DNA from: a virus
Length of the DNA: 64,000 bases
IMG/VR virus record: IMGVR_UViG_3300031851_000014
Location: 4,146 to 68,145 of that record
Strand: one strand, 5' to 3'
The notes beneath the pieces are model-generated. The model made no database searches, was not told the origin of the DNA, and was given only the letters and a program-made list of their open reading frames with translations. This document shows, in pieces, positions 1-64,000 of the stretch (positions within the stretch are counted from its first letter, which is position 1; each line of letters begins with the position of its first letter). The position numbers were made by a program, and so were the translations under genes.

Positions 1-3000
1 AACTCTGTAGTTAAACCTGTTCGTCCTTTTACAGGCGGTACAGATATTAACAACGAGTTTGATGCAGAAACAGTTACTTTAGAAGATCCTATTAATGGAG
101 TAATTAGATCATTTAATTTTAACAGTAATTTATTACCTTCTGATAATCAAGCTTCTGTTGTAGGTACTAAAGGTTTAACTACGTCAGCTTTAATTGCACA
201 ACAATTAGCTAAAGTAATTAGATTAAATCAGATTGAAATTGCAGCTACTTACGATGTTACAGACGATCTTATTAGATTACAAATGGAAAAATCAGGCGGT
301 AATGGAAATTATATTACTTCGTCGAACGTAACTTTATTTACGCCCTCGGAATTTAGAGGCGGCGTAGAAGGAGAACGTAAGTTTTTTTATTACTGGTTTT
401 CAGTCAGTGAAATTCTTAGGTATTTAGTTGTTATTGATTATTCAGCTAGAGGTCCAGCAGATAATTTGTTTTACATTTATTTAATTGATACTGTAAACGA
501 GACTGTTTTAAATCAGACACCAGAAATTAACGAAACTGTGCAAGATATTTATGACTATATTACATACGGTAATGATGCCTACGAAGCTGATGAAGCATTA
601 GATGCTGTTACTATTGGTACTAATATTTTCTTTGTAAACAAATTTGTTAAGGCAGGCTTTAGTTCTAACAAAGATGGCTACAAGTTTGACTTGTCAGGTA
701 ATGTCACAGAAGAGATTGACTATGAGGGGCAGGAAATTACTTACTACACCAGTTCTGTTGTTGATCCTGATGGTACAGCATTACTGTATGTTCCTAATAA
801 AGCTTACGTTGGTGGTACAGAAGTATATAATCAGTACGGTGTTTGGAAAGCTTTGGCTGACATTAGGTCAGAATCTACAGCACAATTTGCAACTGACGAT
901 ACCGAAGAAACTGTTATTGCTGCTGACCCCGGTCCACCCGAATACTATACTTCTAAAGTTGCTTCAGATTTAGATGCTAACATTTGGTATCCTTGGGAAG
1001 TTAATCAAGCTCTTGTAGATTTAGAAGGAAACAGAAGAACCAACGTTGGTCCTCTTCCAAAAGCATCTGTTTGGGCCGAAGGTATGACTCCTTCTGTTCA
1101 AATTGGTGCTACGGTTGAAAGAAAATGGAAAGCCAGTGTTGAAGATTCTAGCGGTATTGTTACTGAACAGGGTGATATTGTATACGACATTGCTCACTCT
1201 AGGTTGACTTGTGACTCTACCATATCGACATCAGATTGTAATACAAGCGGTCATAGTAGGTACATTGCTCTGTGGCAGTACGTTAGAGCCGTTGAACAAA
1301 TTCCGGTAGAAGATAACCGTTACGTTGACAGAACTAAGCAGTACTTAGGGCAGGCTTACAGTGACTTATCTAATGTTAAGTTACCCCCTCATCCTACAGA
1401 TCCCAATGATATTATTGACTTAGCTGTGTTAGGTTCTATCCCCGATGGTATTCCTAACTACTCTACTAACCTTGTAGGTGAAGCAGCTATTTCTATGGGG
1501 TTGTTATACGAAGGAAAAGAATTAACGGACTATACTGATATTATTAATAACACAGGTAGCCCAGCTTTAACTACGCATGAGTATGGTTTAGGTAAGATTC
1601 TTTATGTAGAGAACGCTTATGCTGACGCTCTTCCGGGCTACTACAGAGTACAGTCTGATACAGAAAAACCTTTCTTAAACAAAGTACGTACACCTCATCC
1701 ATTTAGTATGTTTGATAAAGCACGTATGCCTCACCAGTTAAGTTTTAATGCACCTGATGACAGTAACCCATTAGGGCGATGGTCGTTTTCTACTATTAAT
1801 TGGAACTTACGGACAACAGGTACTGACACAAGTAATCCCGGTCCTAAGTTGTTTGAAGATGGTAAGCAGTCTGAGATTAAAGCTCTAGGTTATTTTAGAA
1901 ACAGGTTGTGGATGGCTGGAGAAGATAAGGTATTCTCATCTAAGTTAAACGATATTACTAATTTCTTCTTAGATGACGCAGCGTCCATTACCGATGAGGA
2001 TCCTATTGATGTTACTTGTTCATATAATAAGTACACAGAAGTAATTAATCTTACTCCGTTTGAAAATAACTTATTTGTTAATACGGGGTCAGACGTTCAG
2101 TTTACTATCTCTGGATCAGATAACCTTATCTCCCCGTTCACAGCAGAAGTATCTCCCTCGTCGTTCTATTCTACAGCTCCTCTTATTAAACCCATACTCT
2201 TAGGATCACAGATTTATTTCTTTGATAGTAAACGATTGTATGTATATTTTAATGACAAAACGGTGTCTATGAATAACGCGGTTGAAGTCAGCTATCATTG
2301 TCCTGACTTTTTACCTGAAAAATACTCAACCTCAACTGTTGTGCCTTCCTTTGATACAATTTTATTTAACAATAGGCAAAACAAAAAAGAAGTTTTCTGT
2401 TACACAAACAGGTACTCTGGTGAACAAGTAATTCAAAACGCTTTCTTTAAGTATGTATACGATAGAGATGTGGTGGCTATGAATAGCTACGATTCTAATA
2501 TTTATTTTGTTACAGTAACTTCAGATGAAAGCCGAACGATTCACCATATTCAAAAACAACTGTTCCAAGAAAAAGATTTTTCTGTTCCTTTGTTAGATAA
2601 CAGCTTTACTAAATTTAGTTCTGCTGTATACTCACCTGCGGATGATAGTACACAGTTTACTTTTGATGGATATTACAATCCTACTATTGATACTATTGTC
2701 GTAGACGGGGAGTCTTTAGCGATTCAATCGTTTGGAACAGGAGTTACAGCTTCTACAGTAACAGTCCAAGGTAAATATGATACGGCTAATTCAGTTTATG
2801 TGGGTACTAAATACACAACTAGAATTCAGTTGTCTCCTATTTTCTATAGAGACCAAGGTGGTAACGTTATTGACGGTATCCTATCATTGCGTACCATGCA
2901 CCTCCGTCACCATAATACTGGTAACTATAGGATTGAAGTAGATAATAGAAATAGGGTTACTACTCCTATTGAGTTTTCATCCAAAGAAATTTCAACACGA

Positions 3001-3177
3001 AGCGATCTAATGCCTTTAGATAACTTTGTTGTTGATGGGGAAACAGTCTCTAAGATCTTTGGATACGGAGACGAAGTAAGCATTAGCATTCTGTCGGATT
3101 ATATATCTCCGATGAATATCACAAATATTGAAATTAAAGGACGGTTTAACACTACCTATAGCTCTTGGGTAAGATAA
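1..3177 (+). CDS. Tail tubular protein B (T7 gp12-like nozzle), 5'-truncated by the window
   Basis: Frame 1 is open from base 1 into the 283..3177 ORF. It contains gp12-type segments (RMPHQL, GYFRNRLW, DPIDV, QNAFFKY, VGTKYTTRIQLSP, NIEIKGRF). Confidence 0.85.
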   Translation, partial: NSVVKPVRPFTGGTDINNEFDAETVTLEDPINGVIRSFNFNSNLLPSDNQASVVGTKGLTTSALIAQQLAKVIRLNQIEIAATYDVTDDLIRLQMEKSGGNGNYITSSNVTLFTPSEFRGGVEGERKFFYYWFSVSEILRYLVVIDYSARGPADNLFYIYLIDTVNETVLNQTPEINETVQDIYDYITYGNDAYEADEALDAVTIGTNIFFVNKFVKAGFSSNKDGYKFDLSGNVTEEIDYEGQEITYYTSSVVDPDGTALLYVPNKAYVGGTEVYNQYGVWKALADIRSESTAQFATDDTEETVIAADPGPPEYYTSKVASDLDANIWYPWEVNQALVDLEGNRRTNVGPLPKASVWAEGMTPSVQIGATVERKWKASVEDSSGIVTEQGDIVYDIAHSRLTCDSTISTSDCNTSGHSRYIALWQYVRAVEQIPVEDNRYVDRTKQYLGQAYSDLSNVKLPPHPTDPNDIIDLAVLGSIPDGIPNYSTNLVGEAAISMGLLYEGKELTDYTDIINNTGSPALTTHEYGLGKILYVENAYADALPGYYRVQSDTEKPFLNKVRTPHPFSMFDKARMPHQLSFNAPDDSNPLGRWSFSTINWNLRTTGTDTSNPGPKLFEDGKQSEIKALGYFRNRLWMAGEDKVFSSKLNDITNFFLDDAASITDEDPIDVTCSYNKYTEVINLTPFENNLFVNTGSDVQFTISGSDNLISPFTAEVSPSSFYSTAPLIKPILLGSQIYFFDSKRLYVYFNDKTVSMNNAVEVSYHCPDFLPEKYSTSTVVPSFDTILFNNRQNKKEVFCYTNRYSGEQVIQNAFFKYVYDRDVVAMNSYDSNIYFVTVTSDESRTIHHIQKQLFQEKDFSVPLLDNSFTKFSSAVYSPADDSTQFTFDGYYNPTIDTIVVDGESLAIQSFGTGVTASTVTVQGKYDTANSVYVGTKYTTRIQLSPIFYRDQGGNVIDGILSLRTMHLRHHNTGNYRIEVDNRNRVTTPIEFSSKEISTRSDLMPLDNFVVDGETVSKIFGYGDEVSISILSDYISPMNITNIEIKGRFNTTYSSWVR

Positions 3178-3187
3178 CCGTTCTCCG

Positions 3188-3222
3188 GGTCGGTGTGGCT
3201 TTCGGGCCACATCGGCCTTTCT
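3188..3222 (+). terminator. Stem-loop with UUCG tetraloop after tail tube B (intrinsic terminator or processing site)
   Basis: GGTCGGTGTGGCT-TTCG-GGCCACATCGGCC (13-bp stem with G-U pairs) followed by TTTCT. Confidence 0.6.
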
Positions 3223-3236
3223 AAAGGAGATTAGAA

Positions 3237-5345
3237 ATGGCATTTGATAACACAAATTTTAGACAGTGTTCTTATAACTACAACAGTGCAGTAGGTAATA
3301 CAGGTACAACTACAGATGATTCAAAGTATTTTAATACTGTGTCAAAAGATATCGGTAACACAGGAGGAGCAGAATCGTGTATTCAGATTGAATTAACTCC
3401 TGTTCAAACGGTGTTTAAAGAAAACGTGAGTATTACACAGCAGGTAGAAGTCTTTTTTCAAGCAAGAAAAAACTACGCTGGTGTTGATATTCTTAGTATT
3501 TACCCTGTAGAACAACGTCAAGGTTTATTTAGATTACCTCAAACAGATACTAACGGTAATATTGTTTATATTGCAGAACAATCTGGAAATGATTCTAAAT
3601 ACTATGTTTATCTTTCTGAGGCTACGGTTACTCAATTAGAAAAAACTAAAAAGCCAGATGGATCAGCATTGTTAAATTACTCTGCTACTCCTGAGACATT
3701 AGTTTTCCCCGCTCCTTTAGCAACAGATGAATATACTATTAAACGTCTTACTCATTCGATTACAGATTTTGTCACGTACCAGCCCGGTGGACAGTTAACG
3801 TCTAATCTCCTTAACTTCCAAAAGGGTCAGGAAATGTTTTTGATTCAAGAGCTTCTGTGGACTATCGAAATGGATATGATTACCTTCTCTGATTTGTCAG
3901 GTAACGGTAAGATTGTTACTACTGGTGCAGATGGATATATCCCTGTTGAAGACATTAACTTATCTATTTTTGATCTTAATGATGTTGATGCTGATACGAA
4001 TGCTTCTAGGGCTGTGTTGTATCGTGACGGTACAAACTTTAAGACACAATCAGTTTTTGACCTTATTAATATTTCAGATATTATCAATGTTTCAAATAAT
4101 ACTCCCGCATCAAATAATGTATTAGCTTACAACGAGTCATCTGGTTTTTGGGAACCTAAATCAGTAAGCGAAGCAGCAGGTAATTGTAGTGGTATTTTAG
4201 CATCTACTCTTAACTTTTGTTCAGGGAGCCATACAGATATTAATTTAACTGATATCTTTATTAGTACTTCTTCACCAGCTTTTGATGATACTAGTAATAC
4301 AAGAGTGATGACAGAAAGTGGTTTAACTAAGGTTCCTTTAAACACGCTATCAAATGTTGATGACTCTGGAATTACTGATGGTTTTTTACTTAAATATCAA
4401 AGTTCAAATCAAACTTATATTCCAATTAATCCTGCTAGTTTAGGTACTGCTGGTGATGCCGGTGGTAATACGTTTGAGTATACTTTTACTGCTACTACTC
4501 CGGGCAACGGACAAATTTTATTAAGCGATTCTTTAGAAGCTACTACACAAATTTTTGTAAACAATACAAACGCTGATGGTGCTGATGTAAAAAACTGGTT
4601 TACTTCTTTTAGTGTCGGATCTAATGATTTTGTTAAAGTGTTTAAAAAAGGTGCCCCCGAGAATTTTGCTGTTTATAAATTAACAGGGGTTACAAATAAC
4701 GGTACAATAGCTACGTTAACTGTCGATAATGTAGCATTTGCTGGAACCATTAGTGCTACCAACGCTGTTTACTTAACTCACATCCCTTCAGGTGCTGCTG
4801 GAGCTGCTGGCGCACCGGGCGCACAGGGTGACGCAGGATCCCAAGGAGATACTGGTCCCGCTGGAGCTGCAATCACATCGGGAACTGTTGCTGTAGATAG
4901 TGCTAACTTAGTATTTAATTTTGTAGATAACCAATCACCAGCAAGTGATTTTACTGTTACTTTATCTAACTGGCTTAGTATTGTAGACGCTACTTGGTAT
5001 TATGTAGTAAGTTCAACAGTAGATTCTAGTGCCTATGGTCAATATACGTATGTGCTTAATACAGATTCTGATTTATCATCTGGTACTACTCTTACTGGTG
5101 CAGTTAACTTAGCAGAAAATGGTAACTCCGGTACAGACGCTAGTAGTGACAGAACTTTCCAAGGTATTGTGTATGGGCCTCCTACTTCTATTAGCTCGAA
5201 TCAAGAAGTACACGGAAAGAATTTAGTTAACGGTGACGTAATTAAATTAGCTCCCATTGCTATTGGTACTGGGGTAATGGTAAAAAATACTAATGAATTT
5301 AGTACACAAAATGTTATTCAACTAATTGAATGTGCGTCAGCTTAA
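3237..5345 (+). CDS. Tail fibre protein (T7 gp17-like attachment segment, short collagen-like repeat)
   Basis: IKRLT...VTYQPGGQLTSNLLN...QEMFLIQE resembles the gp17 N-terminal anchor. It has a G-x-x run (GAAGAAGAPGAQGDAGSQGDTGPAG) and an AAGGAG RBS. Confidence 0.75.
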   Translation: MAFDNTNFRQCSYNYNSAVGNTGTTTDDSKYFNTVSKDIGNTGGAESCIQIELTPVQTVFKENVSITQQVEVFFQARKNYAGVDILSIYPVEQRQGLFRLPQTDTNGNIVYIAEQSGNDSKYYVYLSEATVTQLEKTKKPDGSALLNYSATPETLVFPAPLATDEYTIKRLTHSITDFVTYQPGGQLTSNLLNFQKGQEMFLIQELLWTIEMDMITFSDLSGNGKIVTTGADGYIPVEDINLSIFDLNDVDADTNASRAVLYRDGTNFKTQSVFDLINISDIINVSNNTPASNNVLAYNESSGFWEPKSVSEAAGNCSGILASTLNFCSGSHTDINLTDIFISTSSPAFDDTSNTRVMTESGLTKVPLNTLSNVDDSGITDGFLLKYQSSNQTYIPINPASLGTAGDAGGNTFEYTFTATTPGNGQILLSDSLEATTQIFVNNTNADGADVKNWFTSFSVGSNDFVKVFKKGAPENFAVYKLTGVTNNGTIATLTVDNVAFAGTISATNAVYLTHIPSGAAGAAGAPGAQGDAGSQGDTGPAGAAITSGTVAVDSANLVFNFVDNQSPASDFTVTLSNWLSIVDATWYYVVSSTVDSSAYGQYTYVLNTDSDLSSGTTLTGAVNLAENGNSGTDASSDRTFQGIVYGPPTSISSNQEVHGKNLVNGDVIKLAPIAIGTGVMVKNTNEFSTQNVIQLIECASA

Positions 5346-5354
5346 GGAGAACAC

Positions 5355-8300
5355 ATGACTACACCACCTTCATTTGATACTGATTGCGGCTGCGTTGGCG
5401 GTCCTTGTAACCCTATAGGTAGATGCTGCTTTGGCACTGTCGATAATGACCCCGGAGATAACAATAGTTGTTCAGAAGAAAACACAGGTATTTTAAGCAG
5501 CTATCAATGGCCTAGCACTAATTGGTATGCTACTTTATCAGAAGGTAATAGTGATCCAAATAATATTGTTTATGCTAAGTTTGGTTATAATTTTAATTTG
5601 TTTGAAAATCAACAGTGTTCTGATAGTATACACGACATTGATGAAACAGATGGTGTTACAAAATATAATACTATAGCTACTGCTCAGAATAATTTTTGTA
5701 GTAATAACCCTGAAGGTTTTTTAACAGGTCAGTATTTAACAACTTTTAGAAGTATGGTTATTAGAAATAATAACGTTAACTGGGATGCTTCAAATGCTAC
5801 AGCCACAATTCAAATAAGATATCCCAGTTTAAATGAGTTTGCTGAAGATTTAGATTTTATGCAAAACACTTCTTATGAGGCTTTAATTTTAAAAATAAGA
5901 GTTAAAGATCAAAGTACTATTAGACGGCGTTTTACTCCTACTTCGTTTATCCCTGTAGATACAGATGGTAGTAGTACTGGAGTTCCTCGTTTAGCACCCG
6001 GAGTTGAAGTAGGTGATGTATATACTTATAGATTTCCTATTCAATCAGATCCCGAAAAAGAAATTATTGGTTTAAAAGAACTTTGGGAAGATGAGACAAA
6101 TAGTGGTGGGGAAGTTATTCTTAATATACGAACTAGAGATTCTTTAGATCAAGATTGTTCTAGTGAGTGGCCTGCTTTTAATTGGAAATTAGGAAGCTTT
6201 GATAATCAGATTATTAAAGCTTTCACCAATGAAACTATTACTCCTCAAGAAAACTATGAAAATAATTTATGGGGTATTGAAGTAGAGTACTGGTTTTACT
6301 TTGAAGGATCTTTAGAACCCGGAGGACAAGGCATTCAAGGAGATTGCTCAAACTTTGGCTCGTCTAATGTAGGAACATGCGACGGTAAGGGAGGAACTTT
6401 AGGAGATGCTGTTCCGGGTGCTTTTGATGGATTCGCTTGTACATCAGAGTGTGAAGGCGTTGGAACTATAGATGAAAGTTTTTGTGTTTGCGATATTTGC
6501 GATTGTCTTTCAGATTGGAGCGGTTGTTTTAGTTCGGATGAACAAACGCAACTTAACAAAATCTGTGCTTGTTGCCAAGGAGTAGGCGGAACATTTGGGG
6601 GACAAAGCTGTCCTGACGATTGCGATGAATGTGGTGGTTTTGATATTAGTTGTCAAACATGTGGCGATAATTGTTGTACTGATTGCGATAGAGGTAGTAT
6701 AAGTTTTGGTACTTTTGATGAGTGTATGACTAAAATTGACGATGGTAATGCTATTTGTTGGTCGCCTGTTTCAACTACTATTTGCCCTTGTTTATCAGAA
6801 ATTGTAATTGACGAATGTGGTTGTTTTCTTACTACCGGATGTGAAGACAACAGCGTTGGCGGTTGTTTAAACGGAGGGTGTAGAGCTTATATCCCATCGT
6901 CGTGCGGCGGCGGGGAAGTCACTAAAGACTTTTTCTTTTTAGCTTACAATAAAGACGGCAATATTCAAGACGGTATTACATTCAGTTTAAGCGCCCCTTA
7001 TAATCAACAGATTGAATATGGGTATTGTGGTGAACCATCTAATTCTGAAGCTGGTTTAGAAAGTTCTGAGTGGGAAGCATCAATGGACAGCGGGGAATAT
7101 CAAATCTTAGGTAATATGCCGATTACATTTGATAGAGACCGAGCTTGTATGATTAAAAGTAATACTGTAGATGGTAGTTTACTTCGAGAACCTGTTTTAG
7201 AAACTATTAAAATTAAAAACATTCAATTATGTAATTATAAAACAAACGGTTCTTGTGGGCAGTGTAATAATAGGAGCATTGTTGGTGGCTTTAATCCCCC
7301 TACTATAGGTAAAGGCGTGTACACTACTCTTAAACTTACAAACACCGACCTTAAATTTAAACGTACTAATCAATTTAATAAGCTTATTGCTTTTAATAAC
7401 AGCGACGGTGCTGCTAGTATTGCTACTACTAACGATAATTATACTATTTCAGCCTCAGGAGATACACAAAACTTATTAAATTTAGGTTTTGATCAAACTG
7501 AAATTTCTCAGGCAATGAAAAACACTACAGAACGAGATAAGGTGAAAGCAGATTTTACTAAATTAGATTCTACGTGGTATGCAGCCACATACTGTAAGAG
7601 TGAACTTCTTCAAAACACTGAGTTTAATAATAGTGCTTACGCTTTTTTAACGGATACTAACTCAGGGTGGTGGTCGGGTAATCCGGATAACACTACTTAT
7701 TTACGTGTGTGGTCTACACAAGTTAGATCTGTTTATAAATTTTGTTATCCTTTTAGTACATCCGCGAGCGTCGATGATGCAACTTGTACAGAAAATGTAG
7801 ATGATAATTTTTCTAATTGTTACTTTAGACTTGACCACAAGTATGCTAAAGACTCACAAACTGAAAGAGGTATTGTTAAATCTAGTATTGACGATACCGG
7901 GGTTTACAAACAACTTAACGCAAACTGTGAAGATACTAATACTTGTGTATTTTGTAACACTTGGACATCAGCAGATGACCCAACGAATAAAGGATGTAAC
8001 AGTTATATCGACGTTTCCGGTAATTTCGTAGCAGAAACAGAAGGAGCTATGTTAATGCCGTCTCGTCCTCATACCTATCAAGTTGAAGTGTGGTATGTTA
8101 CTGAAGCAGGCGGCCCTTGTAGCAGCTATGTTCAAGATTATCCTACTGATTTTAAATTAGCTGGTATTGTTCAAAGTGTTCCTAATTGTCTTCTTGCAGC
8201 AGAACAATTAGAAGATACCATTAAACAATATGGGACTTCACCTACTATCTCTTATAACATTTATTACGATAGTTGCGGGTCTTTCTTTTGGCAATTTAAA

Positions 8301-11300
8301 GAACGTGAAGACGAACTTAAAAGTATTATTTTAAATACTAGCTACGACGAAGATTTTGACGATCTTATTGAAGGCGTTGAGTCAGCTACGATTACTCGTA
8401 AGATTGATTTAATTCCCGATCCGCAAGGCACTACTAGCTCTTACGTAGATAGAAATTCAGAGGCTAATGACATTCCTACTATTAAAGCTGTAACAAGTCA
8501 GAACTGGAATGAGGATGTCTGGTATCATACCGATCCCAAGCATGACTTTAACTTAGTTGCTAAGGGTAAGCCACAGGTTATGGCTAGATGGACTGAGATT
8601 CCGTTTAAGAACTACGCTAATGAGTATTTAGATTTAGATAAGACTCAATTAGGTTTTTATTTAACCGTGTCGGCTGCTCACATGGATGGTATTAACTCTG
8701 TTAAATTCTATCTTGACGGAGCTACTGCTGGCAATGGTGTGGCTTCTATTAATAAAGAATATGCTCACCCGTTAGAAACTTCTGTTGCTCGTGTCAAACG
8801 AGACGATAGCGGTAATCTTCTTAATAGCTTAGAAGAGTATACCGTTAGGCTTGAAACTAGCGGTCTTACTACAGGTGTTCATGAAGTACGAGCCAGAGTT
8901 ACAGCTAACTCACGTAATGATGGTTTAGGTGTAGGTACGTCTAGACTTCTGTACGGAGAACCACCTACGGGTAATGCTGAAGTTCTTATTACTGGTGAAG
9001 TAGCTGGCGATAGAACTCCCGGTGATTATAAAAACTGGGGTCCAATTGCTGGACAGAACTGGCCTTTAAGTAATGCTAAGTGGCCTAGAAGTGTTCCTGA
9101 TGGCCCTGAGCTGTTAAAGGGAGCTAGTGGATTAAACTATAAGAATAGTTTTCCAGCTATTGGTTCTACTAATAAATGGAATCTTGCTGCTAATGGGTTT
9201 AGTTATTATACCTCAGGTGGAGCCAAGACTTTTTATTACGATAATCGTTATATCTTTGGTGCAACCAGTCAACAGAACATTCTGTTTAATGGTTATGAGT
9301 CATTCTGGTTTAACTATAATCCAGCTCCTGTGCAAGTTACAGTGGGTAATGCTTCTGAAGTAAGTGCTGGTACAGCCGATGTGACTACAGTTGCAGCAGC
9401 CTTTACCTTACTTAATACAGGTAGCGTTGAAGCAGCAAGGCATGACGCTGAGATCATTCTTAATCCCGGTACAGATACTACTCCTCGTGAGTACCACTGG
9501 CCCAACCTTAAGGACTCAGAATCTCTGACGTATGCTGAGGGTGCTAACTGGTGTCGAAATGCTCTACAGAAAAAGAGTTTAGTTATTAAATCAAAAAACC
9601 CAGATAGTAAGAGTAAGACTATCTTATGGTTCCCACCGGGACAAGATAAGGTAGATATGGCTTGGAATTCCTTTGCGTTGCACGTTAAGGATCTTACTGT
9701 CCACACCTCACTGACCGGATCCTCTGTAAACCAGTGTTTGAAATCTACGGGTACTAACTGTAGGCTTCTCATTGAGAACGTTGACTTCGCATCGGTCTGT
9801 GTGGACGCTGTAAAGGCTTCTACGCTTGTAGACGGCTCTGGTGACATTATCTGTGGAGACAGCCTTACGCGGGCTTCTAACGGTACTGTGGCGGGTCAAA
9901 TTCAGTATAATAAATGTAGAAAGATCAGGGACGGAGAAGAAGACTACCAGTGTTCTGAGGATGCCACTGTGTGTGGTGTCAACTGTTGCGGTATCTTAGC
10001 TAATGGTACTGGATGTGCTGACTGTGCTACTACAGCCTGTAACTATTGTAGATCTAACTGTACGTGTCGTATGACTGAAGTACAGTGGTGGCCCTTCTTC
10101 TCATCTAATACTGTTAATTTATCTGCATCTAATGGTACTAATATTGCTGCTGAGATCGCTTGCAGTGGGACTTACCCGTGTACTAACAGCGCACTTAGTG
10201 CCTGTAAGGGTATCTTTGGGACTGACTTAGTACACACATCAACGTCGTTCTGTCTTGGTACAGAACCCGGACAGTGTGTTATCCTTGGTCTTTATAACCA
10301 CGATCTCATGGAGTTGGCTGATAATGACTCTTGGACTATGGGTATTTATGCTAAGTCTATTACCAGTAGTGCTGTACCGGGACCAGTAGTTAAGAACCCC
10401 GTCATGGTCAAACACTTTACAGTGGACAACATGACGGATAACTTAATCTGCGATGAAGGTCACAGTCTTATTATTGATTTATGGGTCAAGAATATTGATA
10501 ACTACAGCGATCCTGACAAGAAGGATACTGATATCGTGAAGTGGTCTTTAGATAACTATAATACTAAATACGGTATTAAAGTTCAAGACGATTACAACCC
10601 AGTTATCGGTAGTCCTAATCCTCGTGGGGTCTATAACTTTAACTCATTTATTGAAAATAGGATGATGATCAACATTAAGGTTGATAACTGTCACTCTAGA
10701 ATTATCAATATGCCCGGACCTTCGTTTACTGTTAGAGATATCTTAGGATCCTTTAACGGTGCTTACGCTGGTGTGGCTGGACACAAAGAAAACTTTGGTA
10801 CTTGGACGTTTAGAAACTTCTTATTTAAGGATTTCCACTTAGACGAAAAAGCTAACTCTCAGCAGATCTTTGGTCACAATGCTATTAATCATTTATACTT
10901 TGATAACTTTGTGGTTTCTTCTAATGTCCAGAAGTATTGCTTATCTACAGATGCTACTACGGATGCTTGTAAGAATATTCCAGAAGGTCCACTGTTCCCG
11001 TTAACTGATGGGGCTGTGTCGTCTCTGTCCACTAAGTATCTACACTATGGTCGTAAACAGATTCAGAACTTGTTTATTCGAGATTCTGTATTCCACAACC
11101 TTAGTACTAGCCCCTTGTTGTTACAGGAATTTTATCCATCATCTATTGATTATGGTATGGCAGCTCCTAACTTTATCGGTAGTAACTTCTCTGTTAATCG
11201 TAACAGGTACTACTGGACTGGCTCTCATGGTGTTAAGATCAGAGGGCTTCGACAGGTTAAGAACGATTATACTAACACTGCTAGGATCCCTGATCTAACT

Positions 11301-12020
11301 AATAGTAGCCAAGGTAGTACGTTTGGGCCTGTATTACATTATAGGTCATCGCCTCCAGTAGGTAGAACATCAGTTGCTAATACTATTAATAGTAACCCAT
11401 TCGGGTCTTCTTCACAGTGGCTTGCTGATTCACCTTCACCTAAACAGGTAGCTATCTTTGGTACAGATACTACAAATAGGATTACACTAAGTACACCTAC
11501 TATCTGTGCTACCTTTATTCAAGGTAATGTCTTTAAAACTGCCGATGGTAAAGATGCTTGCTATGACACAACTAATGGTACTTGTTCAGGAGAATCGGAT
11601 CCCTTTCAGTTCCCCTCAGAAGCTCATAGTTCCTTTGTTGCTGCCATTGAGGCGTTGTCTAGCGGTAACTTACTTAACTACGGTGTACCTAATGTAGGCG
11701 GTATGAAGCTTAGTTTTGCTAATACTAAAAATTATTATCACGACATTTGTAACTACGACGCATTTAAGTGTACACGTTCTGGGTCTTTAGACGCTAGAAC
11801 AAACCAAGATGAACCCCTTACAGTTATCTCTTATGATTCTGGTGCGGGTACGTATTCTTGGATTTCTAACACTAAGGCAGAATGTAGCGGCAATTGTTTA
11901 AATATTAGAGACCACTATTTTGTGGACTCAATTAACTATCCGGTTGACCTTTCGTGGATTCCGGTTGTAGATGAGTGTACGTGCTGTGATATTGACAGTA
12001 CCTGTACACCCGTTTCTTAA
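5355..12020 (+). CDS. Giant cysteine-rich protein (2221 aa), probable virion fibre/adhesin with Ig-like and beta-helix-like segments
   Basis: Long ORF with TAAGGAG RBS, dense CxxC/CC clusters and an Ig-like segment (SAAHMDGINSVKFYLDG...GVHEVRARV). It lies directly after the tail fibre. Confidence 0.6.
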   Translation: MTTPPSFDTDCGCVGGPCNPIGRCCFGTVDNDPGDNNSCSEENTGILSSYQWPSTNWYATLSEGNSDPNNIVYAKFGYNFNLFENQQCSDSIHDIDETDGVTKYNTIATAQNNFCSNNPEGFLTGQYLTTFRSMVIRNNNVNWDASNATATIQIRYPSLNEFAEDLDFMQNTSYEALILKIRVKDQSTIRRRFTPTSFIPVDTDGSSTGVPRLAPGVEVGDVYTYRFPIQSDPEKEIIGLKELWEDETNSGGEVILNIRTRDSLDQDCSSEWPAFNWKLGSFDNQIIKAFTNETITPQENYENNLWGIEVEYWFYFEGSLEPGGQGIQGDCSNFGSSNVGTCDGKGGTLGDAVPGAFDGFACTSECEGVGTIDESFCVCDICDCLSDWSGCFSSDEQTQLNKICACCQGVGGTFGGQSCPDDCDECGGFDISCQTCGDNCCTDCDRGSISFGTFDECMTKIDDGNAICWSPVSTTICPCLSEIVIDECGCFLTTGCEDNSVGGCLNGGCRAYIPSSCGGGEVTKDFFFLAYNKDGNIQDGITFSLSAPYNQQIEYGYCGEPSNSEAGLESSEWEASMDSGEYQILGNMPITFDRDRACMIKSNTVDGSLLREPVLETIKIKNIQLCNYKTNGSCGQCNNRSIVGGFNPPTIGKGVYTTLKLTNTDLKFKRTNQFNKLIAFNNSDGAASIATTNDNYTISASGDTQNLLNLGFDQTEISQAMKNTTERDKVKADFTKLDSTWYAATYCKSELLQNTEFNNSAYAFLTDTNSGWWSGNPDNTTYLRVWSTQVRSVYKFCYPFSTSASVDDATCTENVDDNFSNCYFRLDHKYAKDSQTERGIVKSSIDDTGVYKQLNANCEDTNTCVFCNTWTSADDPTNKGCNSYIDVSGNFVAETEGAMLMPSRPHTYQVEVWYVTEAGGPCSSYVQDYPTDFKLAGIVQSVPNCLLAAEQLEDTIKQYGTSPTISYNIYYDSCGSFFWQFKEREDELKSIILNTSYDEDFDDLIEGVESATITRKIDLIPDPQGTTSSYVDRNSEANDIPTIKAVTSQNWNEDVWYHTDPKHDFNLVAKGKPQVMARWTEIPFKNYANEYLDLDKTQLGFYLTVSAAHMDGINSVKFYLDGATAGNGVASINKEYAHPLETSVARVKRDDSGNLLNSLEEYTVRLETSGLTTGVHEVRARVTANSRNDGLGVGTSRLLYGEPPTGNAEVLITGEVAGDRTPGDYKNWGPIAGQNWPLSNAKWPRSVPDGPELLKGASGLNYKNSFPAIGSTNKWNLAANGFSYYTSGGAKTFYYDNRYIFGATSQQNILFNGYESFWFNYNPAPVQVTVGNASEVSAGTADVTTVAAAFTLLNTGSVEAARHDAEIILNPGTDTTPREYHWPNLKDSESLTYAEGANWCRNALQKKSLVIKSKNPDSKSKTILWFPPGQDKVDMAWNSFALHVKDLTVHTSLTGSSVNQCLKSTGTNCRLLIENVDFASVCVDAVKASTLVDGSGDIICGDSLTRASNGTVAGQIQYNKCRKIRDGEEDYQCSEDATVCGVNCCGILANGTGCADCATTACNYCRSNCTCRMTEVQWWPFFSSNTVNLSASNGTNIAAEIACSGTYPCTNSALSACKGIFGTDLVHTSTSFCLGTEPGQCVILGLYNHDLMELADNDSWTMGIYAKSITSSAVPGPVVKNPVMVKHFTVDNMTDNLICDEGHSLIIDLWVKNIDNYSDPDKKDTDIVKWSLDNYNTKYGIKVQDDYNPVIGSPNPRGVYNFNSFIENRMMINIKVDNCHSRIINMPGPSFTVRDILGSFNGAYAGVAGHKENFGTWTFRNFLFKDFHLDEKANSQQIFGHNAINHLYFDNFVVSSNVQKYCLSTDATTDACKNIPEGPLFPLTDGAVSSLSTKYLHYGRKQIQNLFIRDSVFHNLSTSPLLLQEFYPSSIDYGMAAPNFIGSNFSVNRNRYYWTGSHGVKIRGLRQVKNDYTNTARIPDLTNSSQGSTFGPVLHYRSSPPVGRTSVANTINSNPFGSSSQWLADSPSPKQVAIFGTDTTNRITLSTPTICATFIQGNVFKTADGKDACYDTTNGTCSGESDPFQFPSEAHSSFVAAIEALSSGNLLNYGVPNVGGMKLSFANTKNYYHDICNYDAFKCTRSGSLDARTNQDEPLTVISYDSGAGTYSWISNTKAECSGNCLNIRDHYFVDSINYPVDLSWIPVVDECTCCDIDSTCTPVS

Positions 12021-12029
12021 GGAGAACTT

Positions 12030-12278
12030 ATGTCTTGTATTCATTTAGGTAAACTTGCAGATGAACGTATTTGCACTATTAACAAATTTGGCGGTAAGCC
12101 TACGGAAGCTAACTGCATGGAATGTAAAGACTACGATGGCCCTTCTAGGGGCATTGGAGATACTGTTAAGAATGTTATCAGTAAAGCCACAGCAGGTAAA
12201 GTTAAACCTTGCGGAGGTTGTCAAAAACGAAGAGAAGCTCTTAATAAAATGATGGGCTATAAAAAGAAAGAGGAATAA
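12030..12278 (+). CDS. Small Cys-rich phage protein (SRGIGDTV...KPCGGCQKRREALN family)
   Basis: TAAGGAG RBS; CxxC motifs; motif recalled from uncultured aquatic phages. Confidence 0.7.
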   Translation: MSCIHLGKLADERICTINKFGGKPTEANCMECKDYDGPSRGIGDTVKNVISKATAGKVKPCGGCQKRREALNKMMGYKKKEE

Positions 12279-12279
12279 C

Positions 12280-13110
12280 ATGGCTTTAAATACAAGTTCA
12301 ACAGGCGGTCTTCTTGGAGGTCATACTTGGCGATATGGAACTCAAACAGGAATAGCAACTTTTAGTGAGATTTATTCAACCCTTACAGAATTTAATGCGT
12401 TTCAATGTACAGGAGATAGTTTTGAAATTAAAGGTTACTCTTATGACGCTGGTACTTATATTACCGAAAGAATTATTTTATGTAGGTCTACTGCCAATGG
12501 TGATGATCCTGCCTATGCCGGATCTACAGGAGATTTAGTTAATATTGGAGATAACATTGGTCAAGGAAGAACAGCTACAGTTCAAGGTATTGCATGTAGT
12601 ATGCCTCCCGGTGAAAGCAGTAAAGAAATTGTAACTGAACTTGCTGAAGCTTTTGGTTCTTCTAATGTTCAAATTCCTCAGTTACAAGTAGAAGTAGAAG
12701 ACTTTACCGCAGAAAACCAATTAAAGTTATTCTTATCAAACAAAATACAAGATAATACTAATGTTTTATATTTTGATGCGGGATCATCTACTCCTTTAAG
12801 TGAGCCGCCTTTATTACAAAAATTAGCGGGGAACGGCCAGCCATCCGTAGGTTATGACGGTGTTACTGCACCAATTAAAAAATTCTCTGGAGGACAAATT
12901 TTAGGGCCATTTGATAATCTTTACGATGAGTTAGTTTTTGGTGGTAAGTTTGTTAATCTTATTGCTGGATCTAATGAAAAAGCAGGATTAACTAGAGTTA
13001 ATAATAGTACGCCCCTTGATTCTCCTGCTACAACTAATAACGAGTCAAACGACACAAAAGCAAAAATTCTTGCAAGAGCTTATCTTGCATACAAAAAGAA
13101 AAAGAAATGA
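12280..13110 (+). CDS. Hypothetical virion-associated protein (276 aa), poly-Lys C-terminus
   Basis: GAGG RBS; termini resemble those of the next gene. Confidence 0.7.
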   Translation: MALNTSSTGGLLGGHTWRYGTQTGIATFSEIYSTLTEFNAFQCTGDSFEIKGYSYDAGTYITERIILCRSTANGDDPAYAGSTGDLVNIGDNIGQGRTATVQGIACSMPPGESSKEIVTELAEAFGSSNVQIPQLQVEVEDFTAENQLKLFLSNKIQDNTNVLYFDAGSSTPLSEPPLLQKLAGNGQPSVGYDGVTAPIKKFSGGQILGPFDNLYDELVFGGKFVNLIAGSNEKAGLTRVNNSTPLDSPATTNNESNDTKAKILARAYLAYKKKKK

Positions 13111-13119
13111 GGTGCTGTC

Positions 13120-13353
13120 ATGGCATTAAATGTAACTCCCGCTACTCAATTGAGTAACATCGGCTTAAGAACTTGGAATATTGCCGATGATTTTTTAGCC
13201 CTTCCTTTAGGGATTGACGGTTATACTAACTTCCTCGGAGGTTTAAATGCTGTCGCATCGCCTGCTACTTGGGATAATAACCCCGGAACAGATCAGGCTG
13301 ATTTAAGAAAAGATGCTGTTATTTTTAACGCATATTTAAAGAAAAAGAAATGA
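13120..13353 (+). CDS. Hypothetical protein (77 aa), short paralog of the upstream gene
   Basis: GAGGTG RBS; starts MALN, contains SPAT and ends AYLKKKK. Confidence 0.7.
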   Translation: MALNVTPATQLSNIGLRTWNIADDFLALPLGIDGYTNFLGGLNAVASPATWDNNPGTDQADLRKDAVIFNAYLKKKK

Positions 13354-13360
13354 GGCTATC

Positions 13361-13450
13361 ATGAAAGCTATTTACAAAACCTTTATCAATTTCTTTAAAG
13401 GATTTTGGGAAGCACTGAAGGTCTTTGGTAAGACCGTTTGGGAGGGTTAA
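13361..13450 (+). CDS. Amphipathic micro-peptide (29 aa; MKAIYKTFINFFKGFWEALKVFGKTVWEG)
   Basis: Read manually; GAGG RBS; fills the gap between flanking genes exactly. Confidence 0.55.
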   Translation: MKAIYKTFINFFKGFWEALKVFGKTVWEG

Positions 13451-13453
13451 ACC

Positions 13454-13864
13454 ATGCCCATCGAACTGCTGTCCCTTATTGGCGGAGGTCTCTCCGGTTT
13501 TATCTTTAAATTAATTGGCTCTATGGTAGAACGACAAGCGGCTCTTGCAGAGTTGGCTATTAAGACCCAAGCTGCTGCTGATGACTCCGCTGACCGTGCT
13601 GACGCACGAGGTGGCTCAGGCGGTACGTGGGTAAGACGAGTTATTGTTATTACAGTGCTATTTGCAATGGTAGGTGCCCCTTTTATTCTTTCATTCTTTG
13701 GTATCCCTACGTGGGTCGAGGGTGAGTTTGGTGGCATCTTTGGTTTGTTTACAGAACAGTTTCATGAAGTAAAAGGATTTCTTCTTGTTACCGAATTGCG
13801 TACAGCGTTGATTGCTATTATTGGTTTTTATTTTGGGCAGTCTGCTGTCAGTGCAAGGAGATAA
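13454..13864 (+). CDS. Holin-like membrane protein (about 3 TM segments)
   Basis: Three hydrophobic segments, WVRR motif and the C-terminal IIGFYFGQ typical of 3-TM phage holins. Confidence 0.6.
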   Translation: MPIELLSLIGGGLSGFIFKLIGSMVERQAALAELAIKTQAAADDSADRADARGGSGGTWVRRVIVITVLFAMVGAPFILSFFGIPTWVEGEFGGIFGLFTEQFHEVKGFLLVTELRTALIAIIGFYFGQSAVSARR

Positions 13865-13866
13865 TC

Positions 13867-14040
13867 ATGAATTCTTTACAAATGATTCCTGTTATTGAAA
13901 TTATTATTGGCGGAGGTATTGTAAGTATGTTATGGAAAATGAACTGTCAGTTGGCAGCGCTTTCTGAGCAGCTTAAAACTTTCGCAAAAAGAACAGAAGA
14001 CCACGAAGTGCGTCTTAGAGATTTAGAAAAAGGAAATTAA
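13867..14040 (+). CDS. Small membrane-anchored coiled-coil protein (57 aa)
   Basis: Read manually; AAGGAG RBS; N-terminal hydrophobic helix then DHEVRLRDLE. Confidence 0.6.
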   Translation: MNSLQMIPVIEIIIGGGIVSMLWKMNCQLAALSEQLKTFAKRTEDHEVRLRDLEKGN

Positions 14041-14042
14041 TT

Positions 14043-14162
14043 ATGCCTAATTTTAAAGGACAAAAAACAGGTAAAGCTAAAATGAAAAAAGGCGCTGCTA
14101 TGAAAATGGCGACTACCAAGAAAAAAGACGATAAAAAGAAAAAGAATTATAAAGGGAAATAA
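14043..14162 (+). CDS. Lys-rich micro-protein (39 aa)
   Basis: Read manually: MPNFKGQKTGKAKMKKG...; AAGGA RBS. Confidence 0.55.
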   Translation: MPNFKGQKTGKAKMKKGAAMKMATTKKKDDKKKKNYKGK

Positions 14163-14164
14163 TA

Positions 14165-15280
14165 ATGCCTACAACATCAGGAAGAAAACCTCATACTGCT
14201 TACGGTGACGTAGGAATTATGACATTAACTATTGATGGTCCTATTAACGCAGAGAACCGAGGTATCACAAACGAAAACGAAAAACAATGTTCTTTAAAAC
14301 AAAACCAAAATCTCATTCTTGGTAGAGGCAGCGAAGAATATATTTTATCGTTACGAGAAGGAACTCTTGAAGCGTCTACTGTTAACTGGATTATCCCACA
14401 GCCGTGGGACAGAGAATGGAGCTTTCAAAGAGGCGGGGTTTTTTCTCCTACACAATGTGAAATTGCTGACTGTAAAGTAGCTTTAATTTCTGAGACTATG
14501 CAACGTCCTGCTGATGGTACTGCTAAAGCGTCTAGTTGGGGAGATTTCTCAGATAATAATTTTGAGTTTACGGCTGAAGCCAGTACTGAGCCTACTTTAG
14601 AAGCAGATACTACTAAAAAATTTTTTAATAACGTAACTGGGAGTTCTTCTAACGATCTTTCTTTAATTACTAATTACGCAGCAGTTGGAGATAATCTTAA
14701 TATAGATGTTTCTGCAAATAACTTTGCTGTTGTCTTTTTTATTAAAACAGACTCTGCGACTAGTGGTGAACAATGTATATTAAGTTTTGGGAAAGGCAAT
14801 ACACAAGGTTGTTTTCAAGTAAGTACCAGAAATGGAAGTACACTTAGAATTAGATCTAAAGGAACTGGATCTCTTAATACAGTTGATTCTTCGTCTGTGT
14901 TAAGCACTAACAGTTATTATACTATTGTTGTAGGAACAACAAATGGTTTAGGTACTGCGTTTGCTAGAGTAAATGGAACGGATGTTGGATTAAGCGGTAC
15001 AATTGATGATGTTACTCTTTCGTCAAGTATGCCGCAAATTAATCTTTTATGCAGAGAAAACTCTGGTAGCTATGGTCAAAACTTTAATGGTGATTTATAT
15101 GAATTTTATTGGTTAAAATCATCTACTGTTGACAACTCGTTTTTGTCTGAAATTGAAAAAATTGAAGGTGGTCTAGCTCAAAAGTATGACACCTTGGGTG
15201 ATTTACCTGCTGATCACACTTATAAAACAAAAGTCCCTCATGGGTCTCCTATTAAACACGCACCGGATAGATTCGGTTAA
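14165..15280 (+). CDS. Concanavalin/LamG-like domain virion protein (371 aa)
   Basis: C-terminal beta-rich segment (FAVVFFIK...ARVNGT...NFNGDLYEF...EKIEGGLAQKY). Confidence 0.55.
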   Translation: MPTTSGRKPHTAYGDVGIMTLTIDGPINAENRGITNENEKQCSLKQNQNLILGRGSEEYILSLREGTLEASTVNWIIPQPWDREWSFQRGGVFSPTQCEIADCKVALISETMQRPADGTAKASSWGDFSDNNFEFTAEASTEPTLEADTTKKFFNNVTGSSSNDLSLITNYAAVGDNLNIDVSANNFAVVFFIKTDSATSGEQCILSFGKGNTQGCFQVSTRNGSTLRIRSKGTGSLNTVDSSSVLSTNSYYTIVVGTTNGLGTAFARVNGTDVGLSGTIDDVTLSSSMPQINLLCRENSGSYGQNFNGDLYEFYWLKSSTVDNSFLSEIEKIEGGLAQKYDTLGDLPADHTYKTKVPHGSPIKHAPDRFG

Positions 15281-15296
15281 ACGAAAGGAATTTAAC

Positions 15297-15536
15297 ATGG
15301 CAATGTCAGAAGAACAAAAAAAGAAAGCTGCTGCTAAAGCAGGAAAAGCTAAAGCATCACGAGCATCTAAAGGTGGCCGTAAAGCTAAACGAGCTGGTCG
15401 TTCAGTAACTCCTCCTAGTGATAGAAAAGGTGGCCTTGGTGGCCGAAAAAATAAAAGCAGGAAACGAAAAACTGCTGTTACTCGTACTCGTGTTGCTAAA
15501 GGTGGTGGCTTTGGTGGAGGAGGAGGAAGACCATGA
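15297..15536 (+). CDS. Highly basic Lys/Arg/Gly-rich small protein
   Basis: GAAAGGA RBS before ATG 15297; composition. Confidence 0.6.
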   Translation: MAMSEEQKKKAAAKAGKAKASRASKGGRKAKRAGRSVTPPSDRKGGLGGRKNKSRKRKTAVTRTRVAKGGGFGGGGGRP

Positions 15537-15985
15537 GTACAACCATTGTACCGGCTACACTTACTGTAACTCATACTGAGGCTATTACACTTAACGGGGT
15601 TAATCGTGGAGTAACTAACACATTAACTATTGCTTCTATTAATGAAGTCAGTCACAGGATTGTTACTATTGATACTGCTGCTGCTAGAACTCTACTTACG
15701 TTAGGTACTACAGCAGGAGCTGGAGCTTTTATTAAAACGGATATTCGATATATTCGTATTACAAACAAAGACAGTGCAAACTACATTACTCTGGGTATGT
15801 TAGACACAAGTGGTGATACCGCTTATGTTAAACTAGAAGCTGGACAAACATTTTGTATGTACAACGATGACCTAGAAGCTAACACAAGTGGAGCGGCTTT
15901 CTCAGCTTTCTCTGAGATTGACACGTTCAACGCTCAGGCTAATACCGCTAGTGTTGATTTAGAAGTGTTTGTCGCATCTATCTAA
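15533..15985 (+). CDS. Conserved hypothetical beta-rich phage structural protein (150 aa)
   Basis: GGAGG RBS; ATGA overlap; YIRITNKD motif. Confidence 0.65.
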   Translation: MSTTIVPATLTVTHTEAITLNGVNRGVTNTLTIASINEVSHRIVTIDTAAARTLLTLGTTAGAGAFIKTDIRYIRITNKDSANYITLGMLDTSGDTAYVKLEAGQTFCMYNDDLEANTSGAAFSAFSEIDTFNAQANTASVDLEVFVASI

Positions 15986-15993
15986 GGAATACA

Positions 15994-16194
15994 ATGAGTG
16001 ATATCTCAACGTTAAAAGATAAATTAGTTAGTAGGTTATCAGAAGATCTTGATGACCCTTCAAAATGCACACCCGGCCTGTATCAGGTTGTGTGTCGTGT
16101 GATCGTGGATCACAGAGATGAGTTAGATATGGAAGGACTTGAGTCTACCATTGATAAAATGAATCTTGATCCGCCGTTTAAATTCGGGACTTAA
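15994..16194 (+). CDS. terS: Terminase small subunit (T7 gp18-like)
   Basis: LSEDLDDPSKCTPGLYQVV...DH resembles the T7 gp18 segment DL.DDEKRSPQLYNAI...RH; upstream of terL. Confidence 0.6.
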   Translation: MSDISTLKDKLVSRLSEDLDDPSKCTPGLYQVVCRVIVDHRDELDMEGLESTIDKMNLDPPFKFGT

Positions 16195-16242
16195 TTGTTC
16201 GCTACCTTGGTTCTGTTGAACTTACCTTCAGGGCCAGTCAGA

Positions 16243-16270
16243 CCCACCTTGGGGTAAAATCCAAGGTGGG
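16243..16270 (+). other. Perfect 10-bp intergenic hairpin
   Basis: CCCACCTTGG-GGTAAAAT-CCAAGGTGGG. Confidence 0.6.
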
Positions 16271-16286
16271 CATTCAAGGAGATACT

Positions 16287-16541
16287 ATGCCATCAGGTAA
16301 AAAGAATTCTAAATATTATTATGATAAAAATCCACAATCTAAAGCTAAGAAAAACAAGTATAATACTTCTTATCATAGTACACCTGAACGCAGAAAGTAT
16401 CGTGCTAAATTAAACGCCGCTAACCGTAAGGCAGGTACTTACGGTAACGGTGACGGTAAAGACATGTCGCACACTAAAGCTGGGCGTATTGTTAAAGAAA
16501 AAGCCTCTCGTAATCGGGCTAGGAATAGGGGTCGTAAATGA
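16287..16541 (+). CDS. Basic small protein with degenerate HNH-like C-terminus
   Basis: AAGGAG RBS; GDGKDMSH...SRNRARN. Confidence 0.6.
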   Translation: MPSGKKNSKYYYDKNPQSKAKKNKYNTSYHSTPERRKYRAKLNAANRKAGTYGNGDGKDMSHTKAGRIVKEKASRNRARNRGRK

Positions 16542-16651
16542 AAAGTAAATTTAAATGTGCGTGTGGCACCACTACTAGAAATACCGGCAAAGATGTTAAG
16601 AAACTATTAGCACCACGTAAGGAGAAGTCCTATGGCAAAAAGAAAAAGTAA
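16538..16651 (+). CDS. Lys-rich micro-protein (37 aa, CxCG)
   Basis: Read manually: MKSKFKCACGTTTR...; ATGA overlap with the previous gene. Confidence 0.5.
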   Translation: MKSKFKCACGTTTRNTGKDVKKLLAPRKEKSYGKKKK

Positions 16652-16895
16652 AGGGGCCATGAAAGGCTGTGGTATTAAAAACGGCTGTAAAAGTAAAAAA
16701 GGCGGTTTAACTGCAAAAGGCCGTCGAATGATTAATAGTAAGACTGGTTCTAAGCTTAAAGCTCCTCAGCCGGGTGGTGGTTCTCGTAAGAAAAGTTACT
16801 GCGCTAGGTCTGCCGGTCAGATGAAAAAGTTCCCTAAGGCTGCTAAAGATCCTAACAGTCGTTTACGAAAAGCAAGGCGAAGGTGGAAATGCTAA
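16632..16895 (+). CDS. Basic small phage protein (KGGLTAKGR...SYCARS...DPNSRLRKARRRWKC family)
   Basis: AAGGAG RBS; motif common in aquatic phages. Confidence 0.7.
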   Translation: MAKRKSKGAMKGCGIKNGCKSKKGGLTAKGRRMINSKTGSKLKAPQPGGGSRKKSYCARSAGQMKKFPKAAKDPNSRLRKARRRWKC

Positions 16896-17059
16896 TGGCT
16901 AAGAAAAAGAAAAAAGCAAGTGACGCTTGTACTAAAAAAGTTAAATCACGCTACACCAAATGGCCCTCTGCCTATGCGTCTGGTGCGCTAGTTAAATGCC
17001 GTAAAGTCGGTGCTAAAAACTGGGGTACTGGGGGTAAGAAAAAACGGAAGAAGAAGTAA
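16895..17059 (+). CDS. Basic micro-protein (54 aa; DAC.KKVK.RY..WPSAYASGALVKCRK family)
   Basis: Read manually; TAATG overlaps on both sides. Confidence 0.7.
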   Translation: MAKKKKKASDACTKKVKSRYTKWPSAYASGALVKCRKVGAKNWGTGGKKKRKKK

Positions 17060-17286
17060 TGGCTAAGAAAAAAAGCGAAGGCTTAAAAAAATGGTTTAGT
17101 AGAAATAATGGTAAGGGCTGGATTGATTGTAAAACAGGTAAACCCTGTGGTCGTAAATCTGCCAAGGGTAAAAGCAAAAGAGCTTACCCCGCTTGCCGTC
17201 CTACTAAGTCTCAGTGCAATTCTAAAGCCAAGACTAAAAAGGGACCAGCACGTATCTCGTGGAAGAAAGGTAAAAAGAAAAAATGA
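17059..17286 (+). CDS. Basic small phage protein (GLKKWF...WIDCKTGKPCGR...YPACRP family)
   Basis: Overlapping stop/start junctions; recognisable motif. Confidence 0.7.
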   Translation: MAKKKSEGLKKWFSRNNGKGWIDCKTGKPCGRKSAKGKSKRAYPACRPTKSQCNSKAKTKKGPARISWKKGKKKK

Positions 17287-18977
17287 ATATACCCCAAGAA
17301 ATGCTTGATGACTTCAGGAATCATTTGTGGGCCTGCTTCAAGTATCTAGGCTTGGGGGAGCCTACACCACTACAATACGCTATGGCAGAGAAGCTACAGA
17401 ACGGCCCTGAGGGCTTTCAGCTTCAAGCCGGTCGAGGTGCTGGTAAGTCTGTCCTGACGGCTTGCTTTGCATCGTGGCTACTGTTAAGGGATTCTAATAC
17501 TACGGTAATGGTTATGTCAGCTACGGCCAATAAGTCTACGGAGTTCATCTCCATGACACGCCGTATTCTGTCCCTTGTCCCGTACTGTCAGCACATGGAA
17601 CCCGGCCCAAATACCAAGGATAATGCCTTTGGATTTAACGTCGAAAACAGGACATCTCACGGGCAGGATTTAAGCTGCTTCGCACGAGGCGTTACAGGGC
17701 AGATAACGGGGTCTCACGCCGATTGGGTGATCTTGGATGATGTGGAGATCGAAAAGAACTCGGAGACCGCAGAGAGCCGTGAGCGGCTTCTCACGAAGGT
17801 CTGGGAGATCGAACAAATTCGTAACCCCGGAGAGGGCGGTGTACGCATCCTAGGTACGCCTCAGACCTCTGAGTCCATTTACCGTAAGATGGCCGATGGG
17901 TATCCAATCCACAAGTTTCCAGCCCTGATGCCAGATCCTGACAGCCCCGGTCAGATTGACCATTGTGCTGATTATATATTAGAATTAGATCTCCAACCCG
18001 GAGAGTCTACCCAGCCTGAGAGGTTCGATCTAGAGCTTCTCATGGAGCGTAAAGCCAAGGTTGGACCTAAGTTATTCTCATTGCACTACCACCTAGATAC
18101 CTCACTGGCTGACGCTGACAGGTATCCCCTTAGGTTGGCTGATTTAATTGTACTTGATTGTGATTATACAGTAGCCCCTGAAAAGATTGTTTGGGCATCT
18201 AAATTTGTTAATAAAAAATTACCATCCTTTGGATTAAGTGGAGACGTACTGTATGAACCTATGTGGGTTTCGCAAAATTATGAGGACTATGTACATAAAG
18301 TTATGCACATTGACCCCAGTGGTCGAGGAGCAGATGAAACCGCTGTCTGTGTTAGCGGATATCTTAATGGTTATGTTTTTATTCTTGAGCTGGATGGTTT
18401 ACAGGGTGGGTACTCTGAGCGGACACTTGAGAAAATCGTTACGATGGCTATGGAAACAGAAGTAGATATTATTAGGTTTGAGTCTAACTTTGGTGATGCT
18501 ATGTTTGGTCAAATCCTGTTACCCGTCATGCGGCGTATGGGATGCAACGCAGGTATTGAAGAGTTTAGAGTTTCTGGTAATAAAAGTAAAAGAATTATTG
18601 GAACACTTGAACCAGCTATGTCAGCTCATAGACTTGTTGTAGATCCTAAGGTAATTAAACAAGAAGAGACTCAACGTCAGCTTACCCGTATTACAGAGAT
18701 GAAGGGTTCGCTTAAACATGACGACAGAGTAGATGTTCTTGCGTCCAGTGTATCATACTGGGAAGATTCTTTAGGGATCAATGTAGACGATAAAGTTGCA
18801 GAAGCTGAATATATGAGGAATGAAGCTATCATCCAGAACTGGGAAAACGACGATAGAAGAATTAGAAGTATCGGTTACGATAGAACTATAGGTAATGTCC
18901 AAGTAAACGGACAGGATCTTCAGATGAAAAGACCAAGTTATTTTAAAAATAGACTTCTAAGGAAATTTAATCAATGA
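17283..18977 (+). CDS. terL: Terminase large subunit (T7 gp19-like)
   Basis: QAGRGAGKS (Walker A), ITGSHADWVILDDVE (Walker B), LGTPQ, IDPSGRGADET and HDDRVD nuclease motifs. Confidence 0.95.
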   Translation: MNIPQEMLDDFRNHLWACFKYLGLGEPTPLQYAMAEKLQNGPEGFQLQAGRGAGKSVLTACFASWLLLRDSNTTVMVMSATANKSTEFISMTRRILSLVPYCQHMEPGPNTKDNAFGFNVENRTSHGQDLSCFARGVTGQITGSHADWVILDDVEIEKNSETAESRERLLTKVWEIEQIRNPGEGGVRILGTPQTSESIYRKMADGYPIHKFPALMPDPDSPGQIDHCADYILELDLQPGESTQPERFDLELLMERKAKVGPKLFSLHYHLDTSLADADRYPLRLADLIVLDCDYTVAPEKIVWASKFVNKKLPSFGLSGDVLYEPMWVSQNYEDYVHKVMHIDPSGRGADETAVCVSGYLNGYVFILELDGLQGGYSERTLEKIVTMAMETEVDIIRFESNFGDAMFGQILLPVMRRMGCNAGIEEFRVSGNKSKRIIGTLEPAMSAHRLVVDPKVIKQEETQRQLTRITEMKGSLKHDDRVDVLASSVSYWEDSLGINVDDKVAEAEYMRNEAIIQNWENDDRRIRSIGYDRTIGNVQVNGQDLQMKRPSYFKNRLLRKFNQ

Positions 18978-19465
18978 GAATAGTTACTGGAATAGGACCA
19001 CGAGTTGGAACCTCATTCACAATGAATTTTTTACGAGAGAACGGATTACCTATTGCTGGTAAGAAGTTTAACTACTATACCCCTAAGGATGAAAACCCCA
19101 AGGGATTCTGGGAGATTGACCCTCACATTGCTGAAGAGGGAGTTAAAGATCACATTTGGAAAAACATGTGTGTAAAGGTTTGGCCTGCCCTACTTTTAAA
19201 AACCCCAGTGTATAACATAGACAGGCTTATTATATTAGAACGTAAAGACAAAGAAAGACAATTAGCAAGTGTAAATAGAATTTATAAAAAAGAAAAAGAA
19301 ATAATTGACTTTGAATCTCCTTTTAATCCACCTACAGACATCATTGATTGGTCTAGATGGTGTCTTACTAGGGCTTTAGAAGAAGCTAATTATTCGATTA
19401 TGCACGTATATACAGAAGATATAGATAAACACTTAGATAAAATACTTTCTTTTATGGAGGATTGA
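18974..19465 (+). CDS. Sulfotransferase-like P-loop protein
   Basis: IVTGIGPRVGTS resembles the PAPS-binding loop G.PRSGTS; DENPKGFWE; LIILER. Confidence 0.55.
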   Translation: MRIVTGIGPRVGTSFTMNFLRENGLPIAGKKFNYYTPKDENPKGFWEIDPHIAEEGVKDHIWKNMCVKVWPALLLKTPVYNIDRLIILERKDKERQLASVNRIYKKEKEIIDFESPFNPPTDIIDWSRWCLTRALEEANYSIMHVYTEDIDKHLDKILSFMED

Positions 19466-19466
19466 T

Positions 19467-20114
19467 ATGGGCTACATACTGGCCGGTACGATGATTGCAG
19501 GAAGCGTCTTAGGAGGAATTGGAGGGCGGCAAGCTGCAAAAGATAAACGAGCAATGGAAGTTGCTCAGTATAATGATAGAACAATTAAAGAAGCTTGGAA
19601 CTCAGGTAAACAGATCTTTGGAGTCGCTAATGCTAATGCAATGAAGCGATTACAGAACCAAATGAATGCTGAACAAATGGCTAGGAATTATGCTAGAGGC
19701 CGTATGAATCTTCAAACAACTACAGAAGATAGACGGCAGGCTATGTCAGAAAACCAACGATTAACTGTTGCTGCTAATAATATTAGAATTACTCAGAAAA
19801 TGGGTACTAACTCAGGTACAGCAGAACGTATTCGTGAGCAAATGAAACACAAGGGAGCTAAGAACTGGGAGACAGAGTTCTTTAATAATCTTGATGCAGA
19901 AGAAACTATTAAAAAACAGTATCGGAATAATCTTAATCAAATTGATGACTCTATGCAGCAAGCAGATGGTTATGTACCCGGTCTACGGCCATCAGATCCT
20001 AATACAACATGGGCAATAATTAATGGCGCTCTGGGCGGAGCTGTAACGGGCGCACAATTAGGATCCTCTGCGGGTGGTTCTTTTAAACAAAGCGAAGGTA
20101 TCACCGGATGGTAA
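19467..20114 (+). CDS. Internal virion/ejection protein (T7 gp14-like)
   Basis: Gly-rich hydrophobic N- and C-terminal segments, helical centre, about 200 aa, first of three ejection-type genes. Confidence 0.65.
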   Translation: MGYILAGTMIAGSVLGGIGGRQAAKDKRAMEVAQYNDRTIKEAWNSGKQIFGVANANAMKRLQNQMNAEQMARNYARGRMNLQTTTEDRRQAMSENQRLTVAANNIRITQKMGTNSGTAERIREQMKHKGAKNWETEFFNNLDAEETIKKQYRNNLNQIDDSMQQADGYVPGLRPSDPNTTWAIINGALGGAVTGAQLGSSAGGSFKQSEGITGW

Positions 20115-20146
20115 CTAATACATATTGCGATATAAGGAGATAAACT

Positions 20147-23100
20147 ATGCCACCAAGGCCGACACAAAACGATCAAAGACAACAGATGGGTCGCATTCCG
20201 GGCCAGCTTGACCGGGTTCAAAGACAAACCGGTGAAATATATGATACTCCCGAAACACTTGATGTATCTCAACAAGGCCAAACACAGTTTAGTCAAAACG
20301 CTAGATCAGCTTTTGACACTGGACCTAATATGGCGTTAGAGTTATTAAACGCTATGGGAAAAACCTCTGAAATTTTTAACGAAATTAACAAAGCTAAAGA
20401 TAAAGGAGATAGAGAAGTAGCAGAAGACTTACAAATAGCTTCTGATAAAATTATTGCTAACCCCGATTTTGATGAAAAAGCTAAATTAACGCGTATAAAT
20501 GCTATTTACTCTATGGCAAAACCGTTAACAAAAAGATTTGAAGCAGTTTTTAGTAATCAAGCGGCTGGCGCACAGGCTAAAATTAACGCATTAAATGACG
20601 AAGATTTTTTAATGGATTGGGTTATAAAAACTGAAAAAGAAACTTTAGGTTATCCTGTTGTATCAACAAATCCTGATATCCCTAGCCAAGCAGAATTTAG
20701 AGAAGAAGCTGCAAGTGACGCTATAAAACGTTTTCCTAGATTAGGGAGTCAAATTAGTAACTGGCAAAAAGGAACAGAATTAAAAAGTTTAAAAGATCAG
20801 TTTAAAGTTATTTCTGATTTTACTGTTATGAACGCTACTATGGCATTAAATGAAATGGCGGCGGCTAACCCCGACTATTTTACTGGTCCTGAGGGAGGGG
20901 TAAGGTCTACAACTTTAGGTGTTATTCTAGATAGAGCAGCAGAAAATGGTATTCCTGCTAATCTTATTACTGATAGTCCCGCTATTATGCAAAACTTAGA
21001 TGCTTTAGTAAAAAATAAAACAATAGAAGTACAACAAATTGAAACTCTTAAATCTAATATAGGTACAGCACAAGCATCTCAAGAAAATATGTTTAACGGT
21101 GTTATGCCTTTTACAGATGCAGCAGGAACATCGGATTTATCTCCATCTCAAATGTTTGCTGCTTGGTCAAACGGAAGAAAAATTAACCCTGCTTTAGCAC
21201 CCGGTCAATTAGCAGAAAATCTTTATACTATTTCTACAGGTATTGATAATATTAGAAATATGCAGTTTGATGTTAAAGGTTCTGATGGGATGTTAACAGC
21301 TATTATGTCTTATCATCCTTTACAGTACCAAGGAAAAAACGTACAGAATTTAGTAAAGAAACTTAAAGAAGATCCTTCTTTATTAGATGTACAATTTAGA
21401 GCAGAAAACTCCGCTCTTATTCAGCAAACACTGGAGCAAACCTCAAATTTGTATCAAAACGATTTTAGAAGAAGTTTATCTCCAGCAGAAGCAGAAGCGT
21501 TAACTTTAAAGATTGGTAGTGTCCAATCAATGTTAGACCGTCCTGTACGCCCTCCCTCATCTAATGATCTTCCAGATGTAAGAGAAACTTATATTGAGCT
21601 AGCATTAACTACTGCTAACCCAGATGATAATGCAATGCAAACAATGAATAATATTAGTACTTTAGTCCAAGCGGAAATTAAAACTAGGCTTAAAGAAGAT
21701 AAAAAAGGTAATGTTACTTCTGTAGAAACAAAAGAACTTATTGATCTACAGAAAAAAGCTAACTGGTCATCTACAGAAACACCTACTGAAGAAGAAAAAA
21801 AAGCTAGGCTTATCCTTAATTCAGATCCTAGATTTAAAAGCAAGTATTCAACTGCTACTGAAATGAATGACGATATTGCGTCTAATGCTAAAATTATGGG
21901 AAACCTTAACACAGGAGTTGATTTAACAACAGATCCATTAGGAGGAGACTTTGCGATAGCTCTTGATCTTATTGCACAACGCTTTGAACCTAAAGATGTT
22001 TATAATCCTCTTCAAGAATTTTTTGAAGGTAAAGATATTAACAAAGAAATGTGGAATGAGTTTTGGAAAGCACCAAAAGATAGTTACGATTCAACTGCTG
22101 TTACTGCTCCTATTCAATCTACTGTTAGAGATCTTGATAATTTACTTTTAGATTATCCTCAAGAAACGCAATTTAGAGATATAGTAGATGAGTATAATAA
22201 CTCGGATCCTAACACCGATAGAGAAAGTCATTTCTTGAGAGAGTTTGATGATTTAATTACAAAGCTTGATGACCCTAAAGCTGACGATGAGCTTAGTCCT
22301 TTAGTGTCTCAATTAAAAGGTATACGTCGTAATATGATTAAGACCATATCTCAAAACATTGCTAACTCTTCTAGCCTGTTTACTATTGATCCAGATACTT
22401 CAAAACTTACGTTATCTAAAGATAATAATGTAGTACTCCCATTTCTTTTAGCTGATACAGGCAATCAAGTGGCTGCTGCTGGTAGAGTTAACGGAGACTC
22501 AGCATCGTTAATAGTTACAAGAATGGAACAAGTTACTGATGAATTAAAAAACGTAAAACCAGAAGAAAGAGAGCAGTGGTTTACAGATAATCAAAGAACT
22601 GTAGCTACATTACAAACTTTATCTTCTCTTAATAACTCTCCTTTAATGGCAGACCAATCTGTTAGAAGATCTGTATGGAAGTTTACGGGGGCTATGTTAA
22701 ATTTAAATGATACAACTGTAAAAATTCTTAGTGACTCAACAAGTCCAAGAGACATGGCAATTTCTGGTGGTTTACAAGACAGCTTAGAGTGGATTTTAAC
22801 TGAAGGGCAAACAGAATCAGGTTCTCAAAATATCGGTAATTATATTACTAGAGTAACTAATTTTGTTTCTAATTTAGGTGATACAGGTGTTGTATCTGAA
22901 ATTACCCCTACTCCTATGGTTGATCTTACAAACCCTTTGGTTAGAACTGTAGATCCAAGTCAAAGGTCTGGACCAATTATGAGAAATGTCCTTAGGCAAT
23001 TTTCTCAAGTTACTCCTTGGGCCGACGAAGAAGTACATCAAGTTGATCCTGTTGTAACTCAATTGGGTGGTTCTGTGGATAATTTAAACGAAGCTGAATT

Positions 23101-24373
23101 AAAGGAATTTCAGGCAGTACATCTTGATACATATTACGATGTTCTTTCTAGTTATAGCAATGGAAATTTACTTAATAAGGCTATAAAATCTGGTGAATTA
23201 TCAACCGCAGTTCAAAACGGTTTATTAGCTTCTAATACAGACCAACGTGATGCTCCTTCTCCAACGGCTGATTTTATAACTAAACAAGCACAAACCGAAG
23301 GAGTCGGAGTCGTTATGGCTGCGTTGCCTACTGATATTGAAGATACAACTGTTACTAGTGCTGTACCTACACCGATGATAGATGGAACGGAAGCTAATAA
23401 TAATCTTATGGGTATTCCTTTAAGATTAGCTCCATATAAACCGGGTGCTGGATTACCTCCTACTGCTACTAATATTAAAGTTAATAACCATTATTGGAAC
23501 CGCATAAATACAACTTTAACTGACAGCACTAACGGCACTATTACAAGACAGCAAGTTAATCAAGCTTCTATTCTTGGTTCTGTTAACGCTGCGTCTAATA
23601 CGCAAGAAAGTCTTTTACAACGTACTAATGAATGGAAAAGCCTTAATGATGAGTCATTACCAAGAGAGACTATAACAAGATTAGACAGAATTTTAGATAA
23701 AACTTTATACGAAAGAGGAGACGGAGTAATTCCTGTTACACAAATTAAAACAACAAGAGGAGATACCTCTCCTACTATGTTTGATAAACAAGTAGGTGTT
23801 AGCTATGAAGATGGACCATCTATGTTAGGTCTTCATACTTCGGCTGCTGTTCTTTCTTATTTAGAACATGCTTATGCTACCCAATCACCCGATGATTTTA
23901 GTGCTACTATTAGAGACGTTGAAAAAAGACTTGAGCAACCTGAAACGGCAGAAGGAAATAAGATGATGGGTTACTCTAGTTATAATCAACAAAACGGTGA
24001 ATACGAGTTTTATTTATTCGGTGTAAGTGGTCAAGAGCAAAATAGAATTATAAAACAAAGCAATGAGACGTTTGGACCTATGGAATACGTTGATTACGCT
24101 ACTGATAGAGGTATTAGATCTTTTCGTAATTTTACACAAGAACAAGTAGGAGAAGGCAGTTCTTGGGGAAGAACAAGTAGATCACCTTTTGAATTTGATG
24201 TAAAAAAAGGATCAATGACAACCCAATATGCAACTAAGGCAGAAGAGATTCAAGGACGTAATCTTAAAGAAGTAAAAACAACCGTAAATACCGCTATAGT
24301 CGATGCAAAAGATCGTGACCCTAATAAAAATTATCCCTTCCCCACCCCTGATTTACCCCCTAACACACAATAA
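20147..24373 (+). CDS. Internal virion/ejection protein (T7 gp15-like position, 1408 aa)
   Basis: Synteny between gp14-like and gp16-like genes; helical composition; no Cys seen. Confidence 0.55.
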   Translation: MPPRPTQNDQRQQMGRIPGQLDRVQRQTGEIYDTPETLDVSQQGQTQFSQNARSAFDTGPNMALELLNAMGKTSEIFNEINKAKDKGDREVAEDLQIASDKIIANPDFDEKAKLTRINAIYSMAKPLTKRFEAVFSNQAAGAQAKINALNDEDFLMDWVIKTEKETLGYPVVSTNPDIPSQAEFREEAASDAIKRFPRLGSQISNWQKGTELKSLKDQFKVISDFTVMNATMALNEMAAANPDYFTGPEGGVRSTTLGVILDRAAENGIPANLITDSPAIMQNLDALVKNKTIEVQQIETLKSNIGTAQASQENMFNGVMPFTDAAGTSDLSPSQMFAAWSNGRKINPALAPGQLAENLYTISTGIDNIRNMQFDVKGSDGMLTAIMSYHPLQYQGKNVQNLVKKLKEDPSLLDVQFRAENSALIQQTLEQTSNLYQNDFRRSLSPAEAEALTLKIGSVQSMLDRPVRPPSSNDLPDVRETYIELALTTANPDDNAMQTMNNISTLVQAEIKTRLKEDKKGNVTSVETKELIDLQKKANWSSTETPTEEEKKARLILNSDPRFKSKYSTATEMNDDIASNAKIMGNLNTGVDLTTDPLGGDFAIALDLIAQRFEPKDVYNPLQEFFEGKDINKEMWNEFWKAPKDSYDSTAVTAPIQSTVRDLDNLLLDYPQETQFRDIVDEYNNSDPNTDRESHFLREFDDLITKLDDPKADDELSPLVSQLKGIRRNMIKTISQNIANSSSLFTIDPDTSKLTLSKDNNVVLPFLLADTGNQVAAAGRVNGDSASLIVTRMEQVTDELKNVKPEEREQWFTDNQRTVATLQTLSSLNNSPLMADQSVRRSVWKFTGAMLNLNDTTVKILSDSTSPRDMAISGGLQDSLEWILTEGQTESGSQNIGNYITRVTNFVSNLGDTGVVSEITPTPMVDLTNPLVRTVDPSQRSGPIMRNVLRQFSQVTPWADEEVHQVDPVVTQLGGSVDNLNEAELKEFQAVHLDTYYDVLSSYSNGNLLNKAIKSGELSTAVQNGLLASNTDQRDAPSPTADFITKQAQTEGVGVVMAALPTDIEDTTVTSAVPTPMIDGTEANNNLMGIPLRLAPYKPGAGLPPTATNIKVNNHYWNRINTTLTDSTNGTITRQQVNQASILGSVNAASNTQESLLQRTNEWKSLNDESLPRETITRLDRILDKTLYERGDGVIPVTQIKTTRGDTSPTMFDKQVGVSYEDGPSMLGLHTSAAVLSYLEHAYATQSPDDFSATIRDVEKRLEQPETAEGNKMMGYSSYNQQNGEYEFYLFGVSGQEQNRIIKQSNETFGPMEYVDYATDRGIRSFRNFTQEQVGEGSSWGRTSRSPFEFDVKKGSMTTQYATKAEEIQGRNLKEVKTTVNTAIVDAKDRDPNKNYPFPTPDLPPNTQ

Positions 24374-24384
24374 AGGAAAAAAAT

Positions 24385-27300
24385 ATGCCTATTAATTTCA
24401 GTAGTGAGAACTACTCTAAAAACGCAGTTGATTTTTATAACTCTGTTCAACAAGAAAAAATGAACGAGATTTTTAAAACACCAAAACTTTCCGATATTAC
24501 GGAACAATACGAACAAAGAGTTAAAAACACTTCCTTTGCACTTCAATATGGAATGGCCGCTGAAGCAGCTTTAGATGAAGAAGAAGCAAAAACGGTATCA
24601 GAAGAATACGACAATATTATGTACAATTCTTTTGCCCCATTTCGGTTAGATCCTAAGGAAGTTAACGAACGTATTGCTAGGGATAATAGAGAATCTTTAA
24701 GAATGATTAAAGTTGCTAACGAAGCGGGAATTGAAAATCTTCGTTTTGAAGGCGGAGAAGAGTTTAAAAAAACGATTCAATATGCTATGGCTTTCCCTTT
24801 AACAGCCCCTAATGTAATGAATAACCGTTTAATTGGATACGTACCTGATAACTTAGGAGGTACTTTCTATGACTTAAGCGAGTCGTGGTCTGAGGCTTCT
24901 TATACAAACGCTATTAATGCACATAAAGTAATGTCTATGTTTGGTCAAGTACCTGAGTCTGTATCACGAGGGGCTAGTATGACAATAGCCGACGATCAGA
25001 CAAAGGGATCTATTAAGATGCTTCTTGATATGATTAAAAAAGAAAACGCAACCTTTGATCCTAGTTACGATGAAAACTTTGTGTTAAGGCAATCAGAAGC
25101 AATGGCTTTAGAAGACAGTGTTTCTTGGAATAAAAACGCCGGATTTTTTGAAGGAGCGGGAAGGTTTCTTGTATCGAGTTTTGATACTTTAGGAGGAGCA
25201 TTTACTAACTTTGGAGATGATGGTCCTGTTTTAGATTTTCTTGGGTATAAAGATAAAATTTGGATGGGGGATAAAGAGACAGAAGGAATTAGAGATCTTC
25301 TTTTAAACGCCATTGAAACATCAGATAACTTGGATCCTAAAATTAAAGATTGGTTATCTAATAACCCCGATGTTCTTGATCTCTTAAAGAACTCATCAAA
25401 CGGTGCTGCTTTTACTGCTGGTTTAAATGAAAAACGTTTTCAATATAAAGCAGCGGTATTAGAACAAGAAACACAAGGTAACAAAACATTTGGAGCTTAC
25501 GCAAAAATCTTTGGTCATGGCTTTATGTTAGATCCTACTTTAGGTCTTGACATTGCTGCTACTATTGGAACAGGTGGTTTAAAAGCAGGTGGTATGATTA
25601 CTAGAGGGGGTCTTAGAGCAACAGGAAGGTTACTTTCTTTAGGTACTTCAAAACAGCTTGCGTCAAGAACTGGTTTATTAACCCGATTAAATAGGCAGTC
25701 TATTGCTGCTCTTACTAGAGAATCTAAATTTTTTAGGTTATCTAATTTTTTAAAAAAAGGTACAGACCAACTTAGTTTGTTACAGAAAGTTATGCCTACT
25801 CAGATTTTATCTGAATTATTAGTACCCCTTAGTAGACGATTACTTACTTCAGGTAAAGACGAGGGTGTTGATTTACTTACTTATTTAAAAGGTAATGACT
25901 ACCTGCCTAAATCGGTAACAGGTAAAGCTATGTACAGAGCTATTGCCGGATCGGTTGAAGGATTAGTTTGGGGAAGAATTGAATATTCTTATGCGGCTGC
26001 TTATGAAGATTCTTTAAATGTTGCTATGTTTGGTCAAGAACAAGCTGATGTTTTATCGTATATGAGAAACCAATCGGGAGCAATGACCCAATCTATGTTA
26101 ATGGGCGGTGTCATGGGCGGTCTTTTAGGACCAGCTATTGGTGGAACGTTTGATGCTGCTGGTGCAAGTGTTACAGGAACAGCTAATCTTATTAATAAGT
26201 GGTCAGAAGTAAGCCCTGATAACTGGCTTAATAAAACAACAGCATTTGCTGAAAAGAACTTTAACGAAAGAATCGCAAAAACATCTTGGTGGAATGTAAC
26301 TAAATCTATTATTAATGTAGCTACAGAAAATAATATGACAGCAGACGCACGACTTAGTGTAAATAAAGCTATTCCTAAAATTGAGTTTGGTCAAACTGAT
26401 GAATCCGCATCTAATAGTGCTAGAACGTTAGAAGAAAAATTATATCAATTATCAGAAAAATCACATAACTCAGGAGCTGTTAATTTTCAAAAAGCCGTTG
26501 ATGAAGTAGTTAATAGTATTCCCGAAGGTGAAACTGTTAGTGCTGAAGCTTTTACTATTAGAGTAGAAAACGCTTTAGTAAATCAAGTCCAAGATAGAGC
26601 AATAAGATTAGGTTTGCGTTATACTCTAGTTACAGGAACTGTTAAAACACTTACTGATTTTGAGAGTGACGCAAAAAGAAATGAACTGACTAACGATGGT
26701 AAGCCAGCAGAACCAGTAACAAAAACTGAAGGTAATGAATTTTCAGTAGAAGCTGAAAGATTAGCTGAAGTAAAGAAAACAAAAGAAACAGAATTAGCAG
26801 CCGAAGAAGAAAAAATTGAAAAATTAAGAGAAGCTTTAGCCGCTAAAAGAGAAGCCAACAAAAATAACCCAGACGAAGCAGATACTGAAGGTGTTGCTAA
26901 ATTAGAAGAAGAAATTAAAGAAGCTTCTACTACTATTGAAAATATGGATAAAGATATTAAAGAAGTAGGACTTCAAGTAGCTCAAGCAGCAGCAAACTAT
27001 GCAGCTACTAATAAAGAAAGCGTTATTACAAACCAAGCAGTTTTTAATAAACTACTTAAAGAAAAACTGTTAGACGATATCAATAAACAAGAAGATATGC
27101 ATCCAATTGCTGCTATGATGCTCTTTGGTATGGATGAAACTTTAGTAAGAAAAATGAAAAACGGAGCTACTCTAGAACAAAAAGCAGTGTTAGATAAACT
27201 ACTTGCTTTAAACCCTGATGATGCTCCATTAGATTCTAATGAGATTGCTTCTCTTAAAGATGTTATTGAAGATAATTTCTTAGAAGAAATCGGCAAAGGA

Positions 27301-30300
27301 GATGAAGTAGTTCCTCATACTTTATTTGATCAATTAATTAAAGAAGGTATTTCAACAGAGTCAGCCTTTAATGAAGCATATAACTTCTCGTTTGAAGAAC
27401 TTGCTGCCGATGACGCTAGAAGAGGACAAGCTATTCTTGTAGACGAAGAAGGTAATTCACTACTTACTAAAGAACAGCAGACATCACTAAATGAAGCTAT
27501 TGCAAAAGTAGCTGCTATTAGAGATAAAATTAATGAGGGTAATGTTGAAGATTTAAACTTTAATAAAGCAGTTCTTAATGAGTTAGCTGAAGCTTTGGGT
27601 ATTGAAAAGCCTAATAAGATTAAAGATAAAACAAAACTTGCTGCTAAAATTAAAGAAGCTTGGGACAATGCAACTCAAGAACAACGAGATGCGTATGACA
27701 ATATTATTATTGATAGAAACTTTACAGATGATATCTTTAAAAGTAAAGCGACTCAAAACATTGAAGCAGTCATTAGAGAAGCCGTTGAAGAACAAGCTGA
27801 TGATTTAGTTACACGAGAACAACAAAAAGCACGAGATGAAAGCGACGAGTATCAGAATACAACAGATGAAATTGACGAAGCTTTAGCACCGTTCAGGGAA
27901 CAGAAAAGAAATGCAGAAACTGCGCCTAATGCAGATAGGGCAAGATCTAATGAAGCAAGTACTAATTTGATATTACTCGGTTTAGTAGAAGCTAATAAAA
28001 TAAACGATATGCGTACACAAAAGTTTATTAATCTTCTATCAGAAGGACAATTTGGAGCAGCTCTTGAAATGCTTGTGGTGCGTGAAAGCGATGATCCACA
28101 GCAAATAAAAAACAATAAGTGGGCTATGGCTATGGAGAAAGGCATTGGAACGTCACTTTCTGTTAAAGAGATGATGGCAAGGGCTAGGGATGGTAAAGAT
28201 CCTAACGCAGCCCAGTATCTTCGGAGTGAACTTCCTAGAGCGTGGAGAGAAAGAGGCGATGGTCTTAAGATTAATACTATCGAAGTAGATGAACAAATTA
28301 AGTCCGCTAGAGACTATTTAGCGGAGAACGGAACAGATCAACAGAAGAAACATTTCGCTGCTTTAGAGAAAAAACAAAAGAGCCAAAGAGAAGCTATTGA
28401 TCGTATTATTGAAAGTAGAAGACAAGATATTATCGATAGAAAAGTTAGGCTTGCTGCTGAACGTGTTATAGCTGAGTCTAGACCAGCTATTGGATTTGTT
28501 AAACCTATCTTAAAAGCATTGCAGTCTATTAACGGCCATATTATTAGAGCTAAGAACAGCCCTAAAAATGTTACCGGTAGTATTGAAACTGAGTTTTCTT
28601 ACGATATTTCAATCAATAAAGAAGAACTTATTGGTGTTCTTAAAGCTAATAACTTATTGGGATTAATGCTACGAATTGATACTGAATCTGGGGCATTAAA
28701 TAAAAAAGTGGATTCTTACGATTCTAAAATTGTTATGAATGCTCTCCAAGATAAATTAGTCTCAGTAGCACCCGCTTTAAGGGATACTTTTATTCCCGGT
28801 TTACAACGAATTTACGATAATATGTATAACAATAAGATTGATGGAACAGGTCTCTATAAAGGAGATGGATCAATACGAAACTTATTAGATTCCATGGAAG
28901 ACGTATTAGATGAAGAAGCAAGTTTCTATACTACACAGTTTAATAATAACGGAGGTAGGTATTACGATAATAATAATGCTTATACTTTAGATGCTGATTC
29001 TTGGGATAGTGATTTTACTAGAGCTATTAATAGATTAGATTTTGGCGATTACTTTAATGATACTCCGTCAATTACCCCAGAACAAAAAGCAGCTCGTGTT
29101 TTAAATGATTTAAATGATAGTTTAGGGAATAGAAAACTTACTCGTCCTAACGAATTAGGATCAACAAGAGCAGCGTTAGGCCCAAAGAGAGCAGCACGAG
29201 CCGTTAGAAGCGCACTGTTAGGGGAAAAGGCTACTACATCTTCTGTGTCTGAAACGTCTCTCGTGGTCACAGGTGGACGCAGAGAGGCAAAGAGAACCTT
29301 GGGTGCTAATAGAGCAACAGGTATTCAAAAAGAAACTGATAGCCAGCTTATTAATATGTTTGATGAGTACGTTGTTCAAAAACGTCAAGGATATTTCTTA
29401 GATGATGATCTTACTGATGAAGACTTAGATGTATTAGAAAATTGGTTAGAGAACTTAAAAGTCAAAGATATTCCAAATAGAGTTAGAGCAGAAAACAGTT
29501 TGTTACCTACCCCTGTTATTAGATCTTTGACTGAAAAACTTCCTCAAAACATTAAAGAACGGGTTGAGCAAAATAAGATTAATATGCTTAGAAGCGATCC
29601 AGCTTTTATGTCTACAGTTCATGATGCTATTTTCCCTATGTTATCTTCTGAGATTAGTACAAGCGGACAACATTTTGCTTGGAACTTCTCAAAACAAGAT
29701 AAAGATGGGAATACTTTTTATCCCTTTAGGGGATTAGGATTTGGTTTCCCTATTGCAGATGCTAGGCCAGATACAATTAATGCTGCCTTAGCTGCTGCTA
29801 CTGAAATTACCTTTAATTACGAAAACTTAATTTCTACTGCTTTTGAAACATGGAAAAGCGGAAAGTGGCGTAGTAAACTTAAGCCAGAAACACGAGAAAA
29901 CGTCCCCGAAGATATGTCATTTGGTGAATTTTTCTTTGGTGGTGAAATTGAAAAGTTATCTGTAGAAGAACAAAAAGCTATTTCAGAAGAGTTGTTCCCT
30001 ACTATTGGAGAATTCGATGCTGATGCTTCTGGTAATAACGTCATGGTTTCAATTGTTAATGGCGTTGAAGGAGCAGGAGCTACTAGAGATTTCTTATCTG
30101 AATTAGTAAAAGAAGTAGATGCGGGTCGATTAGATGAGTTTTTAGAATCTAACTATAAAACATCTTATGAAAGAACTAAAGAAATTGTTCAAAATGATTT
30201 AAACGATCCTACTACTAGAGAAGCAGTTAAAAAGGCAGCTTCCAGAGGAGAGGCTAGTCCTGATCTTGATGAGGCTATTGAAATTTCAGCTAAAATCTTT

Positions 30301-33300
30301 AATTACGCTGATGCAGACGGTAATCCTTTATTAGATCTTAAAGCAATTATGAAAAATCCTAGTATGACCCAGCCTTACGGGGCGGGAGTAGGATCTATGG
30401 CTAAGGCTATTTATGAAAACTTCTTTGTGACATACAGAGATAAACTTATTAGTGATAATGAGATTCCCCTTACTACATCTAACTTTGAACGTATGGCTAG
30501 AACAGCTTCTCAGTTATTAGCAAACGGTTTTCATGAAAGCTCTGCTAAAGAAGGATTATCTTGGGTTAATACTAACTTGTTTGGTAAAGGCTCAAATATG
30601 AATAACGAAAAGCTTAGAACCGTATTAACTAAGTTTAGAAGCGTTAGGAAAAGCCTTACAGGAGCTTCTACTCTTAGAGGATCAGGGGATGCAATTAAAG
30701 ATCCTACTGGTCTTAGAGCAATGGTTGCTGATAACGAATCAAAACAACAGGAACTTAATTCTATTATTGACGGTAATAGACCCATTGAGTTGTCTGAAGC
30801 TGATTCGTTTAATAACCTTCTTCGTCAAATGATGGGTCAGGCTGTTGTTCTTACTGACAACGGATTTGCTAAAAACAACACTGAGTCAGCAAACGGAATT
30901 AGAAAACTTATTATGAATATGGTAAGAGATGCTGAAGGAAATACAGATCTTCAAGATGCCATTAAAAATAAGAATTATCCTGAAGCCCGTAGATTATGGA
31001 AAGATATTACAGATCAAGATGAGATTAATAATATCAAATTATCGTCTTTAAACAGTTATATTCGTCAGGCACATAAATTCGATTTAGAGAAATTTAAATC
31101 ATTGCTTACATCTTTAGGATTAGAAGAAGAGTTTGCTATGCAAATTTTCGATAATTTATCTCCTATGGGTAGAAAAGCATTTGTTCAAAACTTCTTTAGG
31201 GAATTAGCTATTGGTCCTGATCACGGACGTATCTATACTAAAACTACCGAAGGACCAGATTTATTAATTGAAAAGTTAGTGCGTCCTGATGAAACCGCCG
31301 CTTTTTCAATTGCTGGTATGAAGCCAGATAATCTTTCTCGTGATCCTGAGGTGTTTGACGCTGAAATTAGAAGATTGACTTTACTTGACTTGGCTAAAAA
31401 AGCATCTTCTTTTGTTGAAGACGAAGATATGCCTGTTCTTTCTAAAGGTAAGTTTGAGTCTTCTACTCACGGAGGATTTTTAAACGAGTGGAAAAACCAT
31501 AGTGAATTGTCACGTAAATTAAGAAAAAACGCTAAAGATCAAATTAGACGTATTGATAATCTTTTATTTGAAGATATGGATAACGGACAAAAAGAAAAAT
31601 TAGATGTCCTTAGAAAAATGCTGTCTAAAATTGTTGATAGCGGTACTGATGCAAGAGACGGAACTATTGATGATCTTATGGTAGGTATTACTGGAAGTGA
31701 AATGCAACAGCAGGTTAATGCGCTTCCTAGTGCTTTAGGTTATTTACCTAAAACTTTCTTATCTGACTTTAACGATGCTCCTGCTACTATTCTTCGTAAG
31801 GCTCAGTTAGAGCGAACACAAAACGTTAAAACAATGCGATCTTTAGAGAAACAAATTAAAGACAAAAGAGTTACTGTGCAGCAAGATCCTTTCACAATAG
31901 AAGAATTAGCTTATGTTAAAACATTAGATAATATTGATGATATCAAACCTATTGCTTTTAAATCAATGTTACCTACCTCTGTTTTTGATACAGTAGCATT
32001 AAACATTTCAGATTCTCCTTCATTAAGAACAACTAGAGCTGTACTTCAAACAGAATTAGACAACTTTGTAGATAACGTAAAAAACTTAGGAGGAAACAAA
32101 GTATTAGAAGAAGCAGCATCAAAGGGTAAGTATGATGTTGTATTATTACATTACTTTGCTACATTAGCTAATAAAGAAGCTATGAAGACAAGGCAAGACA
32201 TTGCTTTAGCTTCTTCTGCTTTTGAAAAACAAAAAAGAGATTTTGTTGACTCTTTAGAAGAAACAGACCCAGATAAAATTATTAACGCTATTAAAAACAA
32301 TAGATCATTACAAGATATGGAGAAAAAATTAAATCTTCTTATCGAAGCTTCTCTTTTAGAAGAAGAAAGTACATTACGTAGTTTAACGCAATGGGGATTT
32401 GACGCAAAAAGAAATATTACGGATTTATATGATCTTAGGGGAGAATCGGTTGATTCTGTTTTCCCCGGTCAAACCATTGAAGAAGCTATTCAAAATACTA
32501 TTGTTAATAACGATGTTACAGCCGGTAACTTATTAGCGTGGTTGGCTAACGATGCTGAGTTTTTAGGGCAGGTCTTATTAGACGATCCTAATTCTAGATA
32601 TGTAGATAGCTACGGTGGTGATAACCCTGAACGCGCTTTAAATGCTCTTGGTGTTTTCTCTACTGGTGACTCTCCTTCTTTATACTTAAGTGCTTACGCT
32701 CAAAACTACGCTAAGAGGTATACTGTTTCTGCTATTTTAGGTAAATCACAAGATAAAATTACATCAGCAGAAATTCAAGCTTATAGAATTTGGAAAGATG
32801 CTAAGTATAAGTTAGATTCTGAAACTATGGATCGAATTAAAACAGACTTTCCTGAATTAGTAGAAGCATTAGAAAAACCAGAAAATTTAAAAAACATTCT
32901 TACATTAGAAGCAGAAGGACTTAAGCAAGCTACTAAAGCTTTTGATAATACTGCTTTGTTGTCTGAAATTACTAGAAACATTCCTTTAACAGAATCAGTT
33001 GCTGCCGACCTTTTAGAAAGGTATCCTAATATTGAAACAATAATTGGTAAAGTTAGCCCCGATATGACTCTTGAACGATTACTGTCTAGTAAGTCTGAAA
33101 ACTTACTTGGTGGAAAGCATAAAGCTTTAGTCAATCAGTTTGGAGACGTTACAGCTCCTCATAGAATTATCGGTAATGCTAAAATTAAACTAATGGCGGG
33201 TGAAAAATTAAATACTGTAAACTCAATTGGTAGTAAAGATATGATTGACGCTATAAGGTTTACTTCAACTCTTAGTTTAGAGTCTCTTCCTTTTGGAAAA

Positions 33301-36300
33301 AGTTTAGGAGATAACATTACCGGCCATGACCCATTTACTAAATTTGGATCATCTATTAGTAAAACTCGTAGACAAGCCGCAATTCTTAGTGAGGCTATTA
33401 AAGGTTTAGTTAAAGGTAAACCAGAAGCTGAGTTTGTTGTAGACAAACGAAATAGTTTTATTTCAGAAGGTAAAGCAAAACAAGCAGAGTTTGTTACTTA
33501 CAGTAATGCTCAAATTGAAGCTGCTCTTTCATCAGCAGAACAAACTATGGCACAGGGTATTTTAAGAGATTTAAACTTAACTCCGGTAGAATTAGATAAA
33601 ATCTTTAATACAGACGATAACGTAGCTAGAAATAAAAACGATGTTTACAGAGCTGCTAGACTTGTCCCGTTTTTATCTGAAAATAGCTCTGAATATAATA
33701 TCTTTAAAAAACAACAAGCCATTAAAGACAGTTTAAAAGGAAAACGAGCTGTTAATGATTTAGATGCGTTTAACGATTTTAAAGATAATGTTCTTCCTAT
33801 TTTAACAGAAATTAAAAAAGCTATTCAAACTAAAAAACAAAATGCAATTAAAAACGATCCAGATTTTAAAAGCAATGATATTAACAGTGTTGATCTTGTT
33901 GATGATTGGTTTACTAGTACTATTAGAAGTGCCGATATAGCTGATGATAACAACACTCCTGTTGTTAACGGTAATCAAGTGTATGACAGTCAATCTGTTG
34001 AATCTGCAAAAGTAGGAGCGGTAGCTAAAGCAGAACAAACTTCTCTTTTAGATAGAACAGACGGCAGTGAAGCTATGAAGGGAGTTAATACGGTAGACTT
34101 TGCGTTTAGCGATAAACAGTTTATTGATAATGGTCCCGAACACCTTAGATTTATTGAAGCTATTAACCCTCTTGTAACAAGAGGCGTTTTAACTAACGAT
34201 GATAAATTACTTCTTAAGATTGTTTTTAATGATAGGTCTAACAATACAATGTTAAAGCAGTTGTTTGATGAAGATGATTCTGTTACTATGGTAGCTAACG
34301 ACGCTAATGTCAGTTTATCAGATACAAGTGCAGCAACACTTAGAACAAGAATTGAAGTAGCTAACAATTTAGCTAAACAATTTGATAAAATCGGTAAGTT
34401 AGGTGCTGCTGGGGTTGTACTAGAAGAGTTAGGCCACGCTATTGGTAAACGAATGAGTAAAGACGGAATGCAATCGTTTATCATTAGAGCAAAGCAGTTA
34501 TTAAAAGATGAAGACGGTTTTAATGCTTTTATAGCTCTTGAAAAAGAATTATTTGGTGCTGAAACTAGAGTAGATTATAGTAACAGAGTTGAACACATTC
34601 GTAAATTTATTGATGAAGAAGACATTAAAGCGGTACGTAGTAATGAAACTTTTGGTATTTTATTCGCTATTACTTCTATTTTAGGGAAAGATACACGAGC
34701 TTTACTTAATGAGGATACTGATATACTTGCTAAATTGTATAGTGATTCTAATCATTATATTTCTCGTTTGCGTTCTTATTATAGTGTAGCCGAATCTTCT
34801 CCTGTAAGTATTGATGATCTTACTCACCCTATGAATATTGAGGCTAATTTACATAAAGTTGTTTATAATAATCCAGACGAGATTTCAAGCGAGATGATTG
34901 GAGGTGACCCTCGTCCAGATTTTAAACCCAACCATTTATATAATAGAGCCACAGAAGTAGGAACACTTCCAGAACAAAGAGAAGCATATTTAGATGAAAA
35001 CATTAAAGCTGCTACTATAGCAGATGGTAGGTTTAATCCTAATTTATTAGATAATAATACACAAAATAAATTAAGAGCTGTCACAAAACATTTAGATAGT
35101 TTCGTTAAAGATGCTAGTAAAGGCACTCTTATTGATAGTCCTATGTTTACTCTAATGGCTAATGCTTCTATGGGATTAATGTCAAGACAAACTGTTGAAA
35201 AACTTATGCTTAATTTAGCGCAGCCATTTGGGGCAAGACGATTTGCGTTTTTAGCTAACAATAAAGATGGGCAGTCTGGTATTTCTTTACTGTTATTAGG
35301 AATGGTCGATACAAAAAATCTTGTGTCTACATCATCTTTTAATACCGCTCTTCCTACTATGCAAGGACTTCAAGTTCATTTAGATGGTGTTTTTGAACCT
35401 CTTATGAAACCTTTGTTAGATCTTAAAAGAATTAACTCTACTAGAGGTATGACAGGCGTTGCTTCTTATCAAGCCTTTACAGGACTCTTTTGGAAAATGG
35501 TTATGAACAGAGACGGCGATTCAGGAGCAATTACAGGATGGGCCGGTAAAACTAAAGCTAAACAAATCGGTATTGCTGAATTAGATAAAATCTATAAAAA
35601 AGCAAACGAAGAACTTCCTTTTGATCCAGAAACAGGCAAAATTACTGATCCTGAATTAGATCATACATTAGATATCTTAGTTGAAACCGCAAGAGCTTGG
35701 GCTGATCCTAAAGATGGTGTATATCAACAAATTTTAACGGCTCAAGTTGATAACGGTAGGTTTGATTCTACCTTTGCAGCGGAAGCTATTATGAGTGGTG
35801 TTGTCCCTATTAAATTTGCTGATGAATTATTTACAAGAGGTGAAATGGCTAATAATCCTGATCTAAGAGAAACATTTAGAAAAGCCTTTGCTGATCATTT
35901 ATACAGCACAATGACAGACAGAAACAATAAATTTATCCACGAAGATTTATTTTCTTTAGTTTTTGCTGATAGGCTAGAAGGAGATATTGATGCTCCTACT
36001 CGTATTACCGGAATGGATTTAGCTAGTGGTGTTTACCAGAAGTATTTAGACGAAGCTTCAACACCCGCTGATGCGTGGGCTAACTTTACAAATGATATAA
36101 AACAAGGTAAACTGAGCAAATATGATTTATTAAGCGGAGAAGAGTTACAATATTTTTACGAGTCGATTAACCAAGAAAATATTACCGTATCAGAAAAACA
36201 GAATAAAATGATGAATAATATCGAAAATAGGCTTGATAGTAAGACACCTAGATCTGGTAAAAAATCATCTTCTAGTGCTAACAAAGAAAGACTTATTGAG

Positions 36301-38370
36301 TTTGTAGCAGAAGAGTATGCTTTAACATCTGGTTCTTCTGCCTATAGTTTCATAAACGATAGGTTTGTAGATAACGCTAGACTTTTAGATGATCCTAACA
36401 TTGAGAGGTTTCTTAATGTTGACCCGCTTGAAGTTTTTGATGCTGTCAAACGAGGTCAAGCAGGACAAGCCTTTGATAGGCAAATTGTTGGTAATGCTTT
36501 AGGTATGCAAGGATTTGGCGTAGGTGATTTAATTAGATTACTTCGATACGCTAATGAAGACTCTACTTTTAAACCTGAACATGTTATTGTAAACTCTAAT
36601 TTACAGGGTTATGAAAAGAGAACTTTAGGTAAAACAGAGCAACAAAAATATTCTAAAGTTTTAGAGTATTTAGAAGATGCCTACCATATGGCTATGGGTA
36701 ATTTGTCTTACGATAAGACAGATAAAAGTTCTATTGGTTTTATTAGTATGCTTACTACTATTGCTGACGCTGGTACAGCTTTAAGTGTTGGCCCTCGTTT
36801 AGGCATGGCGGCATTACTTGAAGAAACCCCTATGGCTATTATCGGTGAACTTAAATCATCCTTAGATTCTATTAGACAAGAAGGGCGTGAATCTATTGGC
36901 TTCTTTAAAAACTTAGGAAACAGAGAAGCTCTTCAACAGTGGATCCAAGGAATGGGACATATTACCAGAGATTTACAACGAGAGTCTAGTACTCTTATGT
37001 TAAAGATGGGTATCGACCCTAAGCAAATTAGTCAAAACAGAGCAGACAAAGCTGTCCAACGAATGTATAAAGTTTCATCTACAGGATTAGATTATCAAAC
37101 AGCCATTAACCGCGCCCGTGGTGTTAGGAAATGGATTAATGAATTAAACTCTATGTTTGTAAATGAGGCTAATGCAGATATTTCATTTACTCATTCGGAT
37201 GGTCATACTGTTTCTGTTTCTTCTCGAAACCTTAAAAGTAACGCATCCTTTGATACGGTTTACGAAGTTGTGCAAGGAATGGGAGATCTTACTCGTTATA
37301 CATCTACTGAAATTAAAGATAATTTAAAACAACTTAAACTTTCTGCTGAAACATTAGATGCTGTTATTGACATGATGAGAAATGGTTTATTCTCAGAAGA
37401 GTTAGCTCCTATCTTTAAAAAACTTTGGTTAGAAAACTACAATACCATAATTAAACAAGGAATCCCATTTGAAGAAATGATGAAAACAATTAACTTTGAT
37501 TATAATTCTTCAGCTAAAGAAAGAGCGCAAACATCTCAGGTTATCATGGCTCTTAGAGAAATTGCCTTTAATGCGTCAACCAGATACGCTAAACAGCCTA
37601 CTCTTTCAGAGAATGCTGCTTTAGGTTCTAGAAGACTTGGTGCTTTCTCTAGGTTAGTTACTCAATTAACAAACTATGCCTCATCTGTGTTTGGGTCATT
37701 GAGAAAAGCGCAAACTGTAAGCCCAGCGTTATTTGCCTCAGCTTTCTTAGGTCACGCTATATCGGGATACATGTATTATAAGTTAGTTCAAATGCAAAAC
37801 TCTAAGACTTTTGAAGAAATTCTAAAAGAATGGGAAAAAGACCCTATGTCAGAAATTAGAGATGCCCTAATGTCAGTTCCTTTCTTTGGTATGAATCAAA
37901 TGCCTATTGTGGCTCTTACACAGGTGTTGCGAGGAGAAAGACCTCAAAACACCCAGATATTTAACTTTGCTTCGTTGGCTATGATTAATAAGATTCTTCA
38001 GTTACCCGCTAAAACAATGAAAAGCGTTGGTGATATTCAAGAGGGTAATATCTCACGCGGCGCAGCTAACATGTCATCTACTGTTCCCTTACCGTTTATG
38101 CCTATTGTGTCACTCGGGTTAAGGTCTTGGGATACTAAGATGCCTTTGTTTGGATTTAAAGATAATTCTAAGAAAATACAAAGACCTAAAAATCCTCCAA
38201 AGATTACTAAGTCTACGCCTGCTACAACTTCTGCAACGGAACCAAATGTAGATGCAATGAGACAGCGTAAACCTGAGACGACACCACGTCAGGAATTAGA
38301 CAGTCTTAATACGACTCCTGAGAGTCTAACAGAAGCTCTTAATCAAAGGTTTATACCAAAGCCATATTAA
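24385..38370 (+). CDS. Giant ejection protein (gp16 position, 4661 aa) with an embedded single-subunit RNA polymerase-like domain (putative virion RNAP)
   Basis: Motif A-like GEFDADASGNN (30007-30039); motif B-like KAIMKNPSMTQPYG (30340-30381); Gly-rich membrane-active N-terminal segments; no Cys seen. Confidence 0.7.
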   Translation: MPINFSSENYSKNAVDFYNSVQQEKMNEIFKTPKLSDITEQYEQRVKNTSFALQYGMAAEAALDEEEAKTVSEEYDNIMYNSFAPFRLDPKEVNERIARDNRESLRMIKVANEAGIENLRFEGGEEFKKTIQYAMAFPLTAPNVMNNRLIGYVPDNLGGTFYDLSESWSEASYTNAINAHKVMSMFGQVPESVSRGASMTIADDQTKGSIKMLLDMIKKENATFDPSYDENFVLRQSEAMALEDSVSWNKNAGFFEGAGRFLVSSFDTLGGAFTNFGDDGPVLDFLGYKDKIWMGDKETEGIRDLLLNAIETSDNLDPKIKDWLSNNPDVLDLLKNSSNGAAFTAGLNEKRFQYKAAVLEQETQGNKTFGAYAKIFGHGFMLDPTLGLDIAATIGTGGLKAGGMITRGGLRATGRLLSLGTSKQLASRTGLLTRLNRQSIAALTRESKFFRLSNFLKKGTDQLSLLQKVMPTQILSELLVPLSRRLLTSGKDEGVDLLTYLKGNDYLPKSVTGKAMYRAIAGSVEGLVWGRIEYSYAAAYEDSLNVAMFGQEQADVLSYMRNQSGAMTQSMLMGGVMGGLLGPAIGGTFDAAGASVTGTANLINKWSEVSPDNWLNKTTAFAEKNFNERIAKTSWWNVTKSIINVATENNMTADARLSVNKAIPKIEFGQTDESASNSARTLEEKLYQLSEKSHNSGAVNFQKAVDEVVNSIPEGETVSAEAFTIRVENALVNQVQDRAIRLGLRYTLVTGTVKTLTDFESDAKRNELTNDGKPAEPVTKTEGNEFSVEAERLAEVKKTKETELAAEEEKIEKLREALAAKREANKNNPDEADTEGVAKLEEEIKEASTTIENMDKDIKEVGLQVAQAAANYAATNKESVITNQAVFNKLLKEKLLDDINKQEDMHPIAAMMLFGMDETLVRKMKNGATLEQKAVLDKLLALNPDDAPLDSNEIASLKDVIEDNFLEEIGKGDEVVPHTLFDQLIKEGISTESAFNEAYNFSFEELAADDARRGQAILVDEEGNSLLTKEQQTSLNEAIAKVAAIRDKINEGNVEDLNFNKAVLNELAEALGIEKPNKIKDKTKLAAKIKEAWDNATQEQRDAYDNIIIDRNFTDDIFKSKATQNIEAVIREAVEEQADDLVTREQQKARDESDEYQNTTDEIDEALAPFREQKRNAETAPNADRARSNEASTNLILLGLVEANKINDMRTQKFINLLSEGQFGAALEMLVVRESDDPQQIKNNKWAMAMEKGIGTSLSVKEMMARARDGKDPNAAQYLRSELPRAWRERGDGLKINTIEVDEQIKSARDYLAENGTDQQKKHFAALEKKQKSQREAIDRIIESRRQDIIDRKVRLAAERVIAESRPAIGFVKPILKALQSINGHIIRAKNSPKNVTGSIETEFSYDISINKEELIGVLKANNLLGLMLRIDTESGALNKKVDSYDSKIVMNALQDKLVSVAPALRDTFIPGLQRIYDNMYNNKIDGTGLYKGDGSIRNLLDSMEDVLDEEASFYTTQFNNNGGRYYDNNNAYTLDADSWDSDFTRAINRLDFGDYFNDTPSITPEQKAARVLNDLNDSLGNRKLTRPNELGSTRAALGPKRAARAVRSALLGEKATTSSVSETSLVVTGGRREAKRTLGANRATGIQKETDSQLINMFDEYVVQKRQGYFLDDDLTDEDLDVLENWLENLKVKDIPNRVRAENSLLPTPVIRSLTEKLPQNIKERVEQNKINMLRSDPAFMSTVHDAIFPMLSSEISTSGQHFAWNFSKQDKDGNTFYPFRGLGFGFPIADARPDTINAALAAATEITFNYENLISTAFETWKSGKWRSKLKPETRENVPEDMSFGEFFFGGEIEKLSVEEQKAISEELFPTIGEFDADASGNNVMVSIVNGVEGAGATRDFLSELVKEVDAGRLDEFLESNYKTSYERTKEIVQNDLNDPTTREAVKKAASRGEASPDLDEAIEISAKIFNYADADGNPLLDLKAIMKNPSMTQPYGAGVGSMAKAIYENFFVTYRDKLISDNEIPLTTSNFERMARTASQLLANGFHESSAKEGLSWVNTNLFGKGSNMNNEKLRTVLTKFRSVRKSLTGASTLRGSGDAIKDPTGLRAMVADNESKQQELNSIIDGNRPIELSEADSFNNLLRQMMGQAVVLTDNGFAKNNTESANGIRKLIMNMVRDAEGNTDLQDAIKNKNYPEARRLWKDITDQDEINNIKLSSLNSYIRQAHKFDLEKFKSLLTSLGLEEEFAMQIFDNLSPMGRKAFVQNFFRELAIGPDHGRIYTKTTEGPDLLIEKLVRPDETAAFSIAGMKPDNLSRDPEVFDAEIRRLTLLDLAKKASSFVEDEDMPVLSKGKFESSTHGGFLNEWKNHSELSRKLRKNAKDQIRRIDNLLFEDMDNGQKEKLDVLRKMLSKIVDSGTDARDGTIDDLMVGITGSEMQQQVNALPSALGYLPKTFLSDFNDAPATILRKAQLERTQNVKTMRSLEKQIKDKRVTVQQDPFTIEELAYVKTLDNIDDIKPIAFKSMLPTSVFDTVALNISDSPSLRTTRAVLQTELDNFVDNVKNLGGNKVLEEAASKGKYDVVLLHYFATLANKEAMKTRQDIALASSAFEKQKRDFVDSLEETDPDKIINAIKNNRSLQDMEKKLNLLIEASLLEEESTLRSLTQWGFDAKRNITDLYDLRGESVDSVFPGQTIEEAIQNTIVNNDVTAGNLLAWLANDAEFLGQVLLDDPNSRYVDSYGGDNPERALNALGVFSTGDSPSLYLSAYAQNYAKRYTVSAILGKSQDKITSAEIQAYRIWKDAKYKLDSETMDRIKTDFPELVEALEKPENLKNILTLEAEGLKQATKAFDNTALLSEITRNIPLTESVAADLLERYPNIETIIGKVSPDMTLERLLSSKSENLLGGKHKALVNQFGDVTAPHRIIGNAKIKLMAGEKLNTVNSIGSKDMIDAIRFTSTLSLESLPFGKSLGDNITGHDPFTKFGSSISKTRRQAAILSEAIKGLVKGKPEAEFVVDKRNSFISEGKAKQAEFVTYSNAQIEAALSSAEQTMAQGILRDLNLTPVELDKIFNTDDNVARNKNDVYRAARLVPFLSENSSEYNIFKKQQAIKDSLKGKRAVNDLDAFNDFKDNVLPILTEIKKAIQTKKQNAIKNDPDFKSNDINSVDLVDDWFTSTIRSADIADDNNTPVVNGNQVYDSQSVESAKVGAVAKAEQTSLLDRTDGSEAMKGVNTVDFAFSDKQFIDNGPEHLRFIEAINPLVTRGVLTNDDKLLLKIVFNDRSNNTMLKQLFDEDDSVTMVANDANVSLSDTSAATLRTRIEVANNLAKQFDKIGKLGAAGVVLEELGHAIGKRMSKDGMQSFIIRAKQLLKDEDGFNAFIALEKELFGAETRVDYSNRVEHIRKFIDEEDIKAVRSNETFGILFAITSILGKDTRALLNEDTDILAKLYSDSNHYISRLRSYYSVAESSPVSIDDLTHPMNIEANLHKVVYNNPDEISSEMIGGDPRPDFKPNHLYNRATEVGTLPEQREAYLDENIKAATIADGRFNPNLLDNNTQNKLRAVTKHLDSFVKDASKGTLIDSPMFTLMANASMGLMSRQTVEKLMLNLAQPFGARRFAFLANNKDGQSGISLLLLGMVDTKNLVSTSSFNTALPTMQGLQVHLDGVFEPLMKPLLDLKRINSTRGMTGVASYQAFTGLFWKMVMNRDGDSGAITGWAGKTKAKQIGIAELDKIYKKANEELPFDPETGKITDPELDHTLDILVETARAWADPKDGVYQQILTAQVDNGRFDSTFAAEAIMSGVVPIKFADELFTRGEMANNPDLRETFRKAFADHLYSTMTDRNNKFIHEDLFSLVFADRLEGDIDAPTRITGMDLASGVYQKYLDEASTPADAWANFTNDIKQGKLSKYDLLSGEELQYFYESINQENITVSEKQNKMMNNIENRLDSKTPRSGKKSSSSANKERLIEFVAEEYALTSGSSAYSFINDRFVDNARLLDDPNIERFLNVDPLEVFDAVKRGQAGQAFDRQIVGNALGMQGFGVGDLIRLLRYANEDSTFKPEHVIVNSNLQGYEKRTLGKTEQQKYSKVLEYLEDAYHMAMGNLSYDKTDKSSIGFISMLTTIADAGTALSVGPRLGMAALLEETPMAIIGELKSSLDSIRQEGRESIGFFKNLGNREALQQWIQGMGHITRDLQRESSTLMLKMGIDPKQISQNRADKAVQRMYKVSSTGLDYQTAINRARGVRKWINELNSMFVNEANADISFTHSDGHTVSVSSRNLKSNASFDTVYEVVQGMGDLTRYTSTEIKDNLKQLKLSAETLDAVIDMMRNGLFSEELAPIFKKLWLENYNTIIKQGIPFEEMMKTINFDYNSSAKERAQTSQVIMALREIAFNASTRYAKQPTLSENAALGSRRLGAFSRLVTQLTNYASSVFGSLRKAQTVSPALFASAFLGHAISGYMYYKLVQMQNSKTFEEILKEWEKDPMSEIRDALMSVPFFGMNQMPIVALTQVLRGERPQNTQIFNFASLAMINKILQLPAKTMKSVGDIQEGNISRGAANMSSTVPLPFMPIVSLGLRSWDTKMPLFGFKDNSKKIQRPKNPPKITKSTPATTSATEPNVDAMRQRKPETTPRQELDSLNTTPESLTEALNQRFIPKPY

Positions 38371-38390
38371 AAAACCCACAGTATAACAAA
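38368..38390 (+). promoter_or_regulatory. Repeated promoter-like motif, copy 1 (TAAAAAACCCACAGTATAAC)
   Basis: Recurs at 43639, 52344 and 58832. Confidence 0.55.
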
Positions 38391-38397
38391 AGAGAGT

Positions 38398-38429
38398 GGG
38401 AGTCTATAGATTTCTTTCTATAGACTCCC
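38398..38429 (+). other. Perfect 13-bp inverted repeat
   Basis: GGGAGTCTATAGA-TTTCTT-TCTATAGACTCCC, followed by an AT-rich tract. Confidence 0.65.
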
Positions 38430-38527
38430 TCTATTATACCTATATATTATATAACTAAGTACCCCTATTGATTACCGGGGGGATTACTCAAAGTTCACTG
38501 CGGCTATGCCGCTCTTTGGAGTCTGAC

Positions 38528-39064
38528 ATGTTAAATTATTTGATTCTGGCTACACTCCCGTTGTTACCTTTAGATGATACTAATAATGATAATTCAGTAA
38601 TGGACTATCAGATCTACACAGATGGACCACGTACGGTGTACGAAGGCGCAGCCAAACTCAAGTGGGACGAGAACGTAACTGCTTGTGTTACCTACACTTT
38701 CGATCTTGTACCGGGACGCTTGGCGGGATCTCCGGTCTCTTCGCAACCGGGTGAACCCATGCTTCCCTATGATGAAGTTATAATCTCAGATAACGAGATC
38801 TACGTTAGCTGGGAGCGGAACCGCACTGACTTATGGCCTACCCCTACGGAGTGCCACCGTAGGTTTCACTTCTTTGTTATTAAAACACAATTTGATGCTG
38901 ATGACCTCAGCGCACTCTTAAGTGACTGGGGACCACCTTATGTTATTGACCTTCCGTGGCCTCAGAAGGACTACACCTATATGTCCCCTTGGGATCTTAA
39001 CTTAGACACTGTGGTAGACGGTAAGGACTTGGCAATCCTTTTGGCGGGTTGGAAAATCGACTAG
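38528..39064 (+). CDS. Secreted-type protein with C-terminal dockerin-like (Planctomycete-type) repeats
   Basis: N-terminal hydrophobic stretch; DADDLSALLSDWG and PWDLNLDTVVDGKDLAILLAGW. Confidence 0.65.
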   Translation: MLNYLILATLPLLPLDDTNNDNSVMDYQIYTDGPRTVYEGAAKLKWDENVTACVTYTFDLVPGRLAGSPVSSQPGEPMLPYDEVIISDNEIYVSWERNRTDLWPTPTECHRRFHFFVIKTQFDADDLSALLSDWGPPYVIDLPWPQKDYTYMSPWDLNLDTVVDGKDLAILLAGWKID

Positions 39065-39152
39065 GGGGTCAGGAATTTACATGGGGGGATAATCAAAATT
39101 TCACTGGGAAAGTCCCCCAGTACCCCCCCTTAGCTCTTGAAAGGAGCCAACC

Positions 39153-39710
39153 ATGACTAACGTCACCACTACCGCTATCACCTCCCTCAAAAAAATGTAC
39201 GAAGTTACCCGACGCTTTATTAGCGACTGCGAGTTTGTTTACCGAACAGAAGGTACGGAAGGAGCTAAGATGATGGCTGATGATTATAGGAAGGATATCG
39301 AGAAGATTGAAGGAGAGATTCTTGATATCATGCTGTCAACAGATGCCTACATGACTCCTAAGAATTGGAAAGATGCCCGCGAAGCTAACGACTCGTTGAC
39401 ATGGTTTGACGAGGAACTTACTCAGAAGTGGACTGAGCCTTCGGATACTATTGGTTCAGGTGTGCGACAAATGGGTTCAGTTGAAGTGGTTGTAGGTGGA
39501 GTGACGTACACGTTCTCTACTGTCCTGATGTTCGATCTCGGTGAAGATTCGGCATTTTATTATCACACAGTTGTTTGGGCGAACGGTGAGTCCGTTGACG
39601 AAAGTTCGCGAGAAAGTAGTAACTATCAAGAGGCTGCTAACTATGGTGAAATTCTGATGGAAATCGTCTGCGAAGAAGACGATGATTCTGACGATCCCTC
39701 ACAGGGCTAA
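39153..39710 (+). CDS. First early gene, acidic hypothetical protein (185 aa)
   Basis: GAAAGGAG RBS; strongly acidic. Confidence 0.7.
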   Translation: MTNVTTTAITSLKKMYEVTRRFISDCEFVYRTEGTEGAKMMADDYRKDIEKIEGEILDIMLSTDAYMTPKNWKDAREANDSLTWFDEELTQKWTEPSDTIGSGVRQMGSVEVVVGGVTYTFSTVLMFDLGEDSAFYYHTVVWANGESVDESSRESSNYQEAANYGEILMEIVCEEDDDSDDPSQG

Positions 39711-39724
39711 TCGCCCGGCCCTGC

Positions 39725-39760
39725 ACAAGCCCACCCTCTACCGAGGGTGTCGCTTGTTTT
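39725..39760 (+). terminator. Bulged stem-loop with T-tract
   Basis: ACAAGC..CACCCTC-TACC-GAGGGTG..GCTTGT-TTT. Confidence 0.5.
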
Positions 39761-39793
39761 CTTCCACTATCACGTGTCTCGAAAGGACATACA

Positions 39794-39877
39794 ATGATTA
39801 ATATTATTGCTCTGATTGTGCTTATTGTTGTTTGTGCTGTTATGACTTTTCTTCCTCTTATTGATACTGACGACTGA
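39794..39877 (+). CDS. Single-TM micro-peptide (27 aa)
   Basis: Read manually: MINIIALIVLIVVCAVMTFLPLIDTDD; GAAAGGA RBS. Confidence 0.55.
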   Translation: MINIIALIVLIVVCAVMTFLPLIDTDD

Positions 39878-39888
39878 AGGAGGTGTAC

Positions 39889-40104
39889 ATGATGTATGCC
39901 CTCAAGCAGTGTGTGTTGGCCTTGGTGGCCTTCCTTTCTTTTTCGGTGGGTTTCGGTATGATTCTCTTTCTGGCGTCGTTCAGAGAGACTGCCGAGTATG
40001 GTGTCGTGAGCATGCTTATGCTCGGGTACGCCCTCATCTTCGTGATGAGTGGCCTGCTGCTCGGAAGAGCCGTCATCCTTAGATTGGAGGCTGACAAGAG
40101 CTGA
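39889..40104 (+). CDS. Small two-TM membrane protein
   Basis: AAGGAGGT RBS; two hydrophobic helices. Confidence 0.65.
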   Translation: MMYALKQCVLALVAFLSFSVGFGMILFLASFRETAEYGVVSMLMLGYALIFVMSGLLLGRAVILRLEADKS

Positions 40105-40109
40105 TAGCG

Positions 40110-40141
40110 TAACTCTGCTCCCCTAACGGGGGGCGGGGTTA
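40110..40141 (+). other. Long GC-rich hairpin (terminator or RNase III-like site)
   Basis: TAACTCTGCTCCCC-TAAC-GGGGGGCGGGGTTA. Confidence 0.5.
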
Positions 40142-40280
40142 TTTCAGAAAGGAGATCAAGGATGATCTCAGACACGGATGTCACTTTCACTCTGTTTTAC
40201 TTTTGGTTTCATTGGATCACGCATCGTGCGTGGCTCTAATGTGCCTTCCACTATCATCCCCAATGGGAAAGGTTTTTACT

Positions 40281-40832
40281 ATGTTTCACCCGAACTCAAA
40301 CGCAACTATCACTTGGAAGAAGAATGCCAAAGAGTACGATGTTATTCGTTACTCGATTGGCGATCAGGACGCATTCAGTCAGCGTTGGAAGTTTGATGAC
40401 TGCCGCAATGAGTGGCGACCCCACTATCACATGGTTCGTTACATGTGTCTCAAGGAGCTGGAAGCCAGCCTCTGGAGTTTGATGACAAATGGAAACAAGA
40501 AGTTCAGGGACCACGTTCACACGGTTTCGTCCACTCCTCACGATCATCCCTCCACTATCAGGGAGCTTCGGCTCAAGGCTGTGCGGACGGATCATCATGT
40601 CACTGATCTGGGCATTCGGACCACAGGTGAGCCTGCGCTGATCTATGCCCGCAAGGTGTTGGCGGGTATGAGCAAGAGAATTAAGCATGTCACCGCTGTG
40701 GCGACTGACAAGCACGGCAACAAGGCGCACTTCAACGCCTACCGTGACTTTGAGCGGTCATCACACATGCTGTTTGTCGATAAGTTCGGCAACCGTGTGT
40801 CCCGTCACAACATTTCTACCATTGTCGGCTAA
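40281..40832 (+). CDS. Early hypothetical protein
   Basis: GAAAGG RBS before ATG 40281, in frame with ORF 40203..40832. Confidence 0.65.
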   Translation: MFHPNSNATITWKKNAKEYDVIRYSIGDQDAFSQRWKFDDCRNEWRPHYHMVRYMCLKELEASLWSLMTNGNKKFRDHVHTVSSTPHDHPSTIRELRLKAVRTDHHVTDLGIRTTGEPALIYARKVLAGMSKRIKHVTAVATDKHGNKAHFNAYRDFERSSHMLFVDKFGNRVSRHNISTIVG

Positions 40833-41120
40833 TATGACGGACCTCCCCCAAGAGTTCCGCTCAAGACCCCTCAAGACCACCCGCACCAAGACCCCTTGCG
40901 GCTGTTCCACTATCATCCTCCTTGGGAAGGTCTCGCACAATCCCCCGTGGGAAGGCCAAGCCGTAGGATCCTCCCTAAGACCCCCGACCATCAAGTGGGG
41001 TCTCGGGTCATCTTTATCATTCAAAGCCCTCAGGCGGCCTCTCCGGGCCTCTGTAGGGATTCTTGGGACTGCCTTGCGTAAGGTGGCCCCTGCTTATTTC
41101 TTTCCGAAAGGTTATCTCCA

Positions 41121-41378
41121 ATGTACGAATGCAGTGATATCGATCTTCTTATCGTCCGTCGTATGCTTGCGGCTTCCACTGAGGACTGGGTGTCTGCTTC
41201 GATTCGGCAGATCAATGGTGTCTCGGTGGTCTTCACTGGTTGTGTGAAGAATCCCGATTTTCCTGAGGAACCTGATTTCCTCGGCGGCGTGGATTTGTTC
41301 TCTCTTCGGGAGAGCTTGGAACCCGGTGAGTTTGATCTGTTGATTCAGAAGATGGACGAGTTCGAGGTATCCAATTAA
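41121..41378 (+). CDS. Early hypothetical protein
   Basis: GAAAGG RBS. Confidence 0.65.
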   Translation: MYECSDIDLLIVRRMLAASTEDWVSASIRQINGVSVVFTGCVKNPDFPEEPDFLGGVDLFSLRESLEPGEFDLLIQKMDEFEVSN

Positions 41379-41403
41379 CCCTGTTTCTTAGAAAGGAAAC
41401 ACA

Positions 41404-41787
41404 ATGCGTGACCATACTAGAAAATTGGCGCAGACCCGCAATCGCGTCGGTTCAACAATCAAGTCTCTTGAAGAGACACAAAAAGAGATCAAAGACAATT
41501 TGATCAGACTCAGAAGCATCCTGAATGAGACCCAAGGCTACGACTACGATGATGTGGTCGAATTCAGATTGCCTGTGGGAATCCTCCGTGATATGTCGGA
41601 CAGGATGCTCCGAAAGCTCACGGATCGTCGAGAGGAGATCGGCCCAGAGATTCAGGAAGCTAAGGAAACTTGGGGTCAACTGGACGAGCGTCTTGAAAAA
41701 GAGATCACCAAAGAACTTAAGACTAAAGGGATTTCACCAGCAGAAATTGAATTTATTCATGACTTTATAACAGGAGGTAAACAATGA
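41404..41787 (+). CDS. Early coiled-coil hypothetical protein
   Basis: GAAAGGA RBS; heptad-like composition. Confidence 0.7.
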   Translation: MRDHTRKLAQTRNRVGSTIKSLEETQKEIKDNLIRLRSILNETQGYDYDDVVEFRLPVGILRDMSDRMLRKLTDRREEIGPEIQEAKETWGQLDERLEKEITKELKTKGISPAEIEFIHDFITGGKQ

Positions 41788-42011
41788 ATCAGAACACGGG
41801 CGACACTTGGGTTTACTCAGACAGCAAGAAAGAGTTCCCTGATTCTCACAGGTGGTGGGGGGAATTGCTTTGGTATCTTAGTGAACAAATTCACTGGAAA
41901 GTAGGTCCACCGACTCCCAAGTTTGTCAACAGAATCAAGGAGTATGGGGACAAGTGTCCTTATAATGATATTAAACGAGACATTCTAAAACTTTTGAAAG
42001 GAATCCAATGA
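41784..42011 (+). CDS. Early hypothetical protein
   Basis: AGGAGGT RBS; ATGA overlap. Confidence 0.65.
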   Translation: MNQNTGDTWVYSDSKKEFPDSHRWWGELLWYLSEQIHWKVGPPTPKFVNRIKEYGDKCPYNDIKRDILKLLKGIQ

Positions 42012-42268
42012 GAGATAAAAGAATGGTTGTCAATCCCAATCCCCGGAGCGGTATCGAGGTGAAGGATGCTGAGAAGATCCGAGAGAGGATCTTTGAGATC
42101 AACAAGCAGCGAGAAGCATGGTGGCGGAAGGAGCGGAAGAGGCACCAGCTTAGTGGCCGCAAGTGTAAGCTGAGTCAGTCTTACATTACCCACAATCTGG
42201 ATGATTTGTGGAGAGATCACGGTGTCTGTGATCTAGAGTCTTTTGAACGAGTTGCTAAATTCCTTTGA
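42008..42268 (+). CDS. Early hypothetical protein
   Basis: GAAAGGA RBS; ATGA overlap. Confidence 0.65.
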   Translation: MRDKRMVVNPNPRSGIEVKDAEKIRERIFEINKQREAWWRKERKRHQLSGRKCKLSQSYITHNLDDLWRDHGVCDLESFERVAKFL

Positions 42269-42279
42269 AAGGGAAACTA

Positions 42280-42546
42280 ATGGAACTTAACGAAGAGTTT
42301 CGTGTCTTTGTTTATGATGATTTGTGTAAGAATGCCGAGGGTTTCTGTGCTATCCGAGTATGGAAATTTGAGAGAGAAGAGGATGCCCTCAAGATAGCCA
42401 AGGATCTATGCGAAAGATTCAACAGCGAAAAAGATTACATGAAGAATCTCCTTCGGTACTCTGTAAGAGTCCACCGATTTCACGGCTATGACCTACAGTA
42501 CAGGTCAGGCCAACCACTGTTTGATTCAATCAAGGAATACCCATGA
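42280..42546 (+). CDS. Early hypothetical protein
   Basis: GAAAGGG RBS before ATG 42280. Confidence 0.6.
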   Translation: MELNEEFRVFVYDDLCKNAEGFCAIRVWKFEREEDALKIAKDLCERFNSEKDYMKNLLRYSVRVHRFHGYDLQYRSGQPLFDSIKEYP

Positions 42547-42764
42547 ATCAGAATGCAATTGATACGTACAAGAGGTCTCAAGCCTCTTTCATACGCCCTC
42601 ATTTCACTACAGATAGTTCTAAGTTGATGCAGTTGTGTGTCAGGCTTAGGACTATTGTCCCTGTAGTGGAGGGTCTCATGGCTGATGTAAAGGAGATCTC
42701 TGAGGAGATGGACGCTATCCGTAAGAGAATGGAATACGGCCCTGATTATAAGGAGACTAAATAA
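42543..42764 (+). CDS. Early hypothetical protein
   Basis: AAGGA RBS; ATGA overlap. Confidence 0.6.
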   Translation: MNQNAIDTYKRSQASFIRPHFTTDSSKLMQLCVRLRTIVPVVEGLMADVKEISEEMDAIRKRMEYGPDYKETK

Positions 42765-43063
42765 TGATCGAAGAAGAGTACGATTACCTTGATCACCATG
42801 TGGTGGTTGATATCGAGGTCATGGAAGACAACCAAAAGATTTGGTACGATGTGACCTGTCCTGATGGGCTGGTAAGAGGCCCAGATGTCTCCCCTTACGG
42901 TAATCAAAATGATTGCGTAAAGAAATGGATTGAGATATTCATGAAGTTTGGCAGATACCCTGAACGTGTCGGGGTTGGTCCCTTGACTATGCACGATCTT
43001 TGTTTGATTGAAATGGGATATGATGCCGAAGCTGCACAAAAGAGTCCTAGAGATTTTAAATGA
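42764..43063 (+). CDS. Early hypothetical protein
   Basis: TAAGGAG RBS; TAATG overlap. Confidence 0.65.
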   Translation: MIEEEYDYLDHHVVVDIEVMEDNQKIWYDVTCPDGLVRGPDVSPYGNQNDCVKKWIEIFMKFGRYPERVGVGPLTMHDLCLIEMGYDAEAAQKSPRDFK

Positions 43064-43130
43064 TTACCTGAGGTCTGCCAATGTGGCGGGCCTCTGTTTA
43101 TTTCCATGCCCTAAGGGCAGAAAGACTATT

Positions 43131-43463
43131 ATGTCTAACTACAACACTAGCGTTTCCTCACCCGTCCGTGGCAACATCACCCGCAAGGACGGTAAGCCGT
43201 TCACTGCAAAGGTGACCTTCTGGATCAACAAGACAGATCCAACGGCCAAGAAAACTTGGGAAGTGGACCTGAAGAGGGACACCATTCTTGAACTGATTCA
43301 TGAAGTTAGGGAGATCGAGAAGAATTACAAAGCCAAGCACGGTATCAAGTGTACTGTGTGGAAGGTTAACTTTGGTCCCAACTTGTTCATCGACCGCATT
43401 GCGGACATGAAGAAGTCCCGACGTGAGTGGGCTGTCGCTCAGGCCGCCGGAGGTGTGCGTTGA
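43131..43463 (+). CDS. Early hypothetical protein
   Basis: ATG 43131 after AGAAAG; codon style matches the other early genes. Confidence 0.65.
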   Translation: MSNYNTSVSSPVRGNITRKDGKPFTAKVTFWINKTDPTAKKTWEVDLKRDTILELIHEVREIEKNYKAKHGIKCTVWKVNFGPNLFIDRIADMKKSRREWAVAQAAGGVR

Positions 43464-43482
43464 GCGGTTGCTCGACACTAGA

Positions 43483-43535
43483 GGTATCCCGAGTCCCCTC
43501 TGAGGCAAGCGTCTCAGAGGGGGTCTCAGGATCCC
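43483..43535 (+). other. Long stem-loop at the end of the early block (terminator or RNase III-like site)
   Basis: Core CCCCTCTGAGG-CAAGCG-TCTCAGAGGGG with imperfect outer pairing. Confidence 0.55.
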
Positions 43536-43638
43536 AGATAGATTTCATTACTGCTGTACTCATTCTTTGTGTAGTTGCACTTATATGTTACAATTGCCTA
43601 AAGAAATCTGATTGAATCCCCGATAGGAAAGTAGCGTT

Positions 43639-43660
43639 TAAAAAACCCACGTTATAATAA
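43639..43660 (+). promoter_or_regulatory. Repeated promoter-like motif, copy 2 (TAAAAAACCCACGTTATAAT)
   Basis: Intergenic, upstream of an AAGGAG RBS; flanked by the inverted repeat GGAAAGTAG/CTACTTTCC. Confidence 0.65.
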
Positions 43661-43680
43661 CTACTTTCCAAGGAGATAAT

Positions 43681-44052
43681 ATGCGTAAGCTAGTTGATCG
43701 TGATGGGTTCGTTGTTGCAGGTTGTTGGAAGAAAGCTACTAACCTAGTAGTGAAGGACAAGTTGTATCTAATTGTAGATAGAACTAAACAAAACAAGAAC
43801 CTTAATGAAGTGCAACAGTTGCATAATGATGGTGAGTTAAATGTACATGATCCAGTATGGTATCATTTCCCTGCTAGTAAGGACCAGCCTCAAGGTATCT
43901 TGAAGGTGTTCCCTAGTATTGCACAGCAGTGGAAGAACTATATGAATAAGAAGTATATTAAACCTCACTCACATAAGTTGGATAACATTGACTCGTCTAA
44001 GTTTGATGTTATCTTGTCTAAGTACCGTTATGAATTTTCACAAGGAAAATAA
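43681..44052 (+). CDS. Hypothetical protein
   Basis: AAGGAG RBS; first gene after motif copy 2. Confidence 0.7.
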   Translation: MRKLVDRDGFVVAGCWKKATNLVVKDKLYLIVDRTKQNKNLNEVQQLHNDGELNVHDPVWYHFPASKDQPQGILKVFPSIAQQWKNYMNKKYIKPHSHKLDNIDSSKFDVILSKYRYEFSQGK

Positions 44053-44053
44053 A

Positions 44054-44206
44054 ATGATTTGGGAAATTGTTAAGAGTAACTCTTGGTTCTGTGTCTGTCG
44101 TATTACAGATGGAGAGATTGAAGATGGCTTTACTAACGAAGAGGATGCCGAACGTTTCAAGGCACACCTCGAAGCTGAAGACGGAAAGGATGTCGCCAAT
44201 GGATGA
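44054..44206 (+). CDS. Small hypothetical protein
   Basis: AAGGA RBS; MIWEIVKS... Confidence 0.55.
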   Translation: MIWEIVKSNSWFCVCRITDGEIEDGFTNEEDAERFKAHLEAEDGKDVANG

Positions 44207-44402
44207 CAGAATTGTTGATGACTTGCAGACTATATCAAACAAGGCTTTCATTACTCTACAGTATTACAGCTATGAGTTTAATGAAGAGCCTGACATTAAG
44301 AAGGTTGTCCTTCGTGATGTGTCTAAGATTGAATGGTTGGTTAATGAACTTAAAGCTTATCTACTTAAGGAGACAGCACCATGTGCGCTTACGGAAAAGT
44401 AA
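44199..44402 (+). CDS. Small hypothetical protein
   Basis: GAAAGGA RBS; MDDRIV... Confidence 0.55.
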   Translation: MDDRIVDDLQTISNKAFITLQYYSYEFNEEPDIKKVVLRDVSKIEWLVNELKAYLLKETAPCALTEK

Positions 44403-44623
44403 TGGTAAAGATTGAATACCGTGGACAGTTAATGGAAGACATGCAGTTCCATTCATATGAAGAAGAACTGTCGGAGCGTCACAAGCAAGACATCCGACAC
44501 CACATCGAACAGCACTACCCCAATGAGTTAGATCATGTTCGTATCCTTCACCGTCTTGAAGATATATCCTCAGAAATTATGGGAGAACCCGATGAGTTTG
44601 TTTCTAGTACCAATGAAGATTGA
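44402..44623 (+). CDS. Small hypothetical protein
   Basis: TAATG overlap; MVKIEY... Confidence 0.55.
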   Translation: MVKIEYRGQLMEDMQFHSYEEELSERHKQDIRHHIEQHYPNELDHVRILHRLEDISSEIMGEPDEFVSSTNED

Positions 44624-45269
44624 TTATGTAGATAGCATGGGTGGAGACTTGACTGTTGTTAATTCAGCCCGTGTATCGTTCGGTAAACATGCCAATAAAC
44701 TTTCTGAACATGACTTAAAACTAATTAAGTTCCTTGCCAGAAAGGATCACTTCACTCCGTTTACTCATAGTACTATAACTTTTAGAGCGAAGGTTCCTAT
44801 CTTCATTGCTCGTCAGTGGTTTAAACATACGGTAGGATTTTCATACAATGAAATGTCTCGTCGTTATATCGACAGTGACCCTGAACTATATGATATCCTA
44901 GACACATGGAGAAAGAGACCTGACAAGTCAATCAAGCAGGGATCTTCAAAAGAATATGTTGACCTAGAATCAGATGAGACACAAGATGATATCTTGACTC
45001 ATATGCTGGGCGGTATTGATATGTATAATTATTTAATTGAATCAGGTGTATGCCCTGAACAAGCACGATCTGTCTTGCCCCAGAATGTAATGACTGAGTT
45101 CATTGTATCTGGTAGCTTGTCGGCATGGGCTAGGTTCTACAAGCTACGCTCTGACTCACATGCACAAGAGGAGATTCGTTGGTGTGCCCATCAGATTGAT
45201 AAGGAGATCAGCAACCTACCGCAATTCACCCATTCTTGGGTCGCGCTTAAGGAGAACAACAATGGCTAA
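44592..45269 (+). CDS. thyX: FAD-dependent thymidylate synthase
   Basis: VVNSARVSF, HFTPF, RQWFKH...SYNEMSRRY, EQARSVLP, LRSDSHAQEEIR. Start is 44592 or 44613. Confidence 0.93.
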   Translation: MSLFLVPMKIDYVDSMGGDLTVVNSARVSFGKHANKLSEHDLKLIKFLARKDHFTPFTHSTITFRAKVPIFIARQWFKHTVGFSYNEMSRRYIDSDPELYDILDTWRKRPDKSIKQGSSKEYVDLESDETQDDILTHMLGGIDMYNYLIESGVCPEQARSVLPQNVMTEFIVSGSLSAWARFYKLRSDSHAQEEIRWCAHQIDKEISNLPQFTHSWVALKENNNG

Positions 45270-45372
45270 AGGTCTAAGGATTGTAAAAGATTTTAAAGGT
45301 AAAACGTCTGGTCGTCCCCGACGTTCAAAGAAAAACAAGTATGGCCTCAGGAAAAGAGGAAGGAAAAACTAA
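45262..45372 (+). CDS. Basic micro-protein (36 aa)
   Basis: TAAGGAG RBS; MAKGLRIVK... Confidence 0.55.
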   Translation: MAKGLRIVKDFKGKTSGRPRRSKKNKYGLRKRGRKN

Positions 45373-45574
45373 CGTGTCCCCGAAGAATAACAATGACTTT
45401 AGAAAACTTGATCGAGCAAAGGATAAGATCAAGATGCCTAAGAAAAAAGAAAGACAAGATTGGTCTAGCTCTGCTAGTGATAACTTAAATATACAAGATG
45501 ATTCAGTCGATGTACACCCAGATGATTGGCTTAACTTTGATGATAATTCAAATGAAAGTGAAGGTGCCGATTGA
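45341..45574 (+). CDS. Small hypothetical protein (start uncertain)
   Basis: ORF fills the gap; acidic C-terminus. Confidence 0.45.
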   Translation: MASGKEEGKTNVSPKNNNDFRKLDRAKDKIKMPKKKERQDWSSSASDNLNIQDDSVDVHPDDWLNFDDNSNESEGAD

Positions 45575-45699
45575 CTGGAGCTGATGGCTTGTTAATATAT
45601 CAGATGGGTTGTTTTGATTACTTCATTGCTTTAGGAATTACCGGGCTTGCGTTAAGCTTGGTTATGAAACTTTTTGATAGAGATTAAGGAATTATAATT

Positions 45700-46680
45700 A
45701 TGTCACACGAAATTACTGCTACCGACTCCGCCGTCTTTCAGGGAACCAAGGCTTGGCACGGACTGGGCTACGTTGTTGAAGAAGAGATGTCACCAGAAAG
45801 AGCAGTTGAAGCTGCTGGACTTGAGTGGTACGTTCACAAGACTGATGGTGTGTTCGGTTACACCGATAAGGGTACAACTGTAATGGATCACAAGAGGTGC
45901 ATGACATACCGTGAAGATACTAAAGAAGTACTTGGTTATGTGTCTCAAGATTACAACGTCCTTCAAAACTGTGAGCTTGCTCAACTTGCTTACTCTGTTT
46001 CAGAGCTTGCTCATGTTGAGTCTGCTTTCTCTATGATGGGAGGTAAGCGTATTGTTCTGCTACTCAAGGGTGGCAGTATTGAAGTCGGTAATCAGAATGA
46101 TGTTCTTGACGATTACTTCTGTCTTGTTAATGGTCACGATGGTAAGTTCTCTCTTCGTGCATTCGGTACGTCAGTGCGAGTGGTGTGTAACAACACGCTT
46201 CAGCTTGCGTTGTCGCAAGCCAGAGGACAGACTTACTCGATCAGTCACAACGGTGACTTCCAGACTAAGCTTACTGACATGCGCCGAGCGTTGGGTCAGT
46301 ACAGCAAGTCACGCGATTGGTTTGCTACTACTGTCAACGAACTTGCAAAGAAAGAAGTTAGTACTAGTATGCTTGAAACGTTCTGGATGGAATCATTCGC
46401 AATGACTGTGGGTGATGATGTCCTTAAGGATCGTGACCGTTCGATCAAGGAGTCCATCAGGTTCCTTGAGAATGTCAAGGTTACATTTGAACAGGAACGT
46501 GACGCACTGAATGTGCCTGCTTCTATGTGGCTTGCTGCTAACGCAGTGACCAACTACGTGCAGCACAAGACGGCTGACCGTGGACGCAAGGCTTCTTACG
46601 AGAGTCGTGCTGGTGATGTGCTTATGGGCAAGAGAGCCGATCTCTCCCGTAAGGTGATGAAGCACGCCATGACCGTCTAA
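45700..46680 (+). CDS. DUF932 / phage-plasmid LGT family protein
   Basis: AWHGLG, AGLEW, LVNGHDG, VRVVCNNTL, W.AANAVTNY..H motifs. Confidence 0.85.
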   Translation: MSHEITATDSAVFQGTKAWHGLGYVVEEEMSPERAVEAAGLEWYVHKTDGVFGYTDKGTTVMDHKRCMTYREDTKEVLGYVSQDYNVLQNCELAQLAYSVSELAHVESAFSMMGGKRIVLLLKGGSIEVGNQNDVLDDYFCLVNGHDGKFSLRAFGTSVRVVCNNTLQLALSQARGQTYSISHNGDFQTKLTDMRRALGQYSKSRDWFATTVNELAKKEVSTSMLETFWMESFAMTVGDDVLKDRDRSIKESIRFLENVKVTFEQERDALNVPASMWLAANAVTNYVQHKTADRGRKASYESRAGDVLMGKRADLSRKVMKHAMTV

Positions 46681-46686
46681 TCCCCC

Positions 46687-46702
46687 GCCCCCTTCGGGGG
46701 GC
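46687..46702 (+). other. GC hairpin with UUCG loop immediately 5' of tRNA-Lys
   Basis: GCCCCC-TTCG-GGGGGC; no T-tract. Confidence 0.55.
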
Positions 46703-46706
46703 ACCC

Positions 46707-46779
46707 GCCCTCGTAGCTCAGTTGGTAGAGCATTCGGCTTTTAACCGATCGGTCGCAGGTTCAAGTCCTGCCGAGGGCA
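46707..46779 (+). tRNA. tRNA-Lys (UUU), CCA not encoded
   Basis: Acceptor stem GCCCTCG/CGAGGGC, D-arm GCTC/GAGC, anticodon loop CTTTTAA, T-arm GCAGG-TTCAAGT-CCTGC. Confidence 0.93.
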
Positions 46780-46796
46780 TTGAAAGGTAAGAGTAT

Positions 46797-47330
46797 ATGA
46801 ACGATTATAACTTAGAAGATGAATTAATTAAAGTACATGGTAAGTTAGCACAAAGAAACAATGCTAGTTCTAATACTATTATTAACTCAGCACAGTTAGG
46901 TAAAGATTTTTTTACTGCTGTTGCTTCAGCTCTACTTACACTAGGAGAAACACATGGACCTCTTACACAAACATCAAATTTGTTTTCACATCCTAATCCA
47001 GTTGACTATGTTTTAAGTCTACTCGATAATAACTTTCTTATACCGGGTTGGGGTAGTAGCTTTGTTAAAGGTGAGGAAGACCCTGCGTTTGATACCATTA
47101 AAAATATTTTACAGGAGAAACATGAAGATGTATACAAAGTAATTGGAGATGTAACAGCGGCACTTCATCTAGAAGGAAAGAAATTATTTCCTAATGCTGC
47201 TTGTTATACTATAGCTAGTATGTTTGCGTTAGATCTTGACCCAAGAATATCCTTTAAACTATTTATTACTAGTAGGATTGATTGGTGGCATCATGTGTAC
47301 ATGTGTTACTATCGTCCCGGCCCTATTTAA
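46797..47330 (+). CDS. Minimal citrate synthase / citryl-CoA lyase-fold protein (degenerate active site)
   Basis: NASS, AVASALLTLGETHGP, IPGWGSSFVKGEEDP, LFPNAACY, LFITSR...W follow the citrate synthase motif order. Confidence 0.65.
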   Translation: MNDYNLEDELIKVHGKLAQRNNASSNTIINSAQLGKDFFTAVASALLTLGETHGPLTQTSNLFSHPNPVDYVLSLLDNNFLIPGWGSSFVKGEEDPAFDTIKNILQEKHEDVYKVIGDVTAALHLEGKKLFPNAACYTIASMFALDLDPRISFKLFITSRIDWWHHVYMCYYRPGPI

Positions 47331-47343
47331 GAAAGAAATTACA

Positions 47344-47574
47344 ATGAAGAAAACTTATGAGATTGCCGTTGAGATTAGTACTTCTACTTCCTATACTGCT
47401 TATGTCATTGTAGAAGCTGATGATATTGACGAGGCTATTGATCATGTAAATAATTGGCCTAATTCAACCCTTGAGTTTGAAGGCATGGCAGAAGAAGATC
47501 AAATTATTAATAACGTTCAAGCCGATGAAGATAGTAGTCGATGTATTGATTGTCCCGATGATTGTGAGCTGTAA
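47344..47574 (+). CDS. Small acidic hypothetical protein
   Basis: MKKTYEIAV...VEADDIDEA pattern common in phage small proteins. Confidence 0.6.
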   Translation: MKKTYEIAVEISTSTSYTAYVIVEADDIDEAIDHVNNWPNSTLEFEGMAEEDQIINNVQADEDSSRCIDCPDDCEL

Positions 47575-47582
47575 GGAATACT

Positions 47583-47675
47583 ATGATTATTACAAACCCT
47601 AATTGTCCTGTTTGCAAGGGTACTGGAACAGATACCCGTGGTCCTATCGCAGAGGAGTGTGGTACTTGTAAATAA
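47583..47675 (+). CDS. Zinc-finger micro-protein (30 aa, CPVCKGTG...CGTC)
   Basis: Read manually; TAAGGA RBS; DnaJ-type CxxCxGxG. Confidence 0.6.
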   Translation: MIITNPNCPVCKGTGTDTRGPIAEECGTCK

Positions 47676-47680
47676 ACTAC

Positions 47681-47765
47681 GGCTCTGTGGCGGAATTGGC
47701 AGACGCAACGGACTTAAAATCCGTCGAGGGTAAACCTCATGGGGGTTCGAGTCCCCCCGGAGCTA
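47681..47765 (+). tRNA. tRNA-Leu (UAA), long variable arm, CCA not encoded
   Basis: Acceptor stem GGCTCTG/CGGAGCT, anticodon arm ACGGA-CTTAAAA-TCCGT, variable arm GAGG..CCTC, T-arm GGGGG-TTCGAGT-CCCCC. Confidence 0.92.
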
Positions 47766-47921
47766 TTAGGCTATAAGAATAAACTTATTCAACCTAACTT
47801 AAAGAAAGTAATGTGATCTTACAAACTTGAAAAAGACCGGAAGAATATCTACGTAAAGTTTATTACGCCTCATCCCCTGTTCTCTAAGGTGAGAGCAGGA
47901 GGATTTAGAAAGGAGGTACTT

Positions 47922-48077
47922 ATGTACGGTAAAGGAGATAAGTATAGAGATGTCGATAAGAAAAAATACGATAAAGAGTACGATAAAATTTTCGGTAAGA
48001 AAAAGTTAAACAATATAGAAAGTAATTCTAAATGCAAACATGGAAAGACCACACGAAAGAAGAACAAACGAGGCTGA
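47922..48077 (+). CDS. Basic micro-protein (GKGDK.R.VD...Y...YDKIF family)
   Basis: AAGGAGGT RBS. Confidence 0.65.
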   Translation: MYGKGDKYRDVDKKKYDKEYDKIFGKKKLNNIESNSKCKHGKTTRKKNKRG

Positions 48078-50578
48078 TTAATCTTCAGCTATCGAATGAA
48101 GATCGTGCTGCTAACCAATCAATTAGTAAGTACCTTCATAACGTTAACCATAGCCCTTCGTCTTCTCCTCGTGAGAAGGAATTTGTATTTGATTACAGCG
48201 AGTACTTAGCTAACTACTTAGAGTGGACAGAAGAACAATACAAAGACATTAAGAAGAAACCTTATTGGCTTACCATTGCGCAACTGCTTGGACCTGAGCG
48301 TTGTGCTTGTATTGTTGTAAAGGTATTGTTAGATAGTTGCTTGTCATCTAGGTTGATTCAAACTGCTGATGGTATTAAGTACGACAGTAATAACTTAGGT
48401 GACTTCAAGGGACAGACTAAACAAAGTGTACTCAGTCGCATCGCCCGTGAGTTGTGGCTTGCCATTGGTATTAGAACAGCTAAAGAACATTACTCTGAAG
48501 ATTTCTTTAGACAATCACATTACTTTAAGAACTGGAATAAGAAACGTATGAAAGCGTTTGCTAAGAAATGCCAGACGTTACCTGAATGGGATAACAAAAA
48601 AAGAAATGTAGTTGCACTGTCGTTCTATGCCCTTATGGTAGGTGACCAAGATAGTGTGATGCCTTTTGTTGATGATACTATTACTATTGTTAAGAACAAT
48701 CAGATTAAGAAGTATACTATTGTAACTCTTCGTGATGAGTTTACTAAGAACTTTGAAGAGTTCCATGCGTTCTATCAATACTACAAGTGGTTGTATTACC
48801 CTATGGTATCACCTCCTATCCCACACCAATGGCCTTGTAGTACACCAGATCAATACGGTGGCTCATTAAACATCGAGTATAGAAAGTCTTCTATCCATAA
48901 CTCTCGTGCTGGTAGTTACCATAAGAATAACTCACAGCATTCCAAATCTTCAGCAGAAACGTTGAACAACTTGCAACAAACAGAGTGGCGAGTAAACAAA
49001 CGTGTGCTAAAAGTACTAGAAAACCTGTATAAATCTAACAACCTAGTATGTAACTTACCACCCTTCGAGTTGGATGAATTTGTTTTCTCTGATCCTTATC
49101 CTGAAGAAGGAACTAAAGAGGAAGTAGGCAAGTGGAAACAAAAGAGAACAGAGAGCTGGGGTGAATGGGAGAAATCAAAACAAAAGAGAATGCAAATGGA
49201 AATGCGTTTGCTTATTGCTAATGACTTAGGTGATTTAAACTTCTATCATGCTTACTCATGTGACTTTCGGGGTCGTGCTTACACACAGTCAACCATCTTA
49301 TCACCTCAGAGTGGTGACTTTGATGCGGCACTGATTGAGTTCTCTAACCCAACAAGAGTAACCGATAAAGGTTTGTATTGGATTAAAGTTAATGTAGCTA
49401 ACCTATGGGATCAAGATAAGATACCATTCGATGATCGCGTTAAGTGGGTAGATGATAACATAGACATGTTAAGTCAAGTAGCACAGTTTCCAGAAGAAAC
49501 AGTAAGGTTGTGGGAAGATGACAAGAAGAAAAAAAATGTATCTTTTCGTAGACTTGCTGCTACTTTTGATTTGTTCTACGCTATTAATCTTAAACTATCT
49601 TATATACCAGTTCATTTGGACGGCACTTGTAACGGCATTCAGCACTGGGTTGCTGCTATGCTTGATGAAGCCTTGGCACCTTACGTAAATGTATGTGATA
49701 CACCCAAGCCCGGTGACATGTACAACTTTATTGCTGAGATGTCAACAAACAAAATGCTTGCTGAACGAACAGAAAATGATTACTTTGAGTTGTTCTTAAC
49801 GCACTGGCAAGAAACTACTGACGACGAAAAGATGCCTCGTAACCTACCTAAGCGCACAGTTATGTGCGACCCTTACGGAGTTACATACTACTCAGCACGT
49901 CAGTACATACGATCAGAGGGGCACCTTGACTGGTGTCGTGAGATGCTTGAGCCAAGAGGGTTGAGCTGGCAAGGAGCTATTGTTGAGTGTACCTCAGTCA
50001 TCTGGGAATCATTACAAGAAGCTTTGATTAAACCTAACCTAGCCAAGGAGTATATTAAAAGTTGTGTTGAGTTATGTTATAATGATGACGAAAGAAAAAA
50101 GAAACCACTTGAATGGGTGACACCTAATGGTTTTAAAGTTAGACAGTACTACACTGAACACATTGAGTATATTACTGATATAGCTTTATTACTTAAGAAC
50201 GATGTACGCATTCGACACACAGCAGAGATGTGGCAGTTCACTGATGAAATGAATCCACGAAAGATGATGACTGCAATCCCACCTAACTGGGTGCATTCAT
50301 TAGACGCAGCCCACATGAGCATGGTAGTCAATTACCTGTCTCGTGCAGGATGTAAAAACTTTTCTATGATTCACGATAGCTTTGGTGTTACTTGTGACTT
50401 TGCTGAACAACTGTGTGAAGTAGTAAGGATAATGTTTTATGAGATACATAAAGAGAACCAACTCGTTAAATTCAAACAAAGTATTGAAAACTTTGTGGAA
50501 CACCCAGTCCCCGATCCTCCCGAAAGAGGCAGACTTGACGCAGAAGAAATCCTTAGATCCACCTATCTCTTCAACTGA
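48032..50578 (+). CDS. T7-type single-subunit DNA-directed RNA polymerase
   Basis: DFRGR, motif A LDGTCNGIQH, motif B RNLPKRTVMCDPYG, PPNWVHSLDA, motif C IHDSFG, C-terminal YLFN. Confidence 0.97.
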   Translation: MQTWKDHTKEEQTRLINLQLSNEDRAANQSISKYLHNVNHSPSSSPREKEFVFDYSEYLANYLEWTEEQYKDIKKKPYWLTIAQLLGPERCACIVVKVLLDSCLSSRLIQTADGIKYDSNNLGDFKGQTKQSVLSRIARELWLAIGIRTAKEHYSEDFFRQSHYFKNWNKKRMKAFAKKCQTLPEWDNKKRNVVALSFYALMVGDQDSVMPFVDDTITIVKNNQIKKYTIVTLRDEFTKNFEEFHAFYQYYKWLYYPMVSPPIPHQWPCSTPDQYGGSLNIEYRKSSIHNSRAGSYHKNNSQHSKSSAETLNNLQQTEWRVNKRVLKVLENLYKSNNLVCNLPPFELDEFVFSDPYPEEGTKEEVGKWKQKRTESWGEWEKSKQKRMQMEMRLLIANDLGDLNFYHAYSCDFRGRAYTQSTILSPQSGDFDAALIEFSNPTRVTDKGLYWIKVNVANLWDQDKIPFDDRVKWVDDNIDMLSQVAQFPEETVRLWEDDKKKKNVSFRRLAATFDLFYAINLKLSYIPVHLDGTCNGIQHWVAAMLDEALAPYVNVCDTPKPGDMYNFIAEMSTNKMLAERTENDYFELFLTHWQETTDDEKMPRNLPKRTVMCDPYGVTYYSARQYIRSEGHLDWCREMLEPRGLSWQGAIVECTSVIWESLQEALIKPNLAKEYIKSCVELCYNDDERKKKPLEWVTPNGFKVRQYYTEHIEYITDIALLLKNDVRIRHTAEMWQFTDEMNPRKMMTAIPPNWVHSLDAAHMSMVVNYLSRAGCKNFSMIHDSFGVTCDFAEQLCEVVRIMFYEIHKENQLVKFKQSIENFVEHPVPDPPERGRLDAEEILRSTYLFN

Positions 50579-50609
50579 TTGGTTAAAAGATATTGTAGAC
50601 TCTGGTACA

Positions 50610-50888
50610 ATGGTACGTATTGATTGGGTCGATGCTCAGACCTCAGGTGGACCCGGGTGGGTTGACGCTGAAGACATGCAGCAGTGGGCCTACGATAAAT
50701 GTGTATTTGTTACTACTATAGGTTTTGTTTTAAATGAAGGAGATAACGCTATATCACTAACAGATGCCATCCAGCATGACGGATCAGCAGGAGGAGCAGT
50801 ACATACTATCCCTAAAGAAATGATTAGAACTGTACACGAACTTGGTATTATTATGGAGACAGAAGATGATGACAATTCCACCACATGA
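50610..50888 (+). CDS. Conserved small phage protein (V.I.W.DA....GW family)
   Basis: MVRIDWVDAQTSGGPGW...TTIGFV...IPKEMI; start uncertain. Confidence 0.6.
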   Translation: MVRIDWVDAQTSGGPGWVDAEDMQQWAYDKCVFVTTIGFVLNEGDNAISLTDAIQHDGSAGGAVHTIPKEMIRTVHELGIIMETEDDDNSTT

Positions 50889-51135
50889 TGTTATGATACT
50901 TGGTGAGAAAGATATGGAAGATGTTTTGGATATGATTGAAGACAATCTTAAGGACAACGAGAAGTCTACATTTAATATCTACCTCCCATCTATTAAATGG
51001 GTAAACATTATTCTTGATAATGTAAACACCATTGGAGAAAAAGTACTCGACCCTGAAAACGTAAACAGTGATCTTTTAACTATTGAATTTATTATCGAAG
51101 GAGTTGAATATGACGACGAGCCAGACTACGGGTGA
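50866..51135 (+). CDS. Small acidic hypothetical protein
   Basis: GGAG RBS; fills the gap. Confidence 0.55.
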   Translation: MMTIPPHDVMILGEKDMEDVLDMIEDNLKDNEKSTFNIYLPSIKWVNIILDNVNTIGEKVLDPENVNSDLLTIEFIIEGVEYDDEPDYG

Positions 51136-51691
51136 TCTTGATCCTTTCAACGAAGAGGACTTCATTACTTGTATTACTATTGTTGTACGTACTATCAGGC
51201 GTAAAGGCCGGTGGTCTAACTGGGAAGAAGAAGAGTGCATTAGTGAAGGGTACATCTATGCTCTTCGCATTCGTGAGCTTTGGAATCCTGAAGCAGGTCC
51301 ATTTATGAAGTACTTGTTTTCTACTTTACCTTTTAGAATATCTGATGCTATGCGTACTGGTATGGGTCATAAAAGAAACCAAAGAAAAAACCGTGCTACT
51401 AATGCTCGTTTTATTAGTAAAGAGTTTCAAGTAACGAGTAACGAAGAGTACGATGCAATTGTAAATCTTCCGGCAAAAGAAGAAAAGTTACATGACCACG
51501 ACTGGGAAGATAACTTTGATTGGTTTGCTTTGACGCCTAAAGAAATTGAATGTGTTAATATGAGAGCAAGAGGAATACCACAAAAAGAAATTGGTTACTC
51601 CCTTGGTGTATGCGAGTCTAGAGTATGTCAGATTCTTAAACAAGTAAAAAACAAATGGTCACACCATGACCCGGAGAACAACAATGAGTAA
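51110..51691 (+). CDS. Sigma-70 family (FliA/WhiG/ECF-like) sigma factor
   Basis: Region 2-like ECISEGYIYAL...WNPEAGPFMKY....FRISDAMR; region 4 HTH LTPKE...KEIGYSLGVCESRVCQI. Confidence 0.75.
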   Translation: MTTSQTTGDLDPFNEEDFITCITIVVRTIRRKGRWSNWEEEECISEGYIYALRIRELWNPEAGPFMKYLFSTLPFRISDAMRTGMGHKRNQRKNRATNARFISKEFQVTSNEEYDAIVNLPAKEEKLHDHDWEDNFDWFALTPKEIECVNMRARGIPQKEIGYSLGVCESRVCQILKQVKNKWSHHDPENNNE

Positions 51692-52346
51692 AGTATTAGT
51701 AATTGGGGATCTCCATGCCCCTGCAACACACCCGGATTATTTTGAGTTTGTTAGATCTATCCGGCGTAAGCACCGTACCGACCAGACTGTATTCATTGGT
51801 GATGTCATTGATCACCATGCTATCTCGTTTCACAAGGCTCACCCTGAGTCTACTGACGCGTTGACTGAATACAATAAAGCTTTTGAAACAGTTAAGAAAT
51901 GGTACAAGGCGTACCCCAATGCGTACGTTACCATTGGCAATCATGACGAACGCGTCCATCGGCTTGCTGCGGACGCTGGTGTACCCTCAGTGTACCTTAA
52001 GGACTACAGTGAACTGTACAAAACTAAGAATTGGGAGTGGGTGAACAATGTTGAAATTGACGATGTTTATTATTACCACGGAACTGGTTCTTCTTCTGCT
52101 TATCCTGCATTTAATGCGGCAAAACTCAGAAACCAATCGGTTGTCATGGGACACTACCATACTAAGGCTGCAATTAATTGGATGTGCGGCCCTAAGTCAC
52201 ATAGGATTTTTGGTATGTCCGTTGGATGTGGAATAGACGCGAAACATCTTGCCATGAAGTATGGTGAAAATTATCTTGTAAAACCTATGCTTTCATGTGC
52301 AGTTGTACATGATGGTTACCCGATACTAGAAGTAATGCGGAACTAA
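51684..52346 (+). CDS. Calcineurin-like metallophosphoesterase
   Basis: GDLH, GDVID, GNHD, HG and GHYH motifs. Confidence 0.9.
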   Translation: MSKVLVIGDLHAPATHPDYFEFVRSIRRKHRTDQTVFIGDVIDHHAISFHKAHPESTDALTEYNKAFETVKKWYKAYPNAYVTIGNHDERVHRLAADAGVPSVYLKDYSELYKTKNWEWVNNVEIDDVYYYHGTGSSSAYPAFNAAKLRNQSVVMGHYHTKAAINWMCGPKSHRIFGMSVGCGIDAKHLAMKYGENYLVKPMLSCAVVHDGYPILEVMRN

Positions 52347-52365
52347 AAACCCATGCTATAACAAA
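52344..52365 (+). promoter_or_regulatory. Repeated promoter-like motif, copy 3 (TAAAAACCCATGCTATAAC)
   Basis: Precedes the replication module; followed by a CTACG-GCAA-CGTAG GNRA hairpin and an RBS. Confidence 0.6.
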
Positions 52366-52394
52366 CTACGGCAACGTAGGGAAAGGAGAACATA

Positions 52395-52607
52395 ATGTCA
52401 GAAGAAACTACTACAACTGAAGAAATGAATGTAACTGAAGATACTACAACTAATGAACAGCCCGTTGGCGTTCAGGCTAAAATTGTTGTGTCTTATCTAG
52501 AAGAAATCTATGGTGCCCTCACCATGCTTGCTTCAAACATTAACAATCAAACTAATCAACTTAAAGAACTTATTGAGAACTCTGCAAAGGAAACTAACAA
52601 TGGCTGA
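52395..52607 (+). CDS. Small acidic coiled-coil protein
   Basis: GAAAGGAG RBS. Confidence 0.65.
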   Translation: MSEETTTTEEMNVTEDTTTNEQPVGVQAKIVVSYLEEIYGALTMLASNINNQTNQLKELIENSAKETNNG

Positions 52608-53136
52608 TCGAATTACTGCGTCCCTTAAAACTGATGACCTCACTGTCAAGTACTCCCACGTCTCCAAGCCTGATACTAAGTATAATGCTGAAGGAGAATA
52701 CAAGGTTACTGTCGAACATAACGAAGCACTTGAAACTACTCTTCAAGAGTACGCTACCAAGTGGAAGGTTGACCAACCCTTCGTTAAGACTGGCAAGGAT
52801 GGATCACAGTTCATTACTTTTAAATCTAAGTATCAACCCAAGATGTTCACCACTGAAGGTGTCGAAGCGCGTACTCCGGGCTTCTGTTGGAAGGGCGATA
52901 CAGTAAACATCAACTCCGTCATCTACCCGGTTGAGGTCATGGGTAAAACCTACCTCAGTCTGAAGTTCAATGCGGTTCTACTTAAGGAAGTTGCTACTGA
53001 CAATGGCTCTTCATCTTCTAACTCTAACCCGTTTGGTACAGGCAATGCCGTTAGTTCTTCAGAGGTTACCTCCTCCGAAGGAGAGCAGCCCGACGAACCA
53101 ACGACAGTCATGACCGACGAAGTTCCGTTCGGTTAA
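52600..53136 (+). CDS. Single-stranded DNA-binding protein (T7 gp2.5-like)
   Basis: YSHVSKPDTKYNAEGEYKV; acidic tail ending VPFG; position in the replication module. Confidence 0.8.
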   Translation: MADRITASLKTDDLTVKYSHVSKPDTKYNAEGEYKVTVEHNEALETTLQEYATKWKVDQPFVKTGKDGSQFITFKSKYQPKMFTTEGVEARTPGFCWKGDTVNINSVIYPVEVMGKTYLSLKFNAVLLKEVATDNGSSSSNSNPFGTGNAVSSSEVTSSEGEQPDEPTTVMTDEVPFG

Positions 53137-53146
53137 AGGAGGCGAC

Positions 53147-53527
53147 ATGAAGTGGCGATTTGATATTAACCCAGTCGCTGCTAGTCGTCCGAGAGTGTCT
53201 AAATATGGACATGCTTACTTTACTGGACCTTACAAAGAGTTTAGAAAAAGCATGGTTAAATTAGCTGAAGCGGTCCTTGGGGAGCATAAGCCTTTCCAAG
53301 GGCCGCTTTCAGTTATGCTAGACATATACGTTATTAAACCTAAGACAACTAAGTTGCGATCACCTCGTGGTGACGTAGACAACTACGCAAAGGCTTGCCT
53401 TGACGCATTGAATACTGTAATGTGGGAAGACGATAAACAAATAGAAAACTTATGTATTAGTAAACGTTGGACCGATGGTCCTGAACAAGACGGCTGGTTT
53501 GAAATTGAGGTACAAGAAATTGATTGA
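53147..53527 (+). CDS. rusA: RusA-family Holliday junction resolvase
   Basis: PVAASRPRV, GDVDNYAKACLDALN..WEDDKQI. Confidence 0.9.
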   Translation: MKWRFDINPVAASRPRVSKYGHAYFTGPYKEFRKSMVKLAEAVLGEHKPFQGPLSVMLDIYVIKPKTTKLRSPRGDVDNYAKACLDALNTVMWEDDKQIENLCISKRWTDGPEQDGWFEIEVQEID

Positions 53528-53540
53528 AGAAGAAAGTTAT

Positions 53541-55292
53541 ATGGTTGACCGAGAGCAGTGTCCTAAGTGTGCTGATGACGGTCATGACAGATCAGGTGAC
53601 AACATGGTTGTCTACTCTGATGGACACAAGTATTGTTTTAGATGTGAGACGTATGTCCACGGAAACTCTAACACCCCTAAGGAACCTACCCCTATGAAAA
53701 CAACTGAATTTACTAAGTACTCTGGCTCTTGCATTGACATTCAGGATAGAAAGGTTGATCACAAAACGTGTCGTAAGTATAACTATCAAATTGCAAACAT
53801 CGGTGGTAAAGAGGTACACATCTCTAACTACTATCGTAATGGCGAGGTGGTTGCCCAGCACTTGCGTGGCCCCGACAAGCAGTTCAAGTGGACTGGTACA
53901 CCCAGAGGATGCGAGCTGTACGGTCAGCATCTGTTCAAGTCTAACGGTGGCAAGAAGCTGGTGATCACAGAGGGCGAAATCGACTGCCTTACTGTGAGTC
54001 AGTTGCTTGGTACGTGGCCTGTTGTGAGTCTTCCTAACGGCGCAGCATCAGCAGTCAAGAGTGTCAAAGAGAACTTGGAGTTTATTAATTCCTATGAAGA
54101 AGTTGTTCTTATGTTTGACATGGATGAACCCGGCAAAGAAGCAGCACGCAAGGTTGCTGAACTATTGCCACCCGGACGCGCTAAGATCGCTACTCTGCCG
54201 TACAAGGACGCGAATGAGTGTGTCATCAAGGGTAACTCTAAGGCTGTTGTCACGGCCTTCTGGGAGGCACAGGCGTACAGCCCTGATGAGATCCTCCATG
54301 TCAGTGACATCCAAGACAGCGAAGACGAGAAGGAAGCTGAAGTGTGGGCTTTCCCTTGGGATAAAATGTCAGAGTTCTTTATCGGCCAGCGCAGCGGAGA
54401 AATTACTCTCTGGACCTCAGGCACTGGCTCAGGTAAGTCAACTATTCTTAGAGAACTTATTCATCACCACCTGAGTGATGGCCGTTCTGTTGGTGCTATC
54501 ATGTTGGAAGAGTCACCTAAAGAAACTATTGATGACATGATCTCTCTCATTCTCAACAAGCCTGTGCGTGCTATCCGTGCGTCACGTATGATGAATGACC
54601 TTAGACTTAAGATGGGTAAAGATCCTATTGACATTAATGTTATTGATGATCTCTCCGATGAAGAATACGCTAAGGCTAAGAAGGATCTGTCTTCGACTAA
54701 GTTCTATGTGTATGATCACCTTGGTAACAATGCGATGGCTAACCTCCTTGCTCGCATGGAGTTCATGGCTATCTCATTAGGAGTTGAAGTTATTGTTCTT
54801 GACCACATCACTGCGGCTGCGGCTGGACTGATGGGGTTCACAGGCAAGGACGTTGACGGTGGTAGCAGTGAGCGTATCATCATCGACACCTTGATGAAGG
54901 AACTCAGGTCGCTGTGTGCGCGTACTGGTGTACACGTTGATATTGTTTCACAACTTAAGAAGACGGACAAAGCGTACGAAGAAGGTAACAGAATTACACT
55001 TCAAGACCTTAGAGGCTCAGGTGCGTTGTCATCTGTGCCGAATACTGTAGTGGCCCTCGAAAGAAACAGGCAGGATCCAGATCCCGTGATTAGTAATACA
55101 ACTATCGTTAGAGTACTTAAGAACAGACTTACGGGTCGCTGTGGAGTTGCATCTGCTCTCTACTACGATCACACTACATCCAGATTGCTTGAGAAGGACT
55201 TTGCATTTGGAGATAATGGTGAAGTAATGTTTGATGAATCAGCTAACGCCAATCCATTTGGCGAAGGAACGTCCATTCAGGAGGATAAGTGA
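53541..55292 (+). CDS. Primase-helicase (T7 gp4-like)
   Basis: Zn finger CPKC...CFRC, TOPRIM ITEGEID / FDMDEPG, Walker A GTGSGKST, LDHI, DLRGSG, KNRLTG. Confidence 0.96.
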   Translation: MVDREQCPKCADDGHDRSGDNMVVYSDGHKYCFRCETYVHGNSNTPKEPTPMKTTEFTKYSGSCIDIQDRKVDHKTCRKYNYQIANIGGKEVHISNYYRNGEVVAQHLRGPDKQFKWTGTPRGCELYGQHLFKSNGGKKLVITEGEIDCLTVSQLLGTWPVVSLPNGAASAVKSVKENLEFINSYEEVVLMFDMDEPGKEAARKVAELLPPGRAKIATLPYKDANECVIKGNSKAVVTAFWEAQAYSPDEILHVSDIQDSEDEKEAEVWAFPWDKMSEFFIGQRSGEITLWTSGTGSGKSTILRELIHHHLSDGRSVGAIMLEESPKETIDDMISLILNKPVRAIRASRMMNDLRLKMGKDPIDINVIDDLSDEEYAKAKKDLSSTKFYVYDHLGNNAMANLLARMEFMAISLGVEVIVLDHITAAAAGLMGFTGKDVDGGSSERIIIDTLMKELRSLCARTGVHVDIVSQLKKTDKAYEEGNRITLQDLRGSGALSSVPNTVVALERNRQDPDPVISNTTIVRVLKNRLTGRCGVASALYYDHTTSRLLEKDFAFGDNGEVMFDESANANPFGEGTSIQEDK

Positions 55293-55293
55293 C

Positions 55294-57006
55294 TTGGAAC
55301 TCATTTGGGACATCGAAGCAAACGGTCTCGCGTACACAACAATCAACAAAAAAGGACAAGCAATCCCCGCGGCTACCAGAGTTTGGTGCATCGTGGCAAG
55401 AGAGGCAGGCACAGAGAGAGTCTACACGTACGGCCCCAACGACATCGAGCGGGGTATTGAACTGCTTAATGGCGCTTCTCTGTGGGTTGGTCATAATCTT
55501 ATCGGGTACGACATCCCCGTTCTTTCTAGATTTGGCCTTACTCGTAGCTGCCCTGTTCTTGATACTCTCGTTGTTTCTCGACTGATGTATCCTGACAAGA
55601 AAGATGTGAAGTTCCCTCTTCATAATAAGAAGGGGGTTCATTCACATTCTTTGGAGGCATGGGGTCGCAAGCTTGGTGAAGACAAGCAGGACTACGAAGG
55701 TGGCTGGGAAGCGTACTCCGAAGAGATGCTTGACTACTGTGTGCAAGACGTAGAAGTTAATAATAAAATTTATGATTACCAAAAGCCTTGGGTTGAAAAG
55801 AACAGGAAGGTTGTTCAGTTTGAACATCTTGTCGGACATGTGTGTGCTGACATGACTAAGCAAGGCTTTGGCTTTGACACCAAGAACGGTACTGAACTAC
55901 AGTATGAGCTACTTGGAGAGAAAGCAGAAATCGAGGATAACCTTCAAAAAATTTTTCCCACTATTACAGAGGAACGTTGGTCAGAAAAGACCGGAAAACA
56001 ATTGAAGTCTAAGGTTACAGTATTTAATCCTGCCTCTACTAAACAAATTGCTCATAGATTTAATGAGAAGTATAGTTGGAACGCACCCGTCAGTGATAAG
56101 GGTAACCCTAACTGCGATACTTCAGTTCTTAAAGGACTTAAGTTTCCAGAAGCTAAAGAGATTCTCCGTTACAGAGATATCCAAAAGCTTCTTGGCATGG
56201 TAGAGGATTGGATTATTAGAGCTGAGTCAGCAAGTGACAACAGGATTCATGGTAACTTCAACCATCAAGGTGCTGCTACTGGTCGTGCTACTCACTCGCA
56301 ACCTAATGTCGCTCAGGTAGATAAGAACCCAAGAGCTAGAGGATTGTGGAAACCACACGATGGTGACGTACAAGTCGGCTCTGACCTTAGCGGCCTTGAG
56401 TTGCGTATGCTTGCACACCAGATGGCTGAGTACGATGGTGGTGACTACGCTAAACAAATCCTTGAGGGTGACATTCATGACACTAACATGAAGGCTGCTG
56501 GCTTGACTAACAGAGATCAAGCTAAAACATTTATCTACGGCTTCCTATATGGTGCCGGATCAGAAAAGATCGGTAAGATTGTCGGCGGTAACGCCCGTGA
56601 TGGTCAACAACTTAAAGATCAATTCCTAAGGCAATTGCCTGCACTCAAGAAAGTAATTCAGAATGTCCAGTTTCAATCGGCGAAGCATGGTAGTGTTGAA
56701 TTGTTGGATGGTCGTCGTGTTCCTGTACGGAGTGATCACGCAGCTCTTAACACTTTACTACAGGGAAATGGCGCAGTTATATCTAAGCTCTGGCTCGTAC
56801 TGGCCCACCGTAAAATGGTAGATAAAGGTGTAAAGTTTATGGGCTGGATACACGATGAGATACAAGTGTCTTGTAAAAAAGATATTGCTAAAAGAGTTGG
56901 CATTACATTGGTTGACTGTGCAAAAGAAGCAGGAGAAATGCTTAAGGTTAAAATGCCAGTGGATGCTGAGTATGTGATCGGAGAGTCATGGGCAGATACC
57001 CATTAA
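55294..57006 (+). CDS. Family A DNA polymerase (T7 gp5-like)
   Basis: Exonuclease DIEANG, GHNLIGYD, YCVQD; polymerase DLSGLELR, RDQAKTFIYGFLYG, IHDE. Probable TTG start after AGGAGG. Confidence 0.96.
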   Translation: MELIWDIEANGLAYTTINKKGQAIPAATRVWCIVAREAGTERVYTYGPNDIERGIELLNGASLWVGHNLIGYDIPVLSRFGLTRSCPVLDTLVVSRLMYPDKKDVKFPLHNKKGVHSHSLEAWGRKLGEDKQDYEGGWEAYSEEMLDYCVQDVEVNNKIYDYQKPWVEKNRKVVQFEHLVGHVCADMTKQGFGFDTKNGTELQYELLGEKAEIEDNLQKIFPTITEERWSEKTGKQLKSKVTVFNPASTKQIAHRFNEKYSWNAPVSDKGNPNCDTSVLKGLKFPEAKEILRYRDIQKLLGMVEDWIIRAESASDNRIHGNFNHQGAATGRATHSQPNVAQVDKNPRARGLWKPHDGDVQVGSDLSGLELRMLAHQMAEYDGGDYAKQILEGDIHDTNMKAAGLTNRDQAKTFIYGFLYGAGSEKIGKIVGGNARDGQQLKDQFLRQLPALKKVIQNVQFQSAKHGSVELLDGRRVPVRSDHAALNTLLQGNGAVISKLWLVLAHRKMVDKGVKFMGWIHDEIQVSCKKDIAKRVGITLVDCAKEAGEMLKVKMPVDAEYVIGESWADTH

Positions 57007-57479
57007 AAATTTATTTATACAAACCGGACCACAGCAGATGGCAACATAGGTTGCTAACAATAGTTTCAAGAGTACAGTGGGGACACATAGCATTAGCTGT
57101 TGGTCCCGCTCTTTATTACATGGATCATAAAAAAGGTATGAGGATATGCAGCGAGAAAGCTGTACATAAACTTATGCACTGGGATGAATGTTTATTCTTA
57201 GAAGAACTAATCATTAACGATCCTAAAGTCTTAGACAATTTAAACAACACAGAATATAAACAGTCGTCTACATTGTACACGACCTTATGGTATTACGTAG
57301 GTAAGTTACTAAAGCTACCTATACCTAGCTTATGTTCTACAGAAACGTGTGTTATATTACAAAAACTTAAGTTTGATATTCCTAAATATTTAACAGCAGA
57401 AGAAATTAAGGAGTGGTTATATGAAAATGATTGCATTCGCGGGTCGCGCAGGCGTTGGCAAAACGACGATTGTTCGTGA
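56988..57479 (+). CDS. Hypothetical protein, possible permuted papain-like (NlpC/P60) fold
   Basis: WGHIAL upstream of LCSTE (His-before-Cys arrangement). Confidence 0.45.
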   Translation: MGRYPLKIYLYKPDHSRWQHRLLTIVSRVQWGHIALAVGPALYYMDHKKGMRICSEKAVHKLMHWDECLFLEELIINDPKVLDNLNNTEYKQSSTLYTTLWYYVGKLLKLPIPSLCSTETCVILQKLKFDIPKYLTAEEIKEWLYENDCIRGSRRRWQNDDCS

Positions 57480-58164
57480 ACTAATGAGGTTGTTGTACGA
57501 AGCTAAGTACTCACCGATCTATATTCCTTTTGCTAAAGAATTAAAAGAAGAAGCTAAGGCATTAGGTTACGACAAAGAAACTAATCCCAAGCAGTACCGT
57601 AAGCATTGCCAAGAGTTAGGCGCAGCTAAAAGAAAAGAGAACCCCGACTACTGGCTTGAAAGGTGGGAAGAACATGTTGAGAAAGCCTTGCTTGAAGAAG
57701 ACACCAGTGACTCATCTTACGAAAGAGTTATCCTTGTCGATGATTGCAGATATCTTAATGAAACAGAAAGAATTAAATCAAGAGGCGGAAAAGTTATCTT
57801 TGTTTCTGGAGGAGATAGAACTCTTGTTGATGAAACAGGGGAGTGGAGAACCCACGAGTCAGAAGCCCTAGCTAACCTGACAGATAGAACTCTACAATAT
57901 AAACACGACATGATCTCCCCGTTCTGCGAGTACTATTGGAACACCGAAAGTCTTGAAGAATTAGAAGAAGATGTTAGTCTAATTTTTGAGGAATGGCTAG
58001 AGGAATTCCCTTGTACATGCGAACTATGTGTAGCGAGGCGACAAAATCGTAGGGTAGATACAGATAAAGTTATGAATGAGATTAAAGACATATTGTTATC
58101 AGAAGATATTGACGTTAATGAGATTTTTAAAGATGATTCAACAACCGAAAGTGGCAGCGATTGA
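57421..58164 (+). CDS. Deoxynucleoside monophosphate kinase
   Basis: FAGRAGVGKTT, PFAKELK, R...QELG...R...PDYW, DDCRYLNE, HESE. Confidence 0.85.
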   Translation: MKMIAFAGRAGVGKTTIVRELMRLLYEAKYSPIYIPFAKELKEEAKALGYDKETNPKQYRKHCQELGAAKRKENPDYWLERWEEHVEKALLEEDTSDSSYERVILVDDCRYLNETERIKSRGGKVIFVSGGDRTLVDETGEWRTHESEALANLTDRTLQYKHDMISPFCEYYWNTESLEELEEDVSLIFEEWLEEFPCTCELCVARRQNRRVDTDKVMNEIKDILLSEDIDVNEIFKDDSTTESGSD

Positions 58165-58834
58165 CGGAGATATTATTGCTTATCGTTTAGCTTGCAAGGT
58201 TGACATATACGGTGATCAGTATCTCATTCAGAACATTCAAGAGTATGTAGCTGAGTGGACACCGGGTGATGTTAACCATGTTATTTTAACGTTTAGTTGT
58301 AACCGAGCAGATAATTTTAGAAAGATATACTGGCCTTTGTATAAGGAACACCGGAATGTCGTAGCTAAACCTGACTCGATGTCGTATGTTATTGATGCTA
58401 TGAGTGAGATCTACGAGAGCTTTAAGAAAGATATTATAGAAGCAGATGACATTATGGGCAAGCTTGCATCAGCAGGTAAGGCTATAGCTGTTACTATTGA
58501 TAAGGATCTTAGAGGCGTACCCGGATGGCACTGGAACCCTGATAAGGAATGGGAACCTAGATACGTGACCTACGATCAAGCAGACAGATTCTTCTGTAAG
58601 CAGTGGATCATGGGTGACAGCACAGATAAAGTTCCCGGTATCCCTAAGGTGGGTCCGGTCAAAGCGGAGCGTCTACTCGATACTGTAGAGCCTCACAACA
58701 GAGAGCAATTAATTCTAGCAGAGTATGAAAAAAAGGGGCTATCAGAAGAATATGCCCTTGGTCAAGCTACTGCAATTCGTATTTTAAGGATTGGCGAAAA
58801 GCCCGTTCTTTGGCAACCAAGCTGGTATGTCTAA
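58133..58834 (+). CDS. 5'-3' exonuclease (T7 gp6-like)
   Basis: IDGDIIAY, YKEHR, EADD, TIDKDL, GDSTDKVPGIPKVGPVKA. Confidence 0.92.
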   Translation: MIQQPKVAAIDGDIIAYRLACKVDIYGDQYLIQNIQEYVAEWTPGDVNHVILTFSCNRADNFRKIYWPLYKEHRNVVAKPDSMSYVIDAMSEIYESFKKDIIEADDIMGKLASAGKAIAVTIDKDLRGVPGWHWNPDKEWEPRYVTYDQADRFFCKQWIMGDSTDKVPGIPKVGPVKAERLLDTVEPHNREQLILAEYEKKGLSEEYALGQATAIRILRIGEKPVLWQPSWYV

Positions 58835-58851
58835 AAAACCCAGCTATTAGC
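58832..58851 (+). promoter_or_regulatory. Repeated promoter-like motif, copy 4 (TAAAAAACCCAGCTATTAG)
   Basis: Upstream of the nrdJ RBS; slightly degenerate. Confidence 0.5.
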
Positions 58852-58868
58852 TACAAAAGGAGAAGCAC

Positions 58869-60764
58869 ATGGATTTTTTTGGTAACTTTATTCACCAGTC
58901 TCGTTACGCTAGATGGAACTCAAGCGCAGAGAGACGTGAAACTTGGGAAGAAACTGTTGACAGATACTGGTTGTGGATGTCAGAAAAGTTTCCCAAACTC
59001 AGCGAAAGGCCCGACATTAGAGAGGCCATCGTTAATAAAAATATTATGCCAAGTATGAGGGCACTTATGACTGCTGGAGAAGCAGCAGATAGGGACAACA
59101 CATGTACCTATAATTGTTCTTACTTGTGCCTGAATGGCCCTGAAGAAATGGGTGAATTAACTTATATTCTTATGAACGGAACCGGAGTCGGATTTTCTGT
59201 TGAGGAAGACGTGGCCCATAAGTGGCCTACTCTGCCAGAAGAAATCATTAGAACAGATCAAGTCATTACTGTAGAAGATTCAAAAGAGGGATGGGCTAAT
59301 GCCGTGACTGAATTGATTACTAATCTACTTGATGGCAAGCACCTTACTTGGGACATGTCCAAGGTAAGACCAGCAGGCGAAAGATTGAAGGTCTTCGGGG
59401 GACGAGCCAGTGGACCCCAACCATTGGAAGACGTATTTAGATTTATTACGAATTTATTCTACAACAAACGTGGCTCTAGGCTCCGACCCGTTGATCTTCA
59501 TGACATCGCTTGCTGTATTGGTAAAGCTATTGTTGTTGGTGGCGTACGCCGTTCAGCAATGATTTCATTGAGCGATCTCTCAGATATTGAGATGGCTAAG
59601 TGTAAGTCCGGTAACTGGTGGGACACAAATGGACAGAGAGCCTTGGCTAATAACTCTGCCGTGTACAACCACAAGCCCAGCATGACCGAATTCTTGGTTG
59701 AATGGGCTAACCTCTACGAGTCACACTCAGGTGAGCGTGGTATCTTTAATCGGTACGGGGCCAAGGAAGCTATGGCTAAAACTGGTATGAGAGACAACTC
59801 TCAGCAGTTTGGTACTAACCCATGTGGTGAGATTACCCTGCGGCATAAGCAGTTCTGTAACCTTACAGAAGTGGTCATCCGAGCAGAAGATTCTACATGT
59901 GATATTGAATTGAAGATTGAGCAGGCTACCATCCTCGGTACGTGTCAGTCAGCGTTGACTCATCTCCCCTACCTCAGTGAGGAATGGAAGAAGAACAGCG
60001 AAGAAGAAAGACTCCTTGGAGTTTCCTTGACAGGTATCTGGGATAACAGTATTACTTATGGAAAGATTTCTATGGGCCAGCTTCGACAGAGGCTCAAGAG
60101 GTGGCGACAGTTAACTCATGAAGTGAATGCTGATTGGGCTAATAGAATTGGTATCAACCCATCGGTGGCAATCACTACGGTCAAGCCATCGGGTACGGTG
60201 TCGTGTCTTGTGGACAGTGCCTCGGGTATCCACCCTCGGTATGCCAAGCACTACATCAGGCGCGTTAGGATGGACGCTAAGGATCCACTGTGCAAGCTCA
60301 TGATGGATCAAGGTGTGCCCAACGAACCGTGCGCTCTCAACCCAGATTCCACTATCATCTTTTCTTTCCCAATTGGTGCGCCAGATTCAGCGGTCACGAG
60401 AACAGATGTCTCGGCCATGCGTCACCTCGAACTGTGGATGGTATACAAACAATGCTGGACAGATCACAATCCCTCAGTCACAATCGAATACTCTGATGAC
60501 GAGTTCATGGAAATCGGTGACTGGGTGTATAAAAACTTTAATGATATTCAGGGCATCTCATTCCTGCCTCGGACAGAGCATGTGTACAAGCAGGCTCCCT
60601 TCGAGCCGGTCAACGAGGTTACCTATAAGACGGCATGCGATAAGATGCCTATCATCAGATGGGATAAACTCTCTGAGTATGAAAAAGAAGACAACACGAA
60701 AGCTAGTCAAACGTTTGCTTGTGTCGGCGGTCAATGCGAGATCGTAGATACAACAGATAATTAG
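58869..60764 (+). CDS. nrdJ: Class II (adenosylcobalamin-dependent) ribonucleotide reductase
   Basis: MPSMRALMTAG, YNCS, GTGVGFSVE, VVGGVRRSAMISL, TNPCGEI, FCNL, KPSGT, C-terminal CVGGQC. Confidence 0.92.
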   Translation: MDFFGNFIHQSRYARWNSSAERRETWEETVDRYWLWMSEKFPKLSERPDIREAIVNKNIMPSMRALMTAGEAADRDNTCTYNCSYLCLNGPEEMGELTYILMNGTGVGFSVEEDVAHKWPTLPEEIIRTDQVITVEDSKEGWANAVTELITNLLDGKHLTWDMSKVRPAGERLKVFGGRASGPQPLEDVFRFITNLFYNKRGSRLRPVDLHDIACCIGKAIVVGGVRRSAMISLSDLSDIEMAKCKSGNWWDTNGQRALANNSAVYNHKPSMTEFLVEWANLYESHSGERGIFNRYGAKEAMAKTGMRDNSQQFGTNPCGEITLRHKQFCNLTEVVIRAEDSTCDIELKIEQATILGTCQSALTHLPYLSEEWKKNSEEERLLGVSLTGIWDNSITYGKISMGQLRQRLKRWRQLTHEVNADWANRIGINPSVAITTVKPSGTVSCLVDSASGIHPRYAKHYIRRVRMDAKDPLCKLMMDQGVPNEPCALNPDSTIIFSFPIGAPDSAVTRTDVSAMRHLELWMVYKQCWTDHNPSVTIEYSDDEFMEIGDWVYKNFNDIQGISFLPRTEHVYKQAPFEPVNEVTYKTACDKMPIIRWDKLSEYEKEDNTKASQTFACVGGQCEIVDTTDN

Positions 60765-60773
60765 GAGAACACT

Positions 60774-61013
60774 ATGCACAATATTGATCAAGTTATTAGA
60801 CGATTACGATTAAGTGGAAGCGGTGTGGCTATGTCACAAGGAGAAATGCGTATGCTTTTTATTCACTTAATCCAGAAAGTGGAGAACTTAGAAAATGAAA
60901 TTTCCTTATGTAGATCCCAAGCTTGTGGAAGTACTGGAGAATCTGTATCCTCCCCTGAACCCAAGCTTAGAGGACGTAAAGGATCCTCACCTAAAGCTGA
61001 ACCTAGCTCATAG
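60774..61013 (+). CDS. Small hypothetical protein
   Basis: AGGAG RBS; overlaps the next ORF by 119 nt. Confidence 0.55.
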   Translation: MHNIDQVIRRLRLSGSGVAMSQGEMRMLFIHLIQKVENLENEISLCRSQACGSTGESVSSPEPKLRGRKGSSPKAEPSS

Positions 61014-61077
61014 AGCAGGTCAACAGGAACTTATTGTAAAATTAAAATCTATTAGCGCAGAGCAGAACAGGAGGTAA
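60895..61077 (+). CDS. Small conserved podovirus protein (T7 gp6.5-like position)
   Basis: P.VD..LVE.LE..YP...AGQQELI..LK pattern; GGAG RBS. Confidence 0.6.
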   Translation: MKFPYVDPKLVEVLENLYPPLNPSLEDVKDPHLKLNLAHRAGQQELIVKLKSISAEQNRR

Positions 61078-61079
61078 TT

Positions 61080-62360
61080 ATGAGTGGAAACGCAGATATA
61101 ACAGAATCACTTGAAGAATTTGATTTAGATACAATGCAAGAAACAGGCCAAGCAGAATACCGACTTGAAGATGTGGCTGATAGGATTTACACTACCTTAC
61201 ACCGAGGTCAACAGAACCAGTGGGGAAGTCAAAGTTACATCCACGATAGTGTGGGAGATTACGGTCTACAGCACCAGTACAATGTACAGGGTGAGTTCTA
61301 TCAAGGATTTGCTCCAGCAGTAGAATCTATTTCTAATGACTTTTATAGTACTATGAGAGGTATTGAAATTAAAGATGATTATCTTCAGGCTACAGAAAAA
61401 GAATTAACTTCTATTGTTGGTAGTATTGAAGAAGCCTCACGCTTATTAGAAAGACCTTCTACTAAAAAAGTCAGAACACTCGGCGATTTAACTAATAGAT
61501 ATGAGCAGGTAAAAAGATCTAGGCAAGCTGCCGCCTCTAACTTAGAGGTAGGAAGTATAAACACAGGGCCAACTGTTTCTTACGTTGACCCTTTAACAGG
61601 TAAAACTATTTCAAGAAACCAGTTTATGTCAGAAGATCCTACCGCTTATCTTGGTACACCTAGTACAGATGCTTTTAATGAATCTAAGGCTTATTTTAAA
61701 AACAGAATTGCAGGAGAAGGCGAAGCTAGAGCAAACACAGAGTACAGCCGTATGATGGACTGGTGGAATAACAGTGATCAGCAGTTAGTTCAAATCTCTA
61801 CAGACGAATCCGGCAATCCTATAATGGGATACGAAAATGTTAACTATGAAGGTGTTTTAAATTTCTCTCCTTCTTCTAACGGTTCTATTTCACAACAAGA
61901 TATGCAACGTATTTTAAACCAAGGATCATCTTTTTTTGGTCAACAAGGATATAACGACGCTTTTAATTCTATGGTTGGATTTACTACTAACCCTGAATAT
62001 ACATCAACGCATGGTAATGTAAACCTCAGCGGAATTACAGGGATGAGCGAAGCTCAACAAGAACAAATCTTTAATGAGTTAGCTTCTTTAACTTCTACTA
62101 CATACGGTGGGTTATATTCATCTGCCTTTGAATCTATGGGATCTAGTTTAGCTGCTGCTAACTTGGGGTTTGGTACTGCTGAACAAGCTTTTGCTGCTTC
62201 CAAAGAACAAAAGTTTGTTGCTAACGAAAAACAAAAAGCATTACAACAATCCCTACGCAAATTAGGCGAAACCTTTTCTAAGGGCAAACAAAAACTTTTA
62301 CCAAATGAATCGGATCCTTTAACAAGGTTTTCTGGATTTAAAGGAGGTAGACCTCAATGA
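61080..62360 (+). CDS. Hypothetical pre-portal virion protein (426 aa)
   Basis: GGAGGT RBS; Gln/Ser/Gly-rich; position before the portal. Confidence 0.65.
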   Translation: MSGNADITESLEEFDLDTMQETGQAEYRLEDVADRIYTTLHRGQQNQWGSQSYIHDSVGDYGLQHQYNVQGEFYQGFAPAVESISNDFYSTMRGIEIKDDYLQATEKELTSIVGSIEEASRLLERPSTKKVRTLGDLTNRYEQVKRSRQAAASNLEVGSINTGPTVSYVDPLTGKTISRNQFMSEDPTAYLGTPSTDAFNESKAYFKNRIAGEGEARANTEYSRMMDWWNNSDQQLVQISTDESGNPIMGYENVNYEGVLNFSPSSNGSISQQDMQRILNQGSSFFGQQGYNDAFNSMVGFTTNPEYTSTHGNVNLSGITGMSEAQQEQIFNELASLTSTTYGGLYSSAFESMGSSLAAANLGFGTAEQAFAASKEQKFVANEKQKALQQSLRKLGETFSKGKQKLLPNESDPLTRFSGFKGGRPQ

Positions 62361-62830
62361 AAAATTACTTTATCCTACCGGGAAAATTAAACGGTTCTTT
62401 AATTGGGCCTTATTACGGCGGAGTAGACGCACCAGAACCTGTTAATACGGCTGCTATTATTGCCGCTCAAAATGAAGCCGCAATGCAGCAAGCAGAAATG
62501 CAAGCACAACAGTTTGACCAAATGCAAGAGTATCAAAGAGAACGAGAAGCATTTGCTTTGTCACAAAGAGATAATGAAACTCAAATTGCTATGATGGAGC
62601 AGTCTATTCAAGAGGCAATGGAATCTCTTTTAGCTGGTGAAATTGAAGAACAAGATGAACAAGCTGAAGGCGGTCAAATTAACCTTAATTTTACTCAATC
62701 ATTGTTAGACGCTATGCAGAACTACGGCACAGCAGTCCCCGAAACCGGAGGCGGTCAAACAGGAACAGATCCTAATGCCCCTACACCCGGTATGGGAGGA
62801 AATAACAGTATTACAGGGAGGCCAGTCTAA
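62357..62830 (+). CDS. Pre-portal virion/tail assembly protein (gp7.3-like position)
   Basis: AAGGAGGT RBS; Gln/Glu-rich helix; immediately before the portal. Confidence 0.55.
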   Translation: MKNYFILPGKLNGSLIGPYYGGVDAPEPVNTAAIIAAQNEAAMQQAEMQAQQFDQMQEYQREREAFALSQRDNETQIAMMEQSIQEAMESLLAGEIEEQDEQAEGGQINLNFTQSLLDAMQNYGTAVPETGGGQTGTDPNAPTPGMGGNNSITGRPV

Positions 62831-64000
62831 TGTCACCAATCCCACCAGAAGGAAGTATTTACGAACGATTTAGAACTTTAGATACGGATAGGACAAGTAA
62901 GTTAGATCGTGCCCGAGCATGCTCAGCCTTGACTATTCCTTCCGTTCTTCCTCCTGAGACTTGGACAGAACAAGATGAGCTTATTCAACCTTCCTCATCT
63001 ATGCCAAGCCGTGGGGTAACTAACTTAGCTAGTCGTATGCTTAGTGCTTTAATTCCTTTAAATGATTTACCCTTCTTTCAGTTTGAAGCTGAGTCAGGTA
63101 TTAATTTAGAGCCTAAACTAGAAGCATACTTACAGTCTTTATCTATGCAGGTTTATACTAAGATTGTAGGAAAGAATTTTAGAGAAACTATCTTCTCAGC
63201 CTTGCAGCACTTAATCATTACAGGTGATTGTATTCTTGTTATGGAAGATGATTTTAATTATCGTCTTATCCGACAAGATCATTATGTTGTACGACGTGAT
63301 ATCGTAGGCCAGCCTATTGAGATCATCCACTTAGAATTTATTGCTAATGACTCTAGCTTACCTGCGTTAGAAAACTACGGTGTGTCTGATTCTAATAACA
63401 GAAAAGGTTATGATACTGTTTACGTTCGATTGACTTATAACGAAGAAGCAAAAGAATGGGACGTGTTACGTGAAAACGAAGAGGGTGACTTTATTTCCTC
63501 AGGTAAGTACAAGGTTCTTCCTTACGCTTGCCTTCGATGGATCGGAATCCCCGGAGAAAACTACGGACGGTCGCACTGTGAAGAAATCTTTGGTGACATC
63601 CAGTCACTAGAAGCGTACACGCAGGCTATGCTTGAGGGTATGGCCGCAGCTAGTGCGTTCTGGATTGGTATTAATCCCGCTGGTGTGACTAATGTTGAAG
63701 ACGTAGCCGGTAGAGATAACGGTTCTTACATCTCAGCACGTCGAGAAGATGTGTTCACTTTGTCCCCGTCAGATACCTTAACGCCACAAATTCAATCAAT
63801 TTCTGCTGCTGTTGAAGCTATGAGACGAGAGGTCTCTGTGGCCTTCTTAATGTCAGCCGGTGCTATCCCATCAGGTGACCGTGTTACCGCTACGGCAGTG
63901 CGTATGATTGGATCAGAATTAGAAACTATTTTAGGCGGTGCTTTCTCCTCTATTGCTAGAGAGATGATGGTCCCTATTGTTAAACGAGCTGTGTTTGTTA
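62830..64000 (+). CDS. Portal / head-to-tail connector (T7 gp8-like), 3'-truncated
   Basis: Read manually from ATG 62830: ...LTIPSVLPPE...SRGVTNLASRMLSALIP...PFF...LIITGD...GENYGRSHCEE...DRVTAT.VR...ELE..LGG.FS. Confidence 0.95.
   Translation, partial: MSPIPPEGSIYERFRTLDTDRTSKLDRARACSALTIPSVLPPETWTEQDELIQPSSSMPSRGVTNLASRMLSALIPLNDLPFFQFEAESGINLEPKLEAYLQSLSMQVYTKIVGKNFRETIFSALQHLIITGDCILVMEDDFNYRLIRQDHYVVRRDIVGQPIEIIHLEFIANDSSLPALENYGVSDSNNRKGYDTVYVRLTYNEEAKEWDVLRENEEGDFISSGKYKVLPYACLRWIGIPGENYGRSHCEEIFGDIQSLEAYTQAMLEGMAAASAFWIGINPAGVTNVEDVAGRDNGSYISARREDVFTLSPSDTLTPQIQSISAAVEAMRREVSVAFLMSAGAIPSGDRVTATAVRMIGSELETILGGAFSSIAREMMVPIVKRAVFV

What the first reader, a model, noticed from the sequence alone, without database searches (positions are those of the whole stretch)
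24385..38370. Second RNA polymerase hidden inside a 4661-aa ejection protein (N4-like virion RNAP in a T7-like phage)
Seen: residues 1875-1885 GEFDADASGNN (D1878, nt 30016) align with single-subunit RNAP motif A (T7 AFDGSCSG; N4 EADGVTNG). K1986-x3-K1990-x7-Y1998-G (KAIMKNPSMTQPYGAG) matches motif B Rx3Kx7YG and closely resembles N4 vRNAP KNPLTITIYGSG. The A-to-B spacing is 112 aa. Known: the N4 mini-vRNAP D559-K670 spacing is 111 (T7 is 94); N4 vRNAP is a ~3500-aa Cys-free protein injected with the DNA; T7-type phages normally rely on host RNAP for the first early transcripts and have an enzymatically different gp16. Inference: this phage has a gp16-position ejection protein fused to a virion RNAP, in addition to its ordinary T7-type RNAP.
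Basis: partly seen in the sequence, partly recalled or inferred. Interest (0 to 1): 0.95.

Follow-up and report, generated by a model that had tools for sequence, protein, structure and literature searches.

The report
Hidden RNA polymerase in giant phage protein
A 4,661-residue, cysteine-free protein of an uncultured marine T7-like phage carries a very diverged RNA-polymerase module like that of coliphage N4's injected enzyme, so this phage probably brings its own polymerase into the cell in addition to encoding a normal T7-type one.

Summary
The ORF at 24385-38370 encodes 4,661 aa with no Cys, and both motifs sit where stated.

The motifs are not chance. D1878, D1880, K1986, K1990 and Y1998 are invariant in 10 of 10 distinct homologues that share only 23-75% identity. 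A profile of the family matches a profile of N4-like virion RNAPs across motifs A to B: hhalign score 64.6, probability 90%, E 2e-6. Controls scored 13-28. In two low-confidence AlphaFold models, the only well-modelled part (aa ~1922-2058) has T7 RNAP and human mitochondrial RNAP as its best structural matches among 48,161 PDB chains (Z 7.2-8.5).

The phage is T7-like by terminase, portal and its own 848-aa RNAP.

Four things remain open:
- catalytic activity;
- packaging into the virion;
- the palm fold;
- motif C. The best motif-C match is the invariant VHDA at D1747, which lies upstream of motif A. This suggests a permuted C-A-B order.

The scan reached the same reading earlier on a related genome (e1-5890148, e1-5890162). 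I judge this a new variant of the N4 virion-RNAP kind.

The parts
24385..38370 (+). Giant gene: 4661 aa, no cysteine, last gene of the cysteine-free trio that follows terL
   Evidence: Full-length homologues of 4525-4746 aa occur on independent contigs.
29983..30456 (+). aa 1867-2024: segment homologous to N4 mini-vRNAP 546-704 (motif A through motif B)
   Evidence: hhalign score 64.6, probability 89.6%, E 1.9e-6. Reversed and column-shuffled controls scored 13.5-25.1, and other segments of the protein scored at most 28.5.
30016..30039 (+). Motif A-like DADASGNN (D1878, D1880, S1882, G1883, N1885)
   Evidence: Invariant in 10 of 10 homologues. It aligns to N4 EADGVTNG and is one of the densest invariant clusters in the protein.
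30340..30381 (+). Motif B-like KAIMKNPSMTQPYG (K1986, K1990, M1994, T1995, Y1998)
   Evidence: Invariant in 10 of 10; G1999 in 7 of 10. In window scans its best partners are N4 K670+4 (score 27.2) and T7 K631+4 (score 23.2), with 0 of 1000 permutations reaching either score.
30148..30558 (+). aa ~1922-2058: fingers-like helical subdomain, the only reasonably modelled part
   Evidence: VIA-align gives T7 RNAP 3e2e_A at Z 7.2 and 8.5, and human mtRNAP 9mn4_E at Z 6.5 and 8.1. They rank 1 and 3 for one model and 1 and 2 for the other, among 48,161 chains.
29599..29634 (+). PAFMSTVHDAIF (H1746, D1747): motif C-like block lying upstream of motif A
   Evidence: H and D are invariant in 10 of 10. It is the best family position for the motif-C windows of T7 RNAP D812, N4 D951 and T7 DNAP D654.
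31636..31638 (+). D2418 (KI[IV]D[SA]): invariant Asp in the canonical post-B position, the alternative motif C candidate
   Evidence: Invariant in 10 of 10, but it shows no profile similarity to motif C beyond a runner-up score of 0.5 in T7.
31228..31230 (+). R2282 in (D/S)HGR(I/M)Y: weak T/DxxGR-like candidate downstream of motif B
   Evidence: Invariant in 10 of 10. The match to T7 R425 is not significant (score 1.9; 260 of 1000 permutations reach the best score for that window).
19467..20114 (+). 215-aa cysteine-free protein, in the gp14 / N4 gp52 position
   Evidence: synteny in 5 of 5 related loci. No family hit.
20147..24373 (+). 1408-aa cysteine-free protein, in the gp15 / N4 gp51 position
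   Evidence: No family hit.
48032..50578 (+). Ordinary T7-type RNA polymerase, 848 aa, with all four motifs
   Evidence: phrog_414 E 2.3e-148. PF00940 241.5 bits. Motif table.
17283..18977 (+). Large terminase, T7-like
   Evidence: phrog_38 E 3.7e-90. The nearest records are Autographiviridae-type phages at 36-42% identity.

Best explanation
The 4661-aa protein is the giant last member of a three-gene, cysteine-free ejection-protein cassette (215 aa, 1408 aa, 4661 aa) in a 68-kb T7-like marine phage. Its central part, roughly aa 1700-2300, is a very diverged single-subunit RNA polymerase module whose closest relative is the polymerase domain of coliphage N4 gp50.

Most likely mechanism, inferred by analogy with N4:
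- The protein is packed in the capsid and threaded unfolded through the tail with its two partners.
- It transcribes the first genes of the entering genome, the higher-GC block from about 38.4 kb that includes the T7-type RNAP gene at 48032. This may also help pull the DNA in.
- The phage's own T7-type RNAP then takes over.
- The phage would therefore need no host RNAP.

Shown here: the gene is real and conserved; there is a homologous motif A-B segment with invariant catalytic-type residues; the fingers fold is RNAP-like; a separate T7-type RNAP exists; and the synteny and composition resemble the N4 and T7 ejection cassettes.

Inferred: packaging, injection, catalytic activity, template and promoters.

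The second catalytic Asp appears to be D1747 in an invariant VHDA block upstream of motif A. That would give a C-A-B motif order. This point is suggestive, not settled.
For: Conservation:
- In 10 of 10 homologues (23-75% identity), D1878, D1880, S1882, G1883, N1885, K1986, K1990, M1994, T1995, Y1998, H1746 and D1747 are invariant.

Profile-profile comparison (hhalign):
- Family against 10 Schitoviridae vRNAP domains: score 64.6, probability 89.6%, E 1.9e-6, aa 1867-2024 on N4 546-704.
- Family against 8 T7-type RNAPs (the ninth row of that alignment, L009, was a 104-aa wrong-strand read): score 48.4, E 1.3e-4.
- Positive control, N4 against T7: score 81.
- Negative controls: reversed 17 and 24; 20 column shuffles 13.5-25.1; other parts of the protein at most 28.5.

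Structure:
- In two separate AF2 models, T7 RNAP (Z 7.2 and 8.5) and human mtRNAP (Z 6.5 and 8.1) are the top RNAP rows among 48,161 chains.
- They cover the same residues as the sequence alignment (model aa 1922-2058 on T7 569-690).

Weak but concordant signals:
- phrog_414 'RNA polymerase' is the best of 38,880 PHROGs for aa 1401-2500 (E 0.038, at motif B).
- PF00940 hits motif B in 1 of 6 scanned homologue segments (16.9 bits, E 0.003).
- The ESM Atlas nearest clusters are PF00940 and N4 vRNAP families (score 0.89).

Context:
- N4 gp52, gp51 and gp50 have 0 Cys. So do the window's 215-aa, 1408-aa and 4661-aa proteins, against 1.91% Cys in 25 other ORFs.
- The trio is conserved in 5 of 5 related loci.
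- Both complete related genomes also carry a T7-type RNAP.

Literature:
- N4 vRNAP sits in an IVP-D homologue (PMC4819975, passages read).
- N4 gp50, gp51 and gp52 are ejected together (PMC13434306, abstract read).
Against: - No curated family is met. Pfam, PHROGs (E<=0.01) and PDB sequence searches find nothing for this protein, and PF00940 stays under its cut-off in every homologue.
- Both AF2 models are poor (pLDDT 44.0 and 47.8; pTM 0.25 and 0.31). Palm and thumb are not modelled, so no active-site geometry can be checked.
- The structural Z scores (7.2-8.5) are in the range the tool calls middling. N4 mini-vRNAP itself is not among the 50 rows listed in either VIA search.
- Homology is detected for only about 150-190 columns.
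- No canonical motif C follows motif B. D2256 is kept in only 3 of 10 homologues, and T/DxxGR is not found significantly.
- There is no sequence similarity to T7 gp14/15/16 or to the N- and C-terminal parts of N4 gp50.
- The C-terminal ~1000 aa are more conserved than the polymerase region (12.7% against 7.6% invariant).
- Packaging and activity are untested.
Confidence: 0.6

Rival explanations
1. The module descends from a polymerase but no longer polymerises. It would be a nucleic-acid-binding or DNA-handling part of an oversized ejection protein, for example holding the leading DNA end at the channel.
For: No canonical motif order was found. T/DxxGR was not detected and motif C is ambiguous. 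G1999 is replaced by Q or N in 3 of 10 homologues. Only about 150-190 columns are detectably homologous. The phage already has a complete T7-type RNAP.
Against: Relics lose catalytic residues. Here both motif A Asp, both motif B Lys, the Tyr and the HD pair are invariant in 10 of 10 homologues at 23-75% identity, and motif A is among the densest invariant clusters of the protein.
Confidence: 0.15
2. It is an active family-A-type polymerase of another specificity, such as a DNA polymerase, a primase-like enzyme or a template-independent nucleotidyl transferase, rather than a transcriptase.
For: The VHDA block matches the motif C window of T7 DNA polymerase (D654) better than that of any RNAP: score 19.1, with 0 of 1000 permutations reaching it. 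The hhalign score is 28.5 at aa 1725-1755 on T7 gp5 632-662. Kx7YG is also shared with PolA motif B, and its best PolA position is 526-529.
Against: Overall hhalign against a PolA profile gives only 1.9% probability, against 90% for N4 vRNAP. The top structural rows are RNAPs, and no PolA chain is among the 50 listed. The best Pfam, PHROG and ESM leads are all RNAP families. From recall: PolA enzymes carry a steric-gate Glu five residues after the motif A Asp, whereas here that position is G1883 or N1885, as in T7 and N4 RNAPs.
Confidence: 0.1
3. There is no polymerase module. The motifs are chance features of a huge low-complexity helical ejection protein.
For: Motif B alone appears in 5.2% of shuffles of so long a protein. 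No HMMER-level hit was found. The AF2 models are poor. Mostly helical models often give Z 7-8 by chance, according to the tool's own note.
Against: The profile-profile score is 64.6, against 13.5-28.5 in all controls. Sequence and structure alignments independently pick the same T7 residues, 567-690. The two top rows are RNAPs in two separate models. The motif residues are invariant in 10 of 10 homologues.
Confidence: 0.08

Closest known systems
Coliphage N4 gp50 virion RNA polymerase and Schitoviridae homologues (mini-vRNAP, residues 998-2103)
   Same: Both are giant (3500 against 4661 aa) and cysteine-free. Both are the last of a cysteine-free small-medium-giant cassette, with a central single-subunit RNAP module. 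Motifs A and B align in register (D559 on D1880, R666 on K1986, K670 on K1990, Y678 on Y1998), with the same A-B spacing of 110-112 against 111 aa. In both cases the phage also encodes a T7-related second RNAP. Divergent Schitoviridae members have (V/I)HDA at motif C, as this family does.
   Different: No HMMER-level similarity was found, and no N4-specific Pfam domain was detected in 0 of 6 segments scanned. The N- and C-terminal parts are unrelated. The HDA block lies before motif A rather than about 280 aa after motif B. The genome chassis is T7-like: terL, portal and a single 848-aa RNAP, with all genes on one strand. It is not N4-like.
T7 RNA polymerase / mitochondrial RNAP (PF00940 family)
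   Same: The fingers subdomain superposes (Z 7.2-8.5, T7 569-690). Motif B KxxxMTxxYG matches T7 KRSVMTLAYG. FDxxxSG resembles T7 FDGSCSG.
   Different: PF00940 is below its cut-off. hhalign probability is only 54%. No T/DxxGR was detected, and the motif order appears to be C-A-B. The module is embedded in a 4661-aa structural protein.
T7 gp16 (internal virion protein D) and the IVP/ejection cassette of podophages
   Same: It is the last and largest gene of a three-gene block with 0 Cys (T7 gp15 and gp16 also have 0 Cys). It is predicted to be mostly helical. The chassis is T7-like.
   Different: No sequence similarity was found, and no lytic transglycosylase domain was detected. It is 3.5 times longer. 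The block follows terL instead of preceding the tail fibre gene.
Permuted (C-A-B) palms of birnavirus and permutotetravirus RNA-dependent RNA polymerases (recalled, not tested here)
   Same: There is a possible relocation of motif C upstream of motif A in an otherwise right-hand polymerase.
   Different: Those are an unrelated polymerase class with RNA templates. Here the permutation is inferred only from sequence windows.

Membership tests
Single-subunit T7-type RNA polymerases (PF00940 superfamily, incl. N4 vRNAP) | Motif A: catalytic Asp on a strand, followed by a small or Gly residue (T7 D537, N4 D559) | tested here: met
   DADxSGxN is invariant in 10 of 10 homologues. hhalign pairs D1880 with N4 D559, while the T7 register pairs D1878 with D537.
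Single-subunit T7-type RNA polymerases (PF00940 superfamily, incl. N4 vRNAP) | Motif B: R/K-x3-K-x7-Y-G on the O helix | tested here: met
   K1986, K1990 and Y1998 are kept in 10 of 10, G1999 in 7 of 10. The window scan gives scores of 27.2 (N4) and 23.2 (T7), with 0 of 1000 permutations reaching either.
Single-subunit T7-type RNA polymerases (PF00940 superfamily, incl. N4 vRNAP) | Motif C: second catalytic Asp (HD or FD) located after motif B | tested here: not met
   After motif B, D2256 is kept in only 3 of 10, and the invariant D2418 has no motif C similarity (runner-up score 0.5). The motif C-like invariant VHDA (D1747) lies 131-133 aa before motif A.
Single-subunit T7-type RNA polymerases (PF00940 superfamily, incl. 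N4 vRNAP) | T/DxxGR motif upstream of motif A | tested here: inconclusive
   No significant match was found. The best candidate, R2282 (GRxY), lies downstream of motif B. Permuted profiles reached the best score for the T/DxxGR windows in 260 of 1000 runs (T7) and 156 of 1000 (N4).
Single-subunit T7-type RNA polymerases (PF00940 superfamily, incl. N4 vRNAP) | Pfam PF00940 at or above its gathering score (22 bits) | tested here: not met
   0 of 6 segments scanned reach the cut-off. 1 of 6 (L005) scores 16.9 bits, E 0.003, at motif B. The window protein has no hit.
Single-subunit T7-type RNA polymerases (PF00940 superfamily, incl. N4 vRNAP) | Right-hand fold (palm, fingers, thumb) | tested here: inconclusive
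   The fingers part matches T7 RNAP and mtRNAP (Z 7.2-8.5). Palm and thumb are below pLDDT 50 in both models.
N4-like virion RNA polymerase (Schitoviridae gp50) | Giant (>3000 aa) cysteine-free polypeptide with a central polymerase domain homologous to mini-vRNAP | tested here: met
   4661 aa with 0 Cys. N4 gp50 is 3500 aa with 0 Cys. hhalign 89.6%, E 1.9e-6, over 147 columns only.
N4-like virion RNA polymerase (Schitoviridae gp50) | N4-specific domains (Pfam vRNAP_dom_2, N4_RNAP_helical, vRNAP_plug) | tested here: not met
   None was listed at E<=10 in 0 of 6 segments. They appear only as ESM-feature neighbours at 0.88.
N4-like virion RNA polymerase (Schitoviridae gp50) | Preceded by two smaller ejection-protein genes (gp52, gp51) | tested here: met
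   The 215-aa and 1408-aa cysteine-free genes lie directly upstream, and this holds in 5 of 5 related loci. This is synteny and composition only; no sequence similarity was found.
N4-like virion RNA polymerase (Schitoviridae gp50) | Schitoviridae hallmark genome (N4-type portal, terminase, etc.) | tested here: not met
   The nearest listed relatives of terL and portal are T7-like phages (Autographiviridae where the record was opened) at 33-42% identity.
N4-like virion RNA polymerase (Schitoviridae gp50) | Packaged in the virion, injected, and transcribes early genes from hairpin promoters | not testable with these tools
   The phage is uncultured. The only lead is a repeated TTCCACTATCA element, some copies with a short hairpin, in the early region.
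T7 gp16 / internal virion protein D | Sequence or profile similarity to gp16, and an N-terminal lytic transglycosylase | tested here: not met
   No PHROG or Pfam hit. hhalign against T7 gp16 scores at most 21.5 (the template was a single sequence, so sensitivity is low).
T7 gp16 / internal virion protein D | Last, largest gene of the gp14-gp15-gp16 block of a T7-like phage | tested here: met
   Gene order and sizes. The chassis is T7-like. The block lies after terL, unlike in T7.

The most novel reading that the evidence does not exclude
The module is an active, injected RNA polymerase whose palm is permuted: motif C (VHDA, D1747) lies before motifs A and B. No such order is known to me (recall; no literature search on permuted palms was run here) for any family-A-type polymerase (T7 RNAP, mitochondrial RNAP, N4 vRNAP, Pol I). 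With it, a T7-like phage lineage transcribes its whole genome without host RNA polymerase: the virion enzyme first, then its own T7-type enzyme. The vRNAP would stay tethered to the ejection channel as a DNA-pulling motor.
Probability: 0.3. Interest if true: 0.9.

Novelty: new variant of a known kind. Interest (0 to 1): 0.75.

Why it matters
Virion-carried single-subunit RNA polymerases have been a hallmark of N4-like phages (Schitoviridae). This work points to a rare marine lineage of 68-73-kb T7-like phages. I recovered only about ten distinct sequences from the search of 1.84 billion representative proteins and the scans of two contig collections. This lineage carries an N4-type polymerase module inside its gp16-position protein, and the module is so diverged that HMMER-based annotation misses it.

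If it is active, three things follow:
- T7-like phages can be fully independent of host RNAP.
- The vRNAP-in-ejection-protein design is older or more mobile than one family.
- The family would offer a natural test of whether a family-A palm tolerates a C-A-B motif order.

It also supplies a new, very distant outgroup for studying how T7, mitochondrial and N4 polymerases are related.

Tried and rejected
Direct sequence searches gave nothing useful:
- Pfam gave only two unrelated sub-threshold rows.
- PHROGs at E<=0.01 gave none.
- phmmer and hmmsearch against PDB sequences gave none or irrelevant rows.
- tblastn of aa 1301-2450 against 50,697 phage records gave no match.

Searches for more homologues:
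- The search for homologous proteins gave only the protein itself plus P0002.
- With alignment A2 it gave nothing, in 'near' or 'longer' length mode.
- The MSA could therefore not be deepened beyond 10 distinct sequences.
- The metagenome scan added two new sequences, L013 and L016.

Structure prediction and fold search:
- Both AlphaFold2 jobs were poor.
- Foldseek against PDB with model 1, and against BFVD with model 2, gave no row at E<=0.001.
- N4 mini-vRNAP was not among the 50 rows listed by either VIA-align search.

hhalign runs that gave nothing significant:
- The whole-length profile against single sequences was not significant: the window's RNAP and N4 gp50. In one search the single best alignment was nevertheless motif B on motif B.
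- A global hhalign of the post-motif-B region against N4 was uninformative.

Candidates examined for motif C and T/DxxGR:
- D2256, the related reader note's motif C candidate, is rejected: it is kept in 3 of 10 homologues.
- D2418 is kept only as an alternative.
- R2282 as T/DxxGR is not significant.

Other checks:
- No similarity of the 215-aa protein, the 1408-aa protein or the N- and C-terminal parts of the giant to T7 gp14/15/16 or N4 gp52/51/50.
- Sigma-70-like promoters in the early region are not enriched: 19 found against 15.2 +/- 4.2 in shuffles.
- No high-copy phage-promoter 10-mer beyond TCCACTATCA.

Literature:
- Four searches found no paper describing a T7-like phage with a virion RNAP in its gp16-type protein.
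- Supplements were not available and were not consulted. The N4-like UViG tables of PMC10654107 could conceivably list relatives.
Full report
OBSERVATION

The window has an uninterrupted + strand ORF at 24385-38370 of 4661 aa. GEFDADASGNN begins at residue 1875 (nt 30007) and KAIMKNPSMTQPYGAG at residue 1986 (nt 30340). The protein has no cysteine.

- T7 RNAP has DGSCSG at 537, RSVTKRSVMTLAYG at 627 and HDSF at 811.
- N4 gp50 residues 998-2103 have MTRVGR near 420, D559, R666, K670, Y678 and D951.
- N4 gp50 is 3500 aa with 0 Cys.

In 2000 shuffles of the protein, the motif B pattern occurred in a fraction of 0.052. That pattern plus a loose motif A at 85-125 aa upstream occurred in 0.0025. In a single sequence the motifs are therefore suggestive but not decisive.

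THE GENE IS REAL AND BELONGS TO A RARE FAMILY

A phmmer search with aa 1301-2450 against 1.84 billion representative proteins found 6 proteins at E<=0.001. Scans of IMG/VR and of metagenome contigs found 6 and 5 loci respectively.

After removing duplicates and fragments there are 10 distinct sequences (P0004 is about L003, P0006 lies within L007, P0003 = L004 = L015, L005 = L006). Where complete they are 4525-4746 aa, and they are 23-75% identical to the window protein in the region studied. All have 0 Cys where counted.

Direct annotation fails:
- no Pfam family;
- no PHROG;
- no PDB sequence hit;
- no tblastn hit in 50,697 phage records.

CONTEXT

The window is bases 4146-68145 of a 68,145-bp viral record rated 99% complete. 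All large genes are on one strand. The order is:
- tail protein, fibre, and a 2221-aa Cys-rich protein;
- terL at 17283-18977;
- a 163-aa gene, a 215-aa gene, a 1408-aa gene and the 4661-aa gene;
- a higher-GC block of small genes from about 38.4 kb;
- a T7-type RNAP at 48032-50578 (phrog_414 E 2.3e-148; PF00940 241.5 bits);
- primase-helicase, DNA polymerase, exonuclease, RNR and portal.

The nearest relatives of terL, portal and RNAP are T7-like phages (Autographiviridae where the record was opened) at 24-42% identity. The window's RNAP has canonical T/DxxGR, A, B and C motifs. The 'T7-like phage with an ordinary T7-type RNAP' part of the reading is therefore correct.

The 215-aa, 1408-aa and 4661-aa proteins all have 0 Cys, against 1.91% Cys over 25 other ORFs. 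N4's ejected trio gp52, gp51 and gp50 is likewise entirely Cys-free, and T7 gp15 and gp16 have 0 Cys. The same small-medium-giant Cys-free trio precedes or contains the giant gene in 5 of 5 related loci. Both related genomes rated complete also carry an 859-aa T7-type RNAP. The three incomplete ones (72-82% complete) showed no such gene in the part held.

IS THERE A POLYMERASE MODULE?

(1) Conservation. Across the 10 sequences the following are invariant: H1746, D1747, D1878, A1879, D1880, S1882, G1883, N1885, K1986, K1990, M1994, T1995 and Y1998. G1999 is kept in 7 of 10. The motif A block is among the densest invariant 12-mers of the whole protein.

(2) Profile-profile comparison. I built profiles from 10 Schitoviridae vRNAP polymerase domains and from T7-type RNAPs (plus the window and relatives). 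The T7-type alignment had 8 usable rows plus one 104-aa wrong-strand row, L009.
- Family (aa 1690-2480) against the N4-like profile: score 64.6, probability 89.6%, E 1.9e-6, aa 1867-2024 on N4 546-704.
- Family against the T7-like profile: score 48.4, probability 54%, E 1.3e-4.
- The known N4-T7 relationship, scored the same way: 81, probability 95%.
- Controls: reversed family 17.1 and 24.4; 20 column-shuffled families 13.5-25.1; other segments of the giant protein at most 28.5.

The alignment pairs D1880 with N4 D559 (and D1878 with E557), K1986 with R666, K1990 with K670, Y1998 with Y678 and G1999 with G679.

(3) Structure. Two AlphaFold2 runs were poor overall: aa 1401-2500 with 6 sequences (pLDDT 44.0, pTM 0.25), and aa 1690-2480 with 10 sequences (pLDDT 47.8, pTM 0.31). 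Foldseek found nothing.

VIA-align drops low-confidence stretches and compares with 48,161 PDB representatives.
- Second model: T7 RNAP 3e2e_A at rank 1 (Z 7.2, rmsd 3.5, 100 residues; aa 1922-2058 on T7 569-690) and human mitochondrial RNAP 9mn4_E at rank 3 (Z 6.5).
- First model: the same two at ranks 1 and 2 (Z 8.5 and 8.1). They were the only chains with Z>=8.

These Z values are in the range the tool calls middling. However, the same two RNAPs top both lists, and the aligned T7 residues are those that hhalign chose independently (T7 567-687).

(4) Weak concordant signals.
- The best of 38,880 PHROGs for aa 1401-2500 is phrog_414 'RNA polymerase' (E 0.038, at motif B).
- PF00940 hits the motif B region of one homologue lineage (16.9-17.9 bits, below the 22-bit cut-off; 1 of 6 segments scanned).
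- The ESM Atlas nearest clusters are PF00940 and N4 vRNAP families at 0.88-0.89, which the tool treats as a lead only.

Together these make a polymerase-derived module very likely. I put it at about 0.85-0.9.

WHAT IS NOT ESTABLISHED

No canonical motif C follows motif B. D2256 is kept in 3 of 10 homologues. D2418 (KI[IV]D[SA]) is invariant but has no profile similarity to motif C.

The invariant VHDA block at 1745-1748 lies 131-133 aa before motif A. It resembles motif C of T7-type RNAPs (IHDS) and of the divergent Schitoviridae members (VHDA or IHDA in 3 of 10).

I ran ungapped 15-column profile scans of family positions 1450-2520. The template window centred on the motif C Asp picked family residue 1747 as the best of 1071 positions for all three templates:
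- T7 RNAP D812: score 8.0; 27 of 1000 permuted profiles reach it.
- N4 D951: score 4.2; 194 of 1000.
- T7 DNA polymerase D654: score 19.1; 0 of 1000.

hhalign against a three-sequence PolA profile also put its best, non-significant alignment there (score 28.5).

So the motif order may be C-A-B. I rate this at roughly even odds. It needs a structure.

T/DxxGR was not found significantly. No similarity to T7 gp14/15/16 or to the non-polymerase parts of N4 gp50/51/52 was detectable with single-sequence templates. The 'ejection protein' label therefore rests on synteny, size, helical character and the absence of cysteine.

MECHANISM

By analogy with N4 (abstract of PMC13434306; passages of PMC4819975), the most likely course is as follows:
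- The three Cys-free proteins are packed in the head and ejected.
- The polymerase module of the giant protein transcribes the leading early block, including the T7-type RNAP gene.
- The T7-type RNAP then transcribes the rest.

Two observations fit, but neither proves it. A repeated TTCCACTATCA element occurs 5 times within 39764-40915 (0.44 copies expected in the whole window), and several copies lie just upstream of small genes. Sigma-70-like promoters are not enriched there.

COMPARISON AND NOVELTY

A vRNAP embedded in a gp16-type (IVP-D) protein is already the accepted description of N4 gp50 (PMC4819975). N4 also pairs its vRNAP with a T7-related RNAP II.

What is new here:
- the chassis, a T7-like phage rather than Schitoviridae;
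- the extreme divergence, with no curated family met;
- the size;
- possibly the motif order.

Four literature searches found no description of such a phage. One paper merely guesses a vRNAP from size and lack of Cys in an unrelated podophage (PMC10747016, passage read).

The scan itself reached the same reading earlier on a related genome (e1-5890148, e1-5890162). I saw those notes only after my own tests, and I do not count them as evidence.

VERDICT
- Observation: confirmed.
- Interpretation: partly supported.
- Class: new variant of a known kind.
- Interest: 0.75.

Noticed in passing
window 39764-40915 (copies at 39764, 40248, 40421, 40552, 40907; one more at 60349): CCACTATCA occurs 6 times on the + strand, against 0.44 expected. 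Five copies lie within 1.15 kb of the early, higher-GC block. Two extend to TTCCACTATCATCC..GGGAA with a short hairpin and sit about 25 nt before a start codon. They are candidate phage-polymerase promoters upstream of the T7-type RNAP gene.
   Followed up: partly
window 38398-38429: A perfect 13-bp-stem hairpin (6-nt loop) lies 28 nt after the stop of the giant gene. It is a likely terminator closing the late operon. GC content jumps from about 35% to 45-50% just after it.
   Followed up: no
window 34420-34455 (aa 3346-3357) and aa 3600-4661 generally: The C-terminal ~1000 aa are the most conserved part of the giant protein (12.7% invariant columns against 4-8% elsewhere). Invariant blocks include LEELGHAIGKRM, RGQAGQAFDRQI, GYMYYKLVQMQN and MSVPFFGMNQMP. 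No known family was detected.
   Followed up: partly
window 5355-12020: A 2221-aa protein in the tail module has 91 Cys (4.1%), in sharp contrast to the Cys-free trio. It has no PHROG hit.
   Followed up: no
window 61080-62360 and 62357-62830: Two further ORFs (426 and 157 aa), just upstream of the portal gene, also have 0 Cys. The first has no PHROG hit.
   Followed up: no
window 46707-46779 and 47681-47765: tRNA-Lys(ttt) and tRNA-Leu(taa) genes lie in the early region, flanking a 177-aa ORF.
   Followed up: no
window 17283-38370: The internal-virion-protein block lies after the large terminase gene and appears to be the last transcription unit. In T7 it precedes the tail fibre and terminase genes.
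   Followed up: partly
L005/L006 (related contigs), giant ORF about locus 11651-11926: In this most distant lineage, the motif B region alone reaches 16.9-17.9 bits on Pfam RNA_pol. It is therefore the best entry point for anyone building a family model.
   Followed up: partly

Follow-up and report, generated by a model that had tools for sequence, protein, structure and literature searches.

A T7-like marine podophage genome with an intact T7-type RNA polymerase, a sigma70-family protein and a candidate virion RNA polymerase

Could a single T7-like phage run its transcription in three tiers, with a virion RNA polymerase (RNAP), a T7-type RNAP and a phage sigma factor acting in turn? The question is raised by the window, by which we mean the whole stretch of 64,000 nucleotides analysed here, in which an initial annotation had suggested a possible hybrid cascade of this kind. 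That annotation named three genes (24385..38370, 48032..50578 and 51110..51691), and all three proved to be real open reading frames on the + strand.

A T7-type RNA polymerase and a sigma70-family protein in a T7-like genome

The phage is an uncultured marine podophage of T7-like type; the window holds most of its 68-kb genome, whose genes all lie on one strand. The record has 68,145 bp, in which we found no terminal repeat, and is estimated to be 99% complete; complete relatives measure 71.6 and 72.9 kb. The genome shares with Autographiviridae an own single-subunit RNAP, genes on one strand and T7-like replication and packaging genes, and the best matches of its large terminase (TerL) are Autographiviridae proteins at 36-42% identity. 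It lies outside the size range of that family (~37-45 kb, with core proteins of gp14-16 size), the giant gene alone occupying 14 kb. The RNAP gene sits behind thyX and the genes for tRNA-Lys and tRNA-Leu, about 9.6 kb from the left-end non-coding region (about 38.37-38.53 kb), close to the ~9 kb given earlier; an Rfam scan returned nothing beyond the two tRNAs. Among the contigs listed from public runs, DNA contigs span both 38.4 kb and 43.1-43.7 kb, with no pile-up of ends among them. Coordinates of all features are collected in Table 1.

Table 1. Features of the window, numbered from its first letter
Feature	Position	Strand	Basis
Motif 2 copy (d), AAACCCCAGTGTATAACAT, 3 mismatches, in 163-aa ORF after large terminase	19200..19218	+	Pattern search
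215-aa protein without cysteine, first of putative ejection trio	19467..20114	+	ORF; no PHROG match
1408-aa protein without cysteine, second of trio	20147..24373	+	ORF; no PHROG match
4661-aa cysteine-free protein, candidate injected virion RNAP	24385..38370	+	ORF, cysteine count, homologues
Region (residues 1843-2021) aligned to N4 mini-vRNAP 526-701, motif A to B	29911..30447	+	hhalign 84%, E 7.7e-6
Motif A-like DADASGNN	30016..30039	+	D, A, D, S, G, N invariant in 7/7 family members
Motif B-like KAIMKNPSMTQPYG	30340..30381	+	hhalign and family alignment
IVDS, tentative motif C	31630..31641	+	Sole invariant acidic residue (D2418) past motif B
Motif 2 copy (a), directly after stop codon of giant gene	38371..38389	+	After giant gene also in G5, G6, L002, L003, L004, L005
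Stem-loop, 13-bp, GGGAGTCTATAGA-TTTCTT-TCTATAGACTCCC	38398..38429	+	Compensatory variant in L003
Conserved left-end element TAAGTACCCCTATTGATTACCGGGGGGATTA	38456..38486	+	Relatives: CACTATAGAT/CCTATAGAT before first early gene
Motif 1, then GAAAGGA ribosome site and ATG	39762..39772	+	Exact pattern
Motif 1	40246..40256	+	Exact pattern
Motif 1	40905..40915	+	Exact pattern
Terminator-like hairpin and T-run, end of left-end gene block	43070..43094	+	Hairpin scan
Motif 2 copy (b), upstream of thyX-tRNA-RNAP-sigma block	43642..43660	+	Exact pattern, relatives
thyX	44535-45269	+	Pfam Thy1 2.7e-39
tRNA-Lys (UUU)	46707-46779	+	tRNA search and Rfam
tRNA-Leu (UAA)	47681-47765	+	tRNA search and Rfam
T7-type RNAP, 848 aa, single chain, intact	48032..50578	+	Pfam, PHROG, motif alignment
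Sigma70-family protein, 193 aa, regions 2 and 4	51110..51691	+	TIGR02937, profile and fold matches
Motif 2 copy (c), upstream of gp2.5-like SSB and replication module	52346..52364	+	Exact pattern, relatives
Motif 1 copy within ribonucleotide reductase ORF, coding S-T-I-I, function uncertain	60347..60357	+	Exact pattern

Judged by its sequence, the second of the three genes encodes an intact, single-chain T7-type RNAP. The protein matched Pfam RNA_pol (PF00940) at E 2.2e-73 (248 bits against a cut-off of 22; 241.5 bits in a genome-wide scan) and phrog_414 at E 2.3e-148, spanning positions 3-815 of 816. Its stretches DFRGR, LDGTCNGIQH, RNLPKRTVMCDPYG and IHDSFG align to T7 residues 421-425, 537, 627-639 and 812, respectively. 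The frame is free of stops and, unlike the split RNAPII of N4, includes the N-terminal and specificity-loop parts. The specificity loop aligns to that of T7 with a 2-residue insertion, and it is identical in the window and in the relatives G5, G6 and L023. The protein contains 17 cysteines.

The third gene encodes what its sequence identifies as a genuine two-domain sigma70-family protein, for which core binding and promoter direction are predicted. Of two possible starts, 51083 and 51110, the ATG at 51110 is preceded by a GAAGGAG ribosome site, which bears out the coordinates first assigned to this gene. Residues 36-191 matched TIGR02937 with 45.4 bits (cut-off 42.9); the score against Pfam Sigma70_r4 alone was 21.3, below the cut-off of 24.1, and four of five homologues carry a precomputed PF04545 match. 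The family profile matched WhiG (7lq4) at E 1.4e-6 in two stretches, region 2 at 39-82 and region 4 at 140-183, and SigH (3mzy) over 39-193. When an AF2 model of the protein (pLDDT 71.9) was compared with the PDB by Foldseek, all 50 of the 50 matches listed were sigma-factor entries, the best at E 1.4e-3 with probability 1.00 and none at or below 0.001. The family is narrow: tblastn of the protein against 50,697 phage records gave no match, and just 6 clusters of homologues, all from this lineage, were found among 5.8 billion proteins.

A survey of relatives for co-occurrence of the three genes, as the initial annotation had suggested, found all of them in both complete relatives (2/2). The order RNAP-orf149-metallophosphoesterase-SSB is kept in all seven RNAP loci, and the sigma gene stands between orf149 and the phosphoesterase in six of the seven, namely those where it was found. 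Full-text searches of a collection of open-access papers found no description of a phage that combines a virion RNAP and a sigma factor with an intact T7-type RNAP.

A giant cysteine-free protein with a predicted polymerase core

The first of the three genes encodes a protein whose composition and setting resemble those of an ejected virion protein. Cysteine is absent from all 4661 residues, from six of six large homologues and from the two preceding proteins, and makes up 1.66% of the rest of the proteome. The homologues, 1636-4707 aa long, are all cysteine-free, as N4 vRNAP is described to be in passages of PMC3821669. The three proteins of 215, 1408 and 4661 aa follow one another in the small-medium-giant order of N4 gp52-gp51-gp50. 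The 4661-aa protein is thus probably injected together with the DNA.

The family forms 7 clusters at the 50% identity level in a set of 1.84 billion representatives, and direct searches with the giant protein were negative. Pfam returned a noise match to GST_C_3 (E 0.026) and no N4 vRNAP domain, PHROGs gave 0 families at E <= 0.01 and no vRNAP family, phmmer against PDB sequences gave 0 matches, the core piece had 0 matches in NCBIfam, and tblastn with its N-terminal 1000 aa gave no match in 50,697 phage records. PF00940 run across the genome detected the T7-type RNAP alone and not the giant protein. The family profile against the PDB yielded coiled-coil noise only (syntaxin, E 0.028), which we rejected, and against the single N4 sequence it found nothing (probability 0.4%). 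One of the seven members (P0006) matches Pfam RNA_pol at E 3.4e-4 with 20.0 bits, below the cut-off of 22. The named ESM clusters nearest to the giant protein are RNA_pol and N4 vRNAP domains, at scores of 0.75-0.77 that we took as a lead only.

Profiles were compared with one another by hhalign. The 7-sequence giant family aligned with a 14-sequence Schitoviridae vRNAP profile at a score of 62, a probability of 84% and E 7.7e-6. None of 24 reversed or shuffled controls exceeded a score of 28.7, and the match held at E 5.9e-5 to 2.1e-4 under other column settings and sequence subsets. As a control with true homologues, N4 against T7 gave a match of like strength (E 6.8e-6) and paired the known catalytic residues correctly. 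Against the T7 family the giant family matched at E 1.2e-3, exactly at motif B. The alignment to N4 brings motifs A and B into register, save that the aspartate of motif A is off by one residue, N4 D559 being paired with A1881 and not with D1880; given a manual shift of one residue, D1880 is probably the counterpart of N4 D559 and T7 D537. At motif B, K1986, K1990 and Y1998 align with N4 R666, K670 and Y678 and with T7 R627, K631 and Y639. All seven members, otherwise 24-59% identical, share without change the residues of motif A (D-A-D-x-S-G-x-N) and of motif B (K, K, M, T, Y), and this argues for selection on the active site. By these comparisons, the giant protein has a polymerase core that is remotely but significantly related to N4 vRNAP, with activity predicted. 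Its earlier designation as a transcription gene has support from profile-profile comparison only and not from direct Pfam, PHROGs or PDB sequence searches with the protein of the window.

Other parts of the protein could not be placed in this way. On either side of the motif A-B core, sub-alignments to N4 fell short of significance (E 0.4 N-terminally and 0.67 C-terminally). Where an extended, low-confidence alignment places T/DxxGR, the giant protein has ERVEQ opposite N4 TRVGR, and the seven family sequences share no invariant GR there. No alignment places D2418 of IVDS at N4 D951. An AF2 model of residues 1330-2520 from seven sequences was poor (pLDDT 46), and Foldseek with this model found no match at E <= 0.001, its best hits being unrelated. 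With T/DxxGR missing and motif C unplaced, the core could be a degenerate, inactive polymerase relic, a reading that we weigh below.

Two conserved promoter-like motifs

Motifs 1 and 2 are patterns of the present analysis and may differ from those behind the earlier claim of two promoter-like repeats confined to different regions. Both were derived from this sequence, and their independent support is conservation at the same places in relatives. Of the claim itself, the existence of two motifs and the confinement of motif 1 stood, and the confinement of motif 2 did not, as it is spread over four module boundaries. Both motifs are non-random, and their positions are shared by G5 and G6, relatives whose giant proteins are only 24-26% identical to that of the window. 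A repeat-family search gave no promoter-like family.

Motif 1, TTCCACTATCA, occurs in 4 exact copies against 0.07 expected, a number reached in 0 of 100 shuffles. At 2 mismatches the count falls to chance (23 against 22.65 expected), so only exact or 1-mismatch copies are meaningful. The motif clusters in the GC-rich left end, 9-14 nt ahead of the ribosome sites of successive genes, and consists of a single 12-nt block with no second upstream block across 13 aligned sites. Such single-block candidates at the left end resemble the initiation regions of the T7 group. A hairpin lies 12-13 nt upstream at two of the three intergenic sites; these hairpins have T-rich tails and are terminator-like, and no stem position is conserved in the 13 sites. 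The copy within the reductase ORF lies shortly before the virion genes and recurs in G5, G6 and L022, which are all three relatives that cover the place; it would equally suit a late promoter.

Motif 2 (AAAACCCAYNNTATAA) is present at four module boundaries; the form AAAACCCAYNNTATAAYAA has 3 exact copies, (a) to (c), against 0.00 expected. Copy (a) lies at the probable genome end, copy (b) within a conserved inverted repeat, and copy (d) ~270 nt before the cysteine-free trio, in a place kept in G5 (at 1953) and G6rc (at 9207). The layout, AAAAACCCAYNNTATA, has an A-rich block at -17..-13, ACCCA at -12..-8 and TATA at -4..-1. Its CC at -11/-10 and C at -9 fit the Asp and Arg that the T7-type RNAP carries at the positions equivalent to N748 and R756, and Table 2 of PMC11880802 pairs 748D/758A with ACCCA. 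Motif 2 is therefore consistent with the specificity loop of the T7-type RNAP. When CACTAT of motif 1 is placed as in T7, T stands at -9 and -10, so motif 1 does not fit the same Arg and Asp. We infer which enzyme reads which motif from specificity-loop rules and position only. Because the presumed promoter of the T7-type enzyme and a terminator-like site both precede the RNAP gene, first expression of this gene would need read-through or a host promoter.

Enriched 7-mers ahead of genes revealed no third class of promoter, of the sigma type, nor did a bipartite motif come to light. A scan of 38-53 kb for sigma70-like promoters gave 29 matches against 29.7 expected, which is chance level.

Proposed order of transcription and its relation to known phages

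We propose the order injected polymerase, then T7-type polymerase, then host polymerase with the phage sigma, and consider it slightly better than an even chance. The proposal builds on computed features (gene identities, remote homology of the giant core, motif conservation, co-occurrence and a codon gradient) and infers packaging and ejection, catalytic activity, the enzyme for each motif and the targets of sigma. The 4661-aa protein would share the virion with the cysteine-free proteins of 215 and 1408 aa and be ejected alongside the DNA. Its central N4/T7-type core would transcribe the GC-rich left-end genes from single-block TTCCACTATCA promoters, and also use the related CTAT(A/T)GAT element ahead of the first gene. 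Once the first T7-type RNAP had been supplied by read-through or a host promoter, it would use the AAAAACCCAYNNTATA promoters at the boundaries of the thyX-tRNA-RNAP-sigma block, the replication block, the ejection-protein/giant gene block and the genome end. Sigma made in this second step would redirect host core RNAP, most likely to the virion genes. The hybrid cascade as first suggested is partly supported: the intact T7-type RNAP, the sigma factor, the N4-related giant core, the conserved motifs and the co-occurrence speak in favour, and one motif that is not region-confined, the absent T/DxxGR, the uncertain motif C and the lack of a sigma promoter class limit the case.

The proposed temporal order agrees with codon use. 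Codons read by the two phage tRNAs (AAA and TTA) climb from left-end to late genes, the shares AAA/Lys and TTA/Leu passing from 0.32/0.06 (left-end genes) through 0.44/0.21 (middle block) and 0.67/0.47 (structural genes) to 0.82/0.57 (ejection genes). Contigs of metatranscriptome X21 are 90-95% identical over parts of 38.5-45.4 kb, where DNA carry-over is possible.

The giant protein might instead serve only in DNA ejection, as a gp16-position protein with an inactive polymerase-derived core, leaving early genes to host or T7-type RNAP in a two-tier programme of T7-type RNAP and sigma. This would suit the missing T/DxxGR, the motif C that cannot be aligned, the lack of a direct family match for the protein of the window and its unusable fold model, and cysteine absence and gene position would suit any ejected protein. 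We nevertheless regard it as unlikely, with motif A and B residues invariant in 7/7 members, sigma70-type matches at chance level in 38-53 kb, and left-end candidates of the single-block, T7-group kind. The enzymes could also be paired differently: the T7-type RNAP, or else host RNAP carrying the phage sigma, might read TTCCACTATCA, or a single enzyme might serve both classes. CACTAT is the core of T7/SP6-group promoters too. The conserved reductase copy upstream of the virion genes, the lack of a separate sigma class and the invariance of motif 1 despite the divergence of vRNAP cores (24-26% identity) would agree with such a pairing. We hold it to be improbable, however, as motif 1 lacks the second upstream block that the helix-turn-helix of sigma region 4 is expected to read at -35, is concentrated in the block whose codon use is most host-like while the sigma gene lies in the middle block, and has T at -9/-10 where motif 2, and not motif 1, fits the T7-type RNAP. 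That the motifs are not promoters at all, and instead mark RNA processing, terminators, packaging or replication, seems very unlikely. The terminator-like hairpins before two of three intergenic motif 1 copies, the inverted repeat around motif 2(b) and the position of 2(a) at the probable genome end would agree with it, against which stand the spacing of motif 1 to ribosome sites of successive genes and the three-part T7-group layout of motif 2 ahead of gene modules.

Under the preferred three-step order, this T7-like phage probably runs a stepwise programme of gene expression that was known until now from the unrelated phage N4 alone. The N4 scheme has been regarded as the mark of a single family and linked to a split RNAPII, and the same logic would here stand on a T7-type chassis; a cascade of intact, promoter-specific T7 RNAP and phage sigma would link two textbook podophage transcription strategies. 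It would also bear on the origin of virion polymerases. A broader scenario, which we put forward tentatively and as somewhat less than an even chance, is that a T7-like lineage runs three, possibly four, RNAP forms in sequence, that its giant enzyme is sister to or forerunner of N4 vRNAP, that the N4 ejection machine arose in a T7-like ancestor by insertion of a single-subunit RNAP into its gp16-position ejection protein, and that split RNAPII is a later speciality of Schitoviridae. In practical terms, the 68-kb genome may offer two compact orthogonal promoter/polymerase pairs plus a sigma. Since the giant family is unannotated and invisible to current family models, such phages would be mis-described as ordinary T7-like phages with a large 'internal virion protein'.

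As outlined in passages of PMC4496689 and PMC13434306, N4 uses virion RNAP gp50, then RNAPII (gp15 and gp16), then host sigma70 RNAP activated by N4 SSB. The present phage is like N4 in encoding a giant cysteine-free protein last in a small-medium-giant trio, with a predicted central T7-family polymerase core (motifs A and B, E 7.7e-6), in its second phage T7-family RNAP, its proposed final host-RNAP step and a genome of about 70 kb. By the account in parts of PMC4496689, all but two vRNAP-bearing species have a heterodimeric RNAPII. The truncated heterodimer of N4 contrasts with the one intact 848-aa chain with specificity loop found here. Further differences are the giant protein of 4661 aa against 3500 aa, its escape from Pfam and PHROGs N4 vRNAP models, the T/DxxGR that was not found in it, a host step that would use a phage sigma in place of the SSB activator, the lack of a hairpin consistently tied to candidate early promoters, the placing of all genes on one strand, and T7-like terminase and replication genes.

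T7 and Autographiviridae use host RNAP early and the phage single-subunit RNAP for the remainder. Resemblances to T7 are the single-chain RNAP with all motifs, the motif 2 layout of A-rich, specificity and TATA blocks, the gene order RNAP, gp2.5-like SSB, primase/helicase, DNAP, exonuclease, then portal, capsid and tail tube, and the terminator after the capsid gene. Motif 2(a) recalls phiOR/phiOL of T7, a phage promoter at the genome end. Unlike in these phages, the genome is larger (68-73 kb against about 40 kb), the RNAP shares only about 26% identity with that of any isolate, the last ejection protein has 4661 aa with a predicted polymerase core, a sigma factor is encoded, the presumed phage-RNAP promoter has only four copies, and the ejection genes follow the terminase. 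Among ECF-like phage sigma factors are phiEco32 gp36 and Salmonella phage 7-11 gp47. Like these, the protein described here is a small two-domain sigma (regions 2 and 4) encoded by a podophage, and podophage-encoded ECF-like sigma factors redirect host RNAP, as stated in passages of PMC4331800. Unlike phiEco32 and 7-11, which are without an RNAP of their own, this phage carries its sigma gene beside a T7-type RNAP gene.

Genome layout and relatives by gene

The window spans positions 4146-68145 of a virus record that is 68,145 bp long and whose completeness was estimated by CheckV at 99%. ORF calling placed all large ORFs of the window on the + strand, and PHROG and Pfam scans revealed a T7-like gene layout. 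The GC-rich block of small genes at the left end is followed by a block containing thyX, a DUF932 protein, tRNA-Lys, a citrate-synthase-like ORF and tRNA-Leu, then by the RNA polymerase, sigma-like and metallophosphoesterase (Pfam) genes. Next come a gp2.5-like SSB, RusA, primase/helicase, DNA polymerase, kinase, exonuclease and ribonucleotide reductase, and then a portal-like gene. Beyond the record's break lie the genes for capsid, tail tube and fibre, followed by those for a 2221-aa protein and for the large terminase; the final ORFs encode, in order, 163, 215, 1408 and 4661 aa. The chassis is T7-like. Among 50,697 phage records the best matches of TerL were Autographiviridae at 36-42% identity, and those of the RNAP were Autographiviridae too, at only about 26%. 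Public runs with the sequence were labelled marine, seawater or estuary metagenomes, and three matched at an identity of at least 99%.

The 2221-aa protein, encoded between the tail fibre and small lysine-rich ORFs, contains 91 cysteines (4.1%), in sharp contrast to the cysteine-free ejection proteins, and had no PHROG match. The match of the 177-aa ORF between the two tRNA genes to citrate synthase was limited to the enzyme's C-terminal portion (Pfam Citrate_synt, 7.6e-9, profile positions 183-337 of 357). The first left-end ORF has a signal-peptide-like start and a D-x-N-x-D-rich end that by eye resembles dockerin or calcium-binding repeats; in an RNA-library run, a contig 90-95% identical to it had a depth of 159.7, the highest among left-end contigs.

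Features of the window and their positions
Feature	Position	Strand	Remark
Collagen-like G-x-x repeats (GGTGCTGCTGGAGCTGCTGGC...)	4791-4882	+	in 702-aa tail-fibre-like protein
2221-aa protein	5355-12020	+	91 cysteines
Several tiny lysine-rich ORFs	13090-17290		repeated AAAAAGAAAAAG stretches; between structural genes and terminase
Terminase and ejection genes	17283-38370	+	compared with L003 and L004
Giant protein (4661 aa)	24385-38370	+	candidate injected polymerase
GC-rich left-end block	38.5 to 43.5 kb	+	small genes
First left-end ORF	38529-39064	+	
Motif 1, exact copies	39762, 40246, 40905	+	before successive left-end genes, 9-14 nt 5' of GAAAGGA ribosome site
Motif 1, near-copies	40419, 40550		within one ORF
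Inverted repeat around motif 2 copy (b)	43616-43680		copy in loop
Two phage tRNAs	46707-46779, 47681-47765		read AAA and UUA
177-aa ORF	46797-47330	+	
T7-type RNAP	48032-50578	+	
149-aa ORF	50439-50888	+	overlaps RNAP 3' end
Sigma factor	51110-51691	+	ATG after GAAGGAG
Motif 1, exact copy	60347-60357	+	inside ribonucleotide reductase ORF, codons S-T-I-I
Capsid-gene leader (146 nt, non-coding)	G000:C1:511-656		just outside window

The giant protein and the N4 virion RNA polymerase

Direct searches with the giant protein were empty (Pfam, PHROGs, PDB sequences, NCBIfam and tblastn against phage records). HMMER with residues 1330-2520 found seven proteins among 1.84 billion representatives: six were 1636-4707 aa long and 26-59% identical, and the seventh was a 227-aa fragment (E 1.6e-4). 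We aligned the window piece with the six large homologues, excluding the fragment, and the invariant columns of these seven sequences fell into three blocks, [FLMV]DAD[AS]SGxN[IV], KxxxKxxxMTxxY, which is spaced exactly as T7 R627/K631/Y639, and [IVM][IV]DS. This family was compared by hhalign with a 14-sequence Schitoviridae vRNAP alignment, the first row of which was the N4 mini-vRNAP region, giving a score of 62, a probability of 84% and an E-value of 7.7e-6. Giant residues 1843-2021 aligned with N4 mini-vRNAP 526-701, so that K1986, K1990 and Y1998 stood opposite R666, K670 and Y678, and the motif A DAD adjoined D559 with a one-residue offset. When the N4 family was aligned with a nine-sequence T7 family as a positive control, the comparison gave E 6.8e-6 and paired T420-R424/D421-R425, D559/D537, R666/R627, K670/K631 and Y678/Y639 (N4/T7). 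None of the 24 negative controls (4 reversed and 20 column-shuffled alignments) came close, with best scores of 14.8-28.7 and E 0.061-0.94. The match was retained with other match-column settings (E 7.3e-5), without the window and its closest relative (E 2.1e-4) and with distant Schitoviridae only (E 5.9e-5).

Comparison of the giant family with the T7 family gave E 1.2e-3, precisely at motif B. P0006, one of its seven members, matched Pfam RNA_pol over the same motif stretch (E 3.4e-4; 20.0 bits, cut-off 22), and the window's own piece gave only E 0.042 with phrog_414. The nearest named language-model clusters were RNA_pol and N4 vRNAP domains (0.75-0.77), which by the tool's calibration is no more than a lead. 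The flanks of the core gave no significant alignment with N4. An extended, low-confidence alignment added a third collinear block (giant ML..DP.....VHDAIFP, N4 ML..NP.....VREAILP) and set ERVEQ opposite N4 TRVGR, and T/DxxGR is therefore absent at that place. Motif C was not placed by alignment; D2418 in IVDS is its sole invariant acidic candidate in the family. The AF2 model of residues 1330-2520 was poor (pLDDT 46), and a fold search with it was meaningless.

The initial annotation had counted the giant gene among the transcription genes. The alignment of motifs A and B with N4 vRNAP favors this assignment, but the lack of T/DxxGR and the poor fold model count against it. The protein resembles N4 vRNAP in its size, its place in the gene order, its lack of cysteine and its motifs A and B, but four other properties are missing or open, namely T/DxxGR at the aligned position, motif C, recognition by family models and a companion heterodimeric RNAPII. 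We therefore class it as distantly related to the N4 vRNAP core and not as a Schitoviridae vRNAP.

No cysteine occurs in the 4661 residues of the giant protein, in its six large homologues or in the 215- and 1408-aa proteins encoded upstream, whereas the rest of the proteome contains 1.66% cysteine and the T7-type RNAP 17 cysteines. PMC3821669 counts the absence of cysteine among the established traits of N4 vRNAP and ties it to passage through tail and periplasm. The small-medium-giant gene order is that of N4 gp52-gp51-gp50, and N4 vRNAP is expelled along with two other ejection proteins according to PMC13434306. Compared with the related contigs L003 and L004, identity falls sharply at the border between terminase and ejection genes, from 88-91% for TerL to 27-32% for the 1408-aa protein and 28-41% for the giant protein; the RNAP in contigs sharing their name prefix is 85-93% identical. 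Judged from these identities, the module of ejection genes seems to be either hypervariable or exchanged.

The T7-type RNA polymerase, the sigma factor and their co-occurrence

The T7-type RNAP matched Pfam RNA_pol (2.2e-73) and phrog_414 (2.3e-148, covering positions 3-815 of 816). When it was aligned with T7 and seven further enzymes, DFRGR, LDGTCNGIQH, RNLPKRTVMCDPYG and IHDSFG coincided with the T7 motifs. Its specificity loop has two inserted residues and carries Asp at the N748 equivalent and Arg at the R756 equivalent. This loop is identical among the window, the two complete relatives G5 and G6, and locus L023.

The sigma factor matched NCBIfam TIGR02937 (sigma70-ECF superfamily; 45.4 bits, cut-off 42.9, residues 36-191 of a longer frame) and phrog_351 'sigma factor' (3.9e-9), and Pfam Sigma70_r4 on its own fell below cut-off (21.3 against 24.1). 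A profile of eight lineage members matched WhiG (7lq4; E 1.4e-6), where regions 2 and 4 aligned as separate stretches, as well as FliA, and SigH 3mzy across residues 39-193; its region 4 part also matched LuxR/NarL helix-turn-helix domains. With the AF2 model (pLDDT 71.9), all 50 PDB matches listed by Foldseek were sigma-factor entries; the top match had E 1.4e-3, and no match reached E <= 0.001. There was no tblastn match in any phage isolate among 50,697 phage records, and a search of a 5.8-billion-protein collection yielded six clusters only, all of this lineage. No sigma-type bipartite motif was found by enrichment upstream of genes or among aligned motif 1 sites. The capsid-gene leader is nearly the same in G5, G6 and the genome of the window. 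It contains a TTGACT-like box and a hairpin whose stem has changed in a compensatory way (GTTAAA/TTTAAC versus GTTGAA/TTCAAC), and it may be a late promoter or leader.

A survey of related contigs for co-occurrence, as the initial annotation had proposed, found a giant-protein relative on six viral contigs. Both complete (100%) contigs, G005 (72.9 kb) and G006 (71.6 kb), also encode both the RNAP, at 69-71% identity, and the sigma factor, at 28-31%, so that all three genes are present in two of two complete relatives. The four fragments (30-82% complete) end a few kilobases past the giant gene and are without both; three of them share record-name prefixes with separate short contigs bearing RNAP and sigma. 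The order RNAP-orf149-phosphoesterase-SSB was seen in all seven RNAP loci. The sigma gene, between orf149 and phosphoesterase, was detected in six of them, in four by tblastn and in the two complete records by HMMER; L026 was searched for it by tblastn. The 149-aa ORF between the RNAP and sigma genes is kept in all seven loci at 46-87% identity, has no family match in Pfam or NCBIfam and could be a polymerase or sigma accessory.

Promoter-like motifs, timing and comparison with known systems

Motif 1, TTCCACTATCA, has four exact copies in the window against 0.07 expected. Its 11-mer also occurs in the left-end blocks of G5 (four), G6 (three), L004 (two) and L003 (one), counting only intergenic copies in the 13-site alignment; further copies exist, including a third in L004. 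The 13 aligned non-redundant sites form a single 12-nt block with no second block upstream, and a related element is conserved ahead of the first left-end gene (CACTATAGAT in G5/G6, CCTATAGAT in L003, CCTATTGAT in the window). The reductase copy is unchanged in G5, G6 and locus L022 while nearby codons vary synonymously; it may serve as an internal promoter preceding the virion genes, or its conservation may be due to coding alone.

Motif 2, AAAACCCAYNNTATAAYAA, has three exact copies in the window against 0.00 expected, plus one with three mismatches. The exact copies lie directly 3' of the giant gene's stop (kept in all six loci covering that place), before the thyX-RNAP block and before the SSB/replication block (both kept in G5, G6 and L022, one of the two also in L023); the mismatched copy follows the terminase, ahead of the cysteine-free trio, and is kept in G5 and G6. 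Every copy is followed by a hairpin. Copy (b) sits in the loop of an inverted repeat with compensatory changes between lineages, GGAAAGTAG...CTACTTTCC in the window and ATGTAGC...GCTACAT in G5/G6. The observation behind the initial annotation, three transcription-specificity genes and two motifs, is real. Confinement of the motifs to different regions holds for motif 1, which clusters at the left end apart from the reductase copy, but not for motif 2, which is spread over four module boundaries.

With TATA set at -4 to -1 as in T7, motif 2 is A-rich at -17 to -13 and reads ACCCA at -12 to -8. Motif 1 placed likewise has T at -9 and -10, a poorer fit to the RNAP specificity residues. In T3, Asp at the 748-equivalent position accompanies C at -11/-10. 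Table 2 of PMC11880802 pairs 748D/758A with ACCCA. Since ACCCA fits the loop Asp/Arg and motif 1 fits less, motif 2 is most likely the promoter of the T7-type RNAP, judging by sequence fit. Motif 1 is a candidate promoter of the injected polymerase because of its position, its single-block form and elimination. For the pairing as a whole we infer that the T7-type RNAP would read motif 2 and the injected giant polymerase motif 1.

Across the whole genome, AAA and TTA use and third-position GC shift stepwise between gene blocks. Given these shares, left-end genes would be translatable before the phage tRNAs exist and late genes would lean on the tRNAs; codon use supports the left-end block as the probable earliest expression class.

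Codon use per gene block: AAA share of Lys codons, TTA share of Leu codons and third-position GC (GC3)
Block	AAA/Lys	TTA/Leu	GC3
Left-end	0.32	0.06	0.52
Middle (tRNA, RNAP, sigma genes)	0.44	0.21	0.38
Replication	0.41	0.17	0.43
Structural	0.67	0.47	0.28
Ejection genes	0.82	0.57	0.21

The three-tier transcription cascade proposed initially is plausible and partly supported by the gene identities, the homology of the giant core, the motifs and the co-occurrence, but its mechanism is only inferred. Full-text searches of a collection of open-access papers found no description of a phage combining virion RNAP, T7-type RNAP and sigma factor. According to PMC4496689, vRNAP-bearing species, two exceptions aside, possess a heterodimeric RNAP, and N4 RNAPII is split into gp15 and gp16, whereas the T7-type RNAP of the window is one chain. 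In function, the closest system is that of N4, in which an injected polymerase is followed by a second phage polymerase and then by the host polymerase.

Follow-up and report, generated by a model that had tools for sequence, protein, structure and literature searches.

Promoters of the T7/SP6 type comprise about 19-23 conserved bp, with an A/T-rich block near -17 to -13. In T7-type phages, infection normally starts from left-end promoters of the host polymerase, and the late genes are transcribed by the phage polymerase. T4-type phages possess promoter-early stem-loop cassettes (PeSLs), which bring about a modular shuffling of the early genes and whose early promoters are of the host sigma-70 type. 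An N4-type early promoter has a short-stemmed DNA hairpin with a small loop, fixed in its distance to the start site, and lies at the first-entering genome end. In N4, supercoiling extrudes the promoters as hairpins of single-stranded DNA, and the middle genes depend on a second phage polymerase (PMC13434306). The signature ExDGxxxG serves to define N4-like viruses (PMC10654107). Among the papers listed in the literature searches, none showed a phage with both a virion polymerase and a T7-type polymerase.

The DNA considered here comes from an uncultured marine T7-like phage, represented by contigs only; the term window denotes the whole analysed stretch of 64 kb, which belongs to a record of 68,145 bp. 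It carries repeated copies of a 9-mer, CCACTATCA, forming the greater part of a 12-nt motif, YTCCACTATCAY, referred to below as class 1. From its distribution, strand, and surroundings we infer that the motif is quite probably a promoter for a phage-encoded RNA polymerase, with the start site presumably near its 3′ end. A second motif class, AAAAACCCA-N2-3-TAT, is found ahead of the middle genes. The features are collected in Table 1. In the full-text literature, CCACTATCA appeared, among the matches listed, only in primers or in papers on unrelated topics.

Table 1. Coordinates of the features discussed, in positions of the window
Feature	Coordinates	Strand	Remarks
Terminator-like hairpin	39732..39763	+	7-bp stem, loop TACC, T-rich tail; directly 5′ of site 1
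Class-1 site 1 (TTCCACTATCAC)	39762..39773	+	Intergenic, 14 nt 3′ of terminator-like hairpin; GAAAGG at +8, ATG at +21 (27-aa ORF 39794-39877)
Class-1 site 2 (TTCCACTATCAT)	40246..40257	+	GAAAGG at +10; ATG of 183-aa ORF (40281-40832) at +24
Class-1 site 3 (CCCCACTATCAC)	40419..40430	+	Within 183-aa ORF, without a start codon behind it
Class-1 site 4 (CTCCACTATCAG)	40550..40561	+	Within 183-aa ORF
Class-1 site 5 (TTCCACTATCAT)	40905..40916	+	Start of conserved non-coding unit
Class-1 site 6 (TTCCACTATCAT)	60347..60358	+	Inside ribonucleotide reductase gene (58869-60764), 415 nt ahead of its stop
Conserved non-coding unit	40917..41105	+	Behind site 5
Hypervariable block of small early ORFs	39153..42011	+	Holds all five clustered class-1 sites
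Class-2 site a (AAAAACCCA CAG TATAAC)	38370..38389	+	Directly 3′ of giant-gene stop codon
Class-2 site b	43641..43660	+	40 nt 5′ of conserved 123-aa gene (43681)
Class-2 site c	52345..52364	+	Before the SSB, RusA, primase/helicase, and DNA polymerase block
Class-2 site d	58834..58850	+	35 nt 5′ of ribonucleotide reductase start codon
4661-aa cysteine-free protein	24385..38370	+	End of structural module; candidate ejected protein
848-aa T7-type single-subunit RNA polymerase	48032..50578	+	phrog_414, E 2.3e-148; PF00940, E 2.2e-73
202-aa sigma-factor-like protein	51083..51691	+	phrog_351, E 3.9e-9; Sigma70_r4, 21.3 bits, below the cut-off of 24.1

The class-1 repeat and its surroundings

CCACTATCA occurs six times in the window, at 39764, 40248, 40421, 40552, 40907, and 60349, always on the + strand, against 0.44 copies expected, and none of 100 shuffles reached six; the whole record likewise holds six forward copies and no reverse one. 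Five of the six copies are packed into 1.2 kb. Two relatives, with a T7-type RNA polymerase ~70% identical, carry six copies each, on the coding strand only. Over the three genomes, all 18 copies (6/6 in each) are thus on the coding strand; a third-order Markov model predicts a total of 0.42 copies, and CCACTATCA is the top over-represented word that the three have in common; strand, number, and rank all argue for a promoter. Two other over-represented shared words, ATGGTTATG and CTCCGGGC, lie mostly within conserved coding sequence and were set aside. The motif is an all-or-none one, with one-mismatch copies of CCACTATCA at chance level in the window (13 vs 13.1 expected), which again speaks for a promoter. 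Information content above background is confined to the 9-mer with 2 nt on its upstream and 1 nt on its downstream side, and the conserved positions number only 11-12, without an A/T-rich upstream block; the base 3′ of TATCA is C in 10, T in 7, and G in 1 of the 18 copies.

The earlier note on this DNA had reported the repeat at five early positions and suggested counting the 9-mer against a Markov background. Exact copies are present at all five, on the + strand, the positions having been placed 2 nt to the left owing to a TT/CC/CT prefix, and both the enrichment and the conservation of the word in relatives were borne out; the sixth copy, at 60349, had been missed. The near-copies it had pointed out exist, at 39172 and 40303, and such copies are not above chance. 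The 24-nt extension common to the copies at 40246 and 40905 is real (88% identity), and so is the stretch recurring near 40941, a 16-nt repeat at 40915/40940. The ATG codons said to lie 20-25 nt after the 39762 and 40246 copies, with a GAAAGG ribosome-binding site, start at 21 and 24 nt. The TCCC-N4-GGGA mini-hairpin, in contrast, did not hold up as a signal: its folding energy of -4.6 kcal/mol (z +0.56) is equalled by 139 of 200 shuffles, segment 40914-40960 as a whole reaches z -0.66, and the copies of the G001 and G002 lineages have no such stem behind them. Since the 4-bp hairpin is neither stable nor conserved and the hairpins upstream of the motif stand at variable distances (3-30 nt), the signal is not an N4-type hairpin promoter. 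What the note had called an early promoter is nevertheless backed, as a promoter-like and strand-specific signal, by every sequence test run.

The upstream hairpins just mentioned are terminator-like. A hairpin of at least 5 bp no more than 45 nt upstream accompanies 13 of the 18 sites, compared with 7.0 +/- 2.0 at random positions of the same GC-rich zone, and the module of hairpin, tail, and motif recurs between unrelated genes in G001, G002, and G004. On the downstream side, 6 of the 18 sites are followed by a Shine-Dalgarno sequence (+7 to +10) and then by a start codon (+21 to +24), and two further variants, TTTTCTATCAY, show the same architecture. The excess of hairpins and this arrangement of gene starts both favour a promoter. 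No Shine-Dalgarno sequence stands in the 60 nt scanned 3′ of the motif at 10 of the 18 exact copies, and 12 have no start codon behind one; sites 3 and 4 fall in different reading frames of the 183-aa ORF, as worked out from the coordinates. The pattern TTCCACTATCA-N6-10-GAAAGG was met in 32 stretches of IMG/VR, of which only three (L014, L072, and L092) belong to this clade; the remainder, 28 chance-like single copies and one unrelated stretch with two copies (L080), were discarded.

The class-1 cluster lies in a GC-shifted region just 3′ of the last structural gene; no terminal repeat was found in the assembled record. The small early ORFs of the hypervariable block have no homologue in G001 or G002 (blastp, 1e-5), and one of them is 37% identical to an ORF of G004; IMG/VR yielded no relatives of the two early ORFs of 183 and 185 aa, and no phage record matched 38400-42400 by blastn. 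The motif is retained between lineages although the flanking genes are unrelated, which counts for a promoter. Each class-1 unit would be composed of an upstream terminator hairpin, the promoter, a leader of ~20 nt with a Shine-Dalgarno sequence, and a small gene, and these units would constitute the hypervariable block, probably expressed first. That motif and hairpin flank non-homologous cassettes in every lineage also fits a signal acting at the DNA level near the genome end, i.e., a recombination joint or a packaging, replication, or DNA-entry signal, as do the position of the copies in the GC-shifted region and, weakly, the tendency of assembled contigs from other samples to end or change at the copies. 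Irregular spacing, the strict link to gene starts, and the reductase copy 20 kb away do not suit an origin, a pac site, or a terminal-repeat array; as the explanation of the motif, a DNA-level signal is the most improbable of those considered. Serving as a recombination joint would not conflict with promoter function, and is probably secondary to it.

Site 5 is the copy retained in every lineage examined. The non-coding unit that it opens has a variable 5′ half and a nearly invariant 3′ part of ~100 nt, with hairpins at 41029-41058 and 41065-41090, the latter resembling a terminator and having TGCTTATTTCTTTCC behind it. The motif precedes this conserved terminator-like element by 175-196 nt at all eight loci with upstream sequence available (8/8), a further point for a promoter, and of 35 metagenome stretches found by 17-mer matches the element is present in seven. 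This class-1 copy would then start a conserved non-coding RNA, or a leader, ending in the terminator-like hairpin. Rfam has no family for the unit, only two tRNAs reaching the gathering score; two weaker, sub-threshold matches overlap these tRNAs. The unit is not more stable than its shuffles (z -0.48), and covariation is confined to one fully compensatory pair among 3-6 sequences. Two contigs from RNA libraries, X21 (40759-41087) and X23 (40557-41027), span site 5, and could represent read-through transcripts or DNA carry-over; their depth figures and the stretches without coverage carry no weight here.

These contigs fit the view that the motif acts in RNA or as a protein-binding site instead of as a promoter. 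Among the roles conceivable are those of a processing site, of an element for the translation or stability of the 5′ leader, and of an operator or antitermination site after terminators. The fixed distance of 7-10 nt to the Shine-Dalgarno sequence in six of the 18 sites agrees with such a role, as do the constant location on the transcribed strand and the frequent position directly 3′ of a hairpin with a T-run. However, the sites lacking a Shine-Dalgarno sequence, or a start codon behind one, form the majority, the best-conserved copy is the one before the non-coding unit, no conserved secondary structure including the motif was found, and no known RNA family matches, which makes this role unlikely.

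The sixth site stands apart from the cluster, preceding the structural genes at the entry to their module. In four genomes it occupies a homologous place, with no change at any of its synonymous positions (P = 0.007, a post hoc value with effectively three lineages). This reductase-gene copy is the only one of the six per genome lying downstream of the polymerase gene, the others being upstream of it.

Candidate readers of the two motif classes

Three proteins come into question as readers of the class-1 motif. The first is the giant protein, which contains no cysteine among its 4661 residues, as is also the case in all six homologues (6/6), and which probably includes an N4-like polymerase domain. 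In a test fragment comprising residues 1331-2500 (28375-31884), fragment residues 539-692 (29989-30450) align with residues 548-702 of the N4 mini-vRNAP, i.e., at the matching position (hhalign against a 7-sequence N4-like mini-vRNAP profile, score 43.9, E 8.9e-4), while 12 reversed or shuffled controls scored at most 21.0, with E 0.39 or worse. The residues invariant among the seven giant-protein homologues form polymerase-like motifs: D548, D550, S552, and G553 of the fragment are invariant, K656/K660/Y668-G align with N4 666/670/678-G, and the catalytic motifs, which we take to be A and B, appear in the same order and position as in the mini-vRNAP. The nearest language-model clusters, with scores of 0.86-0.89, all carry RNA_pol or N4 vRNAP families. 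The alignment, the lack of cysteine, the invariant residues, and the clusters all count for an injected polymerase domain as the reader. In N4, it is a homologue of this internal virion protein that contains the polymerase (PMC4819975), which also favours the injected domain.

Searches of PHROGs, Pfam (E 0.01 and E 10), and the PDB (phmmer and profile) gave no polymerase match for the giant protein or its fragment, the ExDGxxxG signature is replaced by DADASGNN, and tblastn of the giant protein against 50,697 phage records found nothing. Only six homologues are present in a library of 1.84 billion proteins; one of the distant ones, P0005, was not found in IMG/VR, and a polymerase-profile scan yielded no new loci. 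The AlphaFold model of the fragment, built from a 7-row alignment, has a mean pLDDT of 48.9, too poor to judge the fold, and its Foldseek matches in the PDB were meaningless (best E 0.29).

The second candidate is the 848-aa T7-type enzyme, which is at most 26% identical to that of any cultured phage, and 69-70% identical between the motif-sharing lineages. The corresponding values are 24-27% for the giant protein (24-26% for its polymerase domain) and 30-31% for the 202-aa sigma-like protein, a weak third candidate. The earlier note had proposed a virion polymerase as the reader. That the giant protein includes a polymerase domain has gained support, but the assignment itself can be held only tentatively: the motif stays identical between lineages that differ far more in their giant-protein domains than in their 848-aa polymerases, and one conserved copy stands at the start of the structural module.

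The class-2 motif bears on this choice. With an A-rich segment, a specificity segment, and TAT, it has a layout fitting the 848-aa enzyme, and it forms a separate class before the replication genes, which counts for the injected domain as the reader of class 1. On the other hand, class 2 has undergone a concerted, lineage-specific change from TATAA to TATT, whereas class 1 has not; taken alone, this pairs class 1 with the better-conserved enzyme.

As a tentative assignment, held at somewhat below even confidence, the most likely reader of class 1 would be the N4-like domain of the giant protein, delivered together with the DNA, provided that this protein is indeed ejected and active. Working on duplex or melted DNA and without an N4-type hairpin, the domain would fire the class-1 promoters ahead of all phage gene expression, and the 848-aa enzyme would then use the class-2 motif for the middle genes. 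One extra class-1 copy upstream of the 848-aa polymerase gene in each of G001 and G002, at different places, can be explained by the need of an early reader to express this gene. In the window, however, no class-1 copy occurs between 40907 and the polymerase gene at 48032, and terminator-like hairpins intervene, which counts against this scheme. The injected domain as the reader is also opposed by the identity of the motif across diverged domains, since a diverged polymerase would be expected to drift in specificity, by the constrained copy at the entrance to the structural module, which suits a late-acting enzyme, and by the lack of a Pfam, PHROG, or PDB sequence match and of a fixed hairpin as in N4.

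Reading of class 1 by the 848-aa polymerase is somewhat less probable. In that case the strong promoters of the left-end cluster, placed ahead of the polymerase gene, would provide positive feedback and read-through, the copy in the reductase gene would be a late promoter for the structural genes, and infection would be started elsewhere by the injected domain or a host enzyme, e.g., at the class-2 site after the giant gene. This agrees with the invariance of the motif alongside the best-conserved candidate, with the conserved and constrained copy at the structural-module entry, given the transcription of late genes by the phage polymerase in T7-type phages, and with the near-identical, strand-specific copies typical of such promoters; the motif core presumably also resembles the CACTAT core that the earlier note cites for T7/SP6 promoters. 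The conserved stretch is, however, short and devoid of an A/T-rich upstream element, the earliest-looking block, 5′ of the polymerase gene, holds five of the six window copies, and class 2 has the more T7-like layout. Moreover, the capsid gene has no copy immediately ahead of it; the 150 nt upstream of this gene are conserved, yet different.

Reading of the promoter by the host RNA polymerase, carrying either the host sigma factor or the sigma-like protein of the phage, would accord with the usual start of T7-type infection from left-end host promoters, with the presence of the sigma-like gene, and with the A second and T sixth in CACTAT, as in a -10 hexamer; some phage sigma factors, as in phiEco32, reportedly use a single short element. 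Sigma-70-type promoters have -35 and -10 hexamers spaced 16-18 nt apart, the last -10 base being an invariant T. Yet at the class-1 sites there is neither a -35 element at a fixed distance nor an extended -10, the base after TATCA varies, and the all-or-none conservation is unlike that of host promoters. Sigma-70-like sites are not enriched (19 vs 15.2 expected), which also favours a promoter read by a phage enzyme, and none of the 19 listed has its second hexamer over a class-1 motif. The low identity of the sigma-like protein between motif-sharing lineages and its Pfam score below the cut-off add to making host reading very improbable.

Comparison with known phage systems

Widely used expression tools are built on phage-specific promoters with their polymerases, which also show how a phage takes control of its host cell. 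For a clade with no cultured member, two short candidate promoters and two candidate polymerases are now available. The class-1 motif marks the borders of a hypervariable block of small genes, with likely functions in host takeover or counter-defence, and a conserved non-coding unit without a listing in the databases searched. If the giant-protein domain is active, polymerase injection would extend beyond N4-like and crAss-like phages, on a T7-like chassis. In its fullest form the scheme would describe a marine T7-like podophage clade that injects an RNA polymerase as a domain of a giant ejection protein, fires a hairpin-independent 12-nt promoter, and later passes on to a T7-type polymerase and another promoter class, an intermediate between T7 and N4 in which terminator-promoter modules double as recombination joints shuffling anti-host gene cassettes; as a whole, this picture is doubtful.

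The N4 early promoters P1-P3, read by the injected gp50 of Schitoviridae, are, like the class-1 copies, few in number and serve small early genes at one genome end, a position which the class-1 cluster may share. The reader would in both cases be a domain of a giant, cysteine-free, ejected protein, and the second phage polymerase for the middle genes, proposed here, also has its counterpart in N4. The differences consist in the conservation of a linear 12-nt word, with no hairpin at a fixed position, in the T7-like replication and structural genes, all on one strand, and in the second polymerase, a single 848-aa chain. Unlike gp50, the giant protein matches neither the vRNAP nor the RNA_pol family of Pfam and has DADASGNN in place of ExDGxxxG.

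With T7/SP6 promoters the class-1 motif shares near-identical copies on the transcribed strand, an encoded PF00940 polymerase, the CACTAT core, and the arrangement of a terminator followed by a promoter. It differs from their consensus, taken here from general knowledge, in its 11-12 conserved positions and the lack of the A/T-rich block, and most of its copies lie upstream of the polymerase gene. The likeness to the PeSLs of T4-type phages consists in a conserved module of terminator hairpin and promoter between non-homologous small early genes. The class-1 motif is nevertheless not sigma-70-like, and the recombination suggested here is read from the mosaicism of the block.

The class-1 repeat and its conservation

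The word CCACTATCA, referred to as class 1, occurs in the window at 39764, 40248, 40421, 40552, 40907, and 60349, always on the plus strand. These six copies compare with 0.44 expected, a number reached in 0 of 100 shuffles, and the whole 68,145-bp record contains the same six forward and no reverse copies. An earlier note, in which the repeat was proposed as a candidate virion-RNAP promoter with a TCCC-N4-GGGA mini-hairpin, had also listed two near-copies; one-mismatch copies are at the chance level (13 vs. 13.1 expected), so the near-copies carry no weight and the class-1 signal is all-or-none. The repeat is also present in two complete relatives, G001 (72,875 bp) and G002 (71,591 bp), whose polymerases are 69–70% identical to that of the window. 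Each has six copies, every one on the coding strand. Four are clustered in the GC-rich zone that corresponds to that of the window, a fifth is closer to the polymerase gene, at a position differing between the two genomes, and the last is inside the reductase gene at the homologous site. In the three genomes together the 9-mer is found 18 times against 0.42 expected from a third-order Markov model and TCCACTATCA 17 times against 0.11, and no other word shared by them approaches this over-representation. The logo of the 18 sites shows T at −1, T/C at −2, and C/T directly after the motif (17/18 each), with no further conserved position. One exact copy and one TTTTCTATCAC variant are present in the same setting in G004, a fragment of a related lineage, a second variant of this type in G002, and three copies in a fifth, mosaic lineage (L092). 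The motif-plus-ribosome-site pattern was seen in 32 stretches, those outside the clade being 28 single-copy ones and one unrelated two-copy locus.

The mini-hairpin fared differently from the sequence that contains it. The 24-nt extension common to 40246 and 40905 is real, as is the 16-nt repeat at 40915/40940, whereas the 4-bp stem is no better than in shuffles (z +0.56 and −0.66) and is absent in the G001 and G002 lineages. In the reductase-gene copy, 4/4 codons are unchanged in four genomes, compared with 5/23 conserved codons in the flanks (P = 0.007, post hoc, with one of the four genomes close to the window).

Genome and surroundings of the class-1 sites

The window spans bases 4146-68145 of an IMG/VR virus record that is 99% complete according to CheckV; a search for end repeats in the record found none. 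Its long ORFs within the window are all on the plus strand, and PHROG and Pfam scans reveal a T7-like gene set; several accessory genes lie 5' of the polymerase gene. Among 2,746 matching cultured-phage records, none has a polymerase more than 26% identical to this one. Near-identical DNA is present, apart from the possible source sample, in marine and seawater metagenomes of three studies, and pieces of two other samples, X2 and X3, match the window at a likeness of at least 99%. The G001 contig carries the same terminase region at both ends (261/71975 and 1120/72834), so this assembly is self-closing, and the termini listed for it are not those of the physical genome.

Selected features of the window
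Feature	Coordinates	Strand	Evidence or setting
Single-subunit RNA polymerase	48032-50578	+	phrog_414 E 2.3e-148; PF00940 E 2.2e-73
gp2.5-like SSB, RusA, primase/helicase, DNA polymerase, exonuclease, ribonucleotide reductase			PHROG/Pfam
Portal, tail proteins, large terminase			PHROG/Pfam
Citrate synthase C-terminal-like fragment	46797-47330		PF00285, E 7.6e-9
DUF932	45700-46680		
ThyX	44535-45269		
tRNA-Lys(TTT)	46707-46779		
tRNA-Leu(TAA)	47681-47765		
Class-2 site	38370-38389		after giant gene
Class-2 site	43641-43660		before conserved 123-aa gene
Class-2 site	52345-52364		before SSB-to-polymerase block
Class-2 site	58834-58850		before reductase gene

Directly 3' of the ORF for a giant 4661-aa protein (24385-38370) the GC content rises from 0.33–0.36 to 0.45–0.50, and the class-1 cluster sits within this zone, 7–8 kb away from the polymerase gene on its 5' side. 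Its copies fall within a block of small ORFs (39153-42011) that have no homologue in G001 or G002, whose corresponding blocks (22672-25900 and 30228-33900, respectively) consist of equally private small ORFs, while the genes flanking the block on either side are common to the lineages. Each lineage thus has such a hypervariable block, a likely site for host-takeover or counter-defence genes. The preceding ORF 38468-39064 (start probably ATG 38528) has a hydrophobic N-terminus and, judged by eye, two short D-L-x-x-L-L-x-x-W-type repeats; it is kept in all lineages at 50–83% identity, and neither Pfam nor PHROG gave a match to it.

In 6 of the 18 sites the motif is succeeded by GAAAGG or GGAAGG (+7 to +10) and then by a start codon (+21 to +24). 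Hairpins of 5 bp or more occur within 45 nt upstream of 13 sites, compared with 7.0 ± 2.0 for random positions in this zone; the 3–30 nt between hairpin and motif are frequently rich in T, as is the case behind terminators. One hairpin-tail-motif module of this kind, ca. 55 nt long, is found in four lineages, where the genes around it are unrelated. Sigma-70-like sites show no enrichment in 38300-48100 (19 vs. 15.2) and the motif has no fixed −35 partner; reading of class 1 by the host polymerase is considered improbable, and so is a purely DNA-level signal.

Copy 40907 is kept in all lineages and precedes, by 175–196 nt in 8/8 loci with upstream sequence, a nearly invariant element terminating in a hairpin and TGCTTATTTC. 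In this conserved non-coding unit (40917-41105) the 3' 100 nt are nearly invariant in four to five lineages and contain two hairpins, the second terminator-like, both accepting G-U/A-U and C-G/G-C exchanges; the unit has no unusual stability, and no Rfam family corresponds to it. It might represent a small RNA or else serve as leader to the conserved gene at 41121, which encodes 85 aa. For class 1 as such, an RNA-level or binding-site role is unlikely.

Assembled contigs of other samples tend to stop near class-1 sites: X2 breaks off at 39776 and resumes at 40912, the X3 pieces (39759-40021 and 40253-40917) have their borders there, and an X23 contig resembles the window only as far as 39763. 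In natural populations the copies may be mosaic joints, although the hint is weak.

A second motif and other candidate control sites

A second motif, class 2, reads AAAAACCCA-N2-3-TAT, in its fuller form (T)AAAAAACCCA-N2-3-TAT(A/T), and occupies four homologous intergenic places in each of the three genomes. In three cases the TAA of the motif doubles as stop codon for the gene before it. The 3' half shifts in concert between lineages, being TATAA in the window and TATT in G001 and G002. Class 2 is promoter-like, a candidate site for transcription by the other phage polymerase.

Further sites were noticed nearby. The conserved GGGGTCAGGAATTTACA...GGGG element (39065-39106) lies ahead of the first private ORF in the window as well as in G001 and G004, has a 24-nt partial repeat (79%) 606 nt upstream (38477-38500), and may be another regulatory site. 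A 16-bp near-perfect inverted repeat (38395-38432, 94%), located directly after the first class-2 site and followed by an AT-rich stretch, marks the border of the GC rise; it may be a late terminator or lie near a physical genome end. The 150 nt 5' of the major capsid gene (genome 511-656, upstream of the window; G001 49430-49579; G002 upstream of 57832) are almost identical in the three genomes and contain neither motif class. They may constitute a late control region of a third type, with a possible link to the sigma-like protein of the phage.

Candidate readers and comparison with known systems

The candidate readers encoded by the phage are the 848-aa T7-type polymerase, a domain of the giant protein, and the 202-aa sigma-like protein, which is below the Pfam cut-off and 30–31% identical between lineages. 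The giant protein and its six homologues have no cysteines, nor has the 1408-aa protein (20147-24373), in contrast to 91 in the 2221-aa protein. By blastp, the 1408-aa protein lacks a homologue in both G001 and G002, where a similar-sized protein takes its place. Invariant residues of the seven giant proteins include D-x-D-x-S-G-x-N, K-x3-K-x3-M-T-x2-Y-G, and I-x-D-S. When compared by hhalign with a profile of seven N4-like mini-vRNAPs, the tested fragment (residues 1331-2500 of the giant protein) aligns through its residues 539-692 with N4 548-702, in the corresponding position (score 43.9, E 8.9e-4), whereas 12 reversed or column-shuffled controls gave scores of at most 21.0 (E 0.39 or worse) and the 848-aa polymerase only E 0.52. 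The nearest language-model clusters all carry RNA_pol or N4 vRNAP families (scores 0.86–0.89, rated as leads only); family libraries, a PDB sequence search, and a fold search with a low-confidence model gave the domain no support. The N4 polymerase sits within a homologue of T7 internal virion protein D (PMC4819975), and a cysteine-free giant protein of phage StenR_269 has been proposed as a virion polymerase on weaker grounds than here (PMC10747016).

With only four to five lineages, we infer both the promoter function and the reader of class 1. Tentatively, the reader would be the injected domain of the giant protein, a putative polymerase: class 1 is compact and located in a private, probably earliest block, class 2 has the more T7-like layout and placement, and the extra copies upstream of the 848-aa gene were gained independently. 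That the 848-aa enzyme reads it instead is only somewhat less likely: class 1 does not vary, yet between lineages the giant-protein domain has just 24–26% identity, drift is seen in class 2 and none in class 1, and a constrained copy stands at the entrance to the structural genes. Two polymerases and two motif classes would fit together, the pairing being tentative.

Class 1 shares its strand bias, the near-identity of its copies, and its core with T7/SP6 promoters, but is shorter and lacks the upstream block. PeSL cassettes belong to T4-type phages, and the class-1 terminator-promoter modules between unrelated cassettes are similar to them. In the literature searched, no description was found of a T7-like genome with both polymerases, or of the class-1 motif. 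Class 1 lacks the hairpin defining N4 promoters, and the giant protein lacks the sequence signature by which N4-like viruses are defined (PMC10654107). By analogy, the system would work most like the N4 cascade, in which the injected polymerase acts first and another phage-encoded one takes over after it (PMC13434306).
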